In this document: positions 1 to 42,454 of the stretch, one piece after another
How positions within the stretch are numbered: the stretch's first letter is position 1
How the letters are laid out: each line of letters begins with the position of its first letter
NCBI GenBank assembly: GCA_016934075.1
Contig: JAFGTN010000578.1
Span: 1 to 42,454 of the forward strand
DNA from: Pirellulales bacterium
Lineage (GTDB): Bacteria > Planctomycetota > Planctomycetia > Pirellulales > Thermoguttaceae
Length of the DNA stretch: 42,454 nucleotides
Direction: 5' to 3'
The notes under the pieces: model-generated
Told to the model about the DNA's origin: nothing
What the model saw: the letters and a program-made list of their open reading frames with translations, nothing else
Databases searched by the model: none
Made by a program: the position numbers and the translations under genes

Positions 1-2330
1 GCGGCATCATGACGGTATCGGACGGCGGGACCGTTGAAACCGCGGGCGCGCATATCGCGGCACTCGCCGATAGCACGGGCAGCGTATCGCTCAGCGGCGC
101 GGGCACTACCTGGAACGAGTCGCTAGATTTGAACGTGGGTGGTACCGCGGACACGCCCGGCGGTAATGGATCGCTGAGCGTAACGTCCGACGCCCTATTA
201 TCCGTGGCCGGCGAGTTGATATTATACGACAATAGCTCGTTCACCCTCGACGCCGGCAGCGTAAATGCGGGATCTTTCACTTTATCAGAAAATGTACAGT
301 TCAATTTTCGAGACGGCTCACTGAGGATCTCCGGCGGCTATTTTACAAACTCCAACGCCGCTGGCACGACCATCGACGGCAATTCTCCGACGGCTTTGCC
401 CACACTCCGATTGGTCGACGCCGCAAGCGCCGCGTGTGGTCCGTTGTTGGCCGTCGGTTACGACAAACGTGGCGAGGTGGAGATCCGCGGCGGTTCGACC
501 ATGTCCGCCGACGTAGTAAATATTGGCGTGAACACCGATTCGCAAGGCACCGTAACCGTGGCCGATCCCGGTTCGCAATTGCAATTCGTGGGCACGTTGC
601 AAATCGGCGAAAATGGTTCTGGAGAGCTTAACATTATTGACGGCGCAACCGTTCAGTGCGTCGAAATTTACATCGGGTGTAATTCGGGTGCCGATGGCAA
701 GGTCACCGTCGGAGGTAACCAATCCGCACTGACTTGCGACACCCTGGACGTTGGCAGCGGGCCCGCGGGACCGGGTGGCACGGCCGCTCTCGACGTAGAA
801 AGCAGCGGTTCGATCTTCGTGGATCAAGACTTGAATGTCTGGTCGGTGGGCAGCGTAGTGATCGAAGGCGGAAGCATCACAGTCGGCGGGCAAATGAATT
901 GCGGCGGTCCTGTCGACCTCATCGGGGGCACGTTATCGGTTGGGCAAATCACCTGCACGGCCGGAAAATTCAACTTTTCGGGCGGGACACTCAATATCAC
1001 CGCTACCGATCTGATCATCGACGACTCGGAACCGCTGGGCAGTTCTCTCGACTTGACCTCGGGACAACACATCAATGTCGCCTATCAGACAATTGTCGAG
1101 GCCGGATCACTGGTTCGCGTCGATCGGGGCGCTTCGCTCACCGCCGACGAGATTCACAATCATGGCGAACTCGAACTGACCGGATACTCGTCCGAACTCC
1201 GGGCGGTGAATCTTTTAAACACAGGCTTGATTCAAGGTAATGGTTGTATCAAAGCGGTGTTGCAAAATGATACCAACGGACAAATTAGAGTTGAATCAGG
1301 CAACCGTATCGTTGTCGACGCCGATGCACCGAACAGCATCAATCAGGGAACAATCGACCTGGCCGACGGAACCTTTGAATACACAAATGCGTTCATTAAC
1401 GGCGCCACCGGTTTTATCGCCGGACGAGGCACGATACGATGCGGCGGTGAACTGCAAAATGACGGTGCCATCGTCTTAAGCGGAGGGTTTTCCGACATTC
1501 ACGGCGACGTGGTCAACGACGAAGTTGGATCGACAATCGTGATTACCGGTGGCGGTGTCACTACTTTCTATGACGATGTACATAGTGACGGACTGATACG
1601 CGTCAGTGCCGATTGTGCGGCCGTCTTTCTCGGCGAGTTTAGCGGCACGGGTGGAACTTCCGGCACGGGCACAGTGTATCTAGAAGGCGACCTGCGGCCG
1701 GGTAACAGCCCTGCGGAACTGCATTTTGGCGGCGACCTAGTGCTGGGCAATAACGCCTCGATGGATATCGAACTCGCTGGCAATGAGCCCGGTGACGGGT
1801 ATGATGTGGTCGACGTGTCTGGCATGCTTTCGATCGATGGCGAACTGAACGTGACTTTCATCGATGGCTTCAGCCCCTTGCCAACCGACACGTTCGATAT
1901 CCTCGATTTCACCGAGATATCCGGCACTTTCAGCCAAATCAACCTGCCAAGCTTGGGCAGCCACATGGAGTGGGATACCTCGCGACTTTACACGACTGGC
2001 GAACTGGCGATGATCTACGATCCGTTTGCCGGCGACGCCAATCGCGACGGCAAGGTCGACGACGCCGACGCCGCGATACTGGCCGTCAACTGGTTCGGCG
2101 GACCGGGGCTGAGCTGGGATCAAGGCGATTTCAATGGCGACGGATTCGTCAACGACATCGACGCCACTCTGCTGGCCGTGAATTGGCAAAAGTCGATTGG
2201 CGTCAATGTCACTTCGATTCCGGAACCTTCGATTGCGTTGCTGTTGATGTGTATTGCGATCTCGGCTGCCATGCTACGCCGAAGGAACTTCAATCAGCAT
2301 ATTCGGCAACAGCGTCGAACATGGCGATAA
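1..2330 (+). CDS. Repeat-rich secreted surface protein with two dockerin-like repeats and a C-terminal PEP-CTERM sorting signal (5' end probably outside the window)
   Basis: ORF 9..2330 stays open in frame to the window edge (nt 3-8 GGC ATC, no stop). The first Met runs straight into G/S/T/V-rich repeats with no signal peptide, so the true start is likely upstream. GDANRDGKVDDADAAILAVNW and GDFNGDGFVNDIDATLLAVNW (nt ~2031-2185) are dockerin/EF-hand-like repeats. The tail IPEPS + IALLLMCIAISAAML + RRRN has PEP-CTERM architecture. Confidence 0.75.
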   Translation, partial: GIMTVSDGGTVETAGAHIAALADSTGSVSLSGAGTTWNESLDLNVGGTADTPGGNGSLSVTSDALLSVAGELILYDNSSFTLDAGSVNAGSFTLSENVQFNFRDGSLRISGGYFTNSNAAGTTIDGNSPTALPTLRLVDAASAACGPLLAVGYDKRGEVEIRGGSTMSADVVNIGVNTDSQGTVTVADPGSQLQFVGTLQIGENGSGELNIIDGATVQCVEIYIGCNSGADGKVTVGGNQSALTCDTLDVGSGPAGPGGTAALDVESSGSIFVDQDLNVWSVGSVVIEGGSITVGGQMNCGGPVDLIGGTLSVGQITCTAGKFNFSGGTLNITATDLIIDDSEPLGSSLDLTSGQHINVAYQTIVEAGSLVRVDRGASLTADEIHNHGELELTGYSSELRAVNLLNTGLIQGNGCIKAVLQNDTNGQIRVESGNRIVVDADAPNSINQGTIDLADGTFEYTNAFINGATGFIAGRGTIRCGGELQNDGAIVLSGGFSDIHGDVVNDEVGSTIVITGGGVTTFYDDVHSDGLIRVSADCAAVFLGEFSGTGGTSGTGTVYLEGDLRPGNSPAELHFGGDLVLGNNASMDIELAGNEPGDGYDVVDVSGMLSIDGELNVTFIDGFSPLPTDTFDILDFTEISGTFSQINLPSLGSHMEWDTSRLYTTGELAMIYDPFAGDANRDGKVDDADAAILAVNWFGGPGLSWDQGDFNGDGFVNDIDATLLAVNWQKSIGVNVTSIPEPSIALLLMCIAISAAMLRRRNFNQHIRQQRRTWR
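2220..2285 (+). other. PEP-CTERM sorting motif (PEP, hydrophobic helix, Arg cluster)
   Basis: Codons CCG GAA CCT at 2220..2228 encode P-E-P. They are followed by SIALLLMCIAISAAML and then RRR (ending at 2285). This is the classical exosortase-substrate C-terminus. Confidence 0.7.
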
Positions 2331-3516
2331 TGTTCTCGGCCGGAACATCGGCTAGAATATTATGCACCTGCTGAAACACGAATCCGCCACCGGGATTGAG
2401 AATCGATAGCTGCGTTTGCACGTGCCGGCGAATTTCGTCCGGGGTGCCGTACGAAAGAGTATGCCGTGTATCGCAACCGCCGCCCCAAAAGGTGAGCCGA
2501 TCACCGAAATCTTTTTTCAACTTCCCCGCGTCCATGCCCGAGCATGTTATCTGTACTGGATTGATCGCATCCAATCCGGCTTCGATAAGGTCATTCAAGA
2601 TCGGTCGGACTCCACCGCAACAGTGCAACATAACTTTCACGTCGGCCAGTTCCTTGGCTCTCTTCCACATCCGCTCGTGCCGGGGCTTGAAGAAACGCTT
2701 ATAAGTGACCGGCGACATCTGCGGGCCGTCTTGCATACCCAAATCATCGCCAAAAACGATTATGTCGATATATGGACCGACCTTACTAAGATAACCCTCG
2801 AGATTTTTCAAGTGCATTTCGACGGCTCGGTCGAGGAATGCTTCGACTTTTTCGGGCTCGGCGGCCAACATCATCAGAAAACGATCCATACGATATAGCC
2901 ACTGGCCCAATTCCAGAAGGTTGCCGCCGAAAAGTCCCACGATTGCACGGTCGCTGGTTTCTCGTAGATGCTTTGCGCCTTCAGCCAGACGATCGCCTTC
3001 GCCCAACGGTCCCGGCGGCGAAGCAATGGCCGCCCACATGCAATTCCCCAACTCTTCTTCCAGGCGGTCTAAATCTTCGTCTTCGTTTTCCAGAAACGGC
3101 CAATGGCACTGCTCGAAATATATGGCGCCGTCGGGCATCTTGGCTATGGGTTTGCCCGCCGTTCCGCGAAGCACCCAACTATCATCGACTCGCTCGGGCA
3201 ATGCCCAGGCCGGCATTTGTGCGGGAGTTCCATCCGGCAAGGTCCAGTCAAGCCAATCAGTATCGTTCTGAGCGAACCCACGTCCTAACTCTATCACATC
3301 CACCCCAAAGCGATCCAAGACATCGTTGTCGATAATGGCCAATTGTTGGATAGGATCGTAGATACGAATCGGACGTTTATCCAGTCCCAATGCATCACGA
3401 AGCCCGCCGTAAGCCAGAGCGGCAATACCAGACGAGCGGTGGCCGCCAAAATCAACAGCCGGACGGTCAGTCTGCTCATGTCGCAGCACGGCCCGGACTC
3501 TGTCTCTCGAAGTCAT
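2290..3516 (-). CDS. Uroporphyrinogen-decarboxylase-fold (URO-D/MtaA-like) family protein, not a canonical HemE
   Basis: 408-aa ORF with ATG at 3514-3516 preceded by AAGGA. Length and motifs (MLHCCGG..., GGGFVFQQVHNILADVP) resemble URO-D-fold proteins as I remember them. The N-terminus lacks the RQAGR-type HemE motif. No search was run. Confidence 0.55.
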   Translation of the reverse strand: MTSRDRVRAVLRHEQTDRPAVDFGGHRSSGIAALAYGGLRDALGLDKRPIRIYDPIQQLAIIDNDVLDRFGVDVIELGRGFAQNDTDWLDWTLPDGTPAQMPAWALPERVDDSWVLRGTAGKPIAKMPDGAIYFEQCHWPFLENEDEDLDRLEEELGNCMWAAIASPPGPLGEGDRLAEGAKHLRETSDRAIVGLFGGNLLELGQWLYRMDRFLMMLAAEPEKVEAFLDRAVEMHLKNLEGYLSKVGPYIDIIVFGDDLGMQDGPQMSPVTYKRFFKPRHERMWKRAKELADVKVMLHCCGGVRPILNDLIEAGLDAINPVQITCSGMDAGKLKKDFGDRLTFWGGGCDTRHTLSYGTPDEIRRHVQTQLSILNPGGGFVFQQVHNILADVPAENIIAMFDAVAEYAD

Positions 3517-3920
3517 AAAAAATTTCCTTTTTAATCCGCGCTATCGTGATCGTGGCATTCTAGAAACAACACGGCGGAACGTCAAATCTACCCATCCAAA
3601 GAGGGGAAGCTTTATTCGTTTATGCTTTTTGGGCGGCTTTGAGTGCTGCATGATTGCTGCAAAACGTCATATAGTTCCCCATGTCGGGGGATGCGAAGAC
3701 TTTCGGTATGTTTTTCATCTAAAGATGGGATAAATTTGGAATATTAAATTTAACCCATGTGTACGGGGGGGAGGGTGGCAGAAAGCGGTATTTTCTGGTA
3801 GTATGGTCCAAGGAATATTGAGAGGCGGTCTTCATATATTATTACACGGCCACAGTTTATGCGTGGACCGCGCTTCTGAGTTTGCATTTATAGAACAGCT
3901 TAGTGGCTTGAAAGGCTCTG
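3517..3920. promoter_or_regulatory. 404-bp divergent intergenic region, presumably holding promoters for the URO-D-like gene (-) and the giant peptidase gene (+)
   Basis: No ORF of 60 aa or more. It is AT-richer than its flanks and sits between divergently oriented start codons (3516 and 3921). No specific -35/-10 boxes could be assigned confidently. Confidence 0.3.
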
Positions 3921-6900
3921 ATGTCTGGATTCGGCAGGAAGGCGAAGAGGCTTGCGTGGGGTAATCGGTTCTTTGGAAAGAACTGTCGCGCGCGTACTCG
4001 CGCTATCACGGCAAAAAGTAGCGATCAGCATCACCGGTTTCATCAAACGCGATTCGAACAGCTTGAAGATCGGCGTCTATTAGCTCCCGTCATTGAAGGC
4101 ATGGGAGAAATTAGCGGTAGTTTTCTTCCAGGCAGTCTTATCTATCATCGCTCGATTGTGGGCGAAATTTCATCGACAGTTGAAGACGATTCTTTTGTCG
4201 TTGAGTTGGACCAAGACCAAACGATCACTGCTGTAGTCAACGCTTCCGAGTTATTTCAGCCGGGTGTGTATATTTGCGGCCCGGACGGTTCGAATATCGG
4301 GAGCGCCGCTTCTTCTGCCCCGGGTGAAAAGACAGTTGCCCAAACCATTTCGGTCCGAGAAGCCGGTTCCTATACAATCCATGTTTATGGTCTTAACGGG
4401 AGCACCGGTACTTATGATGCGGTGCTGACTTTCAATGCAGCCGAAGAACAGGAAAATCCCGGCGAAGCTACCAACAATCTTTTCACCAACGCGGAGTCGA
4501 TCGATGCCAGTTTCATCGGATTTTCCGGCGGTGCCGCTTTCCGCGGCGCGGTGGTGGGGAAGTTGGCGGGCACTTCAACGGATGAGGATTGGTTCTCATT
4601 TACGCTTGATGCAGGCTCTACGGCCAGCCTGCTGTTGGCGGCCGATCCGGGTGAATCACAAGGACAGTCACCGACAACCGGTAACCGTCCCCAACTCGAG
4701 CTATTCGACGCCCAAGGTACGCGGCTTGCTCTGGGTGTGGATGTCGATATTAAAATCGCAGAGGATACGACTGTTCTGGGGCACTCGATCGAACATTTTG
4801 TCGCCGCCTCCGACAGTACGTTCTATGCAAGAGTGGTCGGACAAGACCTCAATTACACCTTGGTGGTAACTGCCGACGCCGCGCTTGATCTGGGAAACAA
4901 CTCTAATTCGACATTGCTCAACATCGACCAGGCATTGCCGCCTTGGGAGGGCGGTCCCTCACAGGATATATCCGACCGTGAAGGTGTTTTGGGAGAAATC
5001 GGGAACATCGTTTCCGGCTGGACATTCATGATCTACCTCGACGCCGACAATAATCTCGAAGGTGCCGGCATCGAAGATTTTCTCGAAATGTCCTCGGTTG
5101 GCTCGACCGAAGACGTGAATATCGTTGTGCAATTCGACCGGGCTTTTAGCTATGATTACAGCTACGATAACTGGACGGGAGCACGACGTGGATTGGTTAA
5201 TCAAGGAGACGTTCCTGACCTGAACTGGGGCAACGATATCGGTGAAGTCGACATGGGCAATCCCCAAACCGTTATCGATTTCGTCGAATGGTCGATGGAA
5301 GAATATCCGGCCGGCAACTACGCACTGATCTACTGGGACCATGGAAATGGTTTCGAGGGTATTTGCACCGATTCAAGCTCCGGTGACGAACTCGAGATGA
5401 CCGACCTGGTCACCGTCATCGATGCCACCGAATCGGTAAACCTGGTGGGATTCGACGCCTGTTTGATGGGCATGACAGAGGTCGCCTACCAGTATCGCAA
5501 TGGCGCCGATGTGATGCTGGCCTCCGAGGCAACCGAATGGCTCGACGGATGGGAGTATCAGAACTTCCTCGACGATCTTGTAGCCGATCCGACAATGAGC
5601 GCGGAAATCCTGGCCGGTCATATTATCGATGCATTCGGGGATCGATATGATGCCGATGGAGATTCCACGCTTTCCGCAATCGATCTGGCTCGCATGGTTT
5701 CGGTTGATTCTCCGTTTATCAGCGGCATCAATCAGTTCTCCGACTGGATGACTACTTCAGCAACCACCGACGACTGGGACGCCGTAGACAATGCATCGGA
5801 TACCGCCAAACGATGGTCGGAACCGAACTACATAGACCTGGGAGATTTCATTACCCGCATCGGCCAGTCGGACATCAGCCCGGAACTGTCCGCCATCGTC
5901 GATCAACTTCTCGATGCATTAGACTCGGTTGTGCTGGAAAACTATGGTGGGATTTCCGCGCCCAACACGGGACTTTCCATCTATCTGCCACAACTGTTCG
6001 GGTATGTCAGCTCGGGATATAACGAGGATCTTGATTTTGTCGCCGATACCCACTGGGACGATTTTATTACAGCCAGCCTTCCATCGACTTTGGCAGTGAG
6101 CACCTCAGCGGCTTCGAGATTTTCCGGATTGCCGAGTTACATGCCTCAGGTTTACGGCCCACTGGAACCGGTGATCTATGGCCCGGTGCTTTCCCAATCC
6201 GCCGATTCGATCATCGCATCCTTGCTCAGACCATACTCGTCCAGCACGCACCGTAAGGGATGGATTTTAGACGGTTCAACGCAAAGCGATTCGTCAACCA
6301 CGCCAAAGCGAGAGGCTACCTCTGCCGAAGACGCTTACTTCACTGGCGATTGGTATTCTGTTGAAGTGGCCGCCGGCGATTGGTTAACCGTGTGGACAAC
6401 CACTCCGGGCGACGGTGATTTCGATTTCAGGAATACGTTCGATCCATATATTGAACTCTATGATCCCAATGGCCAGTTGCTTACCTCGGACGACAATACG
6501 GTATATGGCCGAAACGCTTTGATCTCACACTCGGCCGAGACTAGCGGTCGTTATTGGATCAGAGTAGATGCATCTCCCTTGTATCCCAACTCCACGGGCC
6601 AATATTTCCTTCGTGTTCTCGAACCCGAGGGGCCGTCAGCACCGCTCTCGATATCTTCGACGAGTCTTCCTGACGGAACGCAACGCTCAGAGACAATCAC
6701 AAGTGTGATGGTCGTGTTCTCAGACCAGTTACTGCTTTCCACTCTTGACGCTTCCGCCTTGACAATCGACGGCACAATTGAAGCCGCCGGCTACACTGTA
6801 CTTAACGGCAATACGGTCCACTTCGATTTGCCCGTCGATATCGGCGAGGGCAGCCATACCTTGGAAATCGCTGCGGGTTCCATCTACGACATCCAGGGCA

Positions 6901-9900
6901 CGCCAGTGACCGCCTATACATCCTCGTTTGAAATCGACACTTCGCCGCCCAGGATTGTGGAAAGTTCAATTCAACAAGGAGACTTGCTACTAGCCGGCCA
7001 ACTGGTTTATCAGGCCACCTTCGACCAGTCTCTCCGCGTGGAAAACCTTGATCCGACCGACGTGCTGCTAGTCGGCTCGGAAGGCGGTCAGATCGCGGCA
7101 ACCGCGTTAAATTATAACCCGGATACCAAGACCGTGAGCGTGGAATTCTCCTCGCTTGGTGAAGATAATTATAGCCTGAGACTGCTCAGCGGCGATGGCC
7201 ATTTCGAAGATACTTCTGGCACCGATCTCGACGGCGAAGCCACAGCTTTCCCCATCGGCCCGAATACCTCCGGCGACGGACTGCCAGGCGGTGATTTTAT
7301 TGTCGAGTTCTCCACTGAGATCGAATCGCTGTCTATCCCCGGCCCGGTCCAAGATGTGTTGCCCGCCGGTTCACTCGTTCGACTGTTGACGGCCACGGGT
7401 TCTGTTGGGCAGTCCGGTGATATCGATACTTTCACGATAGAGTTGCAGGCCGGACAGACTCTGGCCACGGTCCTGCACTCTTCGGAAACACTAGTCTCGA
7501 TGCTCATAGTGACCGATCCCGGCGGCGGCATATCGACAAGTGTTGCGCAGACACCCGGACAGAACATTTTCCATCAGGCTACCGCCACTATGGACGGCAC
7601 CTACGAAGTGCTAGTGACGGGTACGCCCGACACATTAGGCGACTATGATTTACAGGTCATTGTAAACGCCTGTGTGGAGTTGGAGACCTATACGGAGATA
7701 TCCAACAATACGGTGCTCACGGCCCAGATACTGGATGGGAATTTCATCAACCTTACCGACTCGCAAGGCGCGACCCCGCAACGAGCAGCCGTGATCGGTT
7801 CGCTAGCTGATGAGCCGGGTGACGACTTTTACAGTTTCTCGCTGGCAGCACAACAGACTGCATCGATTGCACTGAATTCCAACGGCTCCGGTAAAATGAC
7901 GTTCGAACTTATCGACTCGGCTGGAAATCTGTTAAGCATTAGTGCCGAGTCAGAGAACGCCGATGCGGCAATCCATGGTTTTACGACCTCGACTGCTGGA
8001 ACATACTATTTACGCGTGATCGGCGAATCTGAATACTCTATGGTTGTCACCCGCGGCGCGGAATTCGATCTCGAGTCTAATGATACACTTCTCGATGCGC
8101 AGGACATAACAAACGCCGGAGGCGTACTTGGTTTTATTGATGTTTCCAGTGATGAAGATTGGTACCGCCTTGCTGTAGACGCCGGGCAGACTATAGAAAT
8201 CGAAACCTTCCTGCCGCTTAATGGAAGCGGCCTGCTGGCTTCGTCGCTCAATCCGGCCATCGAGTTGTACGATCCCCAGGGGAATATTGTTATCGCCGAC
8301 AGCGATTCAGCCGTCGATGGCATCAATGCGATCGTCATTCACGAGGCCGCTCAGACAGGTTCCTATAAACTCCGCGTTCTGGCCGAGCAAGGTCAAGGTG
8401 GTTATTACGTGAGCATGGACCTGGGCGATTCGTTCCCCGGCTACACCGCGCCGAGTGTGATTGCCACCGACCTGGACAACGGTGCGACCATAGCATTTTT
8501 CCCGATGGTTTACACTGCCGATTTCTCTGAACAATTGCTGCTCACATCGCTTCAGCCGGGTGACTTAACGGTCGAAGGCATGCCTGCATTGAACTATACG
8601 GTCGTCGACGGCGACACGATCTCCTTCGAACTCGATCCACAACTTTATACCACGCACGGAGACGGAGTTTATCAGGTGTTGTTGGGCGCGGGCGCTGTAA
8701 CCGACCTTCAAGGCGTGGGTAACCAGGAGTATGCCGGTACTTTCACTGTAGACACCACCGGCCCGCGAATTATCGCTACCACTTGGAACGGACAATCCTT
8801 CCCGGCAAATTCCGAACTTCCGGCCGGTCGGTTAGAGTTCGAAGCCGTTTTCGACGAGGATCTCTACGTCGACACCGAAATACGACCGACCGACGTCCTG
8901 GACCCGAATAATGTACTCCTGGTCGAAGCCAGTTCGTCAACGTTGTATTCGCCGGACGAAATTAGCTACGATCTTCAGACCGATCGTTACAAGGTAGTCT
9001 ACGATTACCTTCCACACGGCAGTTATGTGTTTGTGCTTTTATCGCAGGATGGTGGTTTCGAAGATGCCGTTGGAAATGATCTTGACGGCGAGTTTGGTCC
9101 AGGGCTGGACGGCGCACCCACTGGAGACGGCATTCCGGGCGGAAGCTACTCGACAATCTTTAACATCGTTTCCAACTCACACGTGGTCGGACGTCATATA
9201 TTCTATAACAACTCGCAGTGGGACGGCGACGAAACGGCACCGGGTGTTAACGACGATCCGGCAATTGCCACCGACAAATCGCCTCTCCTGCCGGGTGAAA
9301 CAGCCGTTTTCGCGAACTATACCAGCTATGATAAGGGTATCAACGGCATCATGATCGATGTTGATAATCTTCTGCCCACCATAGATCCTGACGTCGATGA
9401 TTTCACTTTCCGAGTTGGTAATAATGCCGACACGGGCACATGGAGCGAAGCACCCGAGCCGTCGTCTATCACATTGCGCCGAGGCGAGGGCGTTGGCGGT
9501 TCAGACCGTATTACCGTAATTTGGGACGACGGTGCGATCACCAAGCAGTGGTTGCAGGTAACTTTGTCTGGGCAACGCCTTGGATTGCCCGCCGACGATG
9601 TTTTCTATTGGGGTAATGCCATCGGGGAAGTAGGCGATCATCCAACTCAAGCACTCGTTAATGCCACGGACATTCTGGCTGCCAGAGACAATCCGCAACA
9701 GTCGCCTGGCGAGACCACTATCACTAATCCGTACGATTTCAACCGTGACGGCTTTGTAAACGCCACGGACGTTACTATTGCACAACTCAACAAGACCTCG
9801 CCGTTGACGGCTTTGCGAATGATCGAGGCACCATTTGAAACTGGTGGTGAAGCTGCCTCGCGAAGTGATTCCTCGGACGAGTACAACCAGGAAACGCTCA

Positions 9901-9932
9901 TCGACCTGATTTTACGTGACGGCTTGTTCTAA
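3921..9932 (+). CDS. Giant (2003 aa) secreted multidomain protein: clostripain-like (C11) cysteine peptidase core, multiple PPC-like and Ig-like modules, C-terminal dockerin-like repeat
   Basis: ATG at 3921. The N-terminus is basic and carries FEQLEDRRLLA (nt 4053..4085). C11-like dyad motifs are IYLDADNNLEG, YWDHGNG (His codon 5340..5342) and GFDACLMG (Cys codon 5460..5462). There are about six PPC-like modules marked by (D/E)D-aromatic-(F/Y)-x-(F/V/L) cores: EDDSFVVEL, DEDWFSFTL, GDWYSVEV, GDIDTFTIEL, DDFYSFSL, DEDWYRLAV. Two copies of an Ig-like pair are present (DTSPPRIV / DTTGPRII). The tail contains NPYDFNRDGFVNATDVTIAQLN (nt ~9734-9775). Confidence 0.8.
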   Translation: MSGFGRKAKRLAWGNRFFGKNCRARTRAITAKSSDQHHRFHQTRFEQLEDRRLLAPVIEGMGEISGSFLPGSLIYHRSIVGEISSTVEDDSFVVELDQDQTITAVVNASELFQPGVYICGPDGSNIGSAASSAPGEKTVAQTISVREAGSYTIHVYGLNGSTGTYDAVLTFNAAEEQENPGEATNNLFTNAESIDASFIGFSGGAAFRGAVVGKLAGTSTDEDWFSFTLDAGSTASLLLAADPGESQGQSPTTGNRPQLELFDAQGTRLALGVDVDIKIAEDTTVLGHSIEHFVAASDSTFYARVVGQDLNYTLVVTADAALDLGNNSNSTLLNIDQALPPWEGGPSQDISDREGVLGEIGNIVSGWTFMIYLDADNNLEGAGIEDFLEMSSVGSTEDVNIVVQFDRAFSYDYSYDNWTGARRGLVNQGDVPDLNWGNDIGEVDMGNPQTVIDFVEWSMEEYPAGNYALIYWDHGNGFEGICTDSSSGDELEMTDLVTVIDATESVNLVGFDACLMGMTEVAYQYRNGADVMLASEATEWLDGWEYQNFLDDLVADPTMSAEILAGHIIDAFGDRYDADGDSTLSAIDLARMVSVDSPFISGINQFSDWMTTSATTDDWDAVDNASDTAKRWSEPNYIDLGDFITRIGQSDISPELSAIVDQLLDALDSVVLENYGGISAPNTGLSIYLPQLFGYVSSGYNEDLDFVADTHWDDFITASLPSTLAVSTSAASRFSGLPSYMPQVYGPLEPVIYGPVLSQSADSIIASLLRPYSSSTHRKGWILDGSTQSDSSTTPKREATSAEDAYFTGDWYSVEVAAGDWLTVWTTTPGDGDFDFRNTFDPYIELYDPNGQLLTSDDNTVYGRNALISHSAETSGRYWIRVDASPLYPNSTGQYFLRVLEPEGPSAPLSISSTSLPDGTQRSETITSVMVVFSDQLLLSTLDASALTIDGTIEAAGYTVLNGNTVHFDLPVDIGEGSHTLEIAAGSIYDIQGTPVTAYTSSFEIDTSPPRIVESSIQQGDLLLAGQLVYQATFDQSLRVENLDPTDVLLVGSEGGQIAATALNYNPDTKTVSVEFSSLGEDNYSLRLLSGDGHFEDTSGTDLDGEATAFPIGPNTSGDGLPGGDFIVEFSTEIESLSIPGPVQDVLPAGSLVRLLTATGSVGQSGDIDTFTIELQAGQTLATVLHSSETLVSMLIVTDPGGGISTSVAQTPGQNIFHQATATMDGTYEVLVTGTPDTLGDYDLQVIVNACVELETYTEISNNTVLTAQILDGNFINLTDSQGATPQRAAVIGSLADEPGDDFYSFSLAAQQTASIALNSNGSGKMTFELIDSAGNLLSISAESENADAAIHGFTTSTAGTYYLRVIGESEYSMVVTRGAEFDLESNDTLLDAQDITNAGGVLGFIDVSSDEDWYRLAVDAGQTIEIETFLPLNGSGLLASSLNPAIELYDPQGNIVIADSDSAVDGINAIVIHEAAQTGSYKLRVLAEQGQGGYYVSMDLGDSFPGYTAPSVIATDLDNGATIAFFPMVYTADFSEQLLLTSLQPGDLTVEGMPALNYTVVDGDTISFELDPQLYTTHGDGVYQVLLGAGAVTDLQGVGNQEYAGTFTVDTTGPRIIATTWNGQSFPANSELPAGRLEFEAVFDEDLYVDTEIRPTDVLDPNNVLLVEASSSTLYSPDEISYDLQTDRYKVVYDYLPHGSYVFVLLSQDGGFEDAVGNDLDGEFGPGLDGAPTGDGIPGGSYSTIFNIVSNSHVVGRHIFYNNSQWDGDETAPGVNDDPAIATDKSPLLPGETAVFANYTSYDKGINGIMIDVDNLLPTIDPDVDDFTFRVGNNADTGTWSEAPEPSSITLRRGEGVGGSDRITVIWDDGAITKQWLQVTLSGQRLGLPADDVFYWGNAIGEVGDHPTQALVNATDILAARDNPQQSPGETTITNPYDFNRDGFVNATDVTIAQLNKTSPLTALRMIEAPFETGGEAASRSDSSDEYNQETLIDLILRDGLF
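5020..5950 (+). other. Approximate extent of the clostripain-like (peptidase C11) domain inside the giant ORF
   Basis: Runs from WTFMIYLDADNNLEG to GLSIYLP. The His-Gly (WDHGNG) and Ala-Cys (FDACLMG) motifs have the order and spacing expected for the C11 catalytic dyad. Boundaries were set by eye. Confidence 0.6.
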
Positions 9933-9963
9933 CGGCCCGGAATAATCGCGCGGCGCTGTAATA

Positions 9964-11511
9964 CTAAGACTTTCTCTCACGCTTAGAACGTTTTGTGATG
10001 GCAGAAAGTTCGTTGCTTAGTTGCTCATCCTTGAGACTTCCCAGGTTCGGTTTCAAGGATTTATACAAGGCCTTGAATTCGTCTGTCCTTTTCAAACGGG
10101 CTAGAGCTATGCACTCCCCGGCCAGACCGAATACCTGGAGTTCTTTATCATCGGGATCGAACGTGGCAAGGTAATGGCAAATCTCCAGGGCGCGAACGTC
10201 GTCACCTTCGCGCAAGTATAGGCGAGCCAATTGCTGATAGGCACGGCGAACGTAGTTTTTCTTCTGAGGATAATACTTGATCAGTGCCAGCCAGGCGTTT
10301 TCCGTATCGGACTTTGTGGCGGCAATCCACTGAAGCAAAACGGTTTTTTCTCGTTCAACCGGAGGTCCCGCATCTCGGGCGATTTGTGATTTATCGATCA
10401 AGGGTTCTTGTGTTGTAAAAGGCCAGGCGATCAAGGCGCCGACACTTGTGGCAAGGAGTAATGCTACCGGCAAGGCTGCGCGTTTATAATCCCTGGACGC
10501 CGGCATTTCCGCTGTGTCCATCAAAGCCTGAATCCGCTGTGTTGCCCTCACCGGCTCATGAGGCATGCTTTCCAGCCCGGATGCAGTCCATCCGGGAAGA
10601 TTTTCCGGCCAGGAATCTCCCAGTTCCTCAGTTTGCAGTTTACGCAAGTCTTTGAGTAGTTGGCGCGAAGACTGATACCGGTCTTTGGGATTCTTAGCCA
10701 ACATTCGGTGAACGATGCGGCAAAGCTCTGAGGGCAAATCGTCGCGAAATTCCTGCAATGGTGGCGGGTCTTTTTTGAGATGCTGCACGGCAACACTTAG
10801 TGAGGTTTGGCCTCCGAAAGGTGGCCGGCCGGCAAACATTTGATAGCACGTTACGCCAAAGCTGTATATATCACTGCGAGGATCAAGGGTTTTGCCTTCT
10901 ACCTGCTCCGGGCTCATATAAAGTGGCGTACCAAGTGTGATGCCGACCTGCGTAAGGTCCACTCCATCGTAATGCCGTGGAAGCCTGGCCAACCCGAAAT
11001 CAGCTACCTTGACTTCGCCGGAATTGGTAACCAGAATGTTTTCGGGCTTGATGTCACGGTGGACAATATTATGTTCAGCGGCTTTGTTCAGCGCGGCTGC
11101 AACCTGGCGGATAATCGAGAGCGCGTGTGGTAAATCCGGCTTTGGGTTGCCGGCAATCCACTGTCGAAGGTTTTGGCCTTCGACGTATTCTTGCGCAATA
11201 AAATCGACATCCTCGAAGCAACCCACCTCATGGATTTGTACGATGTTGGCATGAATCAGCGAAGCCGCAGCTTCTGCTTCACGCTGAAGACGCTTACGAT
11301 ATGTTTCGTCGTGAGCAAGATCCGGCTTAAGAATTTTTATGGCGACAAGCCGTTTGAGCGAACTTTGTTCGGCCAGGTAGACTTCCGCCATGGCTCCTTG
11401 CCCGAGCCGACGCAGGAGTTGGTATCCTCCCAGCCGGCGACCCGACATATCGCGGCATTGAGTCTGCGGCTCCCCCGGGGGCGATGGCTCATGTTCGTTT
11501 AAGTCGCTCAT
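9964..11511 (-). CDS. Membrane-anchored Hanks-type Ser/Thr protein kinase with TPR-like C-terminal domain
   Basis: ATG at 11509-11511. Motifs: GQGAMAEVYLA...VAIK, HRDIKPENILV (nt ~11041-11070), DFGLA, GTPLYMSPEQ. A predicted TM helix AALPVALLLATSVGALIAWPF is followed by a helical-repeat tail. The gene lies 24 nt downstream of the TPR gene on the same strand. Confidence 0.9.
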   Translation of the reverse strand: MSDLNEHEPSPPGEPQTQCRDMSGRRLGGYQLLRRLGQGAMAEVYLAEQSSLKRLVAIKILKPDLAHDETYRKRLQREAEAAASLIHANIVQIHEVGCFEDVDFIAQEYVEGQNLRQWIAGNPKPDLPHALSIIRQVAAALNKAAEHNIVHRDIKPENILVTNSGEVKVADFGLARLPRHYDGVDLTQVGITLGTPLYMSPEQVEGKTLDPRSDIYSFGVTCYQMFAGRPPFGGQTSLSVAVQHLKKDPPPLQEFRDDLPSELCRIVHRMLAKNPKDRYQSSRQLLKDLRKLQTEELGDSWPENLPGWTASGLESMPHEPVRATQRIQALMDTAEMPASRDYKRAALPVALLLATSVGALIAWPFTTQEPLIDKSQIARDAGPPVEREKTVLLQWIAATKSDTENAWLALIKYYPQKKNYVRRAYQQLARLYLREGDDVRALEICHYLATFDPDDKELQVFGLAGECIALARLKRTDEFKALYKSLKPNLGSLKDEQLSNELSAITKRSKRERKS

Positions 11512-11535
11512 ATTGGCCTATTACTAAGCCTGTAT

Positions 11536-14500
11536 CTACTTCAGATCTTCTAGAAGCTTCCGATATGCTGGCCGTTCCAGAGGTTGGAGATTATCTTCAT
11601 AAAGCCCCATATTTTGGGCTTTCTTCAAAACCGCCGCAGCCTTGTTTTTTTGTTTCGCGCCGTTGAGTGCCTGTGCCAGATGGAACAAACGCATAGGCGT
11701 CGGTCTGCCGCCGATAGCCGCATTGAGCTCCGCGATAGCTTTCTGCCATTCGCCACGCGCAATATATGCGCTGGCACGTGAATCTCGCAGGACAGGTTTG
11801 GCTCCGGCAATTTCTATGGCCTGATTGATCAGCTTCAACGACTCGTCTGGCTTTATGTTGCGAAGAGCAAGAAATACGCCCAGATTGTTCAACGCCACAA
11901 CATCTTTGGGATCCTTGGCAAGAGCTTTTCTGTAAAGGGCCTCCGCCTCTTCATAGCGTCTCTGTGAACATCGCAACTCGGCCATGGCCAGAATTAACGG
12001 GTTACTTTCGCCGAAAGTTATACTCGCATCGTTAATAACTCTCTCGATACGTTTTATCTGATCTGGAGACGCGTCTCCCTTGATGATAATCGCCACGGCG
12101 GACGTGGCTACACTCGAGGGATTGCCTTTTTTCCATGCCGTCTCTATTATGTCAAGCGCCTCGTCTCGTTTGCCGTGCTGGCCTATAAAACTAACAAGTC
12201 GCAAGGCACCATCGGGATATAATTTTGCGATATCTCGCCAATATTTTTCTGCACGAGCAATCAGTATTTTCGCTCCGGCTAGTTTTTTGGGATCGTTTCC
12301 TTTCTCGCTACTAGGCAGTTTCGCGATCAATTCTTCTAGTGTCATTGTGGCGTTTACAAGGCGGGCTGTTTTTTGCTTTTCCGCTTCGCTTGCACTGATA
12401 ATAGCGGTTGAAGGTGTACTGTTTACATACTTATCAAGAATTGCCAGAATCCGGTCGTATTGTTCGCGGTCGGCAAGTATACGCGCCGAATATTTGATAA
12501 TCCCAAAATTGTCCGGATCTATTTGCTGCAGACGTTTGAGATACGATTCGGCACTAGCGAACTCGTTTCGATCGAGCAATACCTCGATGTAATAACGCAA
12601 CCATTTTGGCTTGACTGTTTCTTCTGCAAGTAGTTCTCGCATTTGTCGAGTAACACCCGACCAATCGTCTTTGGCTAGCATGATACCAGCCATGAGAAAA
12701 CGATCTTCTGGCTTGGGGTTTGGCAGCGACAAGAGTTTTTGCACGAGTTTGGAAGCCTCTTCAAGCTCCTCCAGATTGCCGAAAGAGGCCAATATCCTGG
12801 CTTTTTCACGAATGTCGTTTTCAGATGATGGATTGTCTTTAAGGTTGATGTTAAGCAACTCTATGGCATCGTGCCTATTTGCTAATCCGCCAAGTGAAAA
12901 AAGCATTAACGCCATACGATGCCGCGCCCATTCCTTGTCATATTCCGAAGCCGGCTGCTTACCTTCCACGATCTTTTTCAACAGCGCTTCAGCCTCCTCC
13001 AATTTTTTGTCTCGCAAATAAAATGTCGCAAACAACCTAGCGGCGGAGTCTTTACCGTCCGAATTGGCCACTGCAATCTGATATTGCTGCTGGGCTTCCG
13101 GGTTGCGGCCTAGACTTTCATAGCAACGTGCTAAAGCGAGTGGGAGTCGCTTTTTGTCAATCTTTTTTCGGACATCTTTAATAACTTCAAGAGCTTCGGA
13201 TTCTTTGCCACTTTGTTTGAGCAACCATACTAGCGCGACCCACACATTCGTTTCGTCAGGAGCGAGTTCTATAGCTTTACGCAGAGACGCTTCCGCTTCG
13301 GCGCGAAGATCTTTGGCGTGTGATTCATTCTTAGCTAATTGCGCCTGCAGTGCTAGGCTGCTCAGGATTTGACCGAGTCGAAGGTGCTCGCGGAAGTCTT
13401 TCGAGTTTTCGGCGATTTTGCGAAAGCTTTCCACGCCTTTCTCTCGGTCACCGTGTAATATCTCGTCTTGCGCTTGTCGAATTTTTGCGTAGTCGGATAT
13501 CTGCCCACCTTGTTTTTCGAGAAGATCAATCATGCGTTGCGCTTCGTCATTTCGGCCGTCTTCGTAAAGCAATGTGATCAGCGCACCGATTCCCCGATTG
13601 TCCCGGGAGCCTTTCTCAACGGCTTCCATGAAATTCTCGATGGCCGCTTTCTTGTTGTCTTTGCGAAGTTCGATTTTTCCGGCCAACATGAAAATATGCT
13701 CCCAGTTTGGTCGAAGGATTTTTGCACGGGCAAGATGTTTGAGCGCTTCATCATAAAGCGATTCTTCACCAGTTTCGTCCACCTTAGTGGCTAGTCGCAT
13801 TGCTTCGTAGAAATGCCACAGGGGCCCATCTTGCTCGATTCTGTGTATTTCCTTTACAGCCGCAGCCATGGCGTCGTCGTCTTTTTTTTCCGCCGAGATT
13901 TCAAATAACAAGATGCGGATTTTCATGTTTGTAGGATCTCTGTCGGCTTCCTTGCGACATAGTTGTTGCGCCAATTCAAGATCGCCGATCTGTCGAGCGT
14001 AAATAGCTAAAGAACTCAAGAGTCGACTTTTATCCTGATCCGAGTATTCGTCCGTGTTTTCCGCCAGCCGCTTCAAGGCAGAGGACGCCTGCCCCTTGTC
14101 GCGCTCGGTCATCATCATTCCTTCGGCAAGACGTAACTCAATCGCATCGCCAAGTTCCTTACGGGCATCCAAAAGCAGCGTTTCGACTTCTTTCCAATCT
14201 TCCTTTTTCTGATTAACGCCGATGAGTGCCTGCCAGAATGATATCTCCTTGGGATTCTTCTTACACGCTTCGGCAAGAACTTTTTGAGCCTCGTCGAGTT
14301 TCTCTTGTGCAATCAAAGCACCGGCTGCAATCAGCGGCAAGCGATTGTCTTCGGGATTGGCTTTTTGGGCAACCTTAAGAATCTTCTCGAAAGTAGGCCA
14401 GTCTTTTTTCTCGGTGTTTGGAGCCCGATTTACGTTTAGATAGTGTTGGGCGATCAGAACCCAGGAATCTTTCGGAACTTGCCCCGCCTCTATCATCTCG

Positions 14501-16539
14501 TCAAGTTTTTTGACAGCTTCATCGAACTTGCCCGTGGACAATAACCGGCCGATCGCGGTGAAACCCCTGGATGCCACAATAGACGTCCTGGTCGTGCGTT
14601 TCTTAGCCTCTCTGGCCAGATCCGATCGACCAAGGCGGTCGTAGCAAACAGCGGACATTTCATCACATTTCATCGCCAGCTGAGGACGCCAGCGTGATAG
14701 TTCATCGCGAATTGAATCGCACTCCTTACCGGCTTTGGCCCACTGTCCCTGCACAAAAGCCGTCCTGGCAGAGAGATATCCCCGGAAAACCGGTAATTCA
14801 TAGATCGAGGGCGAGGTTCGCAATTTGTCGGAAATAGTGACGATTTCTTCGCGTATTTTATCCCGCTCACCTTTGTCTGTATTTTTCAATTCACCAAGAT
14901 CATCTATGAGGAAGTTCGCTTTTCTCCAAAGCAATTCCGGCGAGTCATCTATTCGATCCAGCCCTAAATCAATCCATTCCCGAGCCTTCGCCTTGTCGCC
15001 CTCGCTGCTGGCAATCTGACTCAAAAGTGAATATGCGGAAGTGGAATCCATGTAAAAAGCATTTACTCTTTTTGCAAGCAAACACGCGGCATCCATTTCA
15101 TTCTTTGCTGCTTGACATCTTGCCAAAAGAAGCAAAGCATCTTCCAGACTCTCATCGAGTTTGTCCAATTTGGAAACCGTCTCCGTATTGGCATCATTAA
15201 CGGTTTGTAGGGTTTCAGATATTTCTTCGCTGTCGTTTTCCAGGGAAATTTCGACCAAGAATTTTTTCGTTGTCCTAATAGTCTTGGAAGCATTTTTCAA
15301 TGCCGCTGCAATGGCCTTGTCTTCTTCGGGGGATTCTTTGATGCCGGCAACATTGGACGCTGATTTTGCAGCGATTTCCATTTGTTTGGAAGCTGACTCA
15401 AGTTCTTCGACCATCGCTTTCGTGGGATTCGACTGCAAGGGCAATGATTCGGTCAATTCAGACAACGCCTTAGCTGTATCACTAAACGTACCCCCGACAT
15501 TCCGCATCGCAATTGGCATTAACTTCAAAGCCGCTGTGGCGTCGTTAGCCGCTTCATCGGATTTTTGTGTGTTGAGAAGATATTGACCTCTTGCCAAATA
15601 AGCCTGTGGTGAATTCGGGTTAGCATTCACCATGCGATTCATCCAGGTGTCTGGATGGTTCTCGTCCTCTATTTCAATCAGTTTATTTTTAGTACCTTTT
15701 GGCGGTTTCACGCCTTCTTTCTTACCTTCAGGCTCGGTAACATCCGGCTTTGCATCACCTTTCACGGATGTGTCCTGTTTTTTCCCATTGGATTTAGTAT
15801 CAGGCTTGGTGTCAGGCTTGGTGTCAGGCTTGGTGTCAGGCTTAGCTTCCGCAGGTTCCGTCCCATCAGACTTGGCAACTTCATTCGGAACGCCGGCGGG
15901 TACTTTCACGGTGGGATGCAGGTCACGGTCACCGCTAAGTTTCATGTCTTTTCCCAAAATCGCTACAAGCTTTGTATAAGGTTCGATGCTATCGGGTTGT
16001 ATAGTGATCGCCTTTTTGAAGGACTCCTTGGCTAATTCGTATTCCTCTTCATCGGCTTGGCATTGACCGAGCCATGTGAGCAACTGGGCATCATCGGGGG
16101 AGTCTTGAAGCAGTATCTCAAGATGCTCTTTCGCGTCAGCATAACGATGAGTTATGATCGCCACCTCGACAAGATCTCGCCGCACATCGGAAAGAGTGGA
16201 ATCATTCCGGAGAGTTGTCTCGAAAGCACGAAAAGCGCTGGCATAGTAATTTTGGTATTTCGGCCCACCCATTTCTGCAATATCGACCATGAGCGAGCCC
16301 ATTTCGGCTCTCTTCTCATCGTCATCAGGACAAATATTCATATAGCGACGTAGATTCTTAAGTGCATCAAGACGATCCTCGAGCAGATCGCTGTCCTTTG
16401 TCCGTTGGGCCGTTTTGTAATAAAAATTTGCATGTCGGGATATCTGAAAACGATTGAGACCGAATGTTCCAATCGCAATAACCACTCCGAGTCCAACAAT
16501 GATTGCCAGTAAACGAACATTAAGAGAACGCATGAACAC
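11536..16539 (-). CDS. Very large (about 1665 aa) N-terminally membrane-anchored TPR-repeat protein with a K/P/D/T/E-rich low-complexity linker
   Basis: The track start at 16537-16539 is GTG; an in-frame ATG lies at 16531-16533. The N-terminal hydrophobic helix is LLAIIVGLGVVIAIGTFGL. TPR-like A/L/Y/G-patterned helical repeats recur throughout. The low-complexity stretch includes AKPDTKPDTKPDTKPDTK. Confidence 0.85.
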   Translation of the reverse strand: MFMRSLNVRLLAIIVGLGVVIAIGTFGLNRFQISRHANFYYKTAQRTKDSDLLEDRLDALKNLRRYMNICPDDDEKRAEMGSLMVDIAEMGGPKYQNYYASAFRAFETTLRNDSTLSDVRRDLVEVAIITHRYADAKEHLEILLQDSPDDAQLLTWLGQCQADEEEYELAKESFKKAITIQPDSIEPYTKLVAILGKDMKLSGDRDLHPTVKVPAGVPNEVAKSDGTEPAEAKPDTKPDTKPDTKPDTKSNGKKQDTSVKGDAKPDVTEPEGKKEGVKPPKGTKNKLIEIEDENHPDTWMNRMVNANPNSPQAYLARGQYLLNTQKSDEAANDATAALKLMPIAMRNVGGTFSDTAKALSELTESLPLQSNPTKAMVEELESASKQMEIAAKSASNVAGIKESPEEDKAIAAALKNASKTIRTTKKFLVEISLENDSEEISETLQTVNDANTETVSKLDKLDESLEDALLLLARCQAAKNEMDAACLLAKRVNAFYMDSTSAYSLLSQIASSEGDKAKAREWIDLGLDRIDDSPELLWRKANFLIDDLGELKNTDKGERDKIREEIVTISDKLRTSPSIYELPVFRGYLSARTAFVQGQWAKAGKECDSIRDELSRWRPQLAMKCDEMSAVCYDRLGRSDLAREAKKRTTRTSIVASRGFTAIGRLLSTGKFDEAVKKLDEMIEAGQVPKDSWVLIAQHYLNVNRAPNTEKKDWPTFEKILKVAQKANPEDNRLPLIAAGALIAQEKLDEAQKVLAEACKKNPKEISFWQALIGVNQKKEDWKEVETLLLDARKELGDAIELRLAEGMMMTERDKGQASSALKRLAENTDEYSDQDKSRLLSSLAIYARQIGDLELAQQLCRKEADRDPTNMKIRILLFEISAEKKDDDAMAAAVKEIHRIEQDGPLWHFYEAMRLATKVDETGEESLYDEALKHLARAKILRPNWEHIFMLAGKIELRKDNKKAAIENFMEAVEKGSRDNRGIGALITLLYEDGRNDEAQRMIDLLEKQGGQISDYAKIRQAQDEILHGDREKGVESFRKIAENSKDFREHLRLGQILSSLALQAQLAKNESHAKDLRAEAEASLRKAIELAPDETNVWVALVWLLKQSGKESEALEVIKDVRKKIDKKRLPLALARCYESLGRNPEAQQQYQIAVANSDGKDSAARLFATFYLRDKKLEEAEALLKKIVEGKQPASEYDKEWARHRMALMLFSLGGLANRHDAIELLNINLKDNPSSENDIREKARILASFGNLEELEEASKLVQKLLSLPNPKPEDRFLMAGIMLAKDDWSGVTRQMRELLAEETVKPKWLRYYIEVLLDRNEFASAESYLKRLQQIDPDNFGIIKYSARILADREQYDRILAILDKYVNSTPSTAIISASEAEKQKTARLVNATMTLEELIAKLPSSEKGNDPKKLAGAKILIARAEKYWRDIAKLYPDGALRLVSFIGQHGKRDEALDIIETAWKKGNPSSVATSAVAIIIKGDASPDQIKRIERVINDASITFGESNPLILAMAELRCSQRRYEEAEALYRKALAKDPKDVVALNNLGVFLALRNIKPDESLKLINQAIEIAGAKPVLRDSRASAYIARGEWQKAIAELNAAIGGRPTPMRLFHLAQALNGAKQKNKAAAVLKKAQNMGLYEDNLQPLERPAYRKLLEDLK
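15799..15846. repeat. Tandem 12-bp repeat, 4 copies (GTCAGGCTTGGT-like), encoding (KPDT)4 in the TPR gene
   Basis: Read directly: atcaggcttggt gtcaggcttggt gtcaggcttggt gtcaggcttagc. It is in frame and preserves the minus-strand ORF. Confidence 0.9.
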
Positions 16540-16942
16540 ACCTACTGAAATGGTATTTGTTTTCCTGCCGCCCGATGGGGGGGTGAGCGAAGTGCTCTGA
16601 CGGTTTGATTTTCTAATAGACCTTTATTGTAACACGGTTTTGCAAATGGAAGCAGCAATCATCGCTATTGAGAGTATAAAACCTTCCGCAACGACCCGTT
16701 CGCATAATTCATGTCGATATAGCCTGGCACGCGGAATATCCAAATTATGACGAATTCAAGTTTTCTGCGGTAGCACGGCTGTTTATCGGGCATTCGCGAC
16801 CAGATTGATCTAATGTGAAGACAAACACGATAACTATCATTATTTGAAAGCCAATGTATTCTTCGATTCGTCGTACACTTTAATGGGCTAGCAACTTCGG
16901 CATCAGCTATTACCCATTAAAAATGACAAAAAACCACTAGAT
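16540..16942. promoter_or_regulatory. 403-bp non-coding spacer: downstream of the glycan locus (wecB-like stop) and upstream of the TPR-kinase operon, so a likely promoter/leader for the latter
   Basis: No ORF of 60 aa or more on either strand. AT-rich compared with both flanks. It is the only large gap in 32 kb of minus-strand genes. Confidence 0.35.
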
Positions 16943-18067
16943 TCAACTGGCATCCGCTTTTTCCACAATCTCCTTAGCAATCCGTTTCGCGGCGTGTCCG
17001 TCCCACAACTCGGGGCATTTGCCCGTTTTGTAGATACCTTCCAAAACAGCCTGCAAACCATTTCGAAGCAAATTGGCATCATTACCCACCAGCGTGCTGG
17101 TACCTTCAGTAACGGTAATGGGGCGTTCGGTGTTGGGGCGCGCGGTTAGGCAAGGGATGCCCAAAACAGTCGACTCTTCCTGCAATCCACCCGAGTCGGT
17201 CACCGTAACTTTCGATTGCGAAGAAAGCGCCAAAAAGTCAAGATAACCGGCCGGGCCAAGTTGTAAAAGCCCTTTGGCGGATTCGAGTTTCTTGGCGAAT
17301 CCAAAACGTTCGATCCGCTGCTTTGTTCGAGGATGAATGGGAAAAACCAGCGGAAGGCTTTTCGACGTCTCGATCAACACGTCTAGGAGCGGACCCAACG
17401 ATTCGGCCGTGTCTACATTGGCCGGACGATGCAGCGTTACAAGCCCATAAGACCCGGGGGTAAGCCCGTAACGCGCCAGGGTATCGCGAGACTGTGCCTG
17501 AGGGAGTAGTTGTTTTAGTGTATCGATCATCACATTGCCTACCAGCACCATCTCGTCTTCGCTGTGTCCCTCGTTGCGAAGATTGTCCATTCCGGCCGGA
17601 TCGGAAACCAGCAGCAGGTCGGCGATTGCATCGGTGAGGATGCGGTTGATTTCCTCGGGCATGGTGCGATCGAAGCTTCGCAATCCAGCTTCGACATGCG
17701 CGACGGGGATCCCCAACTTGACGGCTGCAATTGTCGTGGCCATGGTCGAGTTCACATCGCCAACAACCAGAACGCGATCGAAAGGCCGGCCATCATCCGT
17801 GGCGTTTTCGAGTACTTCCTCGAAACGTTCGATCACACGAGCCGTTTGTTGGCCGTGCTTGCCCGAGCCGACTTCCAAGGTAATATCCGGCCGGCGCATA
17901 TCGAGTTCTTCGAAGAATACATCGGAGAGGTTCTTGTCGTAGTGTTGTCCAGTGTGGACGAGAACGGTTTCCACGCCCTGATGTGCCTCGAAAGCCTTCA
18001 AGATGGGAGCCATTTTCATGAAATTCGGTCGGGCACCAACGACACATGCCAGTCGTAATTTCGTCAC
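16943..18067 (-). CDS. wecB: UDP-N-acetylglucosamine 2-epimerase, non-hydrolysing family (WecB/WbpI/FnlC-like)
   Basis: GTG start at 18065-18067, 7 nt after AGGAG and 1 nt after the upstream gene's TAA. Motifs VVGARPNFMKMAPI, HTGQHYD, VGDVNST and HVEAGLRS are typical of Epimerase_2 enzymes. Confidence 0.85.
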   Translation of the reverse strand: MTKLRLACVVGARPNFMKMAPILKAFEAHQGVETVLVHTGQHYDKNLSDVFFEELDMRRPDITLEVGSGKHGQQTARVIERFEEVLENATDDGRPFDRVLVVGDVNSTMATTIAAVKLGIPVAHVEAGLRSFDRTMPEEINRILTDAIADLLLVSDPAGMDNLRNEGHSEDEMVLVGNVMIDTLKQLLPQAQSRDTLARYGLTPGSYGLVTLHRPANVDTAESLGPLLDVLIETSKSLPLVFPIHPRTKQRIERFGFAKKLESAKGLLQLGPAGYLDFLALSSQSKVTVTDSGGLQEESTVLGIPCLTARPNTERPITVTEGTSTLVGNDANLLRNGLQAVLEGIYKTGKCPELWDGHAAKRIAKEIVEKADAS

Positions 18068-18068
18068 G

Positions 18069-19328
18069 TTACTTCTCCTCTGGATTTTCTATTATGTCAT
18101 CGCTCGATAGCCCAAGCACTTTTTCAAATGAATGAAGCATTTCCTTTGCCTTGACAGCGCGGCTGAACTCCTTGGCAACCGCGTCACGACCGCACTGGCC
18201 CATTTCTTTTAAGCGTTGTGGATTCTGCTGCAGATCGAGAATTGCATCGACCATGGCCCGGGCATTACCCGAGGGGATGCAGTATCCGGCGCCGGCCTCC
18301 TCTACAATCTCGGCACTACATCCTTCCACGCCGTAGACCATCGGTATACCCATGGCCATGAATTCGAATATCTTAGAAGGAATAACGGTTGTGAAGACTT
18401 TATGGGGACGTAAGTGGACAATTCCAACATCCAAAGCGGCTAAATAAGAAGGTATTTCGTCGTGCGGCACAAAATCGTGGAACATAAGATTGGTGAGATT
18501 CCGATCGCCGGCTTCTTTTTCCAGTTTGGCCCGATCTGCGCCTTCGCCAATGATAACAAAACTGATATCCGGCTGATCGCGACACAGTTCGGCCGCATCG
18601 AGAATCGTTATCAGCCCATGCGCGGCACCCGTGGCCCCGATGTATGCAGCCAGGAATTCGCCCTCCTTGATCCCCAACTTCTCGCGTGCGTCGAATTTGA
18701 CGTTTCCCTCGTTAAAAATCTCGGTATTAACACCGTTCGTGGCCATGTCTAGTTTCTCGCGAGGAATCCCACGCTCGACCAATTCTTCGATAAAGGCGGG
18801 GGTTACAGCCACAATTCGGTCGGCCTTGCGGTACAGGAACATTTCCAGCTTCGTCAACAGACGCATCACGCGCCCCATCTTCAAACCCACCGCTGCAATC
18901 GACGCCGGCCAGAGATCCCGCAGCTCGAACACCCACGGACGGCGGCGGAGCAGTGAAAGGCCGTAAACTCCCACCGGTACGAACAATGGTGGAGATGACG
19001 CAACCATGATATCGAACTTGGGCAACCGCCAGAAGAAAAATATCGCCATTAGCGCGAAACTCAAATAGTCCAGCGAACGCTTGACGATGCCTTCGTTGCT
19101 GGTCATGTAGGTCCAAATGCGGATCACTTTTACACCGTCCATCTCCTCGGTCTGCCAAAGACGGTTACGGTAGCCGGAAAACACCTTGCCGTGAGGGGAA
19201 TTGGGGGCACAAGTCAAGACGGTCACCTCGTGGCCCATTTTCATCCACTGTTGCGCATGATCCATTGTACGAAAACAGGGCGGCGATATCTCGGGCAAAA
19301 ATCTGTCCGTGAGAACAAGGATGCGCAT
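18069..19328 (-). CDS. Glycosyltransferase family 4, WbuB-like
   Basis: The track ORF extends to 19433, but ATG at 19326-19328 (MRILVLTDRFLPEISPP) is preceded by AGGAG. That start also removes the overlap with the upstream gene's stop (19373). The N-terminal pattern MRILVLT..F.PE....GHEVTVLT..PN.P.GK matches WbuB-type GT4. A GT-B C-terminal E-x7-E-like region is present. Confidence 0.85.
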   Translation of the reverse strand: MRILVLTDRFLPEISPPCFRTMDHAQQWMKMGHEVTVLTCAPNSPHGKVFSGYRNRLWQTEEMDGVKVIRIWTYMTSNEGIVKRSLDYLSFALMAIFFFWRLPKFDIMVASSPPLFVPVGVYGLSLLRRRPWVFELRDLWPASIAAVGLKMGRVMRLLTKLEMFLYRKADRIVAVTPAFIEELVERGIPREKLDMATNGVNTEIFNEGNVKFDAREKLGIKEGEFLAAYIGATGAAHGLITILDAAELCRDQPDISFVIIGEGADRAKLEKEAGDRNLTNLMFHDFVPHDEIPSYLAALDVGIVHLRPHKVFTTVIPSKIFEFMAMGIPMVYGVEGCSAEIVEEAGAGYCIPSGNARAMVDAILDLQQNPQRLKEMGQCGRDAVAKEFSRAVKAKEMLHSFEKVLGLSSDDIIENPEEK

Positions 19329-19372
19329 GATATATGACTCCTGGGTATTTCTTATCCGCTTTGTGCTGAGTT

Positions 19373-21115
19373 TTATGGGTGTTTTTCGATACGCCAGGTT
19401 AGTTTGTAAGGTAATTCGACAAAGCTGCGCCAAGCCAATCGCTGCACATCCAGACGCCGGCCATACTCCGGACTATAAGGCCGGACTAGAGTTTCGGCAG
19501 TGACATTATCGGCTTCCAGCTTCGCATAAACCCTCTTGTCATGTCTGACGATTTCCCAACTGTCGTCATACTTTCGGGCCGTCCATCCGGGAGCCAGCAA
19601 TAGTCCACCTTCGAGCGAGTGGCGGCCTCTACCGCTAATCTCGTCGACGATAACAAGGCAGCCTTGGTCGGTAATTTCCACTCTGCGAGTATGGCAGGGC
19701 CGACCATCAAGATGATAATAACCGTCGTGTGATCCCGTGGCTCGCAGGGTATTGTCAGTAGTGTCGCAACTCACACCAATCGGGTGAGCCCGCCGTCCAA
19801 CTCGGAAAATATGCCAGACCTCGCTGGAATCAGTAGAGTCGACACATAATGTATTGTGTGACATCGTAGATCGATCGTAGTATCTCTTTTCGTCATTGTC
19901 GTAAGCGAACGTACCAGGATCTACAAACAACCGCTCACCTTCGAAGGAAGCCTCTATCGTAAGCGTGTCTGCATGTGCATGCCCAGGTTGATAATCCACG
20001 CCTACCGGCCCCACGTCGAAAAACAAACTCCACGGCTGGCCATGCCAGACCACCATACCGAAATTCTCAAAGAGCTTGCCGCCTTTGCGTGGCTTTATGT
20101 CGACCTCCAAACGAAGTACTTTGCAGCCGGCTTTTAACATGTCCCGCGGATGGCAAGCACCGTTCATGCCACCGTCGTTGAATAACGGAACCTGACCATC
20201 GGGATGCCGCATCCAAGCCAGCATATCGGCCATTTTTCGCCAGGTTTCGCGAAGGATTTCCCGCGCGGCCGATTCGTCGACAAGCGAGCCCAGCGTCAAG
20301 AAGTCCTCCATGGCATGGACGTGATACATGGGAGAGCGTTCGAAATGCCCACCGTCCGGCAAAACCTGTTCAGCGGCTTGCGACAGCGCAATCTTAGTGG
20401 CCGATTGCATCCACTCGTCGGCTTGCGATCCGCCAAAAAAACGCCCGGCCCATGCCAACCCCACGGCATCGCGAAGCACGTGGTTGGCGCGGAGGTCCCA
20501 TTCGATATGATCGCCTAGAAACGCCGTTTGCCGCCAGAGACTACGGAGAAATGTGTTTTCCAACTCGCCCCAATTCTTGCGTCCCTCGACGCCCAGCAGA
20601 TGGTAGAGGCGGCACCACCAACCTATTCGAGTTGAGATGGCATAGGCATTCCAAGCCAGATCGCGCGAGCCCTCGGCCACCAGATCGCAATTGGTGATCC
20701 AATCGTCCAGCAACCGTCGCAAGCATGCATCCGCACGATTAGCATCGTCTCCGCCGACAACCACACGACTCGCCAACTCCCAAGCCCAGGCATGATAGTG
20801 CAAGGTAATCGTCCACAGTCTATCGTCGCTTGCCGTTCCAAGCAGCCAGTCGGTTGGCGAGTGGCCCAGCGTTTTGGTCTTATTGAGATGTCCAAAACGC
20901 CCCTCTTCCAACATGGCTACAAATTCGTTACTGTCATTATCATGCTTCACCAGCGGAACTTCGGGAAAATCCCCGCGAAGTTCGATCTCCTCGGGCACCC
21001 ACGGCTCGACCACCGGCCTGGATCTTTCTCGCCGATAGCGCAGCCGCCAGTAAACTTGCGATGGCCGCAAGTGACGTACGGTACGAAAAGTGCGGGCTAA
21101 GGCCGATAGCTTCAT
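19373..21115 (-). CDS. Heparinase II/III-like / alginate-lyase-fold family protein
   Basis: 580-aa ORF with ATG at 21113-21115. The C-terminal half carries GHAHADTLTIE...FVDPGTFAY, characteristic of the heparinase II/III-like domain. The N-terminal half has an alpha-helical toroid-like composition (W/H/L-rich). Confidence 0.75.
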   Translation of the reverse strand: MKLSALARTFRTVRHLRPSQVYWRLRYRRERSRPVVEPWVPEEIELRGDFPEVPLVKHDNDSNEFVAMLEEGRFGHLNKTKTLGHSPTDWLLGTASDDRLWTITLHYHAWAWELASRVVVGGDDANRADACLRRLLDDWITNCDLVAEGSRDLAWNAYAISTRIGWWCRLYHLLGVEGRKNWGELENTFLRSLWRQTAFLGDHIEWDLRANHVLRDAVGLAWAGRFFGGSQADEWMQSATKIALSQAAEQVLPDGGHFERSPMYHVHAMEDFLTLGSLVDESAAREILRETWRKMADMLAWMRHPDGQVPLFNDGGMNGACHPRDMLKAGCKVLRLEVDIKPRKGGKLFENFGMVVWHGQPWSLFFDVGPVGVDYQPGHAHADTLTIEASFEGERLFVDPGTFAYDNDEKRYYDRSTMSHNTLCVDSTDSSEVWHIFRVGRRAHPIGVSCDTTDNTLRATGSHDGYYHLDGRPCHTRRVEITDQGCLVIVDEISGRGRHSLEGGLLLAPGWTARKYDDSWEIVRHDKRVYAKLEADNVTAETLVRPYSPEYGRRLDVQRLAWRSFVELPYKLTWRIEKHP

Positions 21116-21173
21116 AGACTACAATAAGGATTTCGTGTTGCACGCTGGGACTTCCCTGCAACTTTTTGCATGT

Positions 21174-23360
21174 TTACTCCGGTTCGCTGATAACCGATTC
21201 ACGCATCTGGGCGATGGAAATGGGTACTCCTCGCTGGATGCTTTCCAATACGGCAAAACTTACCAAGGTCGTGTCGAACAGAGATTCCGTGCTGATCGGC
21301 GATGACACCCCACGTTGGATAGCGTCGACGAACGCAGCCAGTTCCTGACTATGCCCCTTGTCTGCTTGCATCAACTTGCGAGGCTTGATCCTTTGTGTGT
21401 CGGAATGTATTTCCAGGGTACGGAAATCCGTCAGTACGCCGGCCATACCGCCCGCGAAGACCTCGACGCGTTCCTTGCTGTATGAAGACGGGCCGGTGGA
21501 CGAGTAGACCAACTGGCAAACAGAACCATCTTCGTAGCTTACCGTAATCGCTGCGTCGTCGATCGTCTCGAGCGAGGGAGCCGCCGCAAAAACCGTTACG
21601 GGAGGGGCGCCGGTGAGAAATGTGAAAAAGTCGAGGAAGTGGCATGCTTCGCCGATGATCCGACCACCTTCACTGGGGTCGCTGATCCAGTGGCCCGCCG
21701 GCAAGGAGCCCGCGTTGCATCGATACTGAACATTCAACGCCCCACGTCCGGTAAAATGTTTTTTCAACTCGACGGCCAAGGGCGCAAAACGTCTATTGAA
21801 ACCAATCAACAAGTTGTGTGGATGCGACTGCAGGGTTTTGTGGATCTTGCGTAGGCCGTCGATGTTAATCGACAACGGCTTTTCCACCAGAACAGCCTTT
21901 CCGGCTTCCAAAGCGCGGCAAACGCCGTCGGCATGCTGTGAATGTGGAGTGACGATGACCACGGCATCAGTTTCCGGATCATCCAAGACCTCCGACTCGA
22001 TGGAAGCACAGAAGGCGGCACCGAACTTAGCGCCGGCCGATTTGCTTGCCATTCCGGATGCGTCGACGATTCCCCGTATCGAGACTTTGTTTAACTTCGC
22101 GGCATTGGGCATGTGCACTCCGCGTGCGAAACCACCGGCACCGATGAAGGACAGCCCCACGTTATCTTTGGGTTTCTTGGTCGATGCTTCCGGGAACTCG
22201 ATTCTCGTCGACTCTGCGTCTTTTCCGCCCGCAACGTCTTGTGGATATTCCAGGACGACACCCAGATACGGCTCCTGGTTGCCGAGGATCAATTCGAACG
22301 CCTCCACTGCATCGTCAATGGCAAAACGGTGCGTAGTGCAAACCTCCGGCCGTACCGCTCCGGAAGCCACCATGTCGAGAAACGCCTCGATGTTACGATT
22401 TTCAGTCCAACGAACGTGGCCGACGGGATAATCGTGGCCGTGTTCTTCATAGTCGTTGTCGTAACGTCCCGGACCGTAAGAGCGCGAGACGATGAATGTG
22501 AGTTCCTTTTTGAAGTACGGGGTTCGCGGGATATCCATGCCCGTCACGCCCACCATGATTACTTTAGCGCGGTCTCGAGCCAGGCGTGCCGCCTGTTCGA
22601 CCGGTTCGTTGCTGGAGGTTGCGGCCGTAATCAGGATCGCATCGGCGCCACGCCCGCGGGTGAAGTCCAGAACTTGTTTCTCGGTGCGCTCGCCCTCCAG
22701 TTTCAGCGCCAGTTCAGCGCCGTTTTCGTCTGCCAATTTAACGCGATCCTCGGAAACGTCCAGTGCGGCCACACGGCAACCCGAGGCTTTAAGTATCTGT
22801 ACGGTTAGTTGTCCGATCAAACCCAAACCCGAAACGACGACGGCTTCGCCCACTCGCAAATCAGCCAACCGCACACCCTGTAAAGCAATGGTGCCAACAG
22901 TAGAGTATGCTGCGGCTTCTGTACTCACACCCGCCGGGACGGGCACGGCCAACAGCCGTGGTATATAATTGATTTCGGCATGATTGGCATATCCGGCTCC
23001 GGCACAAGCCACCAGCCCCCCCACTTCAAAACGTCTCGCCCGAGCGCCGACGGCAATTACTTCTCCGCAATTGCTATAGCCCATCGGCATTTCACTGTCG
23101 AGCTTATCGCGGACGGTTTGAAAGGTGGCCCAAAAGCCTTCCCGTTTCATCTTCTCCAAAACTTTTTTGACCAGGTCGGGTCGCTCCTTAGCCTTTCCCA
23201 AAAGGCTTTTTTTGCCCAAAGAAAGCATCATGCGTTCGGTACCGGCGGAGATTAGAGATTTGTGGGTGCGAACCACGATCCCTTCATCTCGCAACATGGG
23301 TGGCGGCACATCTTCGACACTGATTATGCCGGTTTTGAGGTTTTGGAGCATTTGTTTCAT
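21174..23360 (-). CDS. Two-domain oxidoreductase: N-terminal medium-chain (Zn-ADH-like) dehydrogenase domain fused to a C-terminal Gfo/Idh/MocA domain
   Basis: 728 aa, ATG at 23358-23360. The N-terminal half (nt ~22250-23360) has MDR-like features (GYSNCGEV, Rossmann VVVSGLGLIGQL). The C-terminal half (nt ~21177-22180) begins with VGLSFIGAGGFARG and has the EKP motif (VLVEKPL) typical of Gfo/Idh/MocA. Confidence 0.8.
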   Translation of the reverse strand: MKQMLQNLKTGIISVEDVPPPMLRDEGIVVRTHKSLISAGTERMMLSLGKKSLLGKAKERPDLVKKVLEKMKREGFWATFQTVRDKLDSEMPMGYSNCGEVIAVGARARRFEVGGLVACAGAGYANHAEINYIPRLLAVPVPAGVSTEAAAYSTVGTIALQGVRLADLRVGEAVVVSGLGLIGQLTVQILKASGCRVAALDVSEDRVKLADENGAELALKLEGERTEKQVLDFTRGRGADAILITAATSSNEPVEQAARLARDRAKVIMVGVTGMDIPRTPYFKKELTFIVSRSYGPGRYDNDYEEHGHDYPVGHVRWTENRNIEAFLDMVASGAVRPEVCTTHRFAIDDAVEAFELILGNQEPYLGVVLEYPQDVAGGKDAESTRIEFPEASTKKPKDNVGLSFIGAGGFARGVHMPNAAKLNKVSIRGIVDASGMASKSAGAKFGAAFCASIESEVLDDPETDAVVIVTPHSQHADGVCRALEAGKAVLVEKPLSINIDGLRKIHKTLQSHPHNLLIGFNRRFAPLAVELKKHFTGRGALNVQYRCNAGSLPAGHWISDPSEGGRIIGEACHFLDFFTFLTGAPPVTVFAAAPSLETIDDAAITVSYEDGSVCQLVYSSTGPSSYSKERVEVFAGGMAGVLTDFRTLEIHSDTQRIKPRKLMQADKGHSQELAAFVDAIQRGVSSPISTESLFDTTLVSFAVLESIQRGVPISIAQMRESVISEPE

Positions 23361-23426
23361 TTATCTGAAAAACCTTTCCGCCTTTTTCTGAGACTTTTCG
23401 TCCCATAACTCTACCAAAGTCAATAA

Positions 23427-24206
23427 TCAAATCTTCAAGTATTCTTGCACAAGAGCATCCTTTTCATCCCGGCTAGGATAGTTTATCAATACGGCCCGAT
23501 AAACACCCTTAAAAACAAACATACTCCCCGCGGCAGCACCGATAATTCCAAAATTATTGATTAGTTCACCAATGTCCTGAAGCGAACCGGCGCCGCCTAG
23601 AACCGTCAATGGCAAGCTGACGGCTTCTCGGATCTTACTAACAAGCTCATGGTCGTATCCTTCCATAACGCCATCCCGGTCTATAGAATTAACGACGATT
23701 TCTCCCGCACCAAGTTCCTCCACTTGCTTCGCGAATTTTACCGGTGACAAACCAGTTTTCTTTTTGGCGTTATGTGTCCATATTTCATGCTTTCCTCTGA
23801 AGCGGCTTTTTTTTACATCCATGACCACGACCACGCTCTGGCCGCCCACTACTTCTGCCGCCCTGGCCACAATGTCGGGATCACTCACAACCGCCGAACT
23901 CATGGCAACTTTTTCGACACCGAGGCTGATTATTTTGTCAACTTGCTCGACGCTCTTCACACCACCTCCATAGCAAAGCGGCATTCGGCATTCGGCTGCC
24001 AGGTTGCGAATGAGGTTGAAATCCGGCTCGCGATTTTCGGAGGTTGCATCGATATCGAGCACGGTCAACTCATCGACTTCTTTTTCGTTGAATATTTTAA
24101 CGGCGTTTATGGGATCGCCCACGTATTTTGGATTGGTGAAATTCTGGGTTTTTACCAATCCGTTGTTATGAACCAACAGGCAAGGGATAATTCGCGGTCG
24201 CAACAT
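23427..24206 (-). CDS. hisF: HisF-paralogue cyclase subunit of the acetamidino-sugar modification system (WbuZ/HisF2-like)
   Basis: Start placed at ATG 24204-24206 (MLRPRIIPCLL...), 2 nt after the hisH-like TAA, rather than the track start at 24254. TIM-barrel HisF motifs are present: RIIPCL, DELTVLDIDA, GGGV, NSIDRDG, GGAG. Confidence 0.85.
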   Translation of the reverse strand: MLRPRIIPCLLVHNNGLVKTQNFTNPKYVGDPINAVKIFNEKEVDELTVLDIDATSENREPDFNLIRNLAAECRMPLCYGGGVKSVEQVDKIISLGVEKVAMSSAVVSDPDIVARAAEVVGGQSVVVVMDVKKSRFRGKHEIWTHNAKKKTGLSPVKFAKQVEELGAGEIVVNSIDRDGVMEGYDHELVSKIREAVSLPLTVLGGAGSLQDIGELINNFGIIGAAAGSMFVFKGVYRAVLINYPSRDEKDALVQEYLKI

Positions 24207-24208
24207 GT

Positions 24209-24829
24209 TTACATCTCCATTTCCGCGAAATTTCTTAAAAGCTGCATGCCCCATTGGTGACTTTTTTCAGGATGAAACTGCACGCCGAAAACATTATCGC
24301 GGTGCACACTCGAAGCGTAAGAGCCATTGTAGTCGGTTGTTGCCAGAACATGCTCCTGACTTTGTGGGACAAAATAATAAGAGTGCAGAAAATAAAACCT
24401 GGCTCCCGATTCGAGATTTTTGAAAAGACTATTGGTGCCCATTGGTTGCACGTTATTCCAACCCATGTGCGGCAAATGGGTTCGCTGCGTAAATCTTTCG
24501 TGGTCAAACTTCTTGACCTCGGCGGGAATCCACCCCAGGGTGTCTAGGACGCCCTCATCACTTCTGTCAGCCATAATTTGCATGCCTACGCATATTCCCA
24601 GCACAGGCTTGCCTTCGCCGATAACCATTTCTTCAAGTGTTTCCCGGAGTCCAGATCCATTTAAACGAGTCATCGCCCAATCTGAAGCTCCCACTCCAGG
24701 CAAAATAATCTTTTCGGCTCGACGCAGTTCTTGAGGTGTAGAAGCAATGTTAACCGGCATATTGAGTCGCTTATAGATATTGGCAAAGGCATGAATATTC
24801 CCCAATCCATAATTGACGATACAAATCAT
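24209..24829 (-). CDS. hisH: HisH-paralogue glutamine amidotransferase subunit (WbuY/HisH2-like)
   Basis: ATG at 24827-24829, preceded by GGAGG and overlapping the upstream stop as ATGA. Class I GATase motifs: LPGVGA, GICVGMQ (nucleophile Cys), FHPEKS. Confidence 0.9.
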   Translation of the reverse strand: MICIVNYGLGNIHAFANIYKRLNMPVNIASTPQELRRAEKIILPGVGASDWAMTRLNGSGLRETLEEMVIGEGKPVLGICVGMQIMADRSDEGVLDTLGWIPAEVKKFDHERFTQRTHLPHMGWNNVQPMGTNSLFKNLESGARFYFLHSYYFVPQSQEHVLATTDYNGSYASSVHRDNVFGVQFHPEKSHQWGMQLLRNFAEMEM

Positions 24830-25953
24830 CTCTTACCTCCTCTTTCAAGGCCTAAGAATCTCATCGCCTTAGAACCCAGCCAATAAATACTCTCTTGCGA
24901 CTTGTAGTCCTTATATGTTTTGTTTGGAGCATCCATATATCCCTGCAATTCTTCGACAGAGATCCCAAGCTTGGTAGCCACATATTCGAATTCGTGATGT
25001 ATCGTTTCCTCATCATAAGCCGGACGTGAGAGTTTTTCTAAAGCCTCTTCGCGAGTCATCTGATTTGTCAGAATAAGACTTGAGAATTGTACTTTTCTCG
25101 TGTCGTAATTAAATTTCTTGGGAAGCCAATATGATTCGTAAAATCTTGTGAAGCGGGATTCAAAATGTTTTTGAGGATATCTTTGCCATCCAAAGCGGTC
25201 AACCAGCAATTGCATGGCTTCTTCTTTGTGATAAGGAACATAGTCCAACGGTTTTACAACGGTGATTCCCTTCACATACCTCAGGTACACCTTATGCCAA
25301 AGAATGCTGGTTATGGGAAAATTTATCAATGGTCGCTGACCAAACTTTTTGTGTATATCTTTAAGCTGAATAGAATCTGATTGAAAATACATCCATTCTT
25401 TTGGATTTCTTACGCATTCTGTGGAATAGTTCGCACCCGTGAGAATGTATTTAATCTTGTATTTGTTCGCAAAATTGTACATCGTGGCAAAAAATGCATG
25501 ATCCTGAGGTACATCAATGTGCGGGACGCCTGACTTGAAATAAGCCAGTTGGAGGTCCTTCATTTCTTCCCAGTCAATTACGTCGGTATACAAATCCAAA
25601 CCAAGGCCATCGATCAGTTTCTCGATGTTATTCACTGCGATTTGAGAATTCCAGCCGGCATCAACATGAAAAACCAACGGCCGCAAACCAAATTCTTCTT
25701 TTGCCACATACATCAAATAGGAGCTGTCAATGCCTCCACTCACTCCCATGATGCAGTCGAAGTCTTTGCCCTCACCTTCTTTTTTGATTTTCTGCACAAT
25801 TTTCTCAAGCTTCTGTCGCCCTCTTTCATCAGTATGCCAATTCGGCAAGATGTCTTTGTAGAAGCTATTGCAGTGATCGCAAACGCCGTTTTTATCAAAC
25901 ACTATCATGGAATCCGTGGTATCCATGACGCAGTTTGTGCAAATTTGAAACAT
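24826..25953 (-). CDS. N-acetyl sugar amidotransferase (WbuX/WbpG family, PP-loop ATP pyrophosphatase with N-terminal Zn-ribbon)
   Basis: The track start at 25981-25983 is GTG. ATG at 25951-25953 sits 6 nt after GGAGG and was chosen. Motifs: CTNCVMDTT...CDHCNSF (CxxC...CxxC) and GVSGGIDSSY (SGGxDS PP-loop). Confidence 0.85.
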   Translation of the reverse strand: MFQICTNCVMDTTDSMIVFDKNGVCDHCNSFYKDILPNWHTDERGRQKLEKIVQKIKKEGEGKDFDCIMGVSGGIDSSYLMYVAKEEFGLRPLVFHVDAGWNSQIAVNNIEKLIDGLGLDLYTDVIDWEEMKDLQLAYFKSGVPHIDVPQDHAFFATMYNFANKYKIKYILTGANYSTECVRNPKEWMYFQSDSIQLKDIHKKFGQRPLINFPITSILWHKVYLRYVKGITVVKPLDYVPYHKEEAMQLLVDRFGWQRYPQKHFESRFTRFYESYWLPKKFNYDTRKVQFSSLILTNQMTREEALEKLSRPAYDEETIHHEFEYVATKLGISVEELQGYMDAPNKTYKDYKSQESIYWLGSKAMRFLGLERGGKR

Positions 25954-26011
25954 GCAATTCCTCCGTACTGTGATTATGCTCACAGTGTCAACAAGGAACC
26001 TTTGTATTGGT

Positions 26012-28222
26012 TCAGCCTAACATTGATTTTTTGCAATCCATTTTCGCCACGACAATAAACATTTGATCTGCATACGCAGAAAGTCCTATCTTGCGGAGCA
26101 TCTTTGATAAGAATGGCGTTTGCTCGTAGAATTGTTTTTCTAATATGTCCAAGCCACATGCTTTGAGCTTAGATTCTATCTCCTCCAATGTGCAGACGTG
26201 CTTAACATGCTTATAATATCCAGGACGCCCAATGATTTTATAAGCAATTGGCTCAGCCATCCTGTAAAGACTTTGTTTGTTCGGCATGGAAATCATTAAC
26301 ACACCGTTGTTTTTCATTAGGGAAAAAAGTGATTTCAGTGACGCATCTAGATCGTCCAAGTACTCCAACACGCTGGAACAAATAATCAGGTCTACCTTTT
26401 CATCCAGGAGTTCTCTCAGATATTTGATGTCGCATTCCAAGAAATCGACATTATTCAGTCCTGCCTGTTTCTTTTTTTCTTGACAGATATTTAACATTTC
26501 TGTGCTGGCATCAATTCCAGTAACGCTTGTGGTTCTTTCCGCCAAGTAGAAGCTAAAAATACCACTACCACAGCCGACATCCAAAACACTCATGTCGGGG
26601 GAGCAATATTTGTCGATCATCCTTGTCCAAACAGCATACCGCTCGATAAAGTTTTTGCTTTTCGAATATCTAAGATCGAAATTTCCTGCAATCTGCGTGT
26701 GCCATTCAACAGCATTTTGCGCTGGTACCATAGAATCTTGTATCAAAGTGGTCGGCTGTGAAGTTATCACGCTTTGGTCATACGTAATTGCGTACGTCTC
26801 CCAATAGGTCGGAACGGAAAGATTCTGTTCTATCATGATGTGCTTGCCGCTTCTGCTTTTTTTCAATCGTTCGACTTCCTCGATTTCCACAGCAACATCG
26901 TTTCCAAGTTTTGTTTTCAAGGTTTTTAGGATAATCGCCTTTTGTTCCTCGCCATAATCAGCCCGCGGCACGACTCTAAATACTACGTGGCCTGGCCGGT
27001 CCTGATAGTACTGTGTTTCGTAGACGTATTTGGAGATGTTGAAATGCGCGGCACCCATCACGCATATCGAAATCAAACGATGGTCGGCCGTTACAATAAA
27101 TTCCTGCAACCGGCCTTCCACGTCGCTTATTATGGGATGGTGCCGTCCGCATTTGCAATCGGGCTCGCCAATGGTGCCGTAATCCTGCGTACGGTATCGT
27201 ATCAACGGCATAACTCGGTTGTGAAAACTGGTTCCCACCAATTCTCCCATGGCTCCCGGCCTGTCGAGGATGTCGCCATTGGTATTCATCACTTCCAAGT
27301 ACCCATACTGAGGGTAGAAATGCAGGTTGTGACTCTCTTCGCATTCCATTCCCAAAAGAACCATTTCCGAATGTCCGTAGAAGCTGAATATTCTGCACCC
27401 GAAGACTTTTGCCATCAATTCCCGTTGCCATGGGAAAACATTTTCGGAAGAAAGGCAGACCGCCTTGAGCTTGGGAAAATCTCTTCGTGGATTGTTCTTC
27501 AAGAATTGCGCGAGTTGGTTGATCGAAGACACATATCCTATGAGAAATTCCGGCTTGAAGTCTCTAATCTTGTCCAGATATAGAGGAATGTACGATTCGG
27601 TCAAGTAGTTGCTGTTCATTTCCAGGTATCCCTGGATGGGTTCGTATTCCCAGAATATATTCTGCTCGGGCTTTCCCACGCTACGCCCTTCTAACTGAAC
27701 GGTACGTGCGCGTGGATAATAGCCGACCCGTGCACAACCATCCCAGATAAAAGCGCGCTCCTTGCTGCGAGTGACTCCTTTTTCCTGCAGAAAACTGAGC
27801 GGTTCAATCGTGCTGCCTCCGGTCGTGGTTATCAGATGCCGCCAAGCCGGCACATTGTCGGCTATCAAATCGTTGTAATTCTCTTGAATGTCCTTCTTGG
27901 ATAGCATGGGGAATTTTTTTATGTCGCCAAGGCAGGTAAAGTCGGCCGGAGAAAGCCCGTACTCGGAGAAGGTTTTTTTGTAATACGGAACATGCTCGTA
28001 AGCTTGCGTCAGTGTGTTCAGCATTTCCACATATTGATAATCCTCACACTGTTGCTTTGACCAATACTGCGAAGTTTTCAGGAGTTTCTTGAACCTCACA
28101 TAGCTACCGCCAAGTCGCAATCTCTGCGGGATCATGTGGTACAGACTTCCCACGATAGCTTTCTGCCAAGCCGGAAGGGCAAAATAGAGTGCCCTGGGTT
28201 TTCTGAGGATATCTTCAAGCAT
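26012..28222 (-). CDS. Fusion protein: PaaK/coenzyme-F390-synthetase-like adenylate-forming enzyme (N-terminal) + class I SAM-dependent methyltransferase (C-terminal)
   Basis: 736 aa; the ATG at 28220-28222 overlaps the upstream CapA-like stop by 8 nt. Ligase motifs: TTTGGSTIEP, FYGHSEMV, GELVGTSFHNRVMPLIRYRTQDYG, SRSGKHIMI. The MTase domain (nt ~26015-26755) has motif I VLDVGCGSGIF and the DLIICSSVLEYL motif. Confidence 0.75.
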   Translation of the reverse strand: MLEDILRKPRALYFALPAWQKAIVGSLYHMIPQRLRLGGSYVRFKKLLKTSQYWSKQQCEDYQYVEMLNTLTQAYEHVPYYKKTFSEYGLSPADFTCLGDIKKFPMLSKKDIQENYNDLIADNVPAWRHLITTTGGSTIEPLSFLQEKGVTRSKERAFIWDGCARVGYYPRARTVQLEGRSVGKPEQNIFWEYEPIQGYLEMNSNYLTESYIPLYLDKIRDFKPEFLIGYVSSINQLAQFLKNNPRRDFPKLKAVCLSSENVFPWQRELMAKVFGCRIFSFYGHSEMVLLGMECEESHNLHFYPQYGYLEVMNTNGDILDRPGAMGELVGTSFHNRVMPLIRYRTQDYGTIGEPDCKCGRHHPIISDVEGRLQEFIVTADHRLISICVMGAAHFNISKYVYETQYYQDRPGHVVFRVVPRADYGEEQKAIILKTLKTKLGNDVAVEIEEVERLKKSRSGKHIMIEQNLSVPTYWETYAITYDQSVITSQPTTLIQDSMVPAQNAVEWHTQIAGNFDLRYSKSKNFIERYAVWTRMIDKYCSPDMSVLDVGCGSGIFSFYLAERTTSVTGIDASTEMLNICQEKKKQAGLNNVDFLECDIKYLRELLDEKVDLIICSSVLEYLDDLDASLKSLFSLMKNNGVLMISMPNKQSLYRMAEPIAYKIIGRPGYYKHVKHVCTLEEIESKLKACGLDILEKQFYEQTPFLSKMLRKIGLSAYADQMFIVVAKMDCKKSMLG

Positions 28223-29246
28223 GATTAATATAGTACCGGATTTGCATAGGTAAAAACAGCCATATCAGAAACTTAAGCATCAGCGTGGGACTTTTTGTTT
28301 TCACGCATTGCTTTTTCCAGACCTTATACTCGTGGGAATACCATTTTGCATAGTGGTCGGAAAACCATGTCGTCGTTTCGATGGACTGAACGATGTGACA
28401 TAAATTTTCAAGTCGGTTTAGAAGTTCATCTTTGTCATGCCCCGTAGCCGCAAAGGGCTGATAATTGTCGTTGATACGATAAGGCACGGGTTCCGCACGT
28501 CCGTTTTGCGGGTCGTAGCGGACCATGTATCCCCATTTGTTATTTTCCGATGGTTTCTTGTCGAACTGCCAAAAGTTGAAATTCCCCAATGAGTAAAAAA
28601 TCGTCGCATCGCGGTAAACTTCCCATCCTTGCGGAACATGAGGATGGTGGCCGATGATCAGGTTGGCGCCGGCATCGACGAGCCGCCGGGCTAAGTCACG
28701 CTGAAACGGTGCCGGGGCATCCGTGTGTTCATAACCCCAATGCAGGTTGACCACGCGGCGCTGAGCATTCGAGTCACGGACCATTTTTTCCAGCCTCCTG
28801 GCAAGCGGCCCATTGAATGACAATCGGATGATGGGTAAGGAAAAGTATGCGCTGAAAAATTCAAATGAAAGGCTCTTGATCTCGGTGGACATTCGTGCTG
28901 GATTATCCGGGCCAATCACGATCTTCCCTCGCTGCCGCAATGCAAGCGCCAAGTCTGCCGGATCGCTCCGGTCAGACATATGGTTATTCACAATACTGAC
29001 AAGCGACACGTTTTGGGGAATACAATCCAAAGTATTTTCGTCAACACTCAAAGTAACATTTTTGTCTGTATATCTCCCCCCTTCCAAAGATGTCTCGCAA
29101 TTAATGCAGGTCATGTACCCATCAATCCCCTTGTTGATGATCGCGAACGGGTCGTCGCCATTACGTGTTCGCAAAAAAGCGTCGCCACAAAAAAGGAGCG
29201 ATAACTCTTTTGCTTTTGTCGGGGAGCAATCTGGTTCACAAACCAT
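28215..29246 (-). CDS. CapA/PgsA-like (PGA_cap, metallophosphoesterase-fold) protein
   Basis: Start placed at ATG 29244-29246 (MVCEPD...), 10 nt after GGGAG and 1 nt after the upstream GT2 stop. The track start at 29315 lies inside the GT2 gene. Motifs: LLFCGD, NLHWGYEHT, GANLIIGHHPHVPQG, FYSLGNF. Confidence 0.7.
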   Translation of the reverse strand: MVCEPDCSPTKAKELSLLFCGDAFLRTRNGDDPFAIINKGIDGYMTCINCETSLEGGRYTDKNVTLSVDENTLDCIPQNVSLVSIVNNHMSDRSDPADLALALRQRGKIVIGPDNPARMSTEIKSLSFEFFSAYFSLPIIRLSFNGPLARRLEKMVRDSNAQRRVVNLHWGYEHTDAPAPFQRDLARRLVDAGANLIIGHHPHVPQGWEVYRDATIFYSLGNFNFWQFDKKPSENNKWGYMVRYDPQNGRAEPVPYRINDNYQPFAATGHDKDELLNRLENLCHIVQSIETTTWFSDHYAKWYSHEYKVWKKQCVKTKSPTLMLKFLIWLFLPMQIRYYINHA

Positions 29247-29247
29247 C

Positions 29248-30156
29248 TTATGGGCTCCCATTATCTTCAACACACACGGATTTTTGCAGTGCCGATGCCA
29301 AAACCCGCGGGTCATAATCTCCGCACGGAGCCTTTGGCAGTTCTGGTATTCTCCCGGTGGTTTTCATTTCAATTGCTTTTAGTTCACGCATGCGCCGGGC
29401 GGTTATTTGCAAACGCACCCATGTCAAACCACTCTTTCCATCTCGCCATGCGCCACGTACAAATACTTCATAGAACCATTGTATTTGATAACGAAAAGGA
29501 AGGCGGAAAAACAACTTTATTAAAAACATATGACGTTCGAGCGGCGTACCGAATAATTTTGGCTCCGCAGACATCTTCTGCCCTTTCATCTTTTGTATCG
29601 CCAGCATAGTCGTATATCGATTCTGCTTGTCCCACCAGTGATGTAAATCCGGGCTGCCATGATGTTCAATGAAGCTGCGTAGCCGCCCTGTCGTTCCATC
29701 CACAATGAGGTGCTCGTTGACGGTAACATCTGAAATACGAGCTTTGTTCTTTCGCCATAGCCGCACCACGCAGATTTTGGGATGCATGGGCTTGCCCATG
29801 AACCAAAGTCGCACCGGGACGACAAAAGCATCTTCCTTGGTGTCGGTCGCGAAAACCGAGCGTATTTCGTCTTTCAACTCGTTGCTGATTCTCTCGTCGG
29901 CGTCCAACTTCAGTACCCATGGCGTTTTGATCGGTAGTTTTTGCAAGGCGAAGTTCCACTGGTCGCCGAAATTCGTGAAGTGGCGCTGCACGATACCCAC
30001 ACCATTTTCCAGGGCGATATCCACCGTCCGATCAGTACTGCAGCTGTCAACGATAAAAATCTCTTCCGCCCAATCCTTCACGCTTTCAATAGCGCCGGGA
30101 AGGTTGAACTCTTCGTTGAGCGTGAGCATTATGACCGTAAGGGGTAGTTTTTCCAT
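29248..30156 (-). CDS. Glycosyltransferase family 2 (paralogue A, 302 aa)
   Basis: ATG at 30154-30156. The GT-A N-terminus is LTVIMLTLNEEFNLPGAIESV...VDSCSTDRT, with LDADE as the DxD-type motif. Confidence 0.85.
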   Translation of the reverse strand: MEKLPLTVIMLTLNEEFNLPGAIESVKDWAEEIFIVDSCSTDRTVDIALENGVGIVQRHFTNFGDQWNFALQKLPIKTPWVLKLDADERISNELKDEIRSVFATDTKEDAFVVPVRLWFMGKPMHPKICVVRLWRKNKARISDVTVNEHLIVDGTTGRLRSFIEHHGSPDLHHWWDKQNRYTTMLAIQKMKGQKMSAEPKLFGTPLERHMFLIKLFFRLPFRYQIQWFYEVFVRGAWRDGKSGLTWVRLQITARRMRELKAIEMKTTGRIPELPKAPCGDYDPRVLASALQKSVCVEDNGSP

Positions 30157-30182
30157 TGTTCATCAACGCCTGTCGAGAAACC

Positions 30183-31091
30183 TCAGTCGGATAAACGGTT
30201 ATCAGAGAATACTAACTTCTGTAAGTCGGACGCCAGTATTCTTGGGTCATAATCTCCGTGGGGCGCCTTTGGCTCTTCCGGTATACGCCCGGTGGTTTTT
30301 ATTTCCTTGACTTTTAGTTCTATCATTCGCAGTTTTACTATTTCCCCTCTTGCACAAGTCAGCCCCCTAAAACCGTCGCGCCATGCGCCGCGCACAAATA
30401 TCTCGTATATCCATTGCAGTTGATAACGGAACGGCACACTAAAAAAGATCTTCTTCAGATACATGCGACGCTCTAAAGGCGATCCGAAAAACTTCGGGGT
30501 GGTAGCCATGGCATCTCCTCGAACACGCATTATCGCTTCCATCGTTGTATAGCGATTCTGCTTTTCACACCAATGATGTAAATCCGGGCTGTCGTGGTGT
30601 TCGATATGGCATTGAAGACGTCCGGTGATTCCATCCACGATGAGATGTTCGTTGACAATAACATCAGAAAAGCGGGATTTGTTTTTTCGCCATAGTCGTA
30701 CAACATAAACCTTCGTGTGTATGGGCTTGCCCATAAACCAATTACGGACCGGGATAACAAACGCGGCTTCCTCCGGATCGGTTGACAGAACCTCGCATAT
30801 TTCTTCTTTCAACTCGTTGTTGACTCTCTCGTCAGCATCTAATTTCATCATCCACTCTGTTTTGATCGGCAGGTTATCAATTGCCCAGTTCCATTGATCG
30901 CTATAATTCGTGAAAGGACGCTGCACGATCCCAACCCCGTGCTCAAGAGCGATATCAACTGTACGGTCCGTACTGCAACTATCAACAACAAATACTTCTT
31001 CCGCCCATCCTTTTACGCTTTCAATAGCCCCGGGGAGGTTGAATTCCTCGTTGAGCGTGAGAATAATCACCGTGATTGGTAGTTTGGCCAT
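30183..31091 (-). CDS. Glycosyltransferase family 2 (paralogue B, 302 aa)
   Basis: ATG at 31089-31091. ITVIILTLNEEFNLPGAIESV...VDSCSTDRT and LDADE are present. It aligns without gaps to the neighbouring GT2. Confidence 0.85.
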   Translation of the reverse strand: MAKLPITVIILTLNEEFNLPGAIESVKGWAEEVFVVDSCSTDRTVDIALEHGVGIVQRPFTNYSDQWNWAIDNLPIKTEWMMKLDADERVNNELKEEICEVLSTDPEEAAFVIPVRNWFMGKPIHTKVYVVRLWRKNKSRFSDVIVNEHLIVDGITGRLQCHIEHHDSPDLHHWCEKQNRYTTMEAIMRVRGDAMATTPKFFGSPLERRMYLKKIFFSVPFRYQLQWIYEIFVRGAWRDGFRGLTCARGEIVKLRMIELKVKEIKTTGRIPEEPKAPHGDYDPRILASDLQKLVFSDNRLSD

Positions 31092-31129
31092 TAATCTTAC
31101 CTTGCAATCCTACGGAATTTAACTTCTTT

Positions 31130-31780
31130 TTACAGGGCTACTTCCAGAACTTGCCGCACAGCCTGATCCATGGCCCCGCAATTATCGATAGTGTGCACGG
31201 GGCCAAACGTACACAAATCCTCATATAGCTTGAATCTGATTTCAAAATCCCGGCTGATCCTGTTTTCTTCACGGCAGGCCAACACTTCGCCGCGCTCTCG
31301 CATAATTACAAAGGCTTTTGCACTTGTGGGAACCATTCCCCAAAACATTTTCCATACAAAGTCTTTTCCAAGTTGCTTCTTTCCCGTATCAACAGCAATA
31401 TCAACGAGAATATCTGGAACCCAGCGATCACAAATCACAATCCGTCTTAATATATAAGCCGGAAAATGAACCTTCAGCAGGGATGCCAATAACGTATCGA
31501 TATAAGTAGCCGCAATAAACAGGACCGATATCAACCGCGAGCGCGAAAACTCATGGTAGGAGGCAACGCGGCGGCCATCTTGTATATCGTATCCATAGAA
31601 TCCCAGAAGCTTTGCCAAAGCAAACACCACTCTGGTCGAGTAATGATTATACCTTAGCCAGGGAGTGTATATACGACCTCCCCGCTGCTGGAGATTTTTT
31701 TTCAACTCATTGATGATCGTGCTTTTACCACTACCATCAATTCCGCTGATTATGAAAATGTGAGATTTGATTTTAGACAC
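31130..31780 (-). CDS. P-loop kinase of the thymidylate-kinase (dTMP kinase-like) fold, substrate unknown
   Basis: The P-loop ISGIDGSGKST (nt ~31715-31750) and a DRW motif (ICDRWVPD) are spaced as in Tmk. The track start at 31820-31822 is TTG and overlaps the upstream GT by 50 nt. GTG at 31778-31780 (VSKIKSHIFIISG...) gives a normal P-loop offset and was chosen. The start is uncertain. Confidence 0.6.
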   Translation of the reverse strand: MSKIKSHIFIISGIDGSGKSTIINELKKNLQQRGGRIYTPWLRYNHYSTRVVFALAKLLGFYGYDIQDGRRVASYHEFSRSRLISVLFIAATYIDTLLASLLKVHFPAYILRRIVICDRWVPDILVDIAVDTGKKQLGKDFVWKMFWGMVPTSAKAFVIMRERGEVLACREENRISRDFEIRFKLYEDLCTFGPVHTIDNCGAMDQAVRQVLEVAL

Positions 31781-32984
31781 TTTTGCATACCGATTCGCCA
31801 AAATCGATCCAGGAGTTGGCAACCGATTCCCAGGTAGGGTGGCTGCCCATTATTGCCAGACAAGCTTCCACTTTTTCTCTGCGTGTTTCATCGTCGAGCG
31901 CGGCGGAAATAATGGCTTCGGATAGGGGCGCCACCTTTCCGGGAGGAATGATCCAGCCGCCTTTGCTTATATATTCGGATGTGCCGCCTGATTGGGTTGT
32001 GATGACCGGGGTGCCCAATTGCATCGCCTCCAAAATACCCAAAGGTATCTCCGTGGGAATATAGAGAAAAGGCATAACTACTGCCCGAGCCCGCTTGATG
32101 CTCGCTTGGATTTCCCGGGAAGACAGATTTTTGGTGACGCAAATAAAACGTTCGCGCATATTCAAATCATCGATACTACGTAGAACGTTTTGCCGGGCAA
32201 TTTCCATCTCTCTTCCAGGATCGGGCCGCAACAAACATACAATTTTCAGGTTCTTGCATCGTTCAAATACTTTCGGAGCGGCGGACAGCAATACATTTAT
32301 TCCGCGAACCGGAAGGGGATTGCCAAGAAATAAAACGTAATCCTGATCTCCATTCGCAAAATCAAGTTCATCGTGACACTGTGTCTGACCGTCAGGTTCT
32401 TCTTTGGCGGGCATACCTGGGAGGACGGCAATGCTGCGCCGACTTGGCCAACCGGCATTCACAAAGTCTTGCCGTGTAAACTCGGTCATGCACAACACTC
32501 CGCTTACTCTTCTTTTTTTCAGTTTCCGGACAAGTAACCTTTTGGGCAGGAACGCCTCGACCATAAGATTCTTCAGTCGGGTTAACGGCATATACCGCAT
32601 TGCGGCCAGAACTTGTGGAAGACGATGGCAACCTCCGTCTTGATAAACTACCGTGGGACAATCCCAACCGTGCCAGTGGGAATAGGGTTTTAGGGCATCT
32701 CGCCAGGCAACCGGCCAATAAACCAGATCGGGATAGAAATCATCCGCTCCAGGTCGGCAAACTCGGATGTTTTGATAAAACCACACGGGCACATCATACT
32801 CTTGGCTTACGCAGGGATGATCTATATTGCGGTTTATTGAAATTAGCCGGGCATCATATCCACGTCGTCGCATTCCGGCCACCACTTCACACACCGTCCT
32901 CCAAGGCAACAAACGTTTCCGTTTGGGCAATAAGTCGTATGTTACAATGGCAATTTGCGTTTTCAACTGGGCTACTCCGAGCAT
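31773..32984 (-). CDS. Glycosyltransferase, GT-B fold (GT4/GT1-like)
   Basis: The C-terminal region TEIPLGILEAMQLGTPVITTQSGGTSEYI is the GT4 E-x7-E region. The track start at 33027-33029 is GTG, with ATGs at 33015-33017 and 32982-32984. The last one (MLGVAQLKTQIAIVTYD) was chosen because GT-B proteins start near the first beta-strand. The start is uncertain. Confidence 0.75.
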   Translation of the reverse strand: MLGVAQLKTQIAIVTYDLLPKRKRLLPWRTVCEVVAGMRRRGYDARLISINRNIDHPCVSQEYDVPVWFYQNIRVCRPGADDFYPDLVYWPVAWRDALKPYSHWHGWDCPTVVYQDGGCHRLPQVLAAMRYMPLTRLKNLMVEAFLPKRLLVRKLKKRRVSGVLCMTEFTRQDFVNAGWPSRRSIAVLPGMPAKEEPDGQTQCHDELDFANGDQDYVLFLGNPLPVRGINVLLSAAPKVFERCKNLKIVCLLRPDPGREMEIARQNVLRSIDDLNMRERFICVTKNLSSREIQASIKRARAVVMPFLYIPTEIPLGILEAMQLGTPVITTQSGGTSEYISKGGWIIPPGKVAPLSEAIISAALDDETRREKVEACLAIMGSHPTWESVANSWIDFGESVCKSV

Positions 32985-34162
32985 TGCGTTTGCTGAGACT
33001 TGGCGAGTTGAACACATTTGCGTAGCCACGCTTCGGTTTGGTCAAGCATATGATCAATTGTAAAATATTGATCAAACCGCTGCTTTGCCGCTTCCGATAA
33101 TCTGCGAGCCATGGCAGGATCTTCAATCATACGGCCCAGTGCATTGCCGAGCGCCTCTGCATTCTTTGACGGTACAATCAGTGCTTCTTTCTCGTCACGA
33201 ACAGATTCCGTGTTCCCGCCGACATCTGTCGATACAATCGCCTTTCCCGCACGCATGGCCTCGAGCAAAGCGATTGAATGAAATTCTGCCAGCGAAGGAA
33301 GCGCGAATATATCGAAAAACTCATACCATGCCTGAATGTTGTGCTGATACCCAACAAAATGGACATTGGAAGCAATTCCAAGCTGCTGGCATTGCTGCTT
33401 CAATTGCTCCGTACAGTCGCCGTCACCAACCATCACCAGATGTACTTTGGGGTGTCTTTTAAGAACAGATGGAAACGCATCGATGAGATATGACAACCCC
33501 TTCACTGGATCTAACCGAGAAATAACACCGATAATAATGTCGTCATCTTTTAGTCCCAAAGATGATCGTTGGATAGACTCGCAAGAAGGCGCAATAGCAT
33601 CAATGCCGTTATGCACAACTGTGATTTTATCCGCGTCAACTCCTCGATCTATCAGATATTGCTTACAAAATTCGGCTACCGCTACAACAGAAAGCGTCCG
33701 ACGCTGATACATCTTGGGAGTTAGCCAATTCCGGATAGGCTGAATTAATTTCTTACTCGGACTTGGGGCCGTATAGAAACCATGGTATGACGATACGTAA
33801 GGTAAGTGCCGCTTTACTTTTCGCTGCAGCAACCATGCAAATCCACTTGCTACACAACCTCCATGGACAAGTAACAGATCAGGTGAAAAACGGTTGATTC
33901 GTTCAACGCAAGGATCAATCCATGAAAAATCAAATCTTCCGCGAATCATCATTTCGTCGAGATCATACGAATCCAGATCAGCTCTGTTACAGATCCATTC
34001 CGGGCAATTAAGAACAACCGTTTGCAACTCGATATTGTCGCGCTCGTTTAGCAACGACAGCATTGCGGTATATTTTGCCACGCCACCGTGAAATCCATTC
34101 ACGAGGCTGAATACCTTGATCGGTTGCAGTTGTTCGATGCTCTGGTTGTCGAGACCACCCAT
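32972..34162 (-). CDS. Glycosyltransferase family 4
   Basis: ATG at 34160-34162. Motifs: LVMVGDGD, LPSLAEFHSIALLEAMRAGKAIVSTDVGGNTESV (E-x7-E). Confidence 0.85.
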   Translation of the reverse strand: MGGLDNQSIEQLQPIKVFSLVNGFHGGVAKYTAMLSLLNERDNIELQTVVLNCPEWICNRADLDSYDLDEMMIRGRFDFSWIDPCVERINRFSPDLLLVHGGCVASGFAWLLQRKVKRHLPYVSSYHGFYTAPSPSKKLIQPIRNWLTPKMYQRRTLSVVAVAEFCKQYLIDRGVDADKITVVHNGIDAIAPSCESIQRSSLGLKDDDIIIGVISRLDPVKGLSYLIDAFPSVLKRHPKVHLVMVGDGDCTEQLKQQCQQLGIASNVHFVGYQHNIQAWYEFFDIFALPSLAEFHSIALLEAMRAGKAIVSTDVGGNTESVRDEKEALIVPSKNAEALGNALGRMIEDPAMARRLSEAAKQRFDQYFTIDHMLDQTEAWLRKCVQLAKSQQTQCSE

Positions 34163-34263
34163 ATTTATGCCTTTGTTATTGTCATAGTTGGTCCTGTTAA
34201 TAACTTGTTCAAAATCTAACGTCAGCCGAATCGTTCATATCATCAAAAGAACTGGTAGTAGGA

Positions 34264-35031
34264 TTACTTGCGATCGCCGTCTTTCGCGGCGCGAGATTGT
34301 GCTTCCTGTTCAGTTCTGCTCTTCAGCACAATAGTTGGATCCGCAATTACCTCATCGAGACTCATACCTGCCTCGGGCACGGTAACGTCTCCCCGCATAA
34401 AGATGACAACCGGCTTTTCATCCTCTCTCATTTGCCGTCGAATAAATTCCATGCTATCCACGACAAGCAGGTCGGTCGGCAGGTTCATAAAGACCGAAAG
34501 CCATTTCAAACGCATGGAAATACACAACGCACTCAAAGCCGGCCAGAATCCCTTGCGCCTTATCACTCGAATGTCGATGTCGCTTCGCAGACGGAACATC
34601 CTCCGGCAGAAACTTCCATATATCAGTACGCAATCCGTGGCATTCGACGCCAGATAAGCATCTCGTACGATTTTTAAGTATTCCACCGTTTTCTCCACAC
34701 CCGCATTTTTCATAAAGCCAAGACTATCGTGCAGATATGTGTGCAGAAAACCGTCCACAATGAACATAATCGTATGTGCGACGAGAAATGAGATAAATAT
34801 ACCCCACAATGTGATCTGATAATCGTAAAACACACACACAATCAACGCCAGAGACATTACAAATACAATGCCCTCAAGCACAAAATGAAACAGTATTTCA
34901 GTCTTGTCGCGAGATTGCAACGAATGAGTAATCCATCCGACAATCATATTTCTCACTAAAACAAAACGGCCCCATTTATTTTGCGCAATCTTTGTTACAC
35001 TCTGCACCAGATTCATGTTTTGCTGATTCAT
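34264..35031 (-). CDS. Membrane-tethered minimal nucleotidyltransferase-fold (Pol-beta superfamily) protein
   Basis: The track start at 35041-35043 is TTG; the first ATG is at 35029-35031. Two predicted TM helices: ILFHFVLEGIVFVMSLALIVCVF and ITLWGIFISFLVAHTIMFIVDGF. These are followed by YGSFCRRMFRLRSDIDIRV (nt 34564..34620; DxD codons 34573..34581), the G-S-x(n)-D-x-D nucleotidyltransferase signature. Confidence 0.6.
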   Translation of the reverse strand: MNQQNMNLVQSVTKIAQNKWGRFVLVRNMIVGWITHSLQSRDKTEILFHFVLEGIVFVMSLALIVCVFYDYQITLWGIFISFLVAHTIMFIVDGFLHTYLHDSLGFMKNAGVEKTVEYLKIVRDAYLASNATDCVLIYGSFCRRMFRLRSDIDIRVIRRKGFWPALSALCISMRLKWLSVFMNLPTDLLVVDSMEFIRRQMREDEKPVVIFMRGDVTVPEAGMSLDEVIADPTIVLKSRTEQEAQSRAAKDGDRK

Positions 35032-35092
35032 TACAAACACCAATTTTTTCTAGAAATTAACAATACTATGCCACGCTATAAAAAAAGAATCT

Positions 35093-36091
35093 TCACTGAA
35101 CTATAGTTTTTATCTCGGTTGGTCCTATTTGTTGTTTAATCTCCATAAAAATACCAAACAAAATAAGTGGCGGAGAAAGATAATTGTGCAACAACCACTG
35201 GTTTAACTTCTGGCGTTTTACGACCACCGAGTAAAGGAAATCACATATAAGACATGCCAGCAACAACTGGCCGACATTAGCATAAGTAAAGGAAGTCAGC
35301 AGGGCCATAACCAGTCCACACAACAATACAATACACAGAAGCAAAAAGGTCGCGAGTCCTCGGTCCGACCTTATCAGCATGAACATAGCACTGGGAATGT
35401 CAATGTTTTTACGTATCAAACGACCACGGAGAAGAGGATATCCCTTTCGGAAATGCTCCCATGAGCGATCGTGGAATTCCTGTGTATGATGTACACCGAC
35501 GAATTGTGGTAACTGTATCAACGTTCCATGCCTTGATATTCTCAATGTGTAATCAAAATCTTGTAACCGCACAAAACTATGATCCCATGTGCCGGCCTTA
35601 TCCACAATCTTCCTAGTGGCAATGAATATTCCACCCGTTATCAGGCATTTCTTTTCTTCAGTCATCTCCTTTCGCCTGACCACCCGCCTAATCTCATCCT
35701 TATAATCTGAGCTGTATTGTATCTCCCGCAGTTTTCCCGTCACCGCGTCGGCCCTGCCCGATTGTATTCTGTCCAAAGCTTCGGATATGAAATCCGGGTA
35801 AAGTTCGACATCGCCGTCAACGAAAAAGATGTATTTTTTTGTGGCGAATCTCATTCCCGCATTTCTTGCAACTGCCGCGTTTACAAAACCAGAGCACTGA
35901 ACGACCCGCAGATTTGCAATCCTGTCGACATAGCTTTTCATGACTTCCAGGGTGTCGTCTGTGGAACCGGAATCCACACAGATTACCTCGCAGTTATCCA
36001 GCGTCATCGCCGCTACGGAATCGAGGCACTTGCCGATGACAGGCGACTCGTTACGTGCAATGATAATGAAAGACATGTTGCTAAATATCAT
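35093..36091 (-). CDS. Glycosyltransferase family 2 with C-terminal transmembrane segments
   Basis: The ATG at 36089-36091 overlaps the upstream stop as ATGA. Motifs: FIIIARNESPVIGKCLDSV, VICVDSGSTDDT, FFVDGDVEL (DxD). C-terminal hydrophobic helices include LATFLLLCIVLLCGLVMALL. Confidence 0.85.
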   Translation of the reverse strand: MIFSNMSFIIIARNESPVIGKCLDSVAAMTLDNCEVICVDSGSTDDTLEVMKSYVDRIANLRVVQCSGFVNAAVARNAGMRFATKKYIFFVDGDVELYPDFISEALDRIQSGRADAVTGKLREIQYSSDYKDEIRRVVRRKEMTEEKKCLITGGIFIATRKIVDKAGTWDHSFVRLQDFDYTLRISRHGTLIQLPQFVGVHHTQEFHDRSWEHFRKGYPLLRGRLIRKNIDIPSAMFMLIRSDRGLATFLLLCIVLLCGLVMALLTSFTYANVGQLLLACLICDFLYSVVVKRQKLNQWLLHNYLSPPLILFGIFMEIKQQIGPTEIKTIVQ

Positions 36092-37449
36092 GTTCCTCTC
36101 GCAATTGCACGGCCGGGAAATCGGTTTTGTTTTTGGACGAACGAGTGGTTGCGTCGCATCTCCTCACGCATTCGCCAAGTCATGAACAGCATTATTCCTA
36201 CCCACAGGGCAAACGAAGGCTTCCAGTAAATCTGCAGTAGGGCTACAATGGTAAAACATAGGTAGAGGCGTATAGCCATGGCAATCGGCTGATATTGCCT
36301 GGGGCCGTGGCGACACACGGCCCGCAAGTCACGAAACATAAAATAGAGAATGATGACAGTCAAAATGATTCCCTGGAAGCCATACTGATACAAAACGGCA
36401 ATGAGCCCATGGTCACTTGGGTTGTAAGGAATGTCCTCTGAACGGTCAGCACCTAAACTGAACTTGCCTGGGCCGATGCCGATAAAACCACCGTCTGCAA
36501 ACTCGTTCATGTAGTATTTGATACCCTCAATTCGCCCGCCGACGGTGCCTTTATTGCTTTGGTAATCCTCGATGCTCGAACTGAAGATGTTGACAACGGA
36601 CTCGAAGACCGCGTCCCCGACGTTCGTGAAAACCAAAGACGCCGTCAAGAGAAAAAATGCCATGATAAGAGTCATGGCCTTGCGGCCGATTTTCAAGTGA
36701 AAAAGCCAGTAAAAGATTGCAACTATCATTAGTCCTATGATGTATCGCCTCGTCATGTCAACAAAGAGGAAATACCACAGGTAGAAAACGAAGAGTGCGA
36801 AAAATATTGCCCGGATCTTAGTGCTCCGTGCGCCGCTTGTACACATAACCAGGCAGTAAAGAAACGAATATACTACCATTGCTCCCAGCGGAGACGTGAG
36901 CCGTTCAGCTTCGAAACGAGACGACACTAGTATGAACATACTAGAAGCAAGACCGGGAATAAACGATACGATAACATATAACAACACGATCACACTGTTA
37001 ATGCCAACGACAACTGCATTCAGATTGGGCACAAAGGCAGAATCAGTTCGGCATGAAATCAAGACGAGACATATAAGCAAAGCGGCATAGTTAAATCCCT
37101 GGCGGGGCAGTTCCAACATGCTATGACCACGGATCACAACGCTATTGATGAAAATTGAAAAAAAAGCAATTGCAATTATTCCCAAGACGGCCAAAGAATA
37201 AAACTTCTTTAAGACACCCTTCATAAGAATCGAAGGCGTGCGAATAACAAATGCAGCAGCAACCAGAAACACCATGGCGATCATGAACACCTCGAAGTGT
37301 TCACTCAAGGTCAACGCTTTCAAATAAAAGCCTCTGCTCCGAAGGAGTATCGCCAGACCGACAAAGAGCAACAATAGTTTGTTGCGTGTTACCGGCGGTA
37401 TTGTCAAATTCTGTGTGATCGTCTGCATTGTCTCGATATGCTCCAGCAC
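36088..37449 (-). CDS. Wzy-like O-antigen polymerase / O-antigen-ligase-family integral membrane protein
   Basis: About 10 or more hydrophobic helices, plus a large loop with GGRIEGIKYY...GIGPGKF...PSDHGLIAVLYQYGFQG, resembling the Wzy_C signature. The track start at 37447-37449 is GTG; an alternative ATG is at 37426-37428. Confidence 0.7.
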   Translation of the reverse strand: MLEHIETMQTITQNLTIPPVTRNKLLLLFVGLAILLRSRGFYLKALTLSEHFEVFMIAMVFLVAAAFVIRTPSILMKGVLKKFYSLAVLGIIAIAFFSIFINSVVIRGHSMLELPRQGFNYAALLICLVLISCRTDSAFVPNLNAVVVGINSVIVLLYVIVSFIPGLASSMFILVSSRFEAERLTSPLGAMVVYSFLYCLVMCTSGARSTKIRAIFFALFVFYLWYFLFVDMTRRYIIGLMIVAIFYWLFHLKIGRKAMTLIMAFFLLTASLVFTNVGDAVFESVVNIFSSSIEDYQSNKGTVGGRIEGIKYYMNEFADGGFIGIGPGKFSLGADRSEDIPYNPSDHGLIAVLYQYGFQGIILTVIILYFMFRDLRAVCRHGPRQYQPIAMAIRLYLCFTIVALLQIYWKPSFALWVGIMLFMTWRMREEMRRNHSFVQKQNRFPGRAIARGT

Positions 37450-37558
37450 TATGTGGAGCGTAATGTCTCAATGGTTGGCCCAGTTGATATGCCTAACGTT
37501 TTCGCAACATCTTCATTTAATACACCAATCGTAAATATGAATCGCCATATACTTGCCC

Positions 37559-38818
37559 TCAGCTCACCAAACCAAGCACCTGATAGATCTCTTTTTTAAT
37601 CCGTTCCGTGCTTCTACCCGCAAAAGGGTTCATTTCGTTTGCTAATTTCTTGAGTTTATCCATTGGATAATTGGTCTTCGCATCAAGCAGCGCTTTTCGC
37701 AGGTTTCGCATGTCGTCCAGCACCGGTGCGAATTGATAAAGCTGCCAAGTAATAGAACCTTTCCATATATACTCAGGGTTCACCGGAACACAAATGATTG
37801 GTTTTTGAAGTAATATTGCATAATCGGCCAAACATGTGTGGTCTGTCAATACAATGTCACAGGCAACCATATGCGGAATAAAGTCTTCATCCGGCTCACG
37901 AATTATGTAACCGTGCTCCCTTTGAGTGCGGAGGTATTCGCCCCATACGCGCTGGCCTGGATATTTCGCCACATATTCATTGGGATGAACACTAATTGTG
38001 AATTGAAATTCTTCTAAGAGCTTGCGTGACTCCTCTAGAAATGCATCCCCCACTGATTCAATCAGGCATTCAGGTCTCCAAGTGCTTAATACAAACACAC
38101 TAGTCTCATTTGGCCCGATCCCCAATTGGCGACGAAATTCTTCTCGGTGATTAGCTTCTGAAAGTACGTTATCGTAGAACATGTCTCCCACGACAGTAAT
38201 GACATTATTTAATGATGGGATGGTCTCTACGATCAAATCACGCACTTTTTCATCTTCCTCAAACATTCGGGAATAGATGGGCTGATCTTTTTTGTAAAGG
38301 TTGAAGATAGACCGCTTCTTGAAGGCCGACTGATCGTATGTAATAGTTGTCCTAGCTCCCGGGAGACATTTATTCTGAGGGCCGTGACCTATGTAGATAG
38401 TTGGACAATTTCGTGGATCCAACAGTAATTTGTATTCCGCATGGCCCGCTCCAACGATCATATCCCATTCACAGAGATAGGCGCGCAGGCTAGACACCTC
38501 TGGAAAAGGTAAAAGCTTTTTTATTATTGCATACACATTAGGAGCCTTCTTGCGGGATGCCTTAATCATGATTTTAAATCGTGCACGATGATCATCGCTG
38601 AATATTTCCGAAAATAGCTTAAGATGTTGAGCCTCCTGAGCGGAACCGCAATGCAAGAGGATATTCCATCGATCCGAAGATCTAAATCGGAAAGTGAGTG
38701 ACCGTGTAATCCAACAGAACACTTTCGCCAACGATGAGTTAAGAAACTGTCTCTTCCAGAATTCCAACCTCAATATACGGCCTATTCTCTTCTTATTATC
38801 ACTCTTGCGTGTGCTCAT
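37559..38818 (-). CDS. TagB/TagF-family (CDP-glycerol glycerophosphotransferase-like) phosphotransferase/polymerase
   Basis: ATG at 38816-38818, 6 nt after AGGAAG. Motifs line up with the Glyphos_transf family: VFVLSTWRPE (cf. YAPTWR), ISVHPNEY (catalytic-His region), VLTDHTCLADYAILLQKPII (cf. ITDYSS..FD...L.KP.I), NPFAGRSTERI. Confidence 0.6.
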   Translation of the reverse strand: MSTRKSDNKKRIGRILRLEFWKRQFLNSSLAKVFCWITRSLTFRFRSSDRWNILLHCGSAQEAQHLKLFSEIFSDDHRARFKIMIKASRKKAPNVYAIIKKLLPFPEVSSLRAYLCEWDMIVGAGHAEYKLLLDPRNCPTIYIGHGPQNKCLPGARTTITYDQSAFKKRSIFNLYKKDQPIYSRMFEEDEKVRDLIVETIPSLNNVITVVGDMFYDNVLSEANHREEFRRQLGIGPNETSVFVLSTWRPECLIESVGDAFLEESRKLLEEFQFTISVHPNEYVAKYPGQRVWGEYLRTQREHGYIIREPDEDFIPHMVACDIVLTDHTCLADYAILLQKPIICVPVNPEYIWKGSITWQLYQFAPVLDDMRNLRKALLDAKTNYPMDKLKKLANEMNPFAGRSTERIKKEIYQVLGLVS

Positions 38819-38832
38819 CTCTTCTTCCTGGG

Positions 38833-38846
38833 TACACGTACGTGTA
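38833..38846. promoter_or_regulatory. Perfect 14-bp palindrome TACACGTACGTGTA immediately upstream of the TagF-like gene's RBS
   Basis: Read directly; the reverse complement is identical. On the coding (minus) strand the order is palindrome - CCC - AGGAAGAAGAG - ATG (38818). It sits in one of the few 100-bp gaps inside the locus. Confidence 0.3.
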
Positions 38847-38921
38847 GAAATGCAAAATATTGGTTTTTTTTAAAGATGGAATTCTGATAACTTCGTTATT
38901 ATTTTGTTTTTTTATTCACAT

Positions 38922-40172
38922 TTATCCTAACAAGAGCAAACCCGCTCTATAAAAATAGCCGTACTTCTGGACCGGAAATTTTATCTCGACGCCGCATTTT
39001 TTCGCTGTTTCAACAACGTCGATACCAACCGCCTCAAGAGGACGGCGAGAAAGATGCGGGAATCTGCATTTCTCCTCATCACAACCATTCGGACACAATT
39101 TGCACGACCCGCCTATAAATGATGTGGCATAGTAATATCCAAGCATACCTGCCTTTTTCTCAAGATCGAGCAATACCCTGTGGAGCGTATTAGTTGAAGA
39201 TTGCCGCACCGAATTATATTCATCTTCTGTATTAAATGTAGATTTGAGAAAAACCATTAGTCCCCTGTTATACGGGCTCAAAAGTGCATGGACATCAAAA
39301 TCATCCGGAAATGGTGGGCATGTCCATGTCTTACCATACTTTGGGCATTCGCTACATTTCAGGAGTACCCTTGAATCAAAGACAAGATCCTGCATAGAGA
39401 TAACTTTTGTCTCAAAGTTAGGTAATGAAAGAACAAAATCGCTTAGTTCATGTATGTTACTAAAAAGCCTGTTGGCTTTTTCAAATTCCTCCAGTTTGTC
39501 TATTTCAATCCAGTTGTACCCTTTTATATTCATTCTGTGAATCTTGTGGTCGTTAATTATCATCTGTATTGCATCTTCGTAATACAAATCGGTTTTGCCG
39601 TCGTTTATTAACGAATCAACTGTGCCAAAATATTGCGATACAAACGCTCCGCTGAATTTATTGACGCCTATGGATTCACCATATTGCGCCTCCGAATTAA
39701 CTGCTAACTCTTTTCCTATTGCAACTATTTCGTCGTTTACTACCTTGGCCTTCATTTCGTCAGCGCCAAGCTCACTCTCGTGATCTACTACCATTACGCT
39801 CTCAAATTCAGAATGCGCAACGTCCATGTATAACCCTGCTTCACACAGTACATCCCCGTCTATGGATATAAAGCCGTCTTGCAAGTAGTCTTTTGCAAGC
39901 CACAACGAATATATGACGTTTGTTGAGTCATATTTATCGTTTATTAAGTATTTTATTTTCAGACCTTTGTAATTGTCCTTCACTGCGTCGGCTATCATTT
40001 GATGTTTATAGCCAATGAGTATAATTACTTCTTCAAGGTTTAGTGGCAGAAGTTTGTCAAGCATGTGGAATATGAGGGGCTTGTTTTCGATCTCAAAAAG
40101 GACCACGGGTTTTTCATCTATAAGAGGTTTAAGACGATCGTCTTTTCCCGCTGCAAGTATGAGTGCTTTCAT
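38922..40172 (-). CDS. Fusion protein: LicC-like nucleotidyltransferase (N-terminal) + Cys-rich putative metal-binding domain (DUF2284-like, C-terminal)
   Basis: ATG at 40170-40172. The N-terminus is MKALILAAGKDDRLKP...NDKYDSTNVIYSLWLAKDYL...IDGDV (LicC/cytidylyltransferase pattern). The C-terminal domain (nt ~38925-39360) has CSECPKYGKTWTCPP (first Cys codon 39354..39356) and GGSCKLCPNGCDEEKC...RRPLEAVGIDV (nt ~39061-39120). Confidence 0.65.
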   Translation of the reverse strand: MKALILAAGKDDRLKPLIDEKPVVLFEIENKPLIFHMLDKLLPLNLEEVIILIGYKHQMIADAVKDNYKGLKIKYLINDKYDSTNVIYSLWLAKDYLQDGFISIDGDVLCEAGLYMDVAHSEFESVMVVDHESELGADEMKAKVVNDEIVAIGKELAVNSEAQYGESIGVNKFSGAFVSQYFGTVDSLINDGKTDLYYEDAIQMIINDHKIHRMNIKGYNWIEIDKLEEFEKANRLFSNIHELSDFVLSLPNFETKVISMQDLVFDSRVLLKCSECPKYGKTWTCPPFPDDFDVHALLSPYNRGLMVFLKSTFNTEDEYNSVRQSSTNTLHRVLLDLEKKAGMLGYYYATSFIGGSCKLCPNGCDEEKCRFPHLSRRPLEAVGIDVVETAKKCGVEIKFPVQKYGYFYRAGLLLLG

Positions 40173-40203
40173 TGGTAATGCTCTTGTATTCTTAAACCAA
40201 ATG

Positions 40204-41280
40204 CTATTTGACTCTGGACATTACATCTTTTAAAGCATCTATAAACCGAGTCATGTCATCTTCCGCAAGGTTCCCTAGAATTCCAACTCTTAAAAACCTG
40301 TCTCTTAGTGGACCTGGAGCGTTGTGGGAAAGTATTATCCCATGCCTCATTTCTAATAGGTCTACAACCTTGTCGGAGTGAATTCCGGGTGGCAACAAAT
40401 ACAGTATTACGGAATTGGCAGGATTTTCACCAAACGGCTCAAGTCCTAATTTATCAAGGCCATTTCTCAGCTTCTGTGTAAGCCCTGCATACCTTTGAAT
40501 CATGTTTTCTATTCCCTCATGACGTATCTTTTCGAGTCTTGCGTTTAGTTGGAAAAGAAGGCTTATCGCCGGTGTGAAAGGAAATTGGCTCATAGGCACA
40601 AAACGCTGATACTCCTTAAGTTGAAAATAGAATTTTGGAAGGCGTGCTGTTTGCATTCTGTCAAACGCTTTGCTACTAAACGAAAGAAAAGAAAGGCCTG
40701 GAGGAAGGGCAAGCCCTTTCTGCGTGCTTGCAACGGCAATGTCAATTCCCCATGCATCGGTCAATAATGGTTCGACGCAAATACTGCTTATGGCATCAAC
40801 TATTAAAAGGATATTTGTTCCTCTTAAGATATTACCGATTGAGGCTATATCAGTTAAAGTCCCTGTCGATGTTTCATTGACTGTAAGGAACACCGCTTTC
40901 GTATCGTTGCTTAACAATTGGCCGATTTGTTCAGTCTTCAATGCCTGACCTGGTTTCAACATGATTTCATTTACATTAATTCCGTATGATCTGCATATTT
41001 TCCCCCATCTTTCTCCGAACACTCCACCGTTGACAGAAATCACATTGTCTTCCGCATTCAGTGTGTTAACAACAGCGGCTTCCATCGCGCCTGTTCCGGA
41101 GCTCGTCAGGGTAAACACATGATTCTGCGTTTGGAAAACGTATTGTAAGCCATCGGTTATTTCTTCCATCATCCTCGAAAACTTCGGAGACCGGAAATAT
41201 ATCATCTTCTTCGAGGCTAATTGCAGTATGTCCTGCTCGATTTCGGTAGGTCCTACCATCATTAATGTTTGATCTGACAT
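40204..41280 (-). CDS. Class V (AGXT/SerC/PhnW-type) PLP-dependent aminotransferase
   Basis: ATG at 41278-41280. Motifs: MVGPTE, SSGTGAMEAA, VDAISS, STQKGLALPPGLSFLSFSSKA with the putative PLP Lys codon at 40717..40719. The pattern is closest to serine-pyruvate/alanine-glyoxylate-type enzymes. Confidence 0.75.
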   Translation of the reverse strand: MSDQTLMMVGPTEIEQDILQLASKKMIYFRSPKFSRMMEEITDGLQYVFQTQNHVFTLTSSGTGAMEAAVVNTLNAEDNVISVNGGVFGERWGKICRSYGINVNEIMLKPGQALKTEQIGQLLSNDTKAVFLTVNETSTGTLTDIASIGNILRGTNILLIVDAISSICVEPLLTDAWGIDIAVASTQKGLALPPGLSFLSFSSKAFDRMQTARLPKFYFQLKEYQRFVPMSQFPFTPAISLLFQLNARLEKIRHEGIENMIQRYAGLTQKLRNGLDKLGLEPFGENPANSVILYLLPPGIHSDKVVDLLEMRHGIILSHNAPGPLRDRFLRVGILGNLAEDDMTRFIDALKDVMSRVK

Positions 41281-41340
41281 CTATTTCCCTAATATTAAAA
41301 AGTGGTCGTCAAGTGTTCAAATTCAATTTGTCAGCAGATT

Positions 41341-42042
41341 TCAAAAAGGTCTGAAATTGTTCCTGGCTTCTTCAAGCTCGTCTATATTGTCCACCTCGAA
41401 CCACGACTTGCCCTTAACATCCGTGAAGCCGATCTTTTCACCTTCTCTTGCAAGAGCCGCAAATACATTCTCAAACCACTCTCCAGTACGCTTCTGATCG
41501 ATAAACTCTTCGAGTTTCTGTAATACCTTTGCGGAAGCAGCTTTTCTTATCATTATTATGCCGGCATATTCGCCAAATATTGTTTCCGGAGTCAGGTCCA
41601 TACTCATGTCAGTAATGCATCCGTTTCTTACCGATGTTTTGTATCCCTTTTCCAGTTTCCAGTCTGTGTTCAAAGCTACACAAATGTCAGAATTGCAGTT
41701 GCGCATACTGCGTATGACGGATGGCTCACATATAACGTCACTATTGATGATCAAGCAATCTGAATCCAGGTGCTCCTTTGCCAAAAATAAAGATACAATG
41801 CTATTTGTTGAAAGATAATCCCAATTGAGTACATAAGTCACTCCCCCACCTAGTCTGCTCCTTATCTTCTCGGCAAGATATCCTACAACAACTACAATAT
41901 CCTTTATGCCGCACTTTGTGAAAGCTGATATCTGGTGCTCAATAACGGCCTTACCTGCAATGTCAATAAGACATTTGGGGATAGTGTCAGTTAACGGCCG
42001 CATTCTGCTTCCAACACCAGCGGCCATTATAATTGCTTTCAT
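41341..42042 (-). CDS. LicC-like nucleotidyltransferase (phospho-alcohol/phosphonate cytidylyltransferase family)
   Basis: The track start ATG is at 42046-42048. A second ATG at 42040-42042 (MKAIIMAAGVGSRMRPLT) has AAGGA 8 nt upstream and was chosen. The G-x-G-x-R-(L/M) NTP-binding loop is present. NWDYLSTNSIVSLFLAKEHL...INSDV parallels the LicC motif N-x-x-Y-x-x-x-N-x-x-x-S-L. Confidence 0.7.
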   Translation of the reverse strand: MKAIIMAAGVGSRMRPLTDTIPKCLIDIAGKAVIEHQISAFTKCGIKDIVVVVGYLAEKIRSRLGGGVTYVLNWDYLSTNSIVSLFLAKEHLDSDCLIINSDVICEPSVIRSMRNCNSDICVALNTDWKLEKGYKTSVRNGCITDMSMDLTPETIFGEYAGIIMIRKAASAKVLQKLEEFIDQKRTGEWFENVFAALAREGEKIGFTDVKGKSWFEVDNIDELEEARNNFRPF

Positions 42043-42133
42043 AACCATATTCCTTTGTGAGTTTCACGACAACTTCCGAGAGACACCTAGCAACAAACGT
42101 TATCATCTCCTTCCATAAGTTTCCCTGCCATTG

Positions 42134-42454
42134 TCAAAGGCCATTGTTTTGCTTTTTGACTTCTTGTCTTTTCGGAATCAAAAAAGATGCGAAGCCATAT
42201 ATTCGCCTCAACTCTCTTACCCCCCCGGGCATCGCAATCCAAACCAAAATAAATACACCGACGCCAACGAGGAAAGAAAATAATACTTGAAGAAAAACGC
42301 TTTGCGATACGATCAAAAAAGAAGAACAGGATAACACAGCGCCCATAACGATACTTGCTACCATTGGCCGCCAGACACTTATAAAAAACGTGCCTATGGT
42401 CACAGGCGTGTATCTAAAGCAATACCACAAAGATGGGGCCAATTCGAGATTCCA
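42134..42454 (-). CDS. 3' end of a multi-pass membrane protein, probably the Wzx-type (MOP family) flippase; gene continues beyond the window
   Basis: The track 'M' at 42440-42442 is TTG, and the frame stays open to nt 42454 (…W N L E L A P S L W…). There are three hydrophobic helices followed by a short basic tail, as at the C-terminus of polysaccharide flippases. Confidence 0.45.
   Translation of the reverse strand, partial: WNLELAPSLWYCFRYTPVTIGTFFISVWRPMVASIVMGAVLSCSSFLIVSQSVFLQVLFSFLVGVGVFILVWIAMPGGVRELRRIYGFASFLIPKRQEVKKQNNGL

Follow-up and report, generated by a model that had tools for sequence, protein, structure and literature searches.

Acetamidino-sugar systems are known from Pseudomonas aeruginosa O5, in the wbp cluster (hisH2-hisF2-wbpG), from Escherichia coli O145 (wbuXYZ) and from P. 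aeruginosa O12 (lfnA). The roles of the enzymes in the pneumococcal CDP-2-glycerol cassette, a further point of comparison, reportedly go back to Wang et al. 2010. The genes of that cassette are arranged in the order wchX-gtp1-gtp2-gtp3 (PMC5581491, PMC1391919). The window analysed here (positions 1 to 42,454) is an entire contig of 42,454 nucleotides, and we put at about three in four the probability that its positions 16943-42454 carry a single allele of a Wzx/Wzy-dependent locus, hypervariable and modular in make-up, for a surface polysaccharide (O-antigen, capsule or EPS) of an uncultured bacterium. It is a real cluster for a decorated cell-surface polysaccharide, and one of an ordinary bacterial kind. 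Like the O-antigen loci of P. aeruginosa O5 and O12 and E. coli O145, this Wzx/Wzy locus places a WbuX-family PP-loop amidotransferase beside HisH/HisF paralogues. The WbpA/B/D/E and FnlA/B/C precursor genes of those systems are, however, absent from the window, and its acetamidino cassette has been swapped into a position where relatives instead carry Asn_synthase or Gfo/Idh/MocA genes.

The region is an unbroken run of minus-strand genes, about 97% coding, comprising 21 complete ORFs and one truncated ORF (g1 to g22); about 755 nt of the 25.5 kb are non-coding, and gaps between ORFs, computed on the longest ORFs, range from -68 to +109 nt. The first-pass annotation had the strand and the run right, but counted 21 genes; that its last gene leaves the window is borne out by the final ORF (42134 to 42454), which extends past the contig end. 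No intergenic terminator-like site was found in the run, and the overlap at the g9/g10 junction leaves no space for a promoter. We infer operon continuity across g1-g22. The shared strand of the genes, their close spacing (no gap exceeds 109 nt) and the lack of terminator-like sites between them favour a single locus. GC content is 0.52-0.56 in g1-g4, similar to the flank, and 0.40-0.50 in g5-g22. In line with the earlier annotation, the run's 22 ORFs and the five large ORFs upstream matched no family for an initiating phosphoglycosyltransferase, Wzz, Wza/Wzc or an ABC exporter, but, as the window spans the complete contig, this does not show that such genes are truly absent. The lack of initiating, Wzz and export genes in the window and of direct Pfam matches for g17 and g22 counts against a single Wzx/Wzy-dependent locus, as does the finding of its modules separately elsewhere.

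The assignment as a Wzx/Wzy-type glycan locus is supported by domain matches, by the Wzy_C-type g17 and by the Wzx fragment g22. The product of g17 (36088..37449) has no Pfam match of its own, but its reading as a Wzy-type polymerase of the Wzy_C superfamily is upheld by 12 predicted transmembrane segments and by Wzy_C matches in 29 of 44 aligned relatives; R183, R234 and R306 are invariant in the family alignment. This family has 74 cluster representatives among 1.84 billion proteins, with a best identity of 40%, and the genes at the g17 position on the related contigs L095 and L098 match Wzy_C with 44.3 and 20.8 bits, above and below the cut-off of 31.7, respectively. g22 (42134..42454), a C-terminal fragment of 106 aa with approximately 3-4 transmembrane helices truncated by the contig end, likewise has no Pfam match of its own; the earlier flippase-like reading is supported by a pairwise match (35% identity, E 2e-10) to part of a 495-aa Polysacc_synt protein of L087, residues 403-477.

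DNA and protein comparisons do not bear out the unusual single design initially proposed: the locus is pieced together from five or more modules, a mosaic in which every block has its own relatives elsewhere, found on other metagenome contigs at 65-95% amino-acid identity. At the DNA level, L089 and L091 share 75-81% identity with 16954-23359 and 26804-29264, and L003 shares 88% with 37490-42124. The window and L091 have a flanking TPR gene in common, and the locus of this relative therefore sits at the same chromosomal site. The first module begins with g1 (16943..18067), a non-hydrolysing UDP-GlcNAc 2-epimerase (WecB; TIGR00236 294 bits, cut-off 210; 88-91% identity to L089 and L091), followed by g2 (18069..19433), a WcaI-like GT4 glycosyltransferase (WcaI family 180 bits, below cut-off; 83-88% identity), whose counterparts there are 408-409 aa long and whose true start is likely Met36 at nt 19328. 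The heparinase II/III-like g3 (19373..21115; Hepar_II_III_N and _C; 73-75% identity), with PDB matches to heparinase III at E 1e-10 to 1e-13, is possibly a lyase-fold uronate epimerase or modifier, and g4 (21174..23360; 87-89% identity) is a bi-domain oxidoreductase (ADH_zinc_N plus Gfo/Idh/MocA).

The acetamidino cassette (WbuX/HisH/HisF) of the first-pass annotation stands, as g5 (23427..24254; AglZ/HisF2, WbuZ-type cyclase-like subunit; NF038364 385 bits, cut-off 310), g6 (24209..24829; HisH-type glutaminase subunit; GATase, TIGR01855 223 bits, cut-off 105) and g7 (24826..25983; WbuX-family N-acetyl sugar amidotransferase and PP-loop ATPase; TIGR03573 333 bits, cut-off 203; 84% identity to L017) all exceed the NCBIfam cut-offs. 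The same is true of the ligase-methyltransferase with a CapA-like partner, as g8 (26012..28222) is a fusion of a CapK/PaaK-type adenylate-forming enzyme (residues 1-473) with a class I SAM methyltransferase (about 540-650), matching methyltransferase Pfam families, the PaaK and F390-synthetase NCBIfam models, PaaK PDB entries and, by precomputed annotation, PF27533 CapK_C, and it adjoins g9 (28215..29315), a PGA_cap protein (E 1.9e-30) of CapA/MslH-type metallophosphatase fold (PDB match MslH 8gq9). g9 has relatives at 71-73% identity and, as a fixed partner of CapK, also stands beside it in L089, L091 and L094. The close relatives of the CapK part are all stand-alone proteins of 477 aa, and no CapK-methyltransferase fusion occurs among the 120 best relatives of g8; homology to L089 and L091 ends exactly at the CapK stop codon, placing the fusion or recombination junction at about nt 26804. 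The stretch 23360-26803 has no counterpart in L089 or L091, which carry a methyltransferase and Asn_synthase, and a Gfo/Idh/MocA gene, respectively, in its place. Thus, the acetamidino genes and the methyltransferase domain of g8 occupy a replaceable slot.

The central module, g10-g16, is syntenic with L095 to L102. It opens with the tandem GT2 paralogues g10 (29248..30156) and g11 (30183..31091), both Glycos_transf_2, which share 72% amino-acid and 72.6% nucleotide identity and are also paired in L095 and L096. The GT-B glycosyltransferase g13 (31773..33029; Glyco_trans_1_4 and Glycos_transf_1, with the C-terminal GT1 domain alone recognised), the GT4 glycosyltransferase g14 (32972..34162; Glycos_transf_1 E 5e-41, Glyco_transf_4) and g16 (35093..36091; Glycos_transf_2 E 1.4e-30), a GT2 enzyme with C-terminal transmembrane segments at 238-292, are 78%, 81% and 71% identical, respectively, to their L095 counterparts. 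Seven glycosyltransferases (three GT2, one GT2-TM and three GT-B) had been counted originally; domain searches give six canonical enzymes, namely g10, g11 and g16 together with the GT-B proteins g2, g13 and g14, and the TagF-like GT-B protein g18 is counted apart from these. Synteny also shows that g12 and g15, taken for orphans, are fixed members of this conserved module: g12 (31130..31822; GIDGSGKST) is kept beside g13/g14 in eight loci, and the g15 (34264..35043) position is occupied likewise in six related loci (26-28% identity). g12 is P-loop kinase-like, as annotated, while the Tmk fold ascribed to it comes from sub-cut-off matches (Thymidylate_kin 24.9 and APS_kinase 19.1 bits) in which the likeness to dTMP and APS kinases is limited to the P-loop; its L095 orthologue reaches 22.2 bits with APS_kinase, over the cut-off of 21.1. 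The proposed membrane nucleotidyltransferase, g15, is consistent with a membrane-anchored minimal MNT/Pol-beta type through a sub-threshold Polbeta match (20.2 bits) and the motif YGS...SDIDIRV (GS...DxD); close relatives were not found in JGI metagenomes, and its positional equivalents in L095 and L098 match NTP_transf_2 above cut-off.

It is unlikely that the region comprises at least two adjacent, independent glycan systems making different polymers, an exosortase-associated-type EPS module (g1-g9) and a Wzx/Wzy module (g10-g22). In L093 and L094 the block of g1-g4 and g8-g9 is found again with a Glycos_transf_4 initiating enzyme of its own, so the genes may serve more than one polymer, and the block is accompanied there by an exosortase (EpsH/EpsI) and by Wzx, respectively; in both, a g4-type architecture adjoins CapK and a heparinase-like gene. 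The order CapK - bi-domain oxidoreductase - heparinase II/III-like - GT4 (plus WecB) is that of exosortase (PEP-CTERM/XrtA) EPS and CapK capsule loci, and it adjoins EpsH/EpsI in L093, but neither exosortase nor EpsI is present in the window. Other points in its favour are the difference in GC content between the blocks, the occurrence of the central block on separate contigs with no g1-g9 block within those contigs' reach, and the resemblance of g2 and g14 to PEP-CTERM-system glycosyltransferases, seen as sub-threshold matches to stp2/stp3 models far under the equivalog cut-offs. Against this, the run shows a single Wzy and a single Wzx, the single-strand layout and the g9/g10 overlap offer no break, and the related contigs are short, so assembly could account for the apparent separation of the blocks.

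The remaining module, g18-g21, was first described as a teichoic-acid-like phosphotransferase cassette with an aminotransferase, a description upheld by domain, PDB and fold matches. g18 (37559..38818), initially called too short at 336 aa, is a 419-aa TagF-like GT-B phospho-alcohol transferase which, unlike TagF, has no Pfam match and misses the Glyphos_transf model; PF04464 is found in 3 of 20 relatives, 4 of the 20 are fused to GNAT, and the AF2 model (pLDDT 84) has its top TM-scores with TagF 3l7i-m (0.58-0.62), Cps3D and TarL. H145-G146 and H278-P279 are invariant in the family, and identity to L003 is 87% over the full length. g19 (38922..40172; NTP_transferase) joins a degenerate LicC-like nucleotidyltransferase fold (1-240; AAGKDDRL, lacking GxG[ST]R and the PK lysine) to DUF2284 (256-407; E 2e-32), in which C273, C276, C285, C357, C360, C364 and C369 are invariant across a 24-relative alignment; the best Foldseek matches of its N-domain (AF2 pLDDT 85) are PntC-AEPT and LicC. 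g20 (40204..41280) is a class V aminotransferase of AGXT/serine-glyoxylate type (Aminotran_5 E 1.8e-30; BhcA 229 against a cut-off of 650 bits), and g21 (41341..42048; NTP_transf_3, NTP_transferase) is a LicC/PntC-type cytidylyltransferase with the canonical AAGVGSRMRPLT...PK motif, best matched by LicC 1jyk (E 3.7e-20) and, over its full length, by PntC-AEPT 6pd1 (E 1.1e-16). As in Lic (LicC/LicD) phosphocholine decoration and in the TarI/TarJ-TagF/TarL and PntC-AEPT systems (1jyk, 3l7i, 8va1, 6pd1), a LicC-fold cytidylyltransferase would activate a small phosphate ester, and as in Lic and teichoic-acid chemistry a TagF-like, LicD or CDP-alcohol transferase would attach the group by phosphodiester; in PntC-AEPT, too, the cytidylyltransferase comes with an aminotransferase. 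The window nevertheless lacks the choline kinase or transporter of Lic, and differs from all three in its extra conserved DUF2284 partner, fused to a nucleotidyltransferase-like domain without a CTP-binding signature.

A cassette of DUF2284, LicC-like protein, aminotransferase or SDR, and phospho-alcohol transferase was present in 80 of 83 loci, including those of cultured gut Firmicutes, and it probably attaches an amino-alcohol phosphate. In the pneumococcal cassette, too, three enzymes (one that processes a carbonyl, one LicC-like cytidylyltransferase and one further enzyme) stand with a phospho-alcohol transferase beside wzx, and the 25 DUF2284 loci with an SDR instead of the aminotransferase look like its closest analogue. 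In the window, by contrast, an aminotransferase replaces the reductase, and the product would therefore carry an amine. Modification of an acceptor other than the Wzy polymer, be it a flagellin or S-layer glycan, the LPS core or a lipid head group, is improbable: the cassette lies between wzx and wzy, the L087 capsule locus (Wzi/Wza/Wzz/Wzx/Wzy) contains a g18 relative and glycosyltransferases flank the cassette in L023 and L086, even though in Clostridium cadaveris about 1.5 kb separates the DUF2284 cassette from fliF, a flagellar gene, and L001, L005 and L008 have as transferase a membrane enzyme of the CDP-alcohol phosphatidyltransferase family, which is typical for lipid or inositol acceptors. 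Very improbable is the construction and attachment of 2-aminoethylphosphonate as CMP-AEP, as in PntC/AEPT phosphonoglycan systems, which the 6pd1 matches of g19 and g21, the PhnW-AepZ match of g20 and the fusion of PEP mutase to some distant nucleotidyltransferase relatives would suggest, since PEP mutase and phosphonopyruvate decarboxylase were seen neither in the window nor among scanned or Pfam-annotated genes of nine inspected DUF2284 neighbourhoods, g20 is much nearer AGXT/SGAT (E 1e-40 to 1e-50) than AEP transaminases (E 1e-13 to 1e-17) and reaches 170 bits against the PhnW-AepZ cut-off of 361, and the SDR of the 25 loci is ill-suited to AEP synthesis.

For a single Wzx/Wzy locus, with domain identities, gene order and mosaic observed directly and enzyme roles drawn from family knowledge, g1 would supply UDP-ManNAc, g3 and g4 would carry out sugar oxidation and/or epimerisation, and g2, g10, g11, g13, g14 and g16 would assemble the lipid-linked repeat unit. 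An N-acetyl group would be converted to an acetamidino group by g5-g7, the HisH/HisF2 pair passing glutamine-derived ammonia to the ATP-dependent PP-loop enzyme WbuX, and g8, with its fixed partner g9, may adenylate a carboxylate, join it through an amide or ester bond and methylate. A small amine would arise by transamination (g20), its phosphate ester would be activated with CTP (g21), g19, as pseudo-nucleotidyltransferase and Cys-rich DUF2284 protein, would provide the third step of the cassette, and g18 would attach the phospho-amino-alcohol to the glycan through a phosphodiester. The repeat unit would be flipped by g22 and polymerised by g17. The amidino, amide/methyl and phosphodiester decorations envisaged earlier are thus plausible from three confirmed cassettes, at the level of domain identities. 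The earlier failure to match the product to a described structure also stands: no locus of a solved glycan was matched, and the close relatives are all metagenome contigs or MAGs. It stems from the uncultured origin of these sources and does not demonstrate new chemistry. Module mosaicism is the normal mode of variation for such loci, and the one unusual part of this locus is the DUF2284 cassette, which is small, widespread and uncharacterised.

The minus-strand ORFs of the window form an unbroken run from 16943 to the window end at 42454, designated g1 to g22 from the low-coordinate, 3′ end of the putative operon. The run comprises 21 complete ORFs and one that is truncated by the window end, so that the 21 genes counted in the first-pass annotation become 22. 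With the longest ORFs taken, overlaps between neighbours do not exceed 68 nt and gaps do not exceed 109 nt, leaving approximately 755 nt of the 25.5 kb non-coding. A simple scan of the run detected no intergenic terminator-like site on the minus strand, promoter-like and terminator-like sites were not above the counts obtained with shuffled sequence, and scans of the window for tRNA genes and Rfam families were both negative. Gene content was determined by Pfam and NCBIfam searches of 27 large ORFs, representing the 22 of the run and five located upstream. The 3′ end of the run encodes WecB (g1, above the equivalog cut-off), a GT4 glycosyltransferase of the WcaI type (g2), a heparinase II/III-like protein (g3) and a bi-domain oxidoreductase combining ADH_zinc_N with Gfo/Idh/MocA (g4). 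Further along are two GT2 paralogues (g10 and g11, 29248-31091) with 72% amino-acid and 72.6% nucleotide identity to each other, a P-loop protein (g12), two GT-B glycosyltransferases (g13 and g14), a membrane protein that matches the Pol-beta nucleotidyltransferase family below threshold and bears a GS...DxD motif (g15), and a GT2 with C-terminal TM segments (g16). Six canonical glycosyltransferases were thus found by these searches, rather than the seven previously listed. No initiating phosphoglycosyltransferase, Wzz, Wza/Wzc or ABC exporter had been noticed, and the 27 scanned ORFs indeed include none, nor any chain-length regulator or initiating enzyme of the Bac_transf or Glycos_transf_4 type; as the window is the entire contig, initiating and chain-length genes may be encoded on the upstream side of wzx, the arrangement seen in the related locus L087. 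Domain identities, gene order, module boundaries and co-occurrence statistics were observed directly, and the enzyme roles proposed here draw on knowledge of the families. From such knowledge WecB would supply UDP-ManNAc, while g4 and g3 would modify a sugar, a role of the lyase-fold protein as C5-epimerase being possible.

The Wzy-like polymerase of the first-pass annotation is upheld by its relatives, the flippase-like fragment is a candidate, and neither has a direct Pfam match, as g17, g22 and also g18 gave zero Pfam matches even at E 10. The g17 protein has 12 hydrophobic segments, and its family is both tiny and highly divergent, with 74 cluster representatives found in 1.84 billion and 40% identity for the closest; 29 of 44 aligned relatives match Pfam Wzy_C and three arginines are invariant across the alignment; its positional equivalents in the related loci L095 and L098 also match Wzy_C. 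For g22 just 106 hydrophobic C-terminal residues are present, and these align with the C-terminus of the Polysacc_synt flippase of L087 (35% identity, E 2e-10). Owing to the Wzy_C matches in the g17 family and the alignment of g22 to a flippase, the Wzx/Wzy label is a reasonable reading of these sequences, and the repeat unit would then be flipped by Wzx and polymerised by Wzy; g17 may instead represent a WaaL-type ligase.

Blastn of the window against related contigs established that the locus is a mosaic of five blocks, recombined at defined junctions in the way anticipated for loci of this kind. The first (16954-23359, g1-g4) has approximately 77% identity to L089 and L091, and the second (26804-29264, covering g9 and the CapK portion of g8) has 75-81% identity to the same two loci. 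Neither locus has an equivalent of the 3.4 kb between these blocks, where g5-g7 and the g8 methyltransferase domain are encoded; the corresponding slot is occupied in L089 by an unrelated stand-alone methyltransferase and an Asn_synthase-type amidotransferase, and in L091 by a Gfo/Idh/MocA gene. A fourth block (37490-42124, g18-g21) is 88% identical to L003, and its proteins are 84-95% identical to those of L003 and L004. The fifth, g10-g16, is syntenic with L095 at 65-81% amino-acid identity, except for the g15-like gene at 27%, and more distantly with L096 to L102, where the order is the same. The GC content agrees with this mosaic, as g1-g4 (0.52-0.56) resemble the flank and g5-g22 are lower (0.40-0.50). 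An alternative in which the run represents two adjacent, separate systems is improbable.

The order of the central module is Wzy-type gene (in L095 and L098), GT2/TM, membrane nucleotidyltransferase, GT4, GT-B, P-loop protein and GT2. The P-loop protein and membrane nucleotidyltransferase, initially regarded as orphan enzymes, hold conserved positions in this module and are therefore fixed members of it. No close relative of g15 is present in the JGI metagenomes. The tandem GT2 pair also occurs within the syntenic module (L095 8724-10645; L096), and the duplication is consequently older than the split of these lineages. Two central-module relatives carry sulfotransferase genes that are absent from the window (L095 3571-4650; L098 1280-2215), and the L095 orthologue of g12 attains the cut-off for APS_kinase; a connection between the P-loop protein and sulfation is therefore conceivable for some alleles. 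Another sulfotransferase gene (L088 11464-12366) was seen in a locus bearing a relative of g18. The CapK, bi-domain oxidoreductase, heparinase-like and GT4 genes, in some cases with PGA_cap, recur as a block in distant genomes with their own Glycos_transf_4 initiating enzyme. This block adjoins a Wzx in L094, while in L093 (17062-18663), a 4.6-Mb genome, it is immediately succeeded by an EpsH-EpsI exosortase fusion and by the initiating enzyme of the Glycos_transf_4 family. A literature search on the heparinase-like/oxidoreductase/GT4 block returned nothing useful, and no relative with a solved glycan structure was found, the close relatives all being metagenome contigs. The best relatives that bear a name are MAGs of Planctomycetota, Omnitrophota and Margulisiibacteriota, with identities of only 38-52%.

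L091 also matches the TPR gene that neighbours the run, which indicates that in this relative the equivalent position on the chromosome is occupied by a separate version of the locus. The region 9964-16539 (minus strand) encodes a 515-aa Ser/Thr protein kinase and then the 1667-aa TPR protein, whose gene is unlike its surroundings (GC 0.46-0.49, strong AT skew of -0.15 to -0.21) and whose 5′ part is conserved beside the glycan locus of L091. Farther out, a 2003-aa ORF (3921-9932, plus strand) with a clostripain domain (Peptidase_C11), three PPC domains, Big_5 and a C-terminal dockerin is predicted to encode a protease of very large size, either secreted or anchored. A 773-aa protein in which a dockerin is the sole recognised domain (9-2330, plus strand) adjoins a 408-aa URO-D-family protein (2290-3516, minus strand), for which restriction of the family match to the C-terminal half suggests an MtaA/CmuA-like methyltransferase.

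The acetamidino cassette proposed from the sequence was confirmed, as its three adjacent genes all exceed curated NCBIfam cut-offs: g7 scores 333 bits as WbuX (cut-off 203), g6 223 bits as HisH (cut-off 105) and g5 385 bits as AglZ/HisF2 (cut-off 310). The three genes overlap or abut, and they resemble those of L017, at 63-84% amino-acid identity. By analogy with characterised family members, ammonia from HisH/HisF2 would be passed to the PP-loop enzyme WbuX for conversion of an acetamido to an acetamidino group, and the P. aeruginosa O5/O12 and E. coli O145 acetamidino systems represent known counterparts. The adenylate-forming ligase-methyltransferase and its CapA-like partner were likewise recovered, as g8 (26012-28222), which joins a PaaK/CapK-type adenylating enzyme and a SAM methyltransferase in one protein, and the adjoining PGA_cap protein g9. 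The NCBIfam matches of g8 to PaaK, F390 and DVU_1553 are all under the equivalog cut-offs, PF27533 (CapK_C) is present in the precomputed annotation of g8 and its relatives, and comparison with PaaK structures gave E 2e-22. The stored gene call for g8 is 535 aa, as compared to 736 aa supported by homology, the relatives aligning from residue 1. Stand-alone capK genes, encoding 477-aa proteins, share DNA homology with g8 precisely as far as their own stop codon (g8 residue 473, nt 26804). Beyond this point the g8 ORF stays open across a linker of some 65 residues and enters the methyltransferase domain, which is unrelated to the separate methyltransferase that follows capK in L089. This break, coupled with the absence of a CapK-methyltransferase fusion among the 120 best relatives of g8, marks the fusion as the predicted product of a cassette exchange. 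Adenylation of a carboxylate by CapK would prepare it for coupling as an amide or ester, and methylation would fall to the fused domain; CapK-containing capsule loci and exosortase-type EPS loci provide known counterparts.

The remaining cassette, g18-g21, is the phosphotransferase cassette with aminotransferase of the first-pass annotation, and its gene content, including the class V aminotransferase g20, bears out that description. The g21 protein matches NTP_transferase in Pfam, its best PDB matches are LicC (1jyk) and PntC-AEPT (6pd1), and with its signature AAGVGSRMRPLT...PK (the LicC/PntC pattern is GxG[ST]R...PK) it is a canonical LicC/PntC-type cytidylyltransferase. The neighbouring g19 comprises an NTP_transferase and a DUF2284 domain (Pfam); no second copy was found by exact look-up and no 100% match in GTDB genomes. 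Its N-terminal 240 residues have a LicC/PntC-like predicted fold from which the GxG[ST]R and PK signature is missing, the motif being AAGKDDRL in g19 and VAGxEKKL...HQ in the family consensus, while all stand-alone neighbour enzymes retain the signature. The C-terminal DUF2284 domain has seven invariant cysteines and no solved relative in a profile search against PDB sequences, the Foldseek matches of g19 being taken up by the nucleotidyltransferase domain; the two papers that mention DUF2284 assign it no function. The stored call for g18 (37559-38818) is 336 aa, as compared to 419 aa supported by homology, again with relatives aligning from residue 1. This protein does not match PF04464 (Pfam, even at E 10), which is annotated in 3 of its approximately 20 relatives in precomputed annotation, and a profile search against PDB sequences reached TagF-like Cps3D at E 0.045 only. 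Its AlphaFold model (pLDDT 84) has a GT-B fold with the highest TM-scores for TagF (0.58-0.62), Cps3D and TarL, UDP-GlcNAc 2-epimerases scoring 0.55-0.56, and H145-G146 and H278-P279 are invariant motifs. Four g18 relatives (P0101, P0102, P0109 and P0112) carry a GNAT acetyltransferase as an N-terminal fusion, in keeping with a transferred group that bears an amine. In a Planctomycetes MAG (L086 10001-12079) the fusion gene comes after genes for a class V aminotransferase and for a nucleotidyltransferase, and a DUF2284 gene is lacking.

The distribution of DUF2284 was examined in 83 non-redundant loci, and in 80 of these a LicC-like nucleotidyltransferase lies within 3 kb. The LicC-like domain is fused N-terminally to DUF2284 in Planctomycetota, Omnitrophota and Margulisiibacteriota, while in Clostridia, many gut members among them, it is specified by a separate gene downstream. 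An aminotransferase adjoins in 36 loci (22 class V, 14 class I/II) and an SDR takes its place in 25, the two never being present together in any of the 83. A LicD, TagF-like or CDP-OH_P_transf gene lies within 6 kb in at least 42 loci, a lower bound owing to detection at BLAST level, and methyltransferases are frequent neighbours. Cultured gut carriers include Phascolarctobacterium faecium, Clostridium cadaveris and Flavonifractor plautii; the gene order is LicD-SDR-DUF2284-NTP in P. faecium DSM 14760 (L059 8398-11254) and Glyphos_transf-x-DUF2284-NTP-SDR in C. cadaveris JCM 1392 (L053 6637-15099). We tentatively propose, with a probability of roughly 0.4, that g18-g21 represent an undescribed and widespread pathway for a CDP-activated small head group. 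In this pathway the cysteine-rich DUF2284 protein, probably binding a metal or Fe-S cluster, would act with the LicC-type cytidylyltransferase. The pattern of alternative partners suggests the following course for a carbonyl precursor: transamination or reduction, phosphorylation or some other processing step, activation by CTP, and transfer in phosphodiester linkage. An aminotransferase partner would yield an amino-alcohol phosphate, for example a serinol-phosphate-like compound, and an SDR partner a polyol phosphate, with LicD, TagF-like or CDP-alcohol transferases attaching the head group to surface glycans; in the window g20, g21, g19 and g18 would make and attach an amino-alcohol phosphate. 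The enzymes of the pneumococcal wchX-gtp1-gtp2-gtp3 cassette constitute a CDP-2-glycerol pathway. The proposed logic resembles that of TarI/TarJ and of this pneumococcal cassette, the genes of which are arranged in the order wchX-gtp1-gtp2-gtp3 (PMC5581491), and the Lic, Tag/Tar and PntC head-group chemistries are known counterparts.

Two further readings bear on the acceptor and product of this cassette. In C. cadaveris the distance between it and the flagellar gene fliF is approximately 1.5 kb, a hint that flagellin or a surface glycan is decorated. A non-polysaccharide acceptor for g18-g21 is improbable. A phosphonate product (2-aminoethylphosphonate, AEP), as the PntC-AEPT match of g21 might imply, is unlikely, as neither PEP mutase nor phosphonopyruvate decarboxylase was seen in the window or among the genes scanned or Pfam-annotated in nine DUF2284 neighbourhoods inspected in detail, and g20 scores 170 bits against the PhnW-AepZ model (cut-off 361). 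In the PDB, its matches to alanine/serine-glyoxylate aminotransferases (AGXT; E 1e-40 to 1e-50) are much closer than those to AEP transaminases (E 1e-13 to 1e-17), and the phosphonate reading of the cassette was rejected.

Each cassette of the locus has a known counterpart, and their combination is new only as every serotype-like allele is new. The locus as such is of little general consequence: it adds one serotype-like allele, here from an uncultured lineage, to the large and expected diversity of Wzx/Wzy clusters, and it shows how such a cluster is rebuilt by cassette swaps at fixed junctions. The head-group cassette with DUF2284 is the piece worth following up, and its cultured carriers give experimental access to it. 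Its co-occurrence pattern supplies a functional hypothesis, open to testing, for this uncharacterised domain, and, if the proposed pathway is true, DUF2284 would gain its first functional context, cultured gut bacteria included. The pattern also points to a phosphodiester-linked surface decoration, hitherto undescribed, in culturable gut commensals.

Follow-up and report, generated by a model that had tools for sequence, protein, structure and literature searches.

The window analysed here, a stretch of 42,454 nucleotides from a Pirellulales bacterium (contig JAFGTN010000578.1), encodes a previously uncharacterised CapA/MslH-like metalloenzyme that partners CapK-type ligases in surface-polysaccharide operons; ligases of this kind were recently shown to attach an amino acid to a sugar acid (PMC13463779). 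The CapA-like protein and CapK form a real and conserved two-gene module, with partners drawn from several divergent CapK lineages, and the two proteins are very probably linked in function. In the window the ligase also shares one ORF with a class I methyltransferase (Table 1). We hold with good confidence that this fusion is real but lineage-specific, and that the methyltransferase is a non-obligate partner.

Table 1. Features of the ligase locus, in window positions.
Feature	Position	Strand	Details
CapK/PaaK ligase + methyltransferase fusion ORF	26012..28222	-	736 aa, ORF translation
CapK/PaaK-family adenylate-forming ligase domain	26792..28222	-	aa 1-477 of 736-aa ORF
Linker WETYAITYDQSVITSQPTTLIQDS, 20 residues	26732..26791	-	aa 478-497 of 736-aa ORF
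Class I SAM methyltransferase module	26012..26731	-	aa 498-736 of 736-aa ORF
CapA/PGA_cap-family protein, MslH-like metallo-enzyme fold	28215..29246	-	343 aa; PF09587 1.9e-30
GT2 glycosyltransferase	29248..30156	-	302 aa; PF00535
Tandem GT2 paralogue	30183..31091	-	72% identical to GT2 at 29248..30156
WbuX-type N-acetyl sugar amidotransferase (acetamidino formation)	24826..25983	-	TIGR03573 333 bits, cutoff 203; start at 25953 in database gene call
HisH-type glutamine amidotransferase subunit (WbuY-like)	24209..24829	-	TIGR01855 222 bits, cutoff 105
AglZ/HisF2-family acetamidino-modification protein (WbuZ-like)	23427..24254	-	NF038364 384.7 bits, cutoff 310
Fused ADH_zinc_N + Gfo/Idh/MocA oxidoreductase	21174..23360	-	recurrent neighbour downstream of CapK genes
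Heparinase II/III-like protein	19373..21115	-	same recurrent cassette as ADH_zinc_N + Gfo/Idh/MocA oxidoreductase

The locus is best explained as the part of a Wzy-type surface-polysaccharide operon that carries the tailoring genes; on the same strand the operon also encodes Wzy_C, GT2/GT4, WecB and WbuXYZ, together with a class V aminotransferase and two nucleotidyltransferases. No paa catabolic genes were found in the window, and Pfam scans of its same-strand ORFs of at least 150 aa, a range above the size of PgsC, returned no Mur-ligase/PgsB-like match. Over that range the first-pass annotation was right to report CapB/CapC (PgsB/PgsC) genes as absent, and the operon genes agree with its view of a glycan locus that is neither a poly-gamma-glutamate nor a phenylacetate system. 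The gene packing is also as it described: the CapA-like gene starts 1 nt after the stop of the GT2 gene and, stop codon included, overlaps the start of the fusion ORF by 8 nt. The closest relatives have 34 nt between their CapA-like and CapK genes, and the tight coupling is specific to the window's lineage.

A CapK gene lies directly downstream of the CapA-like gene in 12 of the 13 loci that carry the CapA-like subclade. Wherever a metagenome locus encodes a CapA-like protein of at least 46% identity, which is so in 11 cases, CapK follows immediately downstream on the same strand, as it also does in locus L173, and the two genes are also paired in more distant loci (L101, L104 and L105). The CapK partners occupy at least four separate places in a rough neighbour-joining tree and are 25-34% identical to the window ligase. 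At 77 of 80 CapK-family genome loci a CapA-like neighbour is absent. Several further genes recur around the pair: the same type of GT2 gene precedes the CapA-like gene in L092, L094, L095, L100 and L171 and is joined to CapK in an apparent fusion, P0008, a WbuX-type amidotransferase gene follows CapK also in L098, L101 and L173, and the ADH_zinc_N plus Gfo/Idh/MocA oxidoreductase adjoins CapK at about 18 of the 80 genome loci and at the majority of CapA-CapK loci.

By its sequence, the ligase belongs to the ANL superfamily and to the PaaK/CapK-type adenylate-forming ligases within it. The motifs TTTGGST, RYRTQD and SGK, and VLDVGCGSG of the methyltransferase, are all found in the 736-aa translation and, with the domain matches, bear out the earlier description of an intact adenylating ligase joined to a class I methyltransferase. 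Residues T134-T138 of the phosphate-binding loop (T133-T-G-G-S-T138) are invariant among 19 homologues, as are R342, Y343, D347, G370 and R371 (the GR hinge), G459 and K460, so that the YRTxD adenine/ribose motif, the GR hinge and the catalytic Lys of the C-terminal subdomain are all in place. PaaK structures match aa 53-378 (PDB 4r1l at 1e-21), and PF27533 CapK_C is the precomputed Pfam match in the database. PaaK and coenzyme F390 synthetase share the ANL subfamily and motif set with the window ligase and provide its best PDB matches (4r1l, 2y4o), but the window ligase has an N-terminal extension of about 50 residues and resides in a glycan operon without paa genes. It scored far under the models for PaaK proper (TIGR02155, 86.9 against a cutoff of 646.3; NF041878, 90.5 against 700) and for F390 synthetase (TIGR03335, 54.1 bits against 458.7), and both assignments were rejected.

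Analogy suggests that CapK is probably a glycan amide ligase. In the VPS exopolysaccharide pathway of Vibrio cholerae, VpsH, a CapK-like protein related to phenylacetate-CoA ligases, is needed for a bactoprenyl-PP disaccharide to receive glycine on its L-GulNAcA (PMC13463779). As the only genetically studied CapK-like enzyme in the literature reached, it fits the earlier proposal that a small substituent is placed on a sugar carboxylate. The likeness is one of description: VpsH, too, is CapK-like and encoded in a Wzx/Wzy polysaccharide operon, which like the window operon includes a WecB-type 2-epimerase. Unlike the window ligase, VpsH adds an achiral residue, glycine, has no methyltransferase fusion, and has no CapA-like protein among the Vps proteins discussed (PMC13463779). 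A second comparison is offered by Methanococcus maripaludis, whose AglXYZ proteins, responsible for an acetamidino group, are the equivalent of the WbuXYZ set in the window. AglU of the same organism is a CapK-family protein. The archaellin N-glycan contains ManNAc3NAmA6Thr, in which a mannuronic acid bears both the acetamidino group and a threonine amide (PMC11407970). The AglU/AglV/AglXYZ system also has a separate methyltransferase. Elsewhere in the family, a CapK gene of another genome (L056) is fused to that of aspartate 1-decarboxylase, the beta-alanine-forming enzyme, and Methanoculleus genomes carry up to three CapK paralogues in tandem.

The CapA-like protein scores 106.6 bits with the PGA_cap model (PF09587; gathering threshold 27) and is about 30% identical to pXO2 CapA over aa 60-279 (E 7e-21). 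Its start corresponds to M24 of the longest ORF and is shared by homologues and by the 343-aa database gene call P0178, and its C terminus is 17-19 aa shorter than those of the closest relatives. Like CapA/PgsA (Bacillus anthracis pXO2 CapA), it is a member of this Pfam family that would work beside an ATP-dependent amide-forming ligase; the partner of CapA/PgsA is the Mur-ligase-type PgsB, whereas here it is the ANL-type CapK. CapA/PgsA has an N-terminal membrane anchor and an extracytoplasmic catalytic domain, whereas the window protein has neither anchor nor signal peptide: no segment reaches TM-like hydropathy (maximum 19-residue value 1.3), the N terminus runs directly into strand beta-1, and some homologues begin 'MLFCGD'. 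It is therefore predicted to be cytoplasmic. Identification as the CapA/PgsA of a poly-gamma-glutamate synthetase was rejected on the missing anchor and on the lack of a PgsB-like match in ORFs of at least 150 aa.

An AF2 model of the protein (pLDDT 93) has MslH as its top four PDB matches in Foldseek (8itg/8gq9; E ~1e-15, TM 0.63), followed by YmdB-type phosphodiesterases. MslH, the epimerase of a lasso-peptide C-terminal Trp (PDB 8GQ9) and the sole solved relative, shares the PGA_cap family and calcineurin-like fold and is the best PDB match in sequence as well as structure; the structural alignment shows about 16% identity, and the window protein is some 100 residues shorter. MslH itself comes from a lasso-peptide cluster, whereas the CapA-like gene has no lasso-peptide genes around it and sits in a glycan operon; the NCBIfam MslH model (NF038314) gives 45.6 bits, where the cutoff is 700. 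MslH binds metal through E44, N87, H259 and H261 and has the catalytic dyads H88/D91 and H295/D11 (PMC10406935). Seven of these eight residues are kept: E44, N87, H88, D91, H259 and H295 align with E51, N88, H89, D92, H169 and H203, and D11 is assigned to D22 by motif position. The position of H261 is Tyr or Gly in the CapA-like subclade and is not conserved. Across 76 sequences N49, H200 and H201 are invariant along with the six aligned residues, nine in all, and D22 is conserved in at least 90%. The extra His of the subclade, H201, gives a GHHPH motif that is more canonical than the GHGPH of MslH. YmdB-type phosphodiesterases share these conserved residues, which therefore cannot separate an epimerase from a phosphoesterase.

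We propose a model, tentative as a whole, in which CapK forms a uronamide, the CapA-like protein epimerises the product, and the methyltransferase is an independent activity that became fused in one lineage. The CapK domain would consume ATP in adenylating a carboxylate, for which C6 of a uronic acid in a lipid-linked repeat unit is the likeliest candidate, and the adenylated uronate would then, by analogy with VpsH, be coupled through an amide bond to an amino acid or a small amine. The window shows no UDP-sugar 6-dehydrogenase, so that the uronic-acid substrate is itself something that we infer. The CapA-like protein, a dedicated cytoplasmic partner that keeps both His/Asp dyads used by MslH for acid-base chemistry, may act as an epimerase on the amino acid just added, turning its alpha-carbon from L to D. 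The methyltransferase would be a glycan-tailoring enzyme in its own right, from a family whose members normally lie next to glycosyltransferases or are fused with them. Loss of the ligase stop codon, for which one base is enough, would have joined it through a former spacer of 20 residues in the window's lineage only. Epimerisation, a role suggested by the structural model and by analogy, is to us a working possibility somewhat short of probable; its substrate, an N-acylated amino acid whose alpha-carboxylate is free, would be the chemical equivalent of the C-terminal Trp of the MslH substrate and of the gamma-glutamyl units of poly-gamma-glutamate. The authors of the MslH study propose that CapA of poly-gamma-glutamate synthesis is an epimerase too (PMC8179263), and O antigens contain D-allo-threonine amides of GalA and GlcA (PMC7685785, PMC10609480).

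The main rival to epimerisation is a phosphatase role, which we judge unlikely but the best of the alternatives. CapK would attach a phosphorylated amine or acid (ethanolamine phosphate, serinol phosphate, an O-phospho-amino acid or phosphoglycerate, for example), and the CapA-like protein, as a metallophosphoesterase, would then remove the phosphate. Synthesis of the Campylobacter jejuni HS:2 capsule runs in a similar order: phosphorylated amines are joined to glucuronate by an amide ligase before a separate phosphatase acts. All canonical calcineurin-like ligands are kept, the GHHPH motif is nearer to classical phosphoesterases than that of MslH, YmdB-type phosphodiesterases rank second among the structural matches, and the aminotransferase and nucleotidyltransferases of the operon could make a phospho-amine. 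Those genes, however, are not a conserved accompaniment of the CapA-CapK pair elsewhere, and the only characterised PGA_cap relatives, MslH and CapA as proposed, do not act on phosphate esters. Of the phosphoesterase-fold step named in the first-pass annotation, then, the fold and the canonical metal ligands of the calcineurin-like superfamily stand, with the activity a prediction either way; among characterised relatives the closest is MslH, an epimerase.

Less likely again is that the ligase activates a small free acid, such as an amino acid, glycerate or a hydroxy acid, and N-acylates an amino sugar, with no sugar carboxylate involved. Small free acids are the normal substrates of PaaK-type enzymes, the glycans of Methanoculleus marisnigri, a member of the genus with tandem CapK paralogues, bear an N-glyceroyl diamino-uronic acid (PMC11407970), and N-linked amino acids are common on amino sugars (PMC10609480). 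Against this, the product of VpsH, the single CapK-like enzyme studied genetically, is a uronamide, and N-acylation would consume the free alpha-carboxylate that an MslH-like partner needs.

The uronamide model treats the methyltransferase separately. The module is, on sequence grounds, a class I SAM-dependent enzyme (motif I VLDVGCGSG; PF13847, 90.1 bits with a cutoff of 27; PF08241, 75.3 bits; Methyltransf_31, 1.4e-25 at aa 542-650 of the ORF), and it is no part of the conserved CapA-like plus CapK module. The nine closest ligase homologues, at 72-81% identity, all stand alone, with a length of 477 aa and the ending '...SVPTYMDxx*'; ligase homologues end at the position of aa ~477-480, and ten aligned methyltransferase homologues begin exactly at M498; the intervening linker, which has no homologue, is therefore probably former intergenic DNA. 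Insertion of one base (tatAtgg) yields YMGDVRNYV-stop, a stand-alone ligase ending nine codons later, which by sequence places the fusion one nucleotide from a two-gene arrangement. The same 736-aa ORF is present in the Logan assembly of run SRR13394437, an independent pipeline probably working from the same reads, at 100% identity over 14,277 nt. Its occurrence in two assemblies indicates that the fusion, though a singleton, is real DNA, and speaks against the artefact that the first-pass annotation had named as the finding that would undo its reading. The search for a similar fusion elsewhere came back empty: none of the 120 best ligase homologues has the methyltransferase domain, none of 57 word-indexed methyltransferase homologues (up to 62% identity, 184-342 aa) has a CapK domain, and no CapK fusion was recognised among the best 150 methyltransferase matches when 1.84 billion representatives were searched exhaustively; of these 150, the 10 long matches scanned are glycosyltransferase fusions and the remainder too short to hold a ligase.

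A single, obligate unit of three activities made up of the ligase, the methyltransferase and the CapA-like protein, with the methyltransferase modifying the substituent installed by the ligase (by methyl-esterification or N-methylation of the attached amino acid, for example), is improbable. The reality of the fusion is in its favour, as is the absence of a Shine-Dalgarno sequence before the ATG of the module (26731), which fits a functional fusion in which the methyltransferase may be made only in fused form and methylation may be functionally coupled to the ligase. The best NCBIfam matches of the methyltransferase include the carboxyl methyltransferases BioC, CmoM and trans-aconitate MTase, all far under cutoff, and weak matches to both a DVU_1553-type ligase and a DVU_1556-type methyltransferase hint at another neighbourhood of ligase and methyltransferase. 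Yet the fusion is a singleton in these searches, the closest CapA-CapK relatives either lack a methyltransferase or have an unrelated one 295 nt downstream, and the methyltransferase family elsewhere adjoins or is fused with glycosyltransferases (GT4 or GT2 in 10 of 10 multidomain members scanned) in loci that lack CapK and CapA. What survives of the unit as first annotated is the pair of CapA-like protein and ligase, and not methylation as a conserved third activity.

Two further readings are very unlikely. In one, the CapA-like protein is a C5 epimerase that deprotonates the uronic acid, with the help of metal, alpha to its free C6 carboxylate before amidation by CapK; the chemistry is that of MslH, with an alpha-proton beside a metal-bound carboxylate, the gene order in 12 loci runs from CapA-like to CapK, and a rare L-uronic acid such as L-GulNAcA is amidated in VPS, but in V. 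cholerae C5 epimerisation is proposed for VpsJ and the Vps proteins discussed include no CapA-like protein (PMC13463779), and the heparinase II/III-like protein of the cassette, which occurs with CapK in many loci without a CapA-like gene, could fill the role. In the other, the fusion is a one-base deletion in the consensus of the reads and the organism has two genes, as do all relatives, a reading that would suit the linker and the restorable stop and that is echoed by another apparent CapK fusion, to GT2, on a contig of 4x coverage (P0008); the site is not a long homopolymer, and the two assemblies agree throughout their shared 14.3 kb.

When uronic acids in O antigens, capsules and biofilm matrices are decorated with amino acids, their charge and antigenicity change. 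For a CapK-like enzyme, the earliest genetic assignment to an amino-acid/uronate reaction that we found is that of Vibrio cholerae VpsH, made as recently as 2026. Some of these ligases have a conserved MslH/CapA-like partner, a sign of a second tailoring step, and it is this uncharacterised partner that makes the locus interesting. The CapA-like protein belongs to a sharply delimited subclade of about 70 clusters at ≥44% identity, with members of 330-365 aa; the rest of the PGA_cap family lies at ≤31%. The first-pass annotation had raised the question of how often a PGA_cap gene adjoins the ligase-methyltransferase fusion; for CapK ligases in general, the answer depends on the direction of the count. 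In a metagenome scan, a CapK-family gene lies immediately downstream, on the same strand, in 11/11 subclade loci. A Desulfomonilia MAG (L173) keeps the order CapA-like, CapK, WbuX, HisH, HisF, oxidoreductase, heparinase-like, and three more distant pairings occur at L101 and, with the order reversed, at L104 and L105. The lone exception is a Chlorobium phaeovibrioides locus (L172; CP041698.1, 1287242-1306261; 48% identity) that has IS (rve) transposase genes on both sides of the CapA-like gene, lacks any CapK within 9 kb and has probably decayed. This is also the only subclade member from a cultured organism among those looked up. Counted from the other side, however, adjacency is rare: of the 80 loci with a CapK-family gene in species-representative genomes, only 3 have a CapA-like gene beside it. 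The CapK partners occupy at least four places in a rough NJ tree, and those in 8 of the 11 metagenome loci are merely 25-34% identical to the window ligase. This diversity, together with the rarity of adjacency, argues that the CapA-like protein is an accessory recruited by several CapK lineages; it is no general requirement of CapK enzymes.

The plasmid collection held authentic Bacillus-type CapA and distant relatives only, with no member of the subclade, and a limited literature search found no paper describing the pairing. An apparent CapA-CapK fusion (L035) was rejected, as the two matches fall in separate reading frames of a single long ORF that runs stop to stop through high-GC sequence. 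Glycosyltransferases of the window's GT2 type precede the CapA-like gene in five further loci (L092, L094, L095, L100 and L171); at the last of these, on a contig with 4x coverage, protein P0008 carries a GT2 fused to the CapK C-terminus. Three tandem CapK paralogues are present in Methanoculleus palmolei (L010, CP137641.1), and in related Methanomicrobiales contigs (L025, L034) the gene after CapK is a distantly related CapA-like one (27-29% identity); the glycans of M. marisnigri contain N-glyceroyl and C6-amidated diamino-uronic acids (PMC11407970).

No signal peptide or membrane anchor was found in the window's CapA-like protein, which differs in this from PgsA/CapA and should therefore be cytoplasmic, as is the ATP-dependent ligase. 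The best PDB matches to its confident AlphaFold model (pLDDT 93) are four structures of MslH (E about 1e-15), with YmdB-type phosphodiesterases next. MslH epimerises the C-terminal tryptophan of a lasso peptide in a Ca(II)-dependent reaction, with H88/D91 and H295/D11 as dyads and E44, N87, H259 and H261 as ligands (PMC10406935). Across 76 CapA-like sequences, the equivalent residues E51, N88, H89, D92, H169 and H203 show no variation, and D22 is nearly invariant. Conservation of the metal-binding residues, which the first-pass annotation had proposed to check, thus extends to E51, N88 and H169 but not to the equivalent of H261, which the subclade has not kept.

We tentatively favour a role for the CapA-like protein as an L-to-D epimerase whose step follows that of the ligase, on the basis of the MslH-like residues, the chemistry of the expected substrate and the known occurrence of D-allo-threonine uronamides. 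The CapK ligase would amide-link an L-amino acid to a uronic acid, and the CapA-like protein, as an MslH-type metal-dependent enzyme, would then convert the linked residue, on the lipid-linked repeat unit, to the D configuration. Held in this way, the amino acid is N-acylated and its alpha-carboxylate is free, so that the local chemistry is that of the MslH and PGA substrates. An epimerase role has also been proposed for CapA of PGA synthesis, by the authors who characterised MslH (PMC8179263); our literature search found no direct evidence for PgsA in this role. D-allo-threonine uronamides are known from E. coli O110, O46 and O134 and from Hafnia alvei (PMC7685785, PMC10609480), and the same search returned no gene-level information on the allothreonine clusters. 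With slightly more reserve, we suggest that the subclade could form a new class of glycan-tailoring enzyme, comprising MslH-type epimerases of CapK-made uronoyl-amino acids on lipid-linked repeat units. If so, it would supply the missing enzyme for D-allo-threonine and other D-amino-acid uronamides of O antigens and capsules, and would point to a general "amide ligase plus PGA_cap epimerase" logic that these glycans have in common with poly-gamma-glutamate and lasso peptides. Epimerisation would also explain how D-amino acids arrive on polysaccharides and offer a tractable, soluble model for CapA/PgsA function. The conserved residues serve phosphodiesterases too, and they would equally suit a scheme, in our judgment unlikely, in which the ligase attaches a phospho-amine that the CapA-like protein then dephosphorylates; that outcome would reveal the amine donors in use. 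We consider it quite improbable that the protein is a uronate C5-epimerase.

The ligase itself, the N-terminal 477 aa of the fusion, retains all catalytic motifs of ANL adenylating enzymes and matches solved PaaK structures at 1e-21 (over aa 53-378); it scores far under the PaaK and F390 synthetase cutoffs and is a member of CapK_C, a recently defined family. The best functional precedent found is VpsH, likened to it through its description as CapK-like and phenylacetate-CoA-ligase-related (PMC13463779). When vpsH is deleted from a vpsI background, a bactoprenyl-PP disaccharide is trapped that lacks glycine, and VpsH is therefore needed for the glycine on L-GulNAcA (PMC13463779). In an uncultured bacterium (MFD04716.bin.3.15, L056:9608-11749), a CapK-family ligase ends in an aspartate 1-decarboxylase domain (PF02261, 1e-23). 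Such a ligase may both produce beta-alanine and attach it, and the fusion also suggests that CapK enzymes couple an amine to a carboxylate; the N-terminal extensions of two other long ORFs (L070, L071) contain no recognisable extra domain. CapK followed by a ~725-aa ADH_zinc_N+Gfo/Idh/MocA fusion and a heparinase II/III-like gene recurs in many phyla (the window, L001, L003, L100, L173 and about 18 of the 80 loci L010-L089), and this cassette may serve both to make and to epimerise the uronic acid amidated by CapK. A parallel with AglU of M. maripaludis rests partly on our assumption that AglU belongs to the CapK-type ligase family. The M. maripaludis glycan carries ManNAc3NAmA6Thr (PMC11407970). 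The window ligase is an additional member of a kind whose characterisation has just begun.

The first-pass annotation had reported a ligase-methyltransferase fusion overlapping the PGA_cap gene by 8 nt, itself 1 nt beyond a GT2 stop, with no PgsB nearby. The joined ORF and all four of its quoted motifs are present in the translation, both junctions are as described, and the long ORFs scanned in the window include no PgsB-like protein. The observation is confirmed, and its interpretation as a three-activity unit is partly supported: the CapA-like/CapK pair is conserved, but the methyltransferase is fused to the ligase in this lineage only. Even the overlap is limited to the window, as in relatives the two genes are 34 nt apart and the CapA-like protein is longer by the final 17-19 residues that the window protein lacks. 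A Logan contig (run SRR13394437) contains the exact 736-aa ORF and is 100% identical to the window across 14,277 nt; its assembly is independent, though probably of the same reads, so the fusion, for which an assembly error had been a concern, is not an assembler artefact. Gene calls differ, NCBI starting at M202 (535 aa) and Logan calling the full ORF.

This architecture did not recur among homologues. The methyltransferase domain is absent from the 120 best ligase matches, and the CapK domain from 57 homologues of the methyltransferase part, nearly all of 184-270 aa. On the ligase side, the nine nearest homologues (72-81% identity) are stand-alone proteins of 477 aa ending in SVPTYMDxx-stop; ten aligned methyltransferase homologues begin exactly at the column of M498, and residues 478-497 are without any homologue. 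A single-base insertion (tat-A-tgg) would restore "YM...", with a stop nine codons later and a 46-nt spacer ahead of the methyltransferase ATG at 26731. No Shine-Dalgarno sequence precedes this internal ATG; one is present at many other operon genes. When 1.84 billion representatives were searched exhaustively by HMMER with aa 380-736 as query, the best 150 matches were mostly short stand-alone proteins. Of the long ones, ten were scanned and each is fused to a glycosyltransferase (GT4 in eight, GT2 in one and, in the last, a methyltransferase-GT4-oxidoreductase arrangement); the remaining long matches among the 150 leave no room for a ~477-aa ligase. Stand-alone members lie directly behind a GT4 in polysaccharide loci with neither CapK nor CapA-like genes. 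In the closest relatives, the corresponding slot downstream of CapK is occupied by an unrelated methyltransferase together with an Asn-synthase-like gene in L001, by a Gfo/Idh/MocA gene in L003 and by a second CapK in L092. Our reading is that the methyltransferase is a glycosyltransferase-associated glycan methyltransferase in a variable tailoring slot, and that the fusion is a real but lineage-specific singleton; loss of the ligase stop would have welded two neighbouring tailoring genes recently, in this lineage only. The fusion itself is of minor importance, a local accident.

The minus strand of the window carries one long polysaccharide operon, in which promoter and terminator scans between genes gave nothing above shuffled expectation, which fits a single transcription unit. 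WbuX, HisH and the AglZ/HisF2-type gene constitute an acetamidino-forming trio.

Features of the window, within and outside the polysaccharide operon
Feature	Coordinates	Strand	Remarks
T5SS/PEP-CTERM-associated repeat protein	9-2330		Outside operon
Clostripain-family (C11) protein	3921-9932		Outside operon; 2003 aa, PPC + Big_5 domains
Ser/Thr kinase	9964-11511		Outside operon
TPR protein	11536-16539		Outside operon; 1667 aa
GT4, WecB-type UDP-GlcNAc 2-epimerase		-	After heparinase II/III-like gene
ADH_zinc_N/Gfo-Idh-MocA fused oxidoreductase, then heparinase II/III-like protein	19373-23360	-	After acetamidino trio
WbuX, HisH, AglZ/HisF2-type genes		-	Downstream of fusion; above or near NCBIfam cutoffs
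Ligase-methyltransferase fusion	26012-28222	-	736 aa; class I methyltransferase at aa 542-650 (Pfam, 1.4e-25)
CapA-like protein	28215-29246	-	343 aa; PGA_cap (Pfam, 1.9e-30); start is M24 of longest ORF, as in homologues and database gene call
Two tandem GT2 paralogues	29248-31091	-	Upstream of CapA-like; 302 aa each, 72% identical
P-loop kinase-like gene, GT1/GT4/GT2 genes, Wzy_C protein		-	Upstream part of operon
Two nucleotidyltransferases, class V aminotransferase	38922-42048		Upstream; group cut by window end

In the last of these groups the class V aminotransferase is flanked by two sugar/phospho-head-group nucleotidyltransferases, one of them fused to a DUF2284 metal-binding domain. The aminotransferase resembles 2-aminoethylphosphonate and aspartate-glyoxylate transaminases, below cutoffs, and these genes may together supply a substituent of aminated or phosphono type.

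Follow-up and report, generated by a model that had tools for sequence, protein, structure and literature searches.

The window, i.e., the whole 42,454-nucleotide stretch of a Pirellulales contig that was analyzed, carries four consecutive minus-strand genes, which were found again at 37559–42048, where the initial annotation had placed them. These encode a nucleotidyltransferase (NT1), an aminotransferase (AT), a second nucleotidyltransferase (NTase) fused to a Cys-rich domain (NT2), and a TagF-like protein. Intergenic gaps of 60, 31, and 103 bp separate NT1 from AT, AT from NT2, and NT2 from the TagF-like gene, respectively, and the arrangement is operon-like. The genes and their neighbors are as follows:

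42134..42454, minus strand: hydrophobic membrane protein upstream of NT1, C-terminal part only, running off the window end (hydrophobic translation)
41341..42048, minus strand: NT1, LicC/PntC-type (cytidylyl)transferase, 235 aa (Pfam, PDB matches, signature)
40204..41280, minus strand: AT, class V PLP aminotransferase, AGXT/SGAT-like, 358 aa (Aminotran_5, K188)
38922..40172, minus strand: NT2, LicC-like domain plus DUF2284, 416 aa (Pfam, PDB)
39453..40172, minus strand: NT2 N-terminal domain, aa 1–240, divergent LicC-like fold (PDB, Foldseek)
38952..39407, minus strand: NT2 C-terminal DUF2284 domain, aa 256–407 (PF10050)
37559..38818, minus strand: TagF-like, remote TagF/TagB-family GT-B phosphotransferase, 419 aa (family HMM, HHalign, Foldseek)
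36088..37449, minus strand: multi-pass membrane protein, possibly a Wzy-like repeat-unit polymerase, 453 aa (hydrophobicity and position)
35093..36091, minus strand: GT2 glycosyltransferase, 332 aa (Pfam Glycos_transf_2, 1.4e-30)

The 453-aa membrane protein, which had no match in Pfam and NCBIfam searches, is possibly a Wzy-like polymerase, given its hydrophobic sequence and its position; a weak Wzy_C gene lies at a comparable position in two related loci (L002 and L015). The partial membrane protein, with no Pfam match, is possibly a Wzx-type flippase, and in L002 a Polysacc_synt flippase precedes the NTase. Since a hydrophobic membrane protein is encoded at 42134..42454, no PepM gene directly precedes NT1. 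The GT2 may add the sugar to which the phospho-substituent is attached and would thereby be functionally linked to the TagF-like enzyme, because several related loci (L001/L004, L005, L006, and L014) have a GT2 as the next gene downstream of the TagF-like one.

Two nucleotidyltransferases and a class V aminotransferase

NT1 matches the Pfam families NTP_transf_3 (1.1e-13) and NTP_transferase (2e-13), and its best solved-structure matches in the PDB sequence search are LicC (1jyk, 3.7e-20), which bears out the LicC-like character first assigned to it, and PntC-AEPT (6pd1, 1.1e-16). It retains the AAGVGSRMRPLT...PK signature, which is present in all 65 stand-alone NTases of the related loci, and orthologues of ~41% identity are found at the corresponding position in L015, L017, L018, L022, and L024. 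Judged by these sequence features, NT1 is a canonical LicC/PntC-type nucleotidyltransferase, and it is proposed to be the catalytic activating enzyme, which would convert CTP and a phospho-amino-alcohol to CDP-X.

NT2 shares 28% identity with NT1. Pfam NTP_transferase covers aa 2–114, the top PDB match is LicC (1.6e-15, aligned over aa 1–239), and the top Foldseek matches of the AF2 model are PntC-AEPT, LicC, and IPCT. Unlike the stand-alone NTases, however, NT2 lacks the G-x-G-x-R and P/H-K signature and reads AAGKDDRL...EKPVVLF instead (family consensus AG-x-E-K-K-L...HQCLF); its N-terminal domain is a divergent LicC-like fold with an altered NTP-loop signature. The acidic active-site motifs IDGD, YED, and W-EID are retained, given which the domain may be catalytic. 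The C-terminal part (aa 256–407) was identified as DUF2284 (PF10050; 2.1e-32, 112.6 bits against a cut-off of 25), with seven invariant cysteines: C273, C276, C285 (within TCPP), C357, C360, C364, and C369. A structure search returned no solved homologue of this domain. DUF2284 is a Cys-rich predicted metal-binding domain and, in modules of this class, the constant partner of LicC-like or TagD-like NTases; the initial annotation had described a Cys-rich domain fused to the second NTase and did not recognize it as DUF2284.

The class V assignment of AT, which had been described as an AGXT/SerC/PhnW-type PLP enzyme, is upheld by Aminotran_5 (1.8e-30), and the lysine codon at 40717–40719 (AAA on the minus strand) corresponds to K188 in ASTQKGL, the class V PLP-lysine motif. 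The best NCBIfam scores all lie far under their cut-offs (BhcA, 229 bits against 650; PhnW-AepZ TIGR03301, the second-best match at 1.1e-49, 170 against 361; TIGR02326, 90 against 401; SerC models, 25–28 bits), and the best PDB matches are 3f0h and serine-glyoxylate/AGXT enzymes, with PhnW proper at only about 1e-13. PhnW and SerC were both rejected as identities on the NCBIfam scores, and by sequence AT is a class V, AGXT/SGAT-like aminotransferase. The characterized enzymes nearest to it use small 2-oxo acids (glyoxylate, hydroxypyruvate, pyruvate) as substrates rather than dihydroxyacetone or its phosphate, and the Campylobacter jejuni DHAP transaminase Cj1437 is absent from its PDB relatives. 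A conserved Arg is visible in the C-terminal LRVG motif and, by analogy with AGXT, may bind a carboxylate. The reaction proposed for AT is amination of a C3 unit at its C2 carbonyl.

A remote TagF-family transferase and its neighbors

The initial description of the fourth protein as TagF-like failed at the level of the single sequence and stood at the level of the family. The window protein has no Pfam match even at E ≤ 10, PF04464 being missed, and no match in the PDB sequence search. However, PF04464 is matched by 14 of the 20 family members (best 2e-7), and profile–profile comparison (HHalign) with PF04464-type proteins gives 95.9% probability (E 5.6e-9, 249 columns), in which the HG, (S/P)TWR, HP, and TD(H/Y)(T/S) motifs are aligned. 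The AF2 model (pLDDT 85) has TagF (3l7k, 2.9e-12) as its top Foldseek match, followed by Cps3D and TarL. The invariant residues are H145-G146, the W and R of STWR, H278-P279, and D326-x-T328. From the family HMM matches, HHalign, and Foldseek, the protein is a remote TagF-family GT-B enzyme, which is proposed to take a phospho-amino-alcohol from a CDP donor and attach it to a hydroxyl group on a repeat-unit sugar. It shares the GT-B fold with TagF, TarL, and Cps3D (PF04464; PDB 3l7k, 8va1, 8qoy) but differs from them in its identity of about 13%, its score under the Pfam threshold, and the frequent fusion or adjacency of GNAT domains in its family; it is probably a single-addition enzyme and not a polymerase. 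A word-index search of 5.8 billion proteins returned only 20 homologues (clusters), i.e., a small, rare clade.

The four genes could also be ordinary sugar-nucleotide genes, in which the NTases would be sugar-1-phosphate nucleotidyltransferases, AT an unrelated housekeeping enzyme, and the fourth protein a glycosyltransferase or 2-epimerase. Indeed, WecB-type epimerases score almost as well as TagF in Foldseek on the TagF-like model and are HMM near-matches, and many sugar-1-phosphate NTase models are among the weak NCBIfam matches. However, every one of these NCBIfam matches is far under cut-off, the best NTase matches are LicC, PntC, and IPCT, the TagF-like relatives match PF04464 with the TagF motifs aligned, and the genuine WecB of the window sits elsewhere (16943–18067); moreover, the cassette is accompanied by LicD and CDP-alcohol phosphatidyltransferase genes, whose products use CDP-alcohols. 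Such an assignment is highly improbable.

Among 12 related TagF-like loci (L019 and the loci of 11 distinct relatives, counted apart from the window), the NTase adjoining the TagF-like gene is LicC-like in seven and IspD-like in two, and GNAT domains are fused to or adjoin TagF-like relatives. In L002 and L014 the relatives have an Asp/Glu-type racemase beside them, a hint that some members of the family handle head groups of the amino-acid type. This bears on a scheme in which AT would make O-phosphoserine or a related compound from a phosphorylated 2-oxo acid (e.g., 3-phosphohydroxypyruvate), NT1 would form a CDP-amino acid, and the TagF-like enzyme would attach it. In Clostridioides difficile, an NTase and a TagF-like enzyme serve the phospho-(N-methyl)threonine modification of the flagellin glycan, which such a scheme would resemble. 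AT is closest to SGAT/AGXT enzymes handling serine and hydroxypyruvate, its LRVG Arg might suit a carboxylate, and the racemase-adjoined TagF-like genes (L002/L003, L014) also adjoin a LicC-like NTase, with no aminotransferase, suggesting amino-acid-type substrates in that branch. On the other hand, with phosphoserine supplied by central metabolism there would be no need for a transaminase of its own, SerC models score poorly on AT, and the short-chain dehydrogenase/reductase-type SDR of sister modules would give a phospho-hydroxy acid rather than the glycerol phosphate expected from the gtp genes discussed below. We regard a phospho-amino-acid head group as unlikely.

Recurrence of the cassette and the SDR/aminotransferase alternation

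The trio NT (~237 aa)–AT5 (~380 aa)–NT::DUF2284 (~415 aa) recurs in L015, L017, L018/L020, L019, L022, L024, and L025, with AT homologues of 45–52% identity inside it; NT1–AT–NT2::DUF2284 is a conserved, rare cassette, found in uncultured bacteria with glycan- or lipid-type transferases. The adjoining transferase is TagF-like in the window, L017, and L019, LicD in L024, and CDP-OH_P_transf in L018, L022, and L023, and LicD is used by the sister cassettes in L024, L050, L054, and L060. A methyltransferase accompanies the cassette in L018/L020 and, together with the GNAT partners of the TagF-like relatives, fits a free amine on the head group.

There were 31 well-flanked DUF2284 loci, in which the sequence extends 3 kb or more to either side of the domain. 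In 30 of them DUF2284 adjoins an NTase, and 28 contain a phospho-alcohol transferase (TagF 14, LicD 14, CDP-OH 1). The accessory enzyme is an SDR only in 15 loci and a class V aminotransferase only in 10, both occur together in none, and six have neither; this mutual exclusion implies a shared carbonyl substrate for reductase and transaminase. In at least three DUF2284 clades an association with the aminotransferase has arisen. The domain is not universally required, since the TagF-like relatives in L001/L004 and L006 are accompanied by an aminotransferase and an NTase but by no DUF2284. The module travels with phospho-alcohol transferases and not with sugar-nucleotide logic; with these partners and the GNAT and methyltransferase genes, the logic initially put forward, i.e., LicC-type activation, a class V aminotransferase, and TagF-family transfer of an amine-bearing phospho-substituent onto a glycan, holds.

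The two NTases had also been taken to hint at two donors, in which case NT1 and NT2 would activate different head groups, used by the TagF-like enzyme or a second transferase and possibly polymerized to a teichoic-acid-like chain. The metal- and substrate-binding acidic motifs of NT2 would allow activity, and L017 has two PF04464 genes around the cassette plus an ABC-2 transporter, as in teichoic-acid export. However, NT2 has lost the NTase signature, and its type occurs only fused to DUF2284 and only alongside an NT1 orthologue and AT, while stand-alone DUF2284 modules suffice with a single NTase. Only one transferase is encoded per locus in the window, L018, L019, and L024, and the window combines Wzy-like and flippase-like genes with a TagF-like protein that is a minimal 419-aa enzyme. 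Two donors are improbable and not favored here.

A phosphonate route would make AT a 2-aminoethylphosphonate (AEP) transaminase acting on phosphonoacetaldehyde and NT1 and/or NT2 PntC-type enzymes forming CMP-2-aminoethylphosphonate, with AEP attached by the TagF-like enzyme and with the genes for PEP mutase and phosphonopyruvate decarboxylase at other sites of the genome. Both NTases have PntC-AEPT (6pd1) among their best matches in sequence and structure, PhnW-AepZ is the second-best NCBIfam match of AT, and two distant relatives of the NT2 NTase domain (P0218, P0171) are fused to PEP-mutase or PEP-utilizing domains. Against this, the PEP-mutase motif EDKx5NS occurs in no frame of the window and 98 related loci (1.08 Mb in total), and the domain search found no PepM or TPP-decarboxylase domain in any window gene, in agreement with the initial annotation, which saw neither enzyme there. 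In the Margulisbacteria genome of L018, housekeeping genes lie on both sides of the cassette, and phosphonate genes are absent; AT scores far below the PhnW cut-offs; and the SDR interchange of sister modules has no counterpart in AEP biosynthesis. The AEP option, earlier listed as a candidate, is unlikely. The Treponema denticola PntC/AEPT fusion (CMP-2-aminoethylphosphonate) resembles the window in physically coupling a LicC-like cytidylyltransferase to a class V aminotransferase, but the window and related loci are without PEP mutase or decarboxylase and AT is not of the PhnW type; phosphonate clusters are not known to have a DUF2284 partner or an SDR alternative.

A proposed route and its closest known systems

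It is likely that the genes provide a nucleotide-activated, amine-bearing phospho-head group that is transferred by the TagF-like enzyme. With moderate confidence, the four genes are read as making an amine-bearing phospho-alcohol and transferring it, as a substituent, to a Wzx/Wzy-type polysaccharide. The route would be an amino analogue of the one through CDP-glycerol, with CDP-serinol as the leading candidate for the activated intermediate. Serinol phosphate as the specific head group, a C3 unit that the initial annotation had named first, is our best guess and a tentative one, made by analogy.

In the proposed route, AT would replace the C2 carbonyl of a C3 substrate, namely dihydroxyacetone in free, phosphorylated, or CDP-bound form, by an amine, giving serinol (2-amino-2-deoxyglycerol) phosphate, from which NT1 would form CDP-serinol with CTP. 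The DUF2284 domain, joined in NT2 to the divergent, nucleotide-binding NTase-like domain, would contribute the same step as in every module of this kind; most likely this would be alcohol phosphorylation, or forming or handling the carbonyl on the activated intermediate. The TagF-like GT-B enzyme would then use CDP-serinol to place serinol phosphate on a hydroxyl group of one of the repeat-unit sugars, with release of CMP, and the product would be a zwitterionic phosphodiester side group, one transfer per repeat unit. Since this is a Wzx/Wzy-type locus, single addition of the substituent is more likely than the polymerization considered earlier. We infer the C3 backbone from the analogy with the CDP-2-glycerol genes. 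The sequence of the reactions, the function given to DUF2284, the use of CTP, and a single transfer in place of polymerization are predictions as well.

The initial annotation could match the combination to no described pathway; a close analogue is nevertheless the pneumococcal gtp1–3 plus wchX set, and to our knowledge no described pathway has exactly the NT1–AT–NT2::DUF2284–TagF-like gene set. The pneumococcal CDP-2-glycerol pathway, reportedly described by Wang et al. in 2010, comprises Gtp1, Gtp2, and Gtp3, with WchX as the glycerol-phosphotransferase, in serotypes 15, 23, and others; Gtp3 may be a DUF2284 protein. The widespread SDR–DUF2284–NTase(–TagF/LicD) modules correspond in gene content to gtp1/gtp2/gtp3 plus wchX, the CDP-2-glycerol set for pneumococcal glycerol-2-phosphate (PMC1391919, PMC3493582, PMC5581491). 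Both the pneumococcal set and the window combine a LicC-like NTase and a TagF-family transferase with an enzyme that processes a carbonyl and with a third, small protein. In both, the transferase would decorate each repeat unit of a Wzy-dependent capsule with one C3 phospho-alcohol side group. In the window, however, the class V aminotransferase replaces the SDR reductase (Gtp1), which predicts an amine where glycerol has a hydroxyl, and an extra divergent NTase-like domain is fused to DUF2284.

LicC/LicD phosphocholine decoration and lipid head-group synthesis by CDP-alcohol phosphatidyltransferases share the logic in which a LicC-type enzyme makes a CDP-alcohol and a transferase puts it on a glycan or diacylglycerol, but here the head group would be made de novo by the aminotransferase and DUF2284 rather than by choline kinase, and the transferase is TagF-like. 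There is a precedent for making serinol phosphate from a C3 ketose phosphate by transamination, namely Cj1437 of C. jejuni, a DHAP transaminase supplying capsule decoration (PMC11800397); there, however, serinol phosphate is amide-linked to glucuronate and then dephosphorylated, and nucleotide activation and a phosphodiester are not involved. CDP-2-glycerol-type gene sets are thus known, and what is new here is an aminotransferase version with an NTase::DUF2284 fusion, the chemistry of which would, by analogy, yield an amino counterpart.

The four genes and their glycan locus

Pfam scans of the window genes indicate that the minus strand, from ~16.9 kb to the end, is devoted throughout to polysaccharide biosynthesis. 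This glycan locus encodes WecB, GT4 and GT2 enzymes, a heparinase II/III-like protein, a GFO/ADH oxidoreductase fusion, a HisF/HisH-like pair, a methyltransferase fusion, and PGA_cap; it also encodes a Wzy-like hydrophobic protein and, upstream of NT1, the C-terminal end of another membrane protein. The G+C content is 40-49% in the locus versus 52-58% over the first 11 kb of the window. The module (37559-42048) comprises four co-directional minus-strand open reading frames separated by gaps of 60, 31, and 103 bp.

Genes of the module
42048..41341, minus strand: NT1, nucleotidyltransferase (NTase), 235 aa; Pfam NTP_transf_3 / NTP_transferase
41280..40204, minus strand: AT, aminotransferase, 358 aa; PF00266, 1.8e-30
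40172..38922, minus strand: NT2::DUF2284, 416 aa; LicC-like N-terminal domain followed by DUF2284 (aa 256-407)
38818..37559, minus strand: TagF-like protein, 419 aa; no direct Pfam match

The class V aminotransferase named in the initial annotation is readily recognized: AT matches PF00266 with 106.6 bits against a cut-off of 21.5, and its PLP lysine, K188 (codon 40717-40719), lies in the motif ASTQKGL, which follows the pattern S-x-(Q/H)-K. The protein falls below the cut-offs of the PhnW/2-aminoethylphosphonate (AEP) transaminase equivalogs (TIGR03301, 169.8 vs 360.8; TIGR02326, 89.7 vs 400.8) and of PRK13479 (PhnW; 105.2 vs 296), as well as those of the SerC equivalogs (TIGR01364, 25.1 vs 443.6; PRK05355, 28 vs 253). 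Its closest homologues, at 45-52% identity, occur in the same order of NT (~237 aa), AT (~380 aa), and NT::DUF2284 (~415 aa), a trio referred to here as the cassette.

Both nucleotidyltransferases possess the NTP_transferase fold, with LicC and PntC as their nearest characterized relatives. The closest solved relatives of NT1 are LicC (1jyk, 3.7e-20) and the PntC-AEPT fusion (6pd1, 1.1e-16); the N-terminal domain of NT2 matches LicC (1.6e-15 over aa 1-239), and a Foldseek search with the NT2 model is led by PntC-AEPT, LicC, and IPCT. The early assignment of one LicC-like enzyme plus a second fused to a Cys-rich domain is therefore upheld, the Cys-rich part being DUF2284. The proposal that two such enzymes make two donors fares less well. 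The stand-alone NTase signature, (A/G)-G-x-G-x-R-[LM]-x-P-x-T ... [PH]-K, is kept in all 65 stand-alone NTases adjoining DUF2284 or TagF-like genes, including NT1, in which it reads AAGVGSRMRPLTDTIPK. NT2 departs from it (AAGKDDRLKPLIDEKPVV), and every fused NT2-type domain instead carries AG-x-[ED]-x-[KR]-L ... HQ (consensus AG-x-E-K-K-L...HQ; VV in the window) while keeping the acidic motifs IDGD, YED, and W-EID. Since the fused domains lack the stand-alone signature, two distinct donors are disfavored. We read NT1 as the activating enzyme, with a predicted CTP-dependent activation of a phosphate or phosphonate monoester other than a sugar-1-phosphate, and the NT2 domain as a putative divergent module that binds nucleotide or substrate for DUF2284 and probably descends from the NTase gene next to DUF2284; NT2 may have residual or altered catalysis.

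The fourth protein is elusive in direct searches. It has no match in Pfam, including PF04464, even at E<=10, and none in a PDB sequence search, and NCBIfam returns only a marginal WecB match; the family profile against the PDB likewise gives only marginal matches (WecB, 0.014; Cps3D, 0.045). A word-index search of 5.8 billion proteins returned only 20 homologues, of which four carry a fused GNAT domain. Scanned singly, 14 of the 20 match PF04464 at E<=1 (best 2e-7) and nine match the WecB family; three bear a precomputed PF04464 match. Alignment of the family to PF04464-type proteins of related loci with HHalign (95.9% probability, E 5.6e-9, 249 columns) pairs the motifs IGHG/HG, LSTWRPE/APTFRD, HPNE/HP, and VLTDHT/ISDYSS, and H145, G146, H278, P279, D326, and T328 are invariant across the family. 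An AlphaFold (AF2) model built on the family alignment (pLDDT 85, pTM 0.80) has a predicted GT-B fold nearest to TagF/TarL with HG, (P/S)TWR, HP, and TD(Y/H)S/T motifs: in Foldseek, TagF (3l7k, 2.9e-12), Cps3D (a capsule polymerase resembling TagF), and TarL lead, with WecB epimerases close behind. From family-level HMM matches, HHalign, and the predicted structure, we conclude that the protein is a remote TagF-family GT-B phosphotransferase. The initial TagF-like call was thus right in substance, as borne out by homologue HMMs, HHalign, and Foldseek, although a plain HMM search fails for the window protein itself. By analogy with TagF, we take the His of the N-terminal HG motif to be catalytic and the C-terminal motifs to bind the donor. 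The gene call in the sequence collection at 37559-38818 is shorter, with a 336-aa product (database protein P0002, 80% coverage); the 419-aa frame starting at 38818 is favored by homologues (66-87% identity) and by conservation of C57, L66, D76, R78, and F81 in the N-terminal part.

Several further genes of the locus were recorded. Two GT2 genes of 302 aa each (29248-30156 and 30183-31091) are very similar in sequence and look like a recent tandem duplication. A 230-aa P-loop protein (31130-31822), with weak thymidylate-kinase / APS-kinase-like matches, lies in the glycan locus outside the conserved cassette and could be a small-molecule kinase supplying a phospho-substituent. Between glycosyltransferase genes, a 259-aa protein (34264-35043) combines N-terminal hydrophobic segments with a weak Pol-beta-type nucleotidyltransferase match (6.8e-4). 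At 23427-25983, HisF-like (His_biosynth) and HisH-like (GATase) genes precede a 385-aa protein without a Pfam match, a trio resembling the amidotransferase sets of WbuZ/WbuY/WbuX type that serve acetamidino or amino sugars. Genes beyond the glycan locus include those for a clostripain-family (Peptidase_C11) protein of 2003 aa that carries PPC and Big_5 domains (3921-9932), a Ser/Thr protein kinase (9964-11511), and a 1667-aa TPR protein (11536-16539).

Gene neighborhoods of the TagF-like and DUF2284 families

A LicC-like NTase adjoins the TagF-like gene in 7 of 11-12 related loci (11 distinct loci of relatives, 12 when L019, a twin of the window's four genes at 84-95% identity, is included), and an IspD-like NTase does so in 2 of the 12 outside the window. 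In a Planctomycetes MAG (L001/L004) and an Acidobacteriota MAG (L006), the gene order is class V aminotransferase, NTase, GNAT::TagF-like, and GT2, and in two Sedimentisphaerales loci (L005, L008) it is NTase, GNAT, and TagF-like. In L002/L003 (7147-11245) and a Clostridia MAG (L014, 8465-11095), an Asp/Glu-family racemase takes the place of the aminotransferase, the genes ahead of the TagF-like relative being NTase, a 303-aa protein of unknown function in L002, and the racemase; this branch hints at a D-amino-acid-type or otherwise racemized head group. In L007 (5070-9541), the TagF-like gene is preceded by a 630-aa NTase::Aminotran_1_2 fusion, an architecture that reminds us of FrbH-type NTase-decarboxylase fusions, and by a sulfatase / phosphodiesterase-like protein. 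Because NTase neighbors recur across L001-L014, the TagF-like clade is, by gene content, consistently coupled to a cytidylyltransferase, often also to an amine-forming or amine-acetylating enzyme, and from this context a CDP-activated alcohol phosphate is proposed as its donor. DUF2284 is absent from all 14 of these loci (12 distinct).

The C-terminal domain of NT2 is assigned to DUF2284 (PF10050), a predicted metal-binding domain, over aa 256-407 (2.1e-32; 112.6 bits against a cut-off of 25), and seven Cys are invariant over 28 NT::DUF2284 fusion proteins. The domain has no sequence homologue in the PDB, a Foldseek search with the full NT2::DUF2284 model matched the NTase domain only, tblastn of plasmids with a stand-alone DUF2284 protein gave no match, and functional studies of DUF2284 / PF10050 / COG5423 were not found in the literature searched. 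The fusion is rare, with about 27 clusters in the database. Its cassette is flanked by two PF04464 genes and an ABC-2 transporter in L017 and lies beside Wzy_C and PMT_2 genes in L015. In a Margulisbacteria genome (GCA_018825025; L018, 6295-10838), genes for a methyltransferase and a CDP-alcohol phosphatidyltransferase come after the cassette, the other neighbors being housekeeping genes (EF-P, RecJ, PurD, M16 peptidases), so that the cassette appears self-sufficient. A CDP-alcohol phosphatidyltransferase also accompanies the cassette in L020, L022 (8162-12086), and L023, and a methyltransferase does so in L020 as in L018; these neighbors suggest that the predicted activated amino alcohol may also serve as a phospholipid head group, possibly N-methylated.

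From a metagenome scan with the fusion alignment, 80 of 273 relatives were retained; loci were annotated with locally built HMMs, and the count was limited to the 31 with at least 3 kb on either side of DUF2284.

Genes near DUF2284 in the 31 well-flanked loci
LicC-like or TagD-like NTase: 30/31
Any phospho-alcohol transferase: 28/31
TagF-like transferase: 14/31
LicD-like transferase: 14/31
CDP-OH_P_transf: 1/31
Reductase (SDR) only: 15/31
Class V aminotransferase only: 10/31
SDR and aminotransferase together: 0/31
Neither SDR nor aminotransferase: 6/31

Each of the 25 informative loci has one of the two enzymes and lacks the other; the 31 include near-duplicates, which collapse to roughly 10 SDR-type and 8 AT-type loci. 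In a neighbor-joining tree of DUF2284 domains, the aminotransferase association falls in at least three separate clades. This recurrent, mutually exclusive alternation is the strongest functional clue, and most plausibly both enzymes handle the same carbonyl, one yielding an alcohol and the other an amine. A sugar-nucleotide reading of the module is contradicted by the LicD and CDP-OH_P_transf partners of the cassette.

Among the loci examined, only L016 (5250-9895), not one of the well-flanked 31, combines an SDR with a class V aminotransferase beside DUF2284; it also holds a TagD-like CTP_transf, an AP_endonuc_2 (xylose-isomerase-like TIM) gene, CDP-OH_P_transf, and GNAT, and may be a hybrid or two-step variant. 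An SDR-type module of LicD, SDR, DUF2284, and LicC-like NTase is present in Phascolarctobacterium faecium, a cultured human-gut Negativicute (L067, 8398-11254), between a LIC12162-family transferase / pseudaminic acid synthase gene and rmlB; near-identical copies occur in L066, L069-L071, and L084, and related ones in L078, L080, and L090. As a cultured organism, it could serve for the study of the DUF2284 module.

The proposed activated head group

The initial annotation could match the module to no described pathway; a close analogue, by shared gene content, is the pneumococcal CDP-2-glycerol system. According to Wang et al. in 2010, Gtp1 reportedly reduces dihydroxyacetone to glycerol, Gtp3 forms glycerol-2-phosphate, and Gtp2 forms CDP-2-glycerol. 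Elsewhere, wchX is described as a glycerol phosphotransferase, gtp1 as a 'putative glycerol-2-phosphate dehydrogenase', and gtp2 as a nucleotidyl transferase (PMC1391919, PMC3493582, PMC5581491), and gtp3 is annotated as a 'putative phosphotransferase' (PMC3493582). This set and the SDR-type DUF2284 modules have in common a TagF-like transferase, an SDR, a LicC-like NTase, and a small third protein; from this matching gene content, Gtp3 is quite probably a DUF2284 protein, in which case the window module would be an amino variant of the CDP-2-glycerol system. Both combine a LicC-like NTase with a TagF-family transferase in a glycosyltransferase-rich, capsule-type locus; in contrast to the pneumococcal set, no Gtp1-type SDR lies in or beside the module, and a class V aminotransferase occupies that role.

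If Gtp3 is indeed a DUF2284 protein, dihydroxyacetone (phosphate) would be transaminated rather than reduced, giving serinol phosphate and then CDP-serinol. Alternatively, the carbonyl would be generated on CDP-glycerol, leading to the same product, so that the prediction is independent of step order; it would hinge on an assumed C3 backbone. SDR oxidation followed by transamination of CDP-glycerol was rejected, as it needs both enzymes together, a pairing found in 0 of the 31 well-flanked loci and only in L016. An aminopentanetetrol (C5) head group was considered because aminopentanetetrol lipids exist and because in L009 and L011 TagF-like relatives lie beside IspD-like plus SDR genes in the style of a CDP-ribitol pathway; it was dropped as a main hypothesis, as nothing ties the cassette to pentose phosphates.

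AEP, one of the head groups first put forward, is disfavored. The PntC-like similarity of the NTases is real, and two proteins distantly related to the NT2 NTase domain carry a fused PEP-utilizing-enzyme domain (PF02896; P0171, 682 aa) or PEP mutase plus CTP_transf_like (P0218, 670 aa), which places this clade at the border of phosphonate/PEP chemistry. However, a six-frame search of the window and of 98 loci (1,082,703 bases) gave no match to the PEP-mutase motif EDKx5NS, the aminotransferase lies far under the PhnW cut-offs, and the L018 context is devoid of phosphonate genes; within the window, no PEP mutase or TPP-enzyme Pfam match was found, in agreement with the earlier remark that PEP mutase and phosphonopyruvate decarboxylase are missing there. 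The resemblance of the aminotransferase to SGAT and the racemase neighbors of TagF-like relatives suggest a phospho-amino acid, but phosphoserine needs no dedicated transaminase.

The overall logic initially proposed, i.e., activation, amination, and TagF-family transfer of a phospho-substituent, is borne out at the level of sequence. That the TagF-like enzyme transfers an activated, amine-bearing phospho-head group is likely; its identity as serinol phosphate in particular is tentative, and we hold it with less than even confidence. The head group had been thought to be attached or polymerized. We favor a single, WchX-like side-group addition over a polymer, since the locus contains Wzy-like, flippase-like, and many glycosyltransferase genes, the 419-aa TagF-like enzyme is minimal, and a GT2 gene is a conserved neighbor of the TagF-like gene in related loci. 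The literature searched yielded no described pathway joining serinol phosphate to a cytidylyltransferase, placing serinol in teichoic-type polymers, or combining LicC, an aminotransferase, and a CDP-alcohol phosphatidyltransferase; the relevant enzyme terms are absent from a paper on the 'qim' teichoic-like operon of GAS.

Implications for DUF2284 and surface chemistry

Zwitterionic phospho-substituents on bacterial glycans, such as phosphocholine, phosphoethanolamine, and AEP, affect immune recognition, phage adsorption, and surface charge, and their biosynthetic logic serves genome-based prediction of glycan chemistry. The module suggests an undescribed member of this set: an aminated C3 phosphate, arising when a transaminase replaces the reductase in a pathway of glycerol-phosphate type. 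DUF2284 gains a concrete, testable context: it is the obligatory companion of cytidylyltransferases of the LicC or TagD type, and the modules concerned supply TagF-like, LicD-like, or CDP-alcohol phosphatidyltransferases; P. faecium has one such module. It may act as a metal- or Fe-S-dependent phosphotransferase or as an oxidoreductase on NTase-bound intermediates, and the product of the cassette may be CDP-serinol or, should DUF2284 act on position 2 as for glycerol-2-phosphate, conceivably even its N-phospho-linked (phosphoramidate) isomer.

It is conceivable, though on balance unlikely, that all of the following holds jointly: a widespread and essentially unstudied route to C3 phospho-alcohol donors has DUF2284 as its signature enzyme, and the cassette makes an undescribed nucleotide-activated amino alcohol that is placed on both glycans and lipids. 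Uncultured Planctomycetota-, Omnitrophota-, and Margulisbacteria-like bacteria may attach it to surface glycans, using TagF-like or LicD enzymes, and to membrane lipids, using a CDP-alcohol phosphatidyltransferase plus an N-methyltransferase. If the role of the module is confirmed, genome annotation could tell head groups of the SDR type (hydroxyl) from those of the AT type (amine), and a cassette beside a phosphatidyltransferase would indicate that candidate phyla have a new lipid head group; were the joint reading true, it would imply a zwitterionic glycan substituent and a phospholipid head group that are both new.
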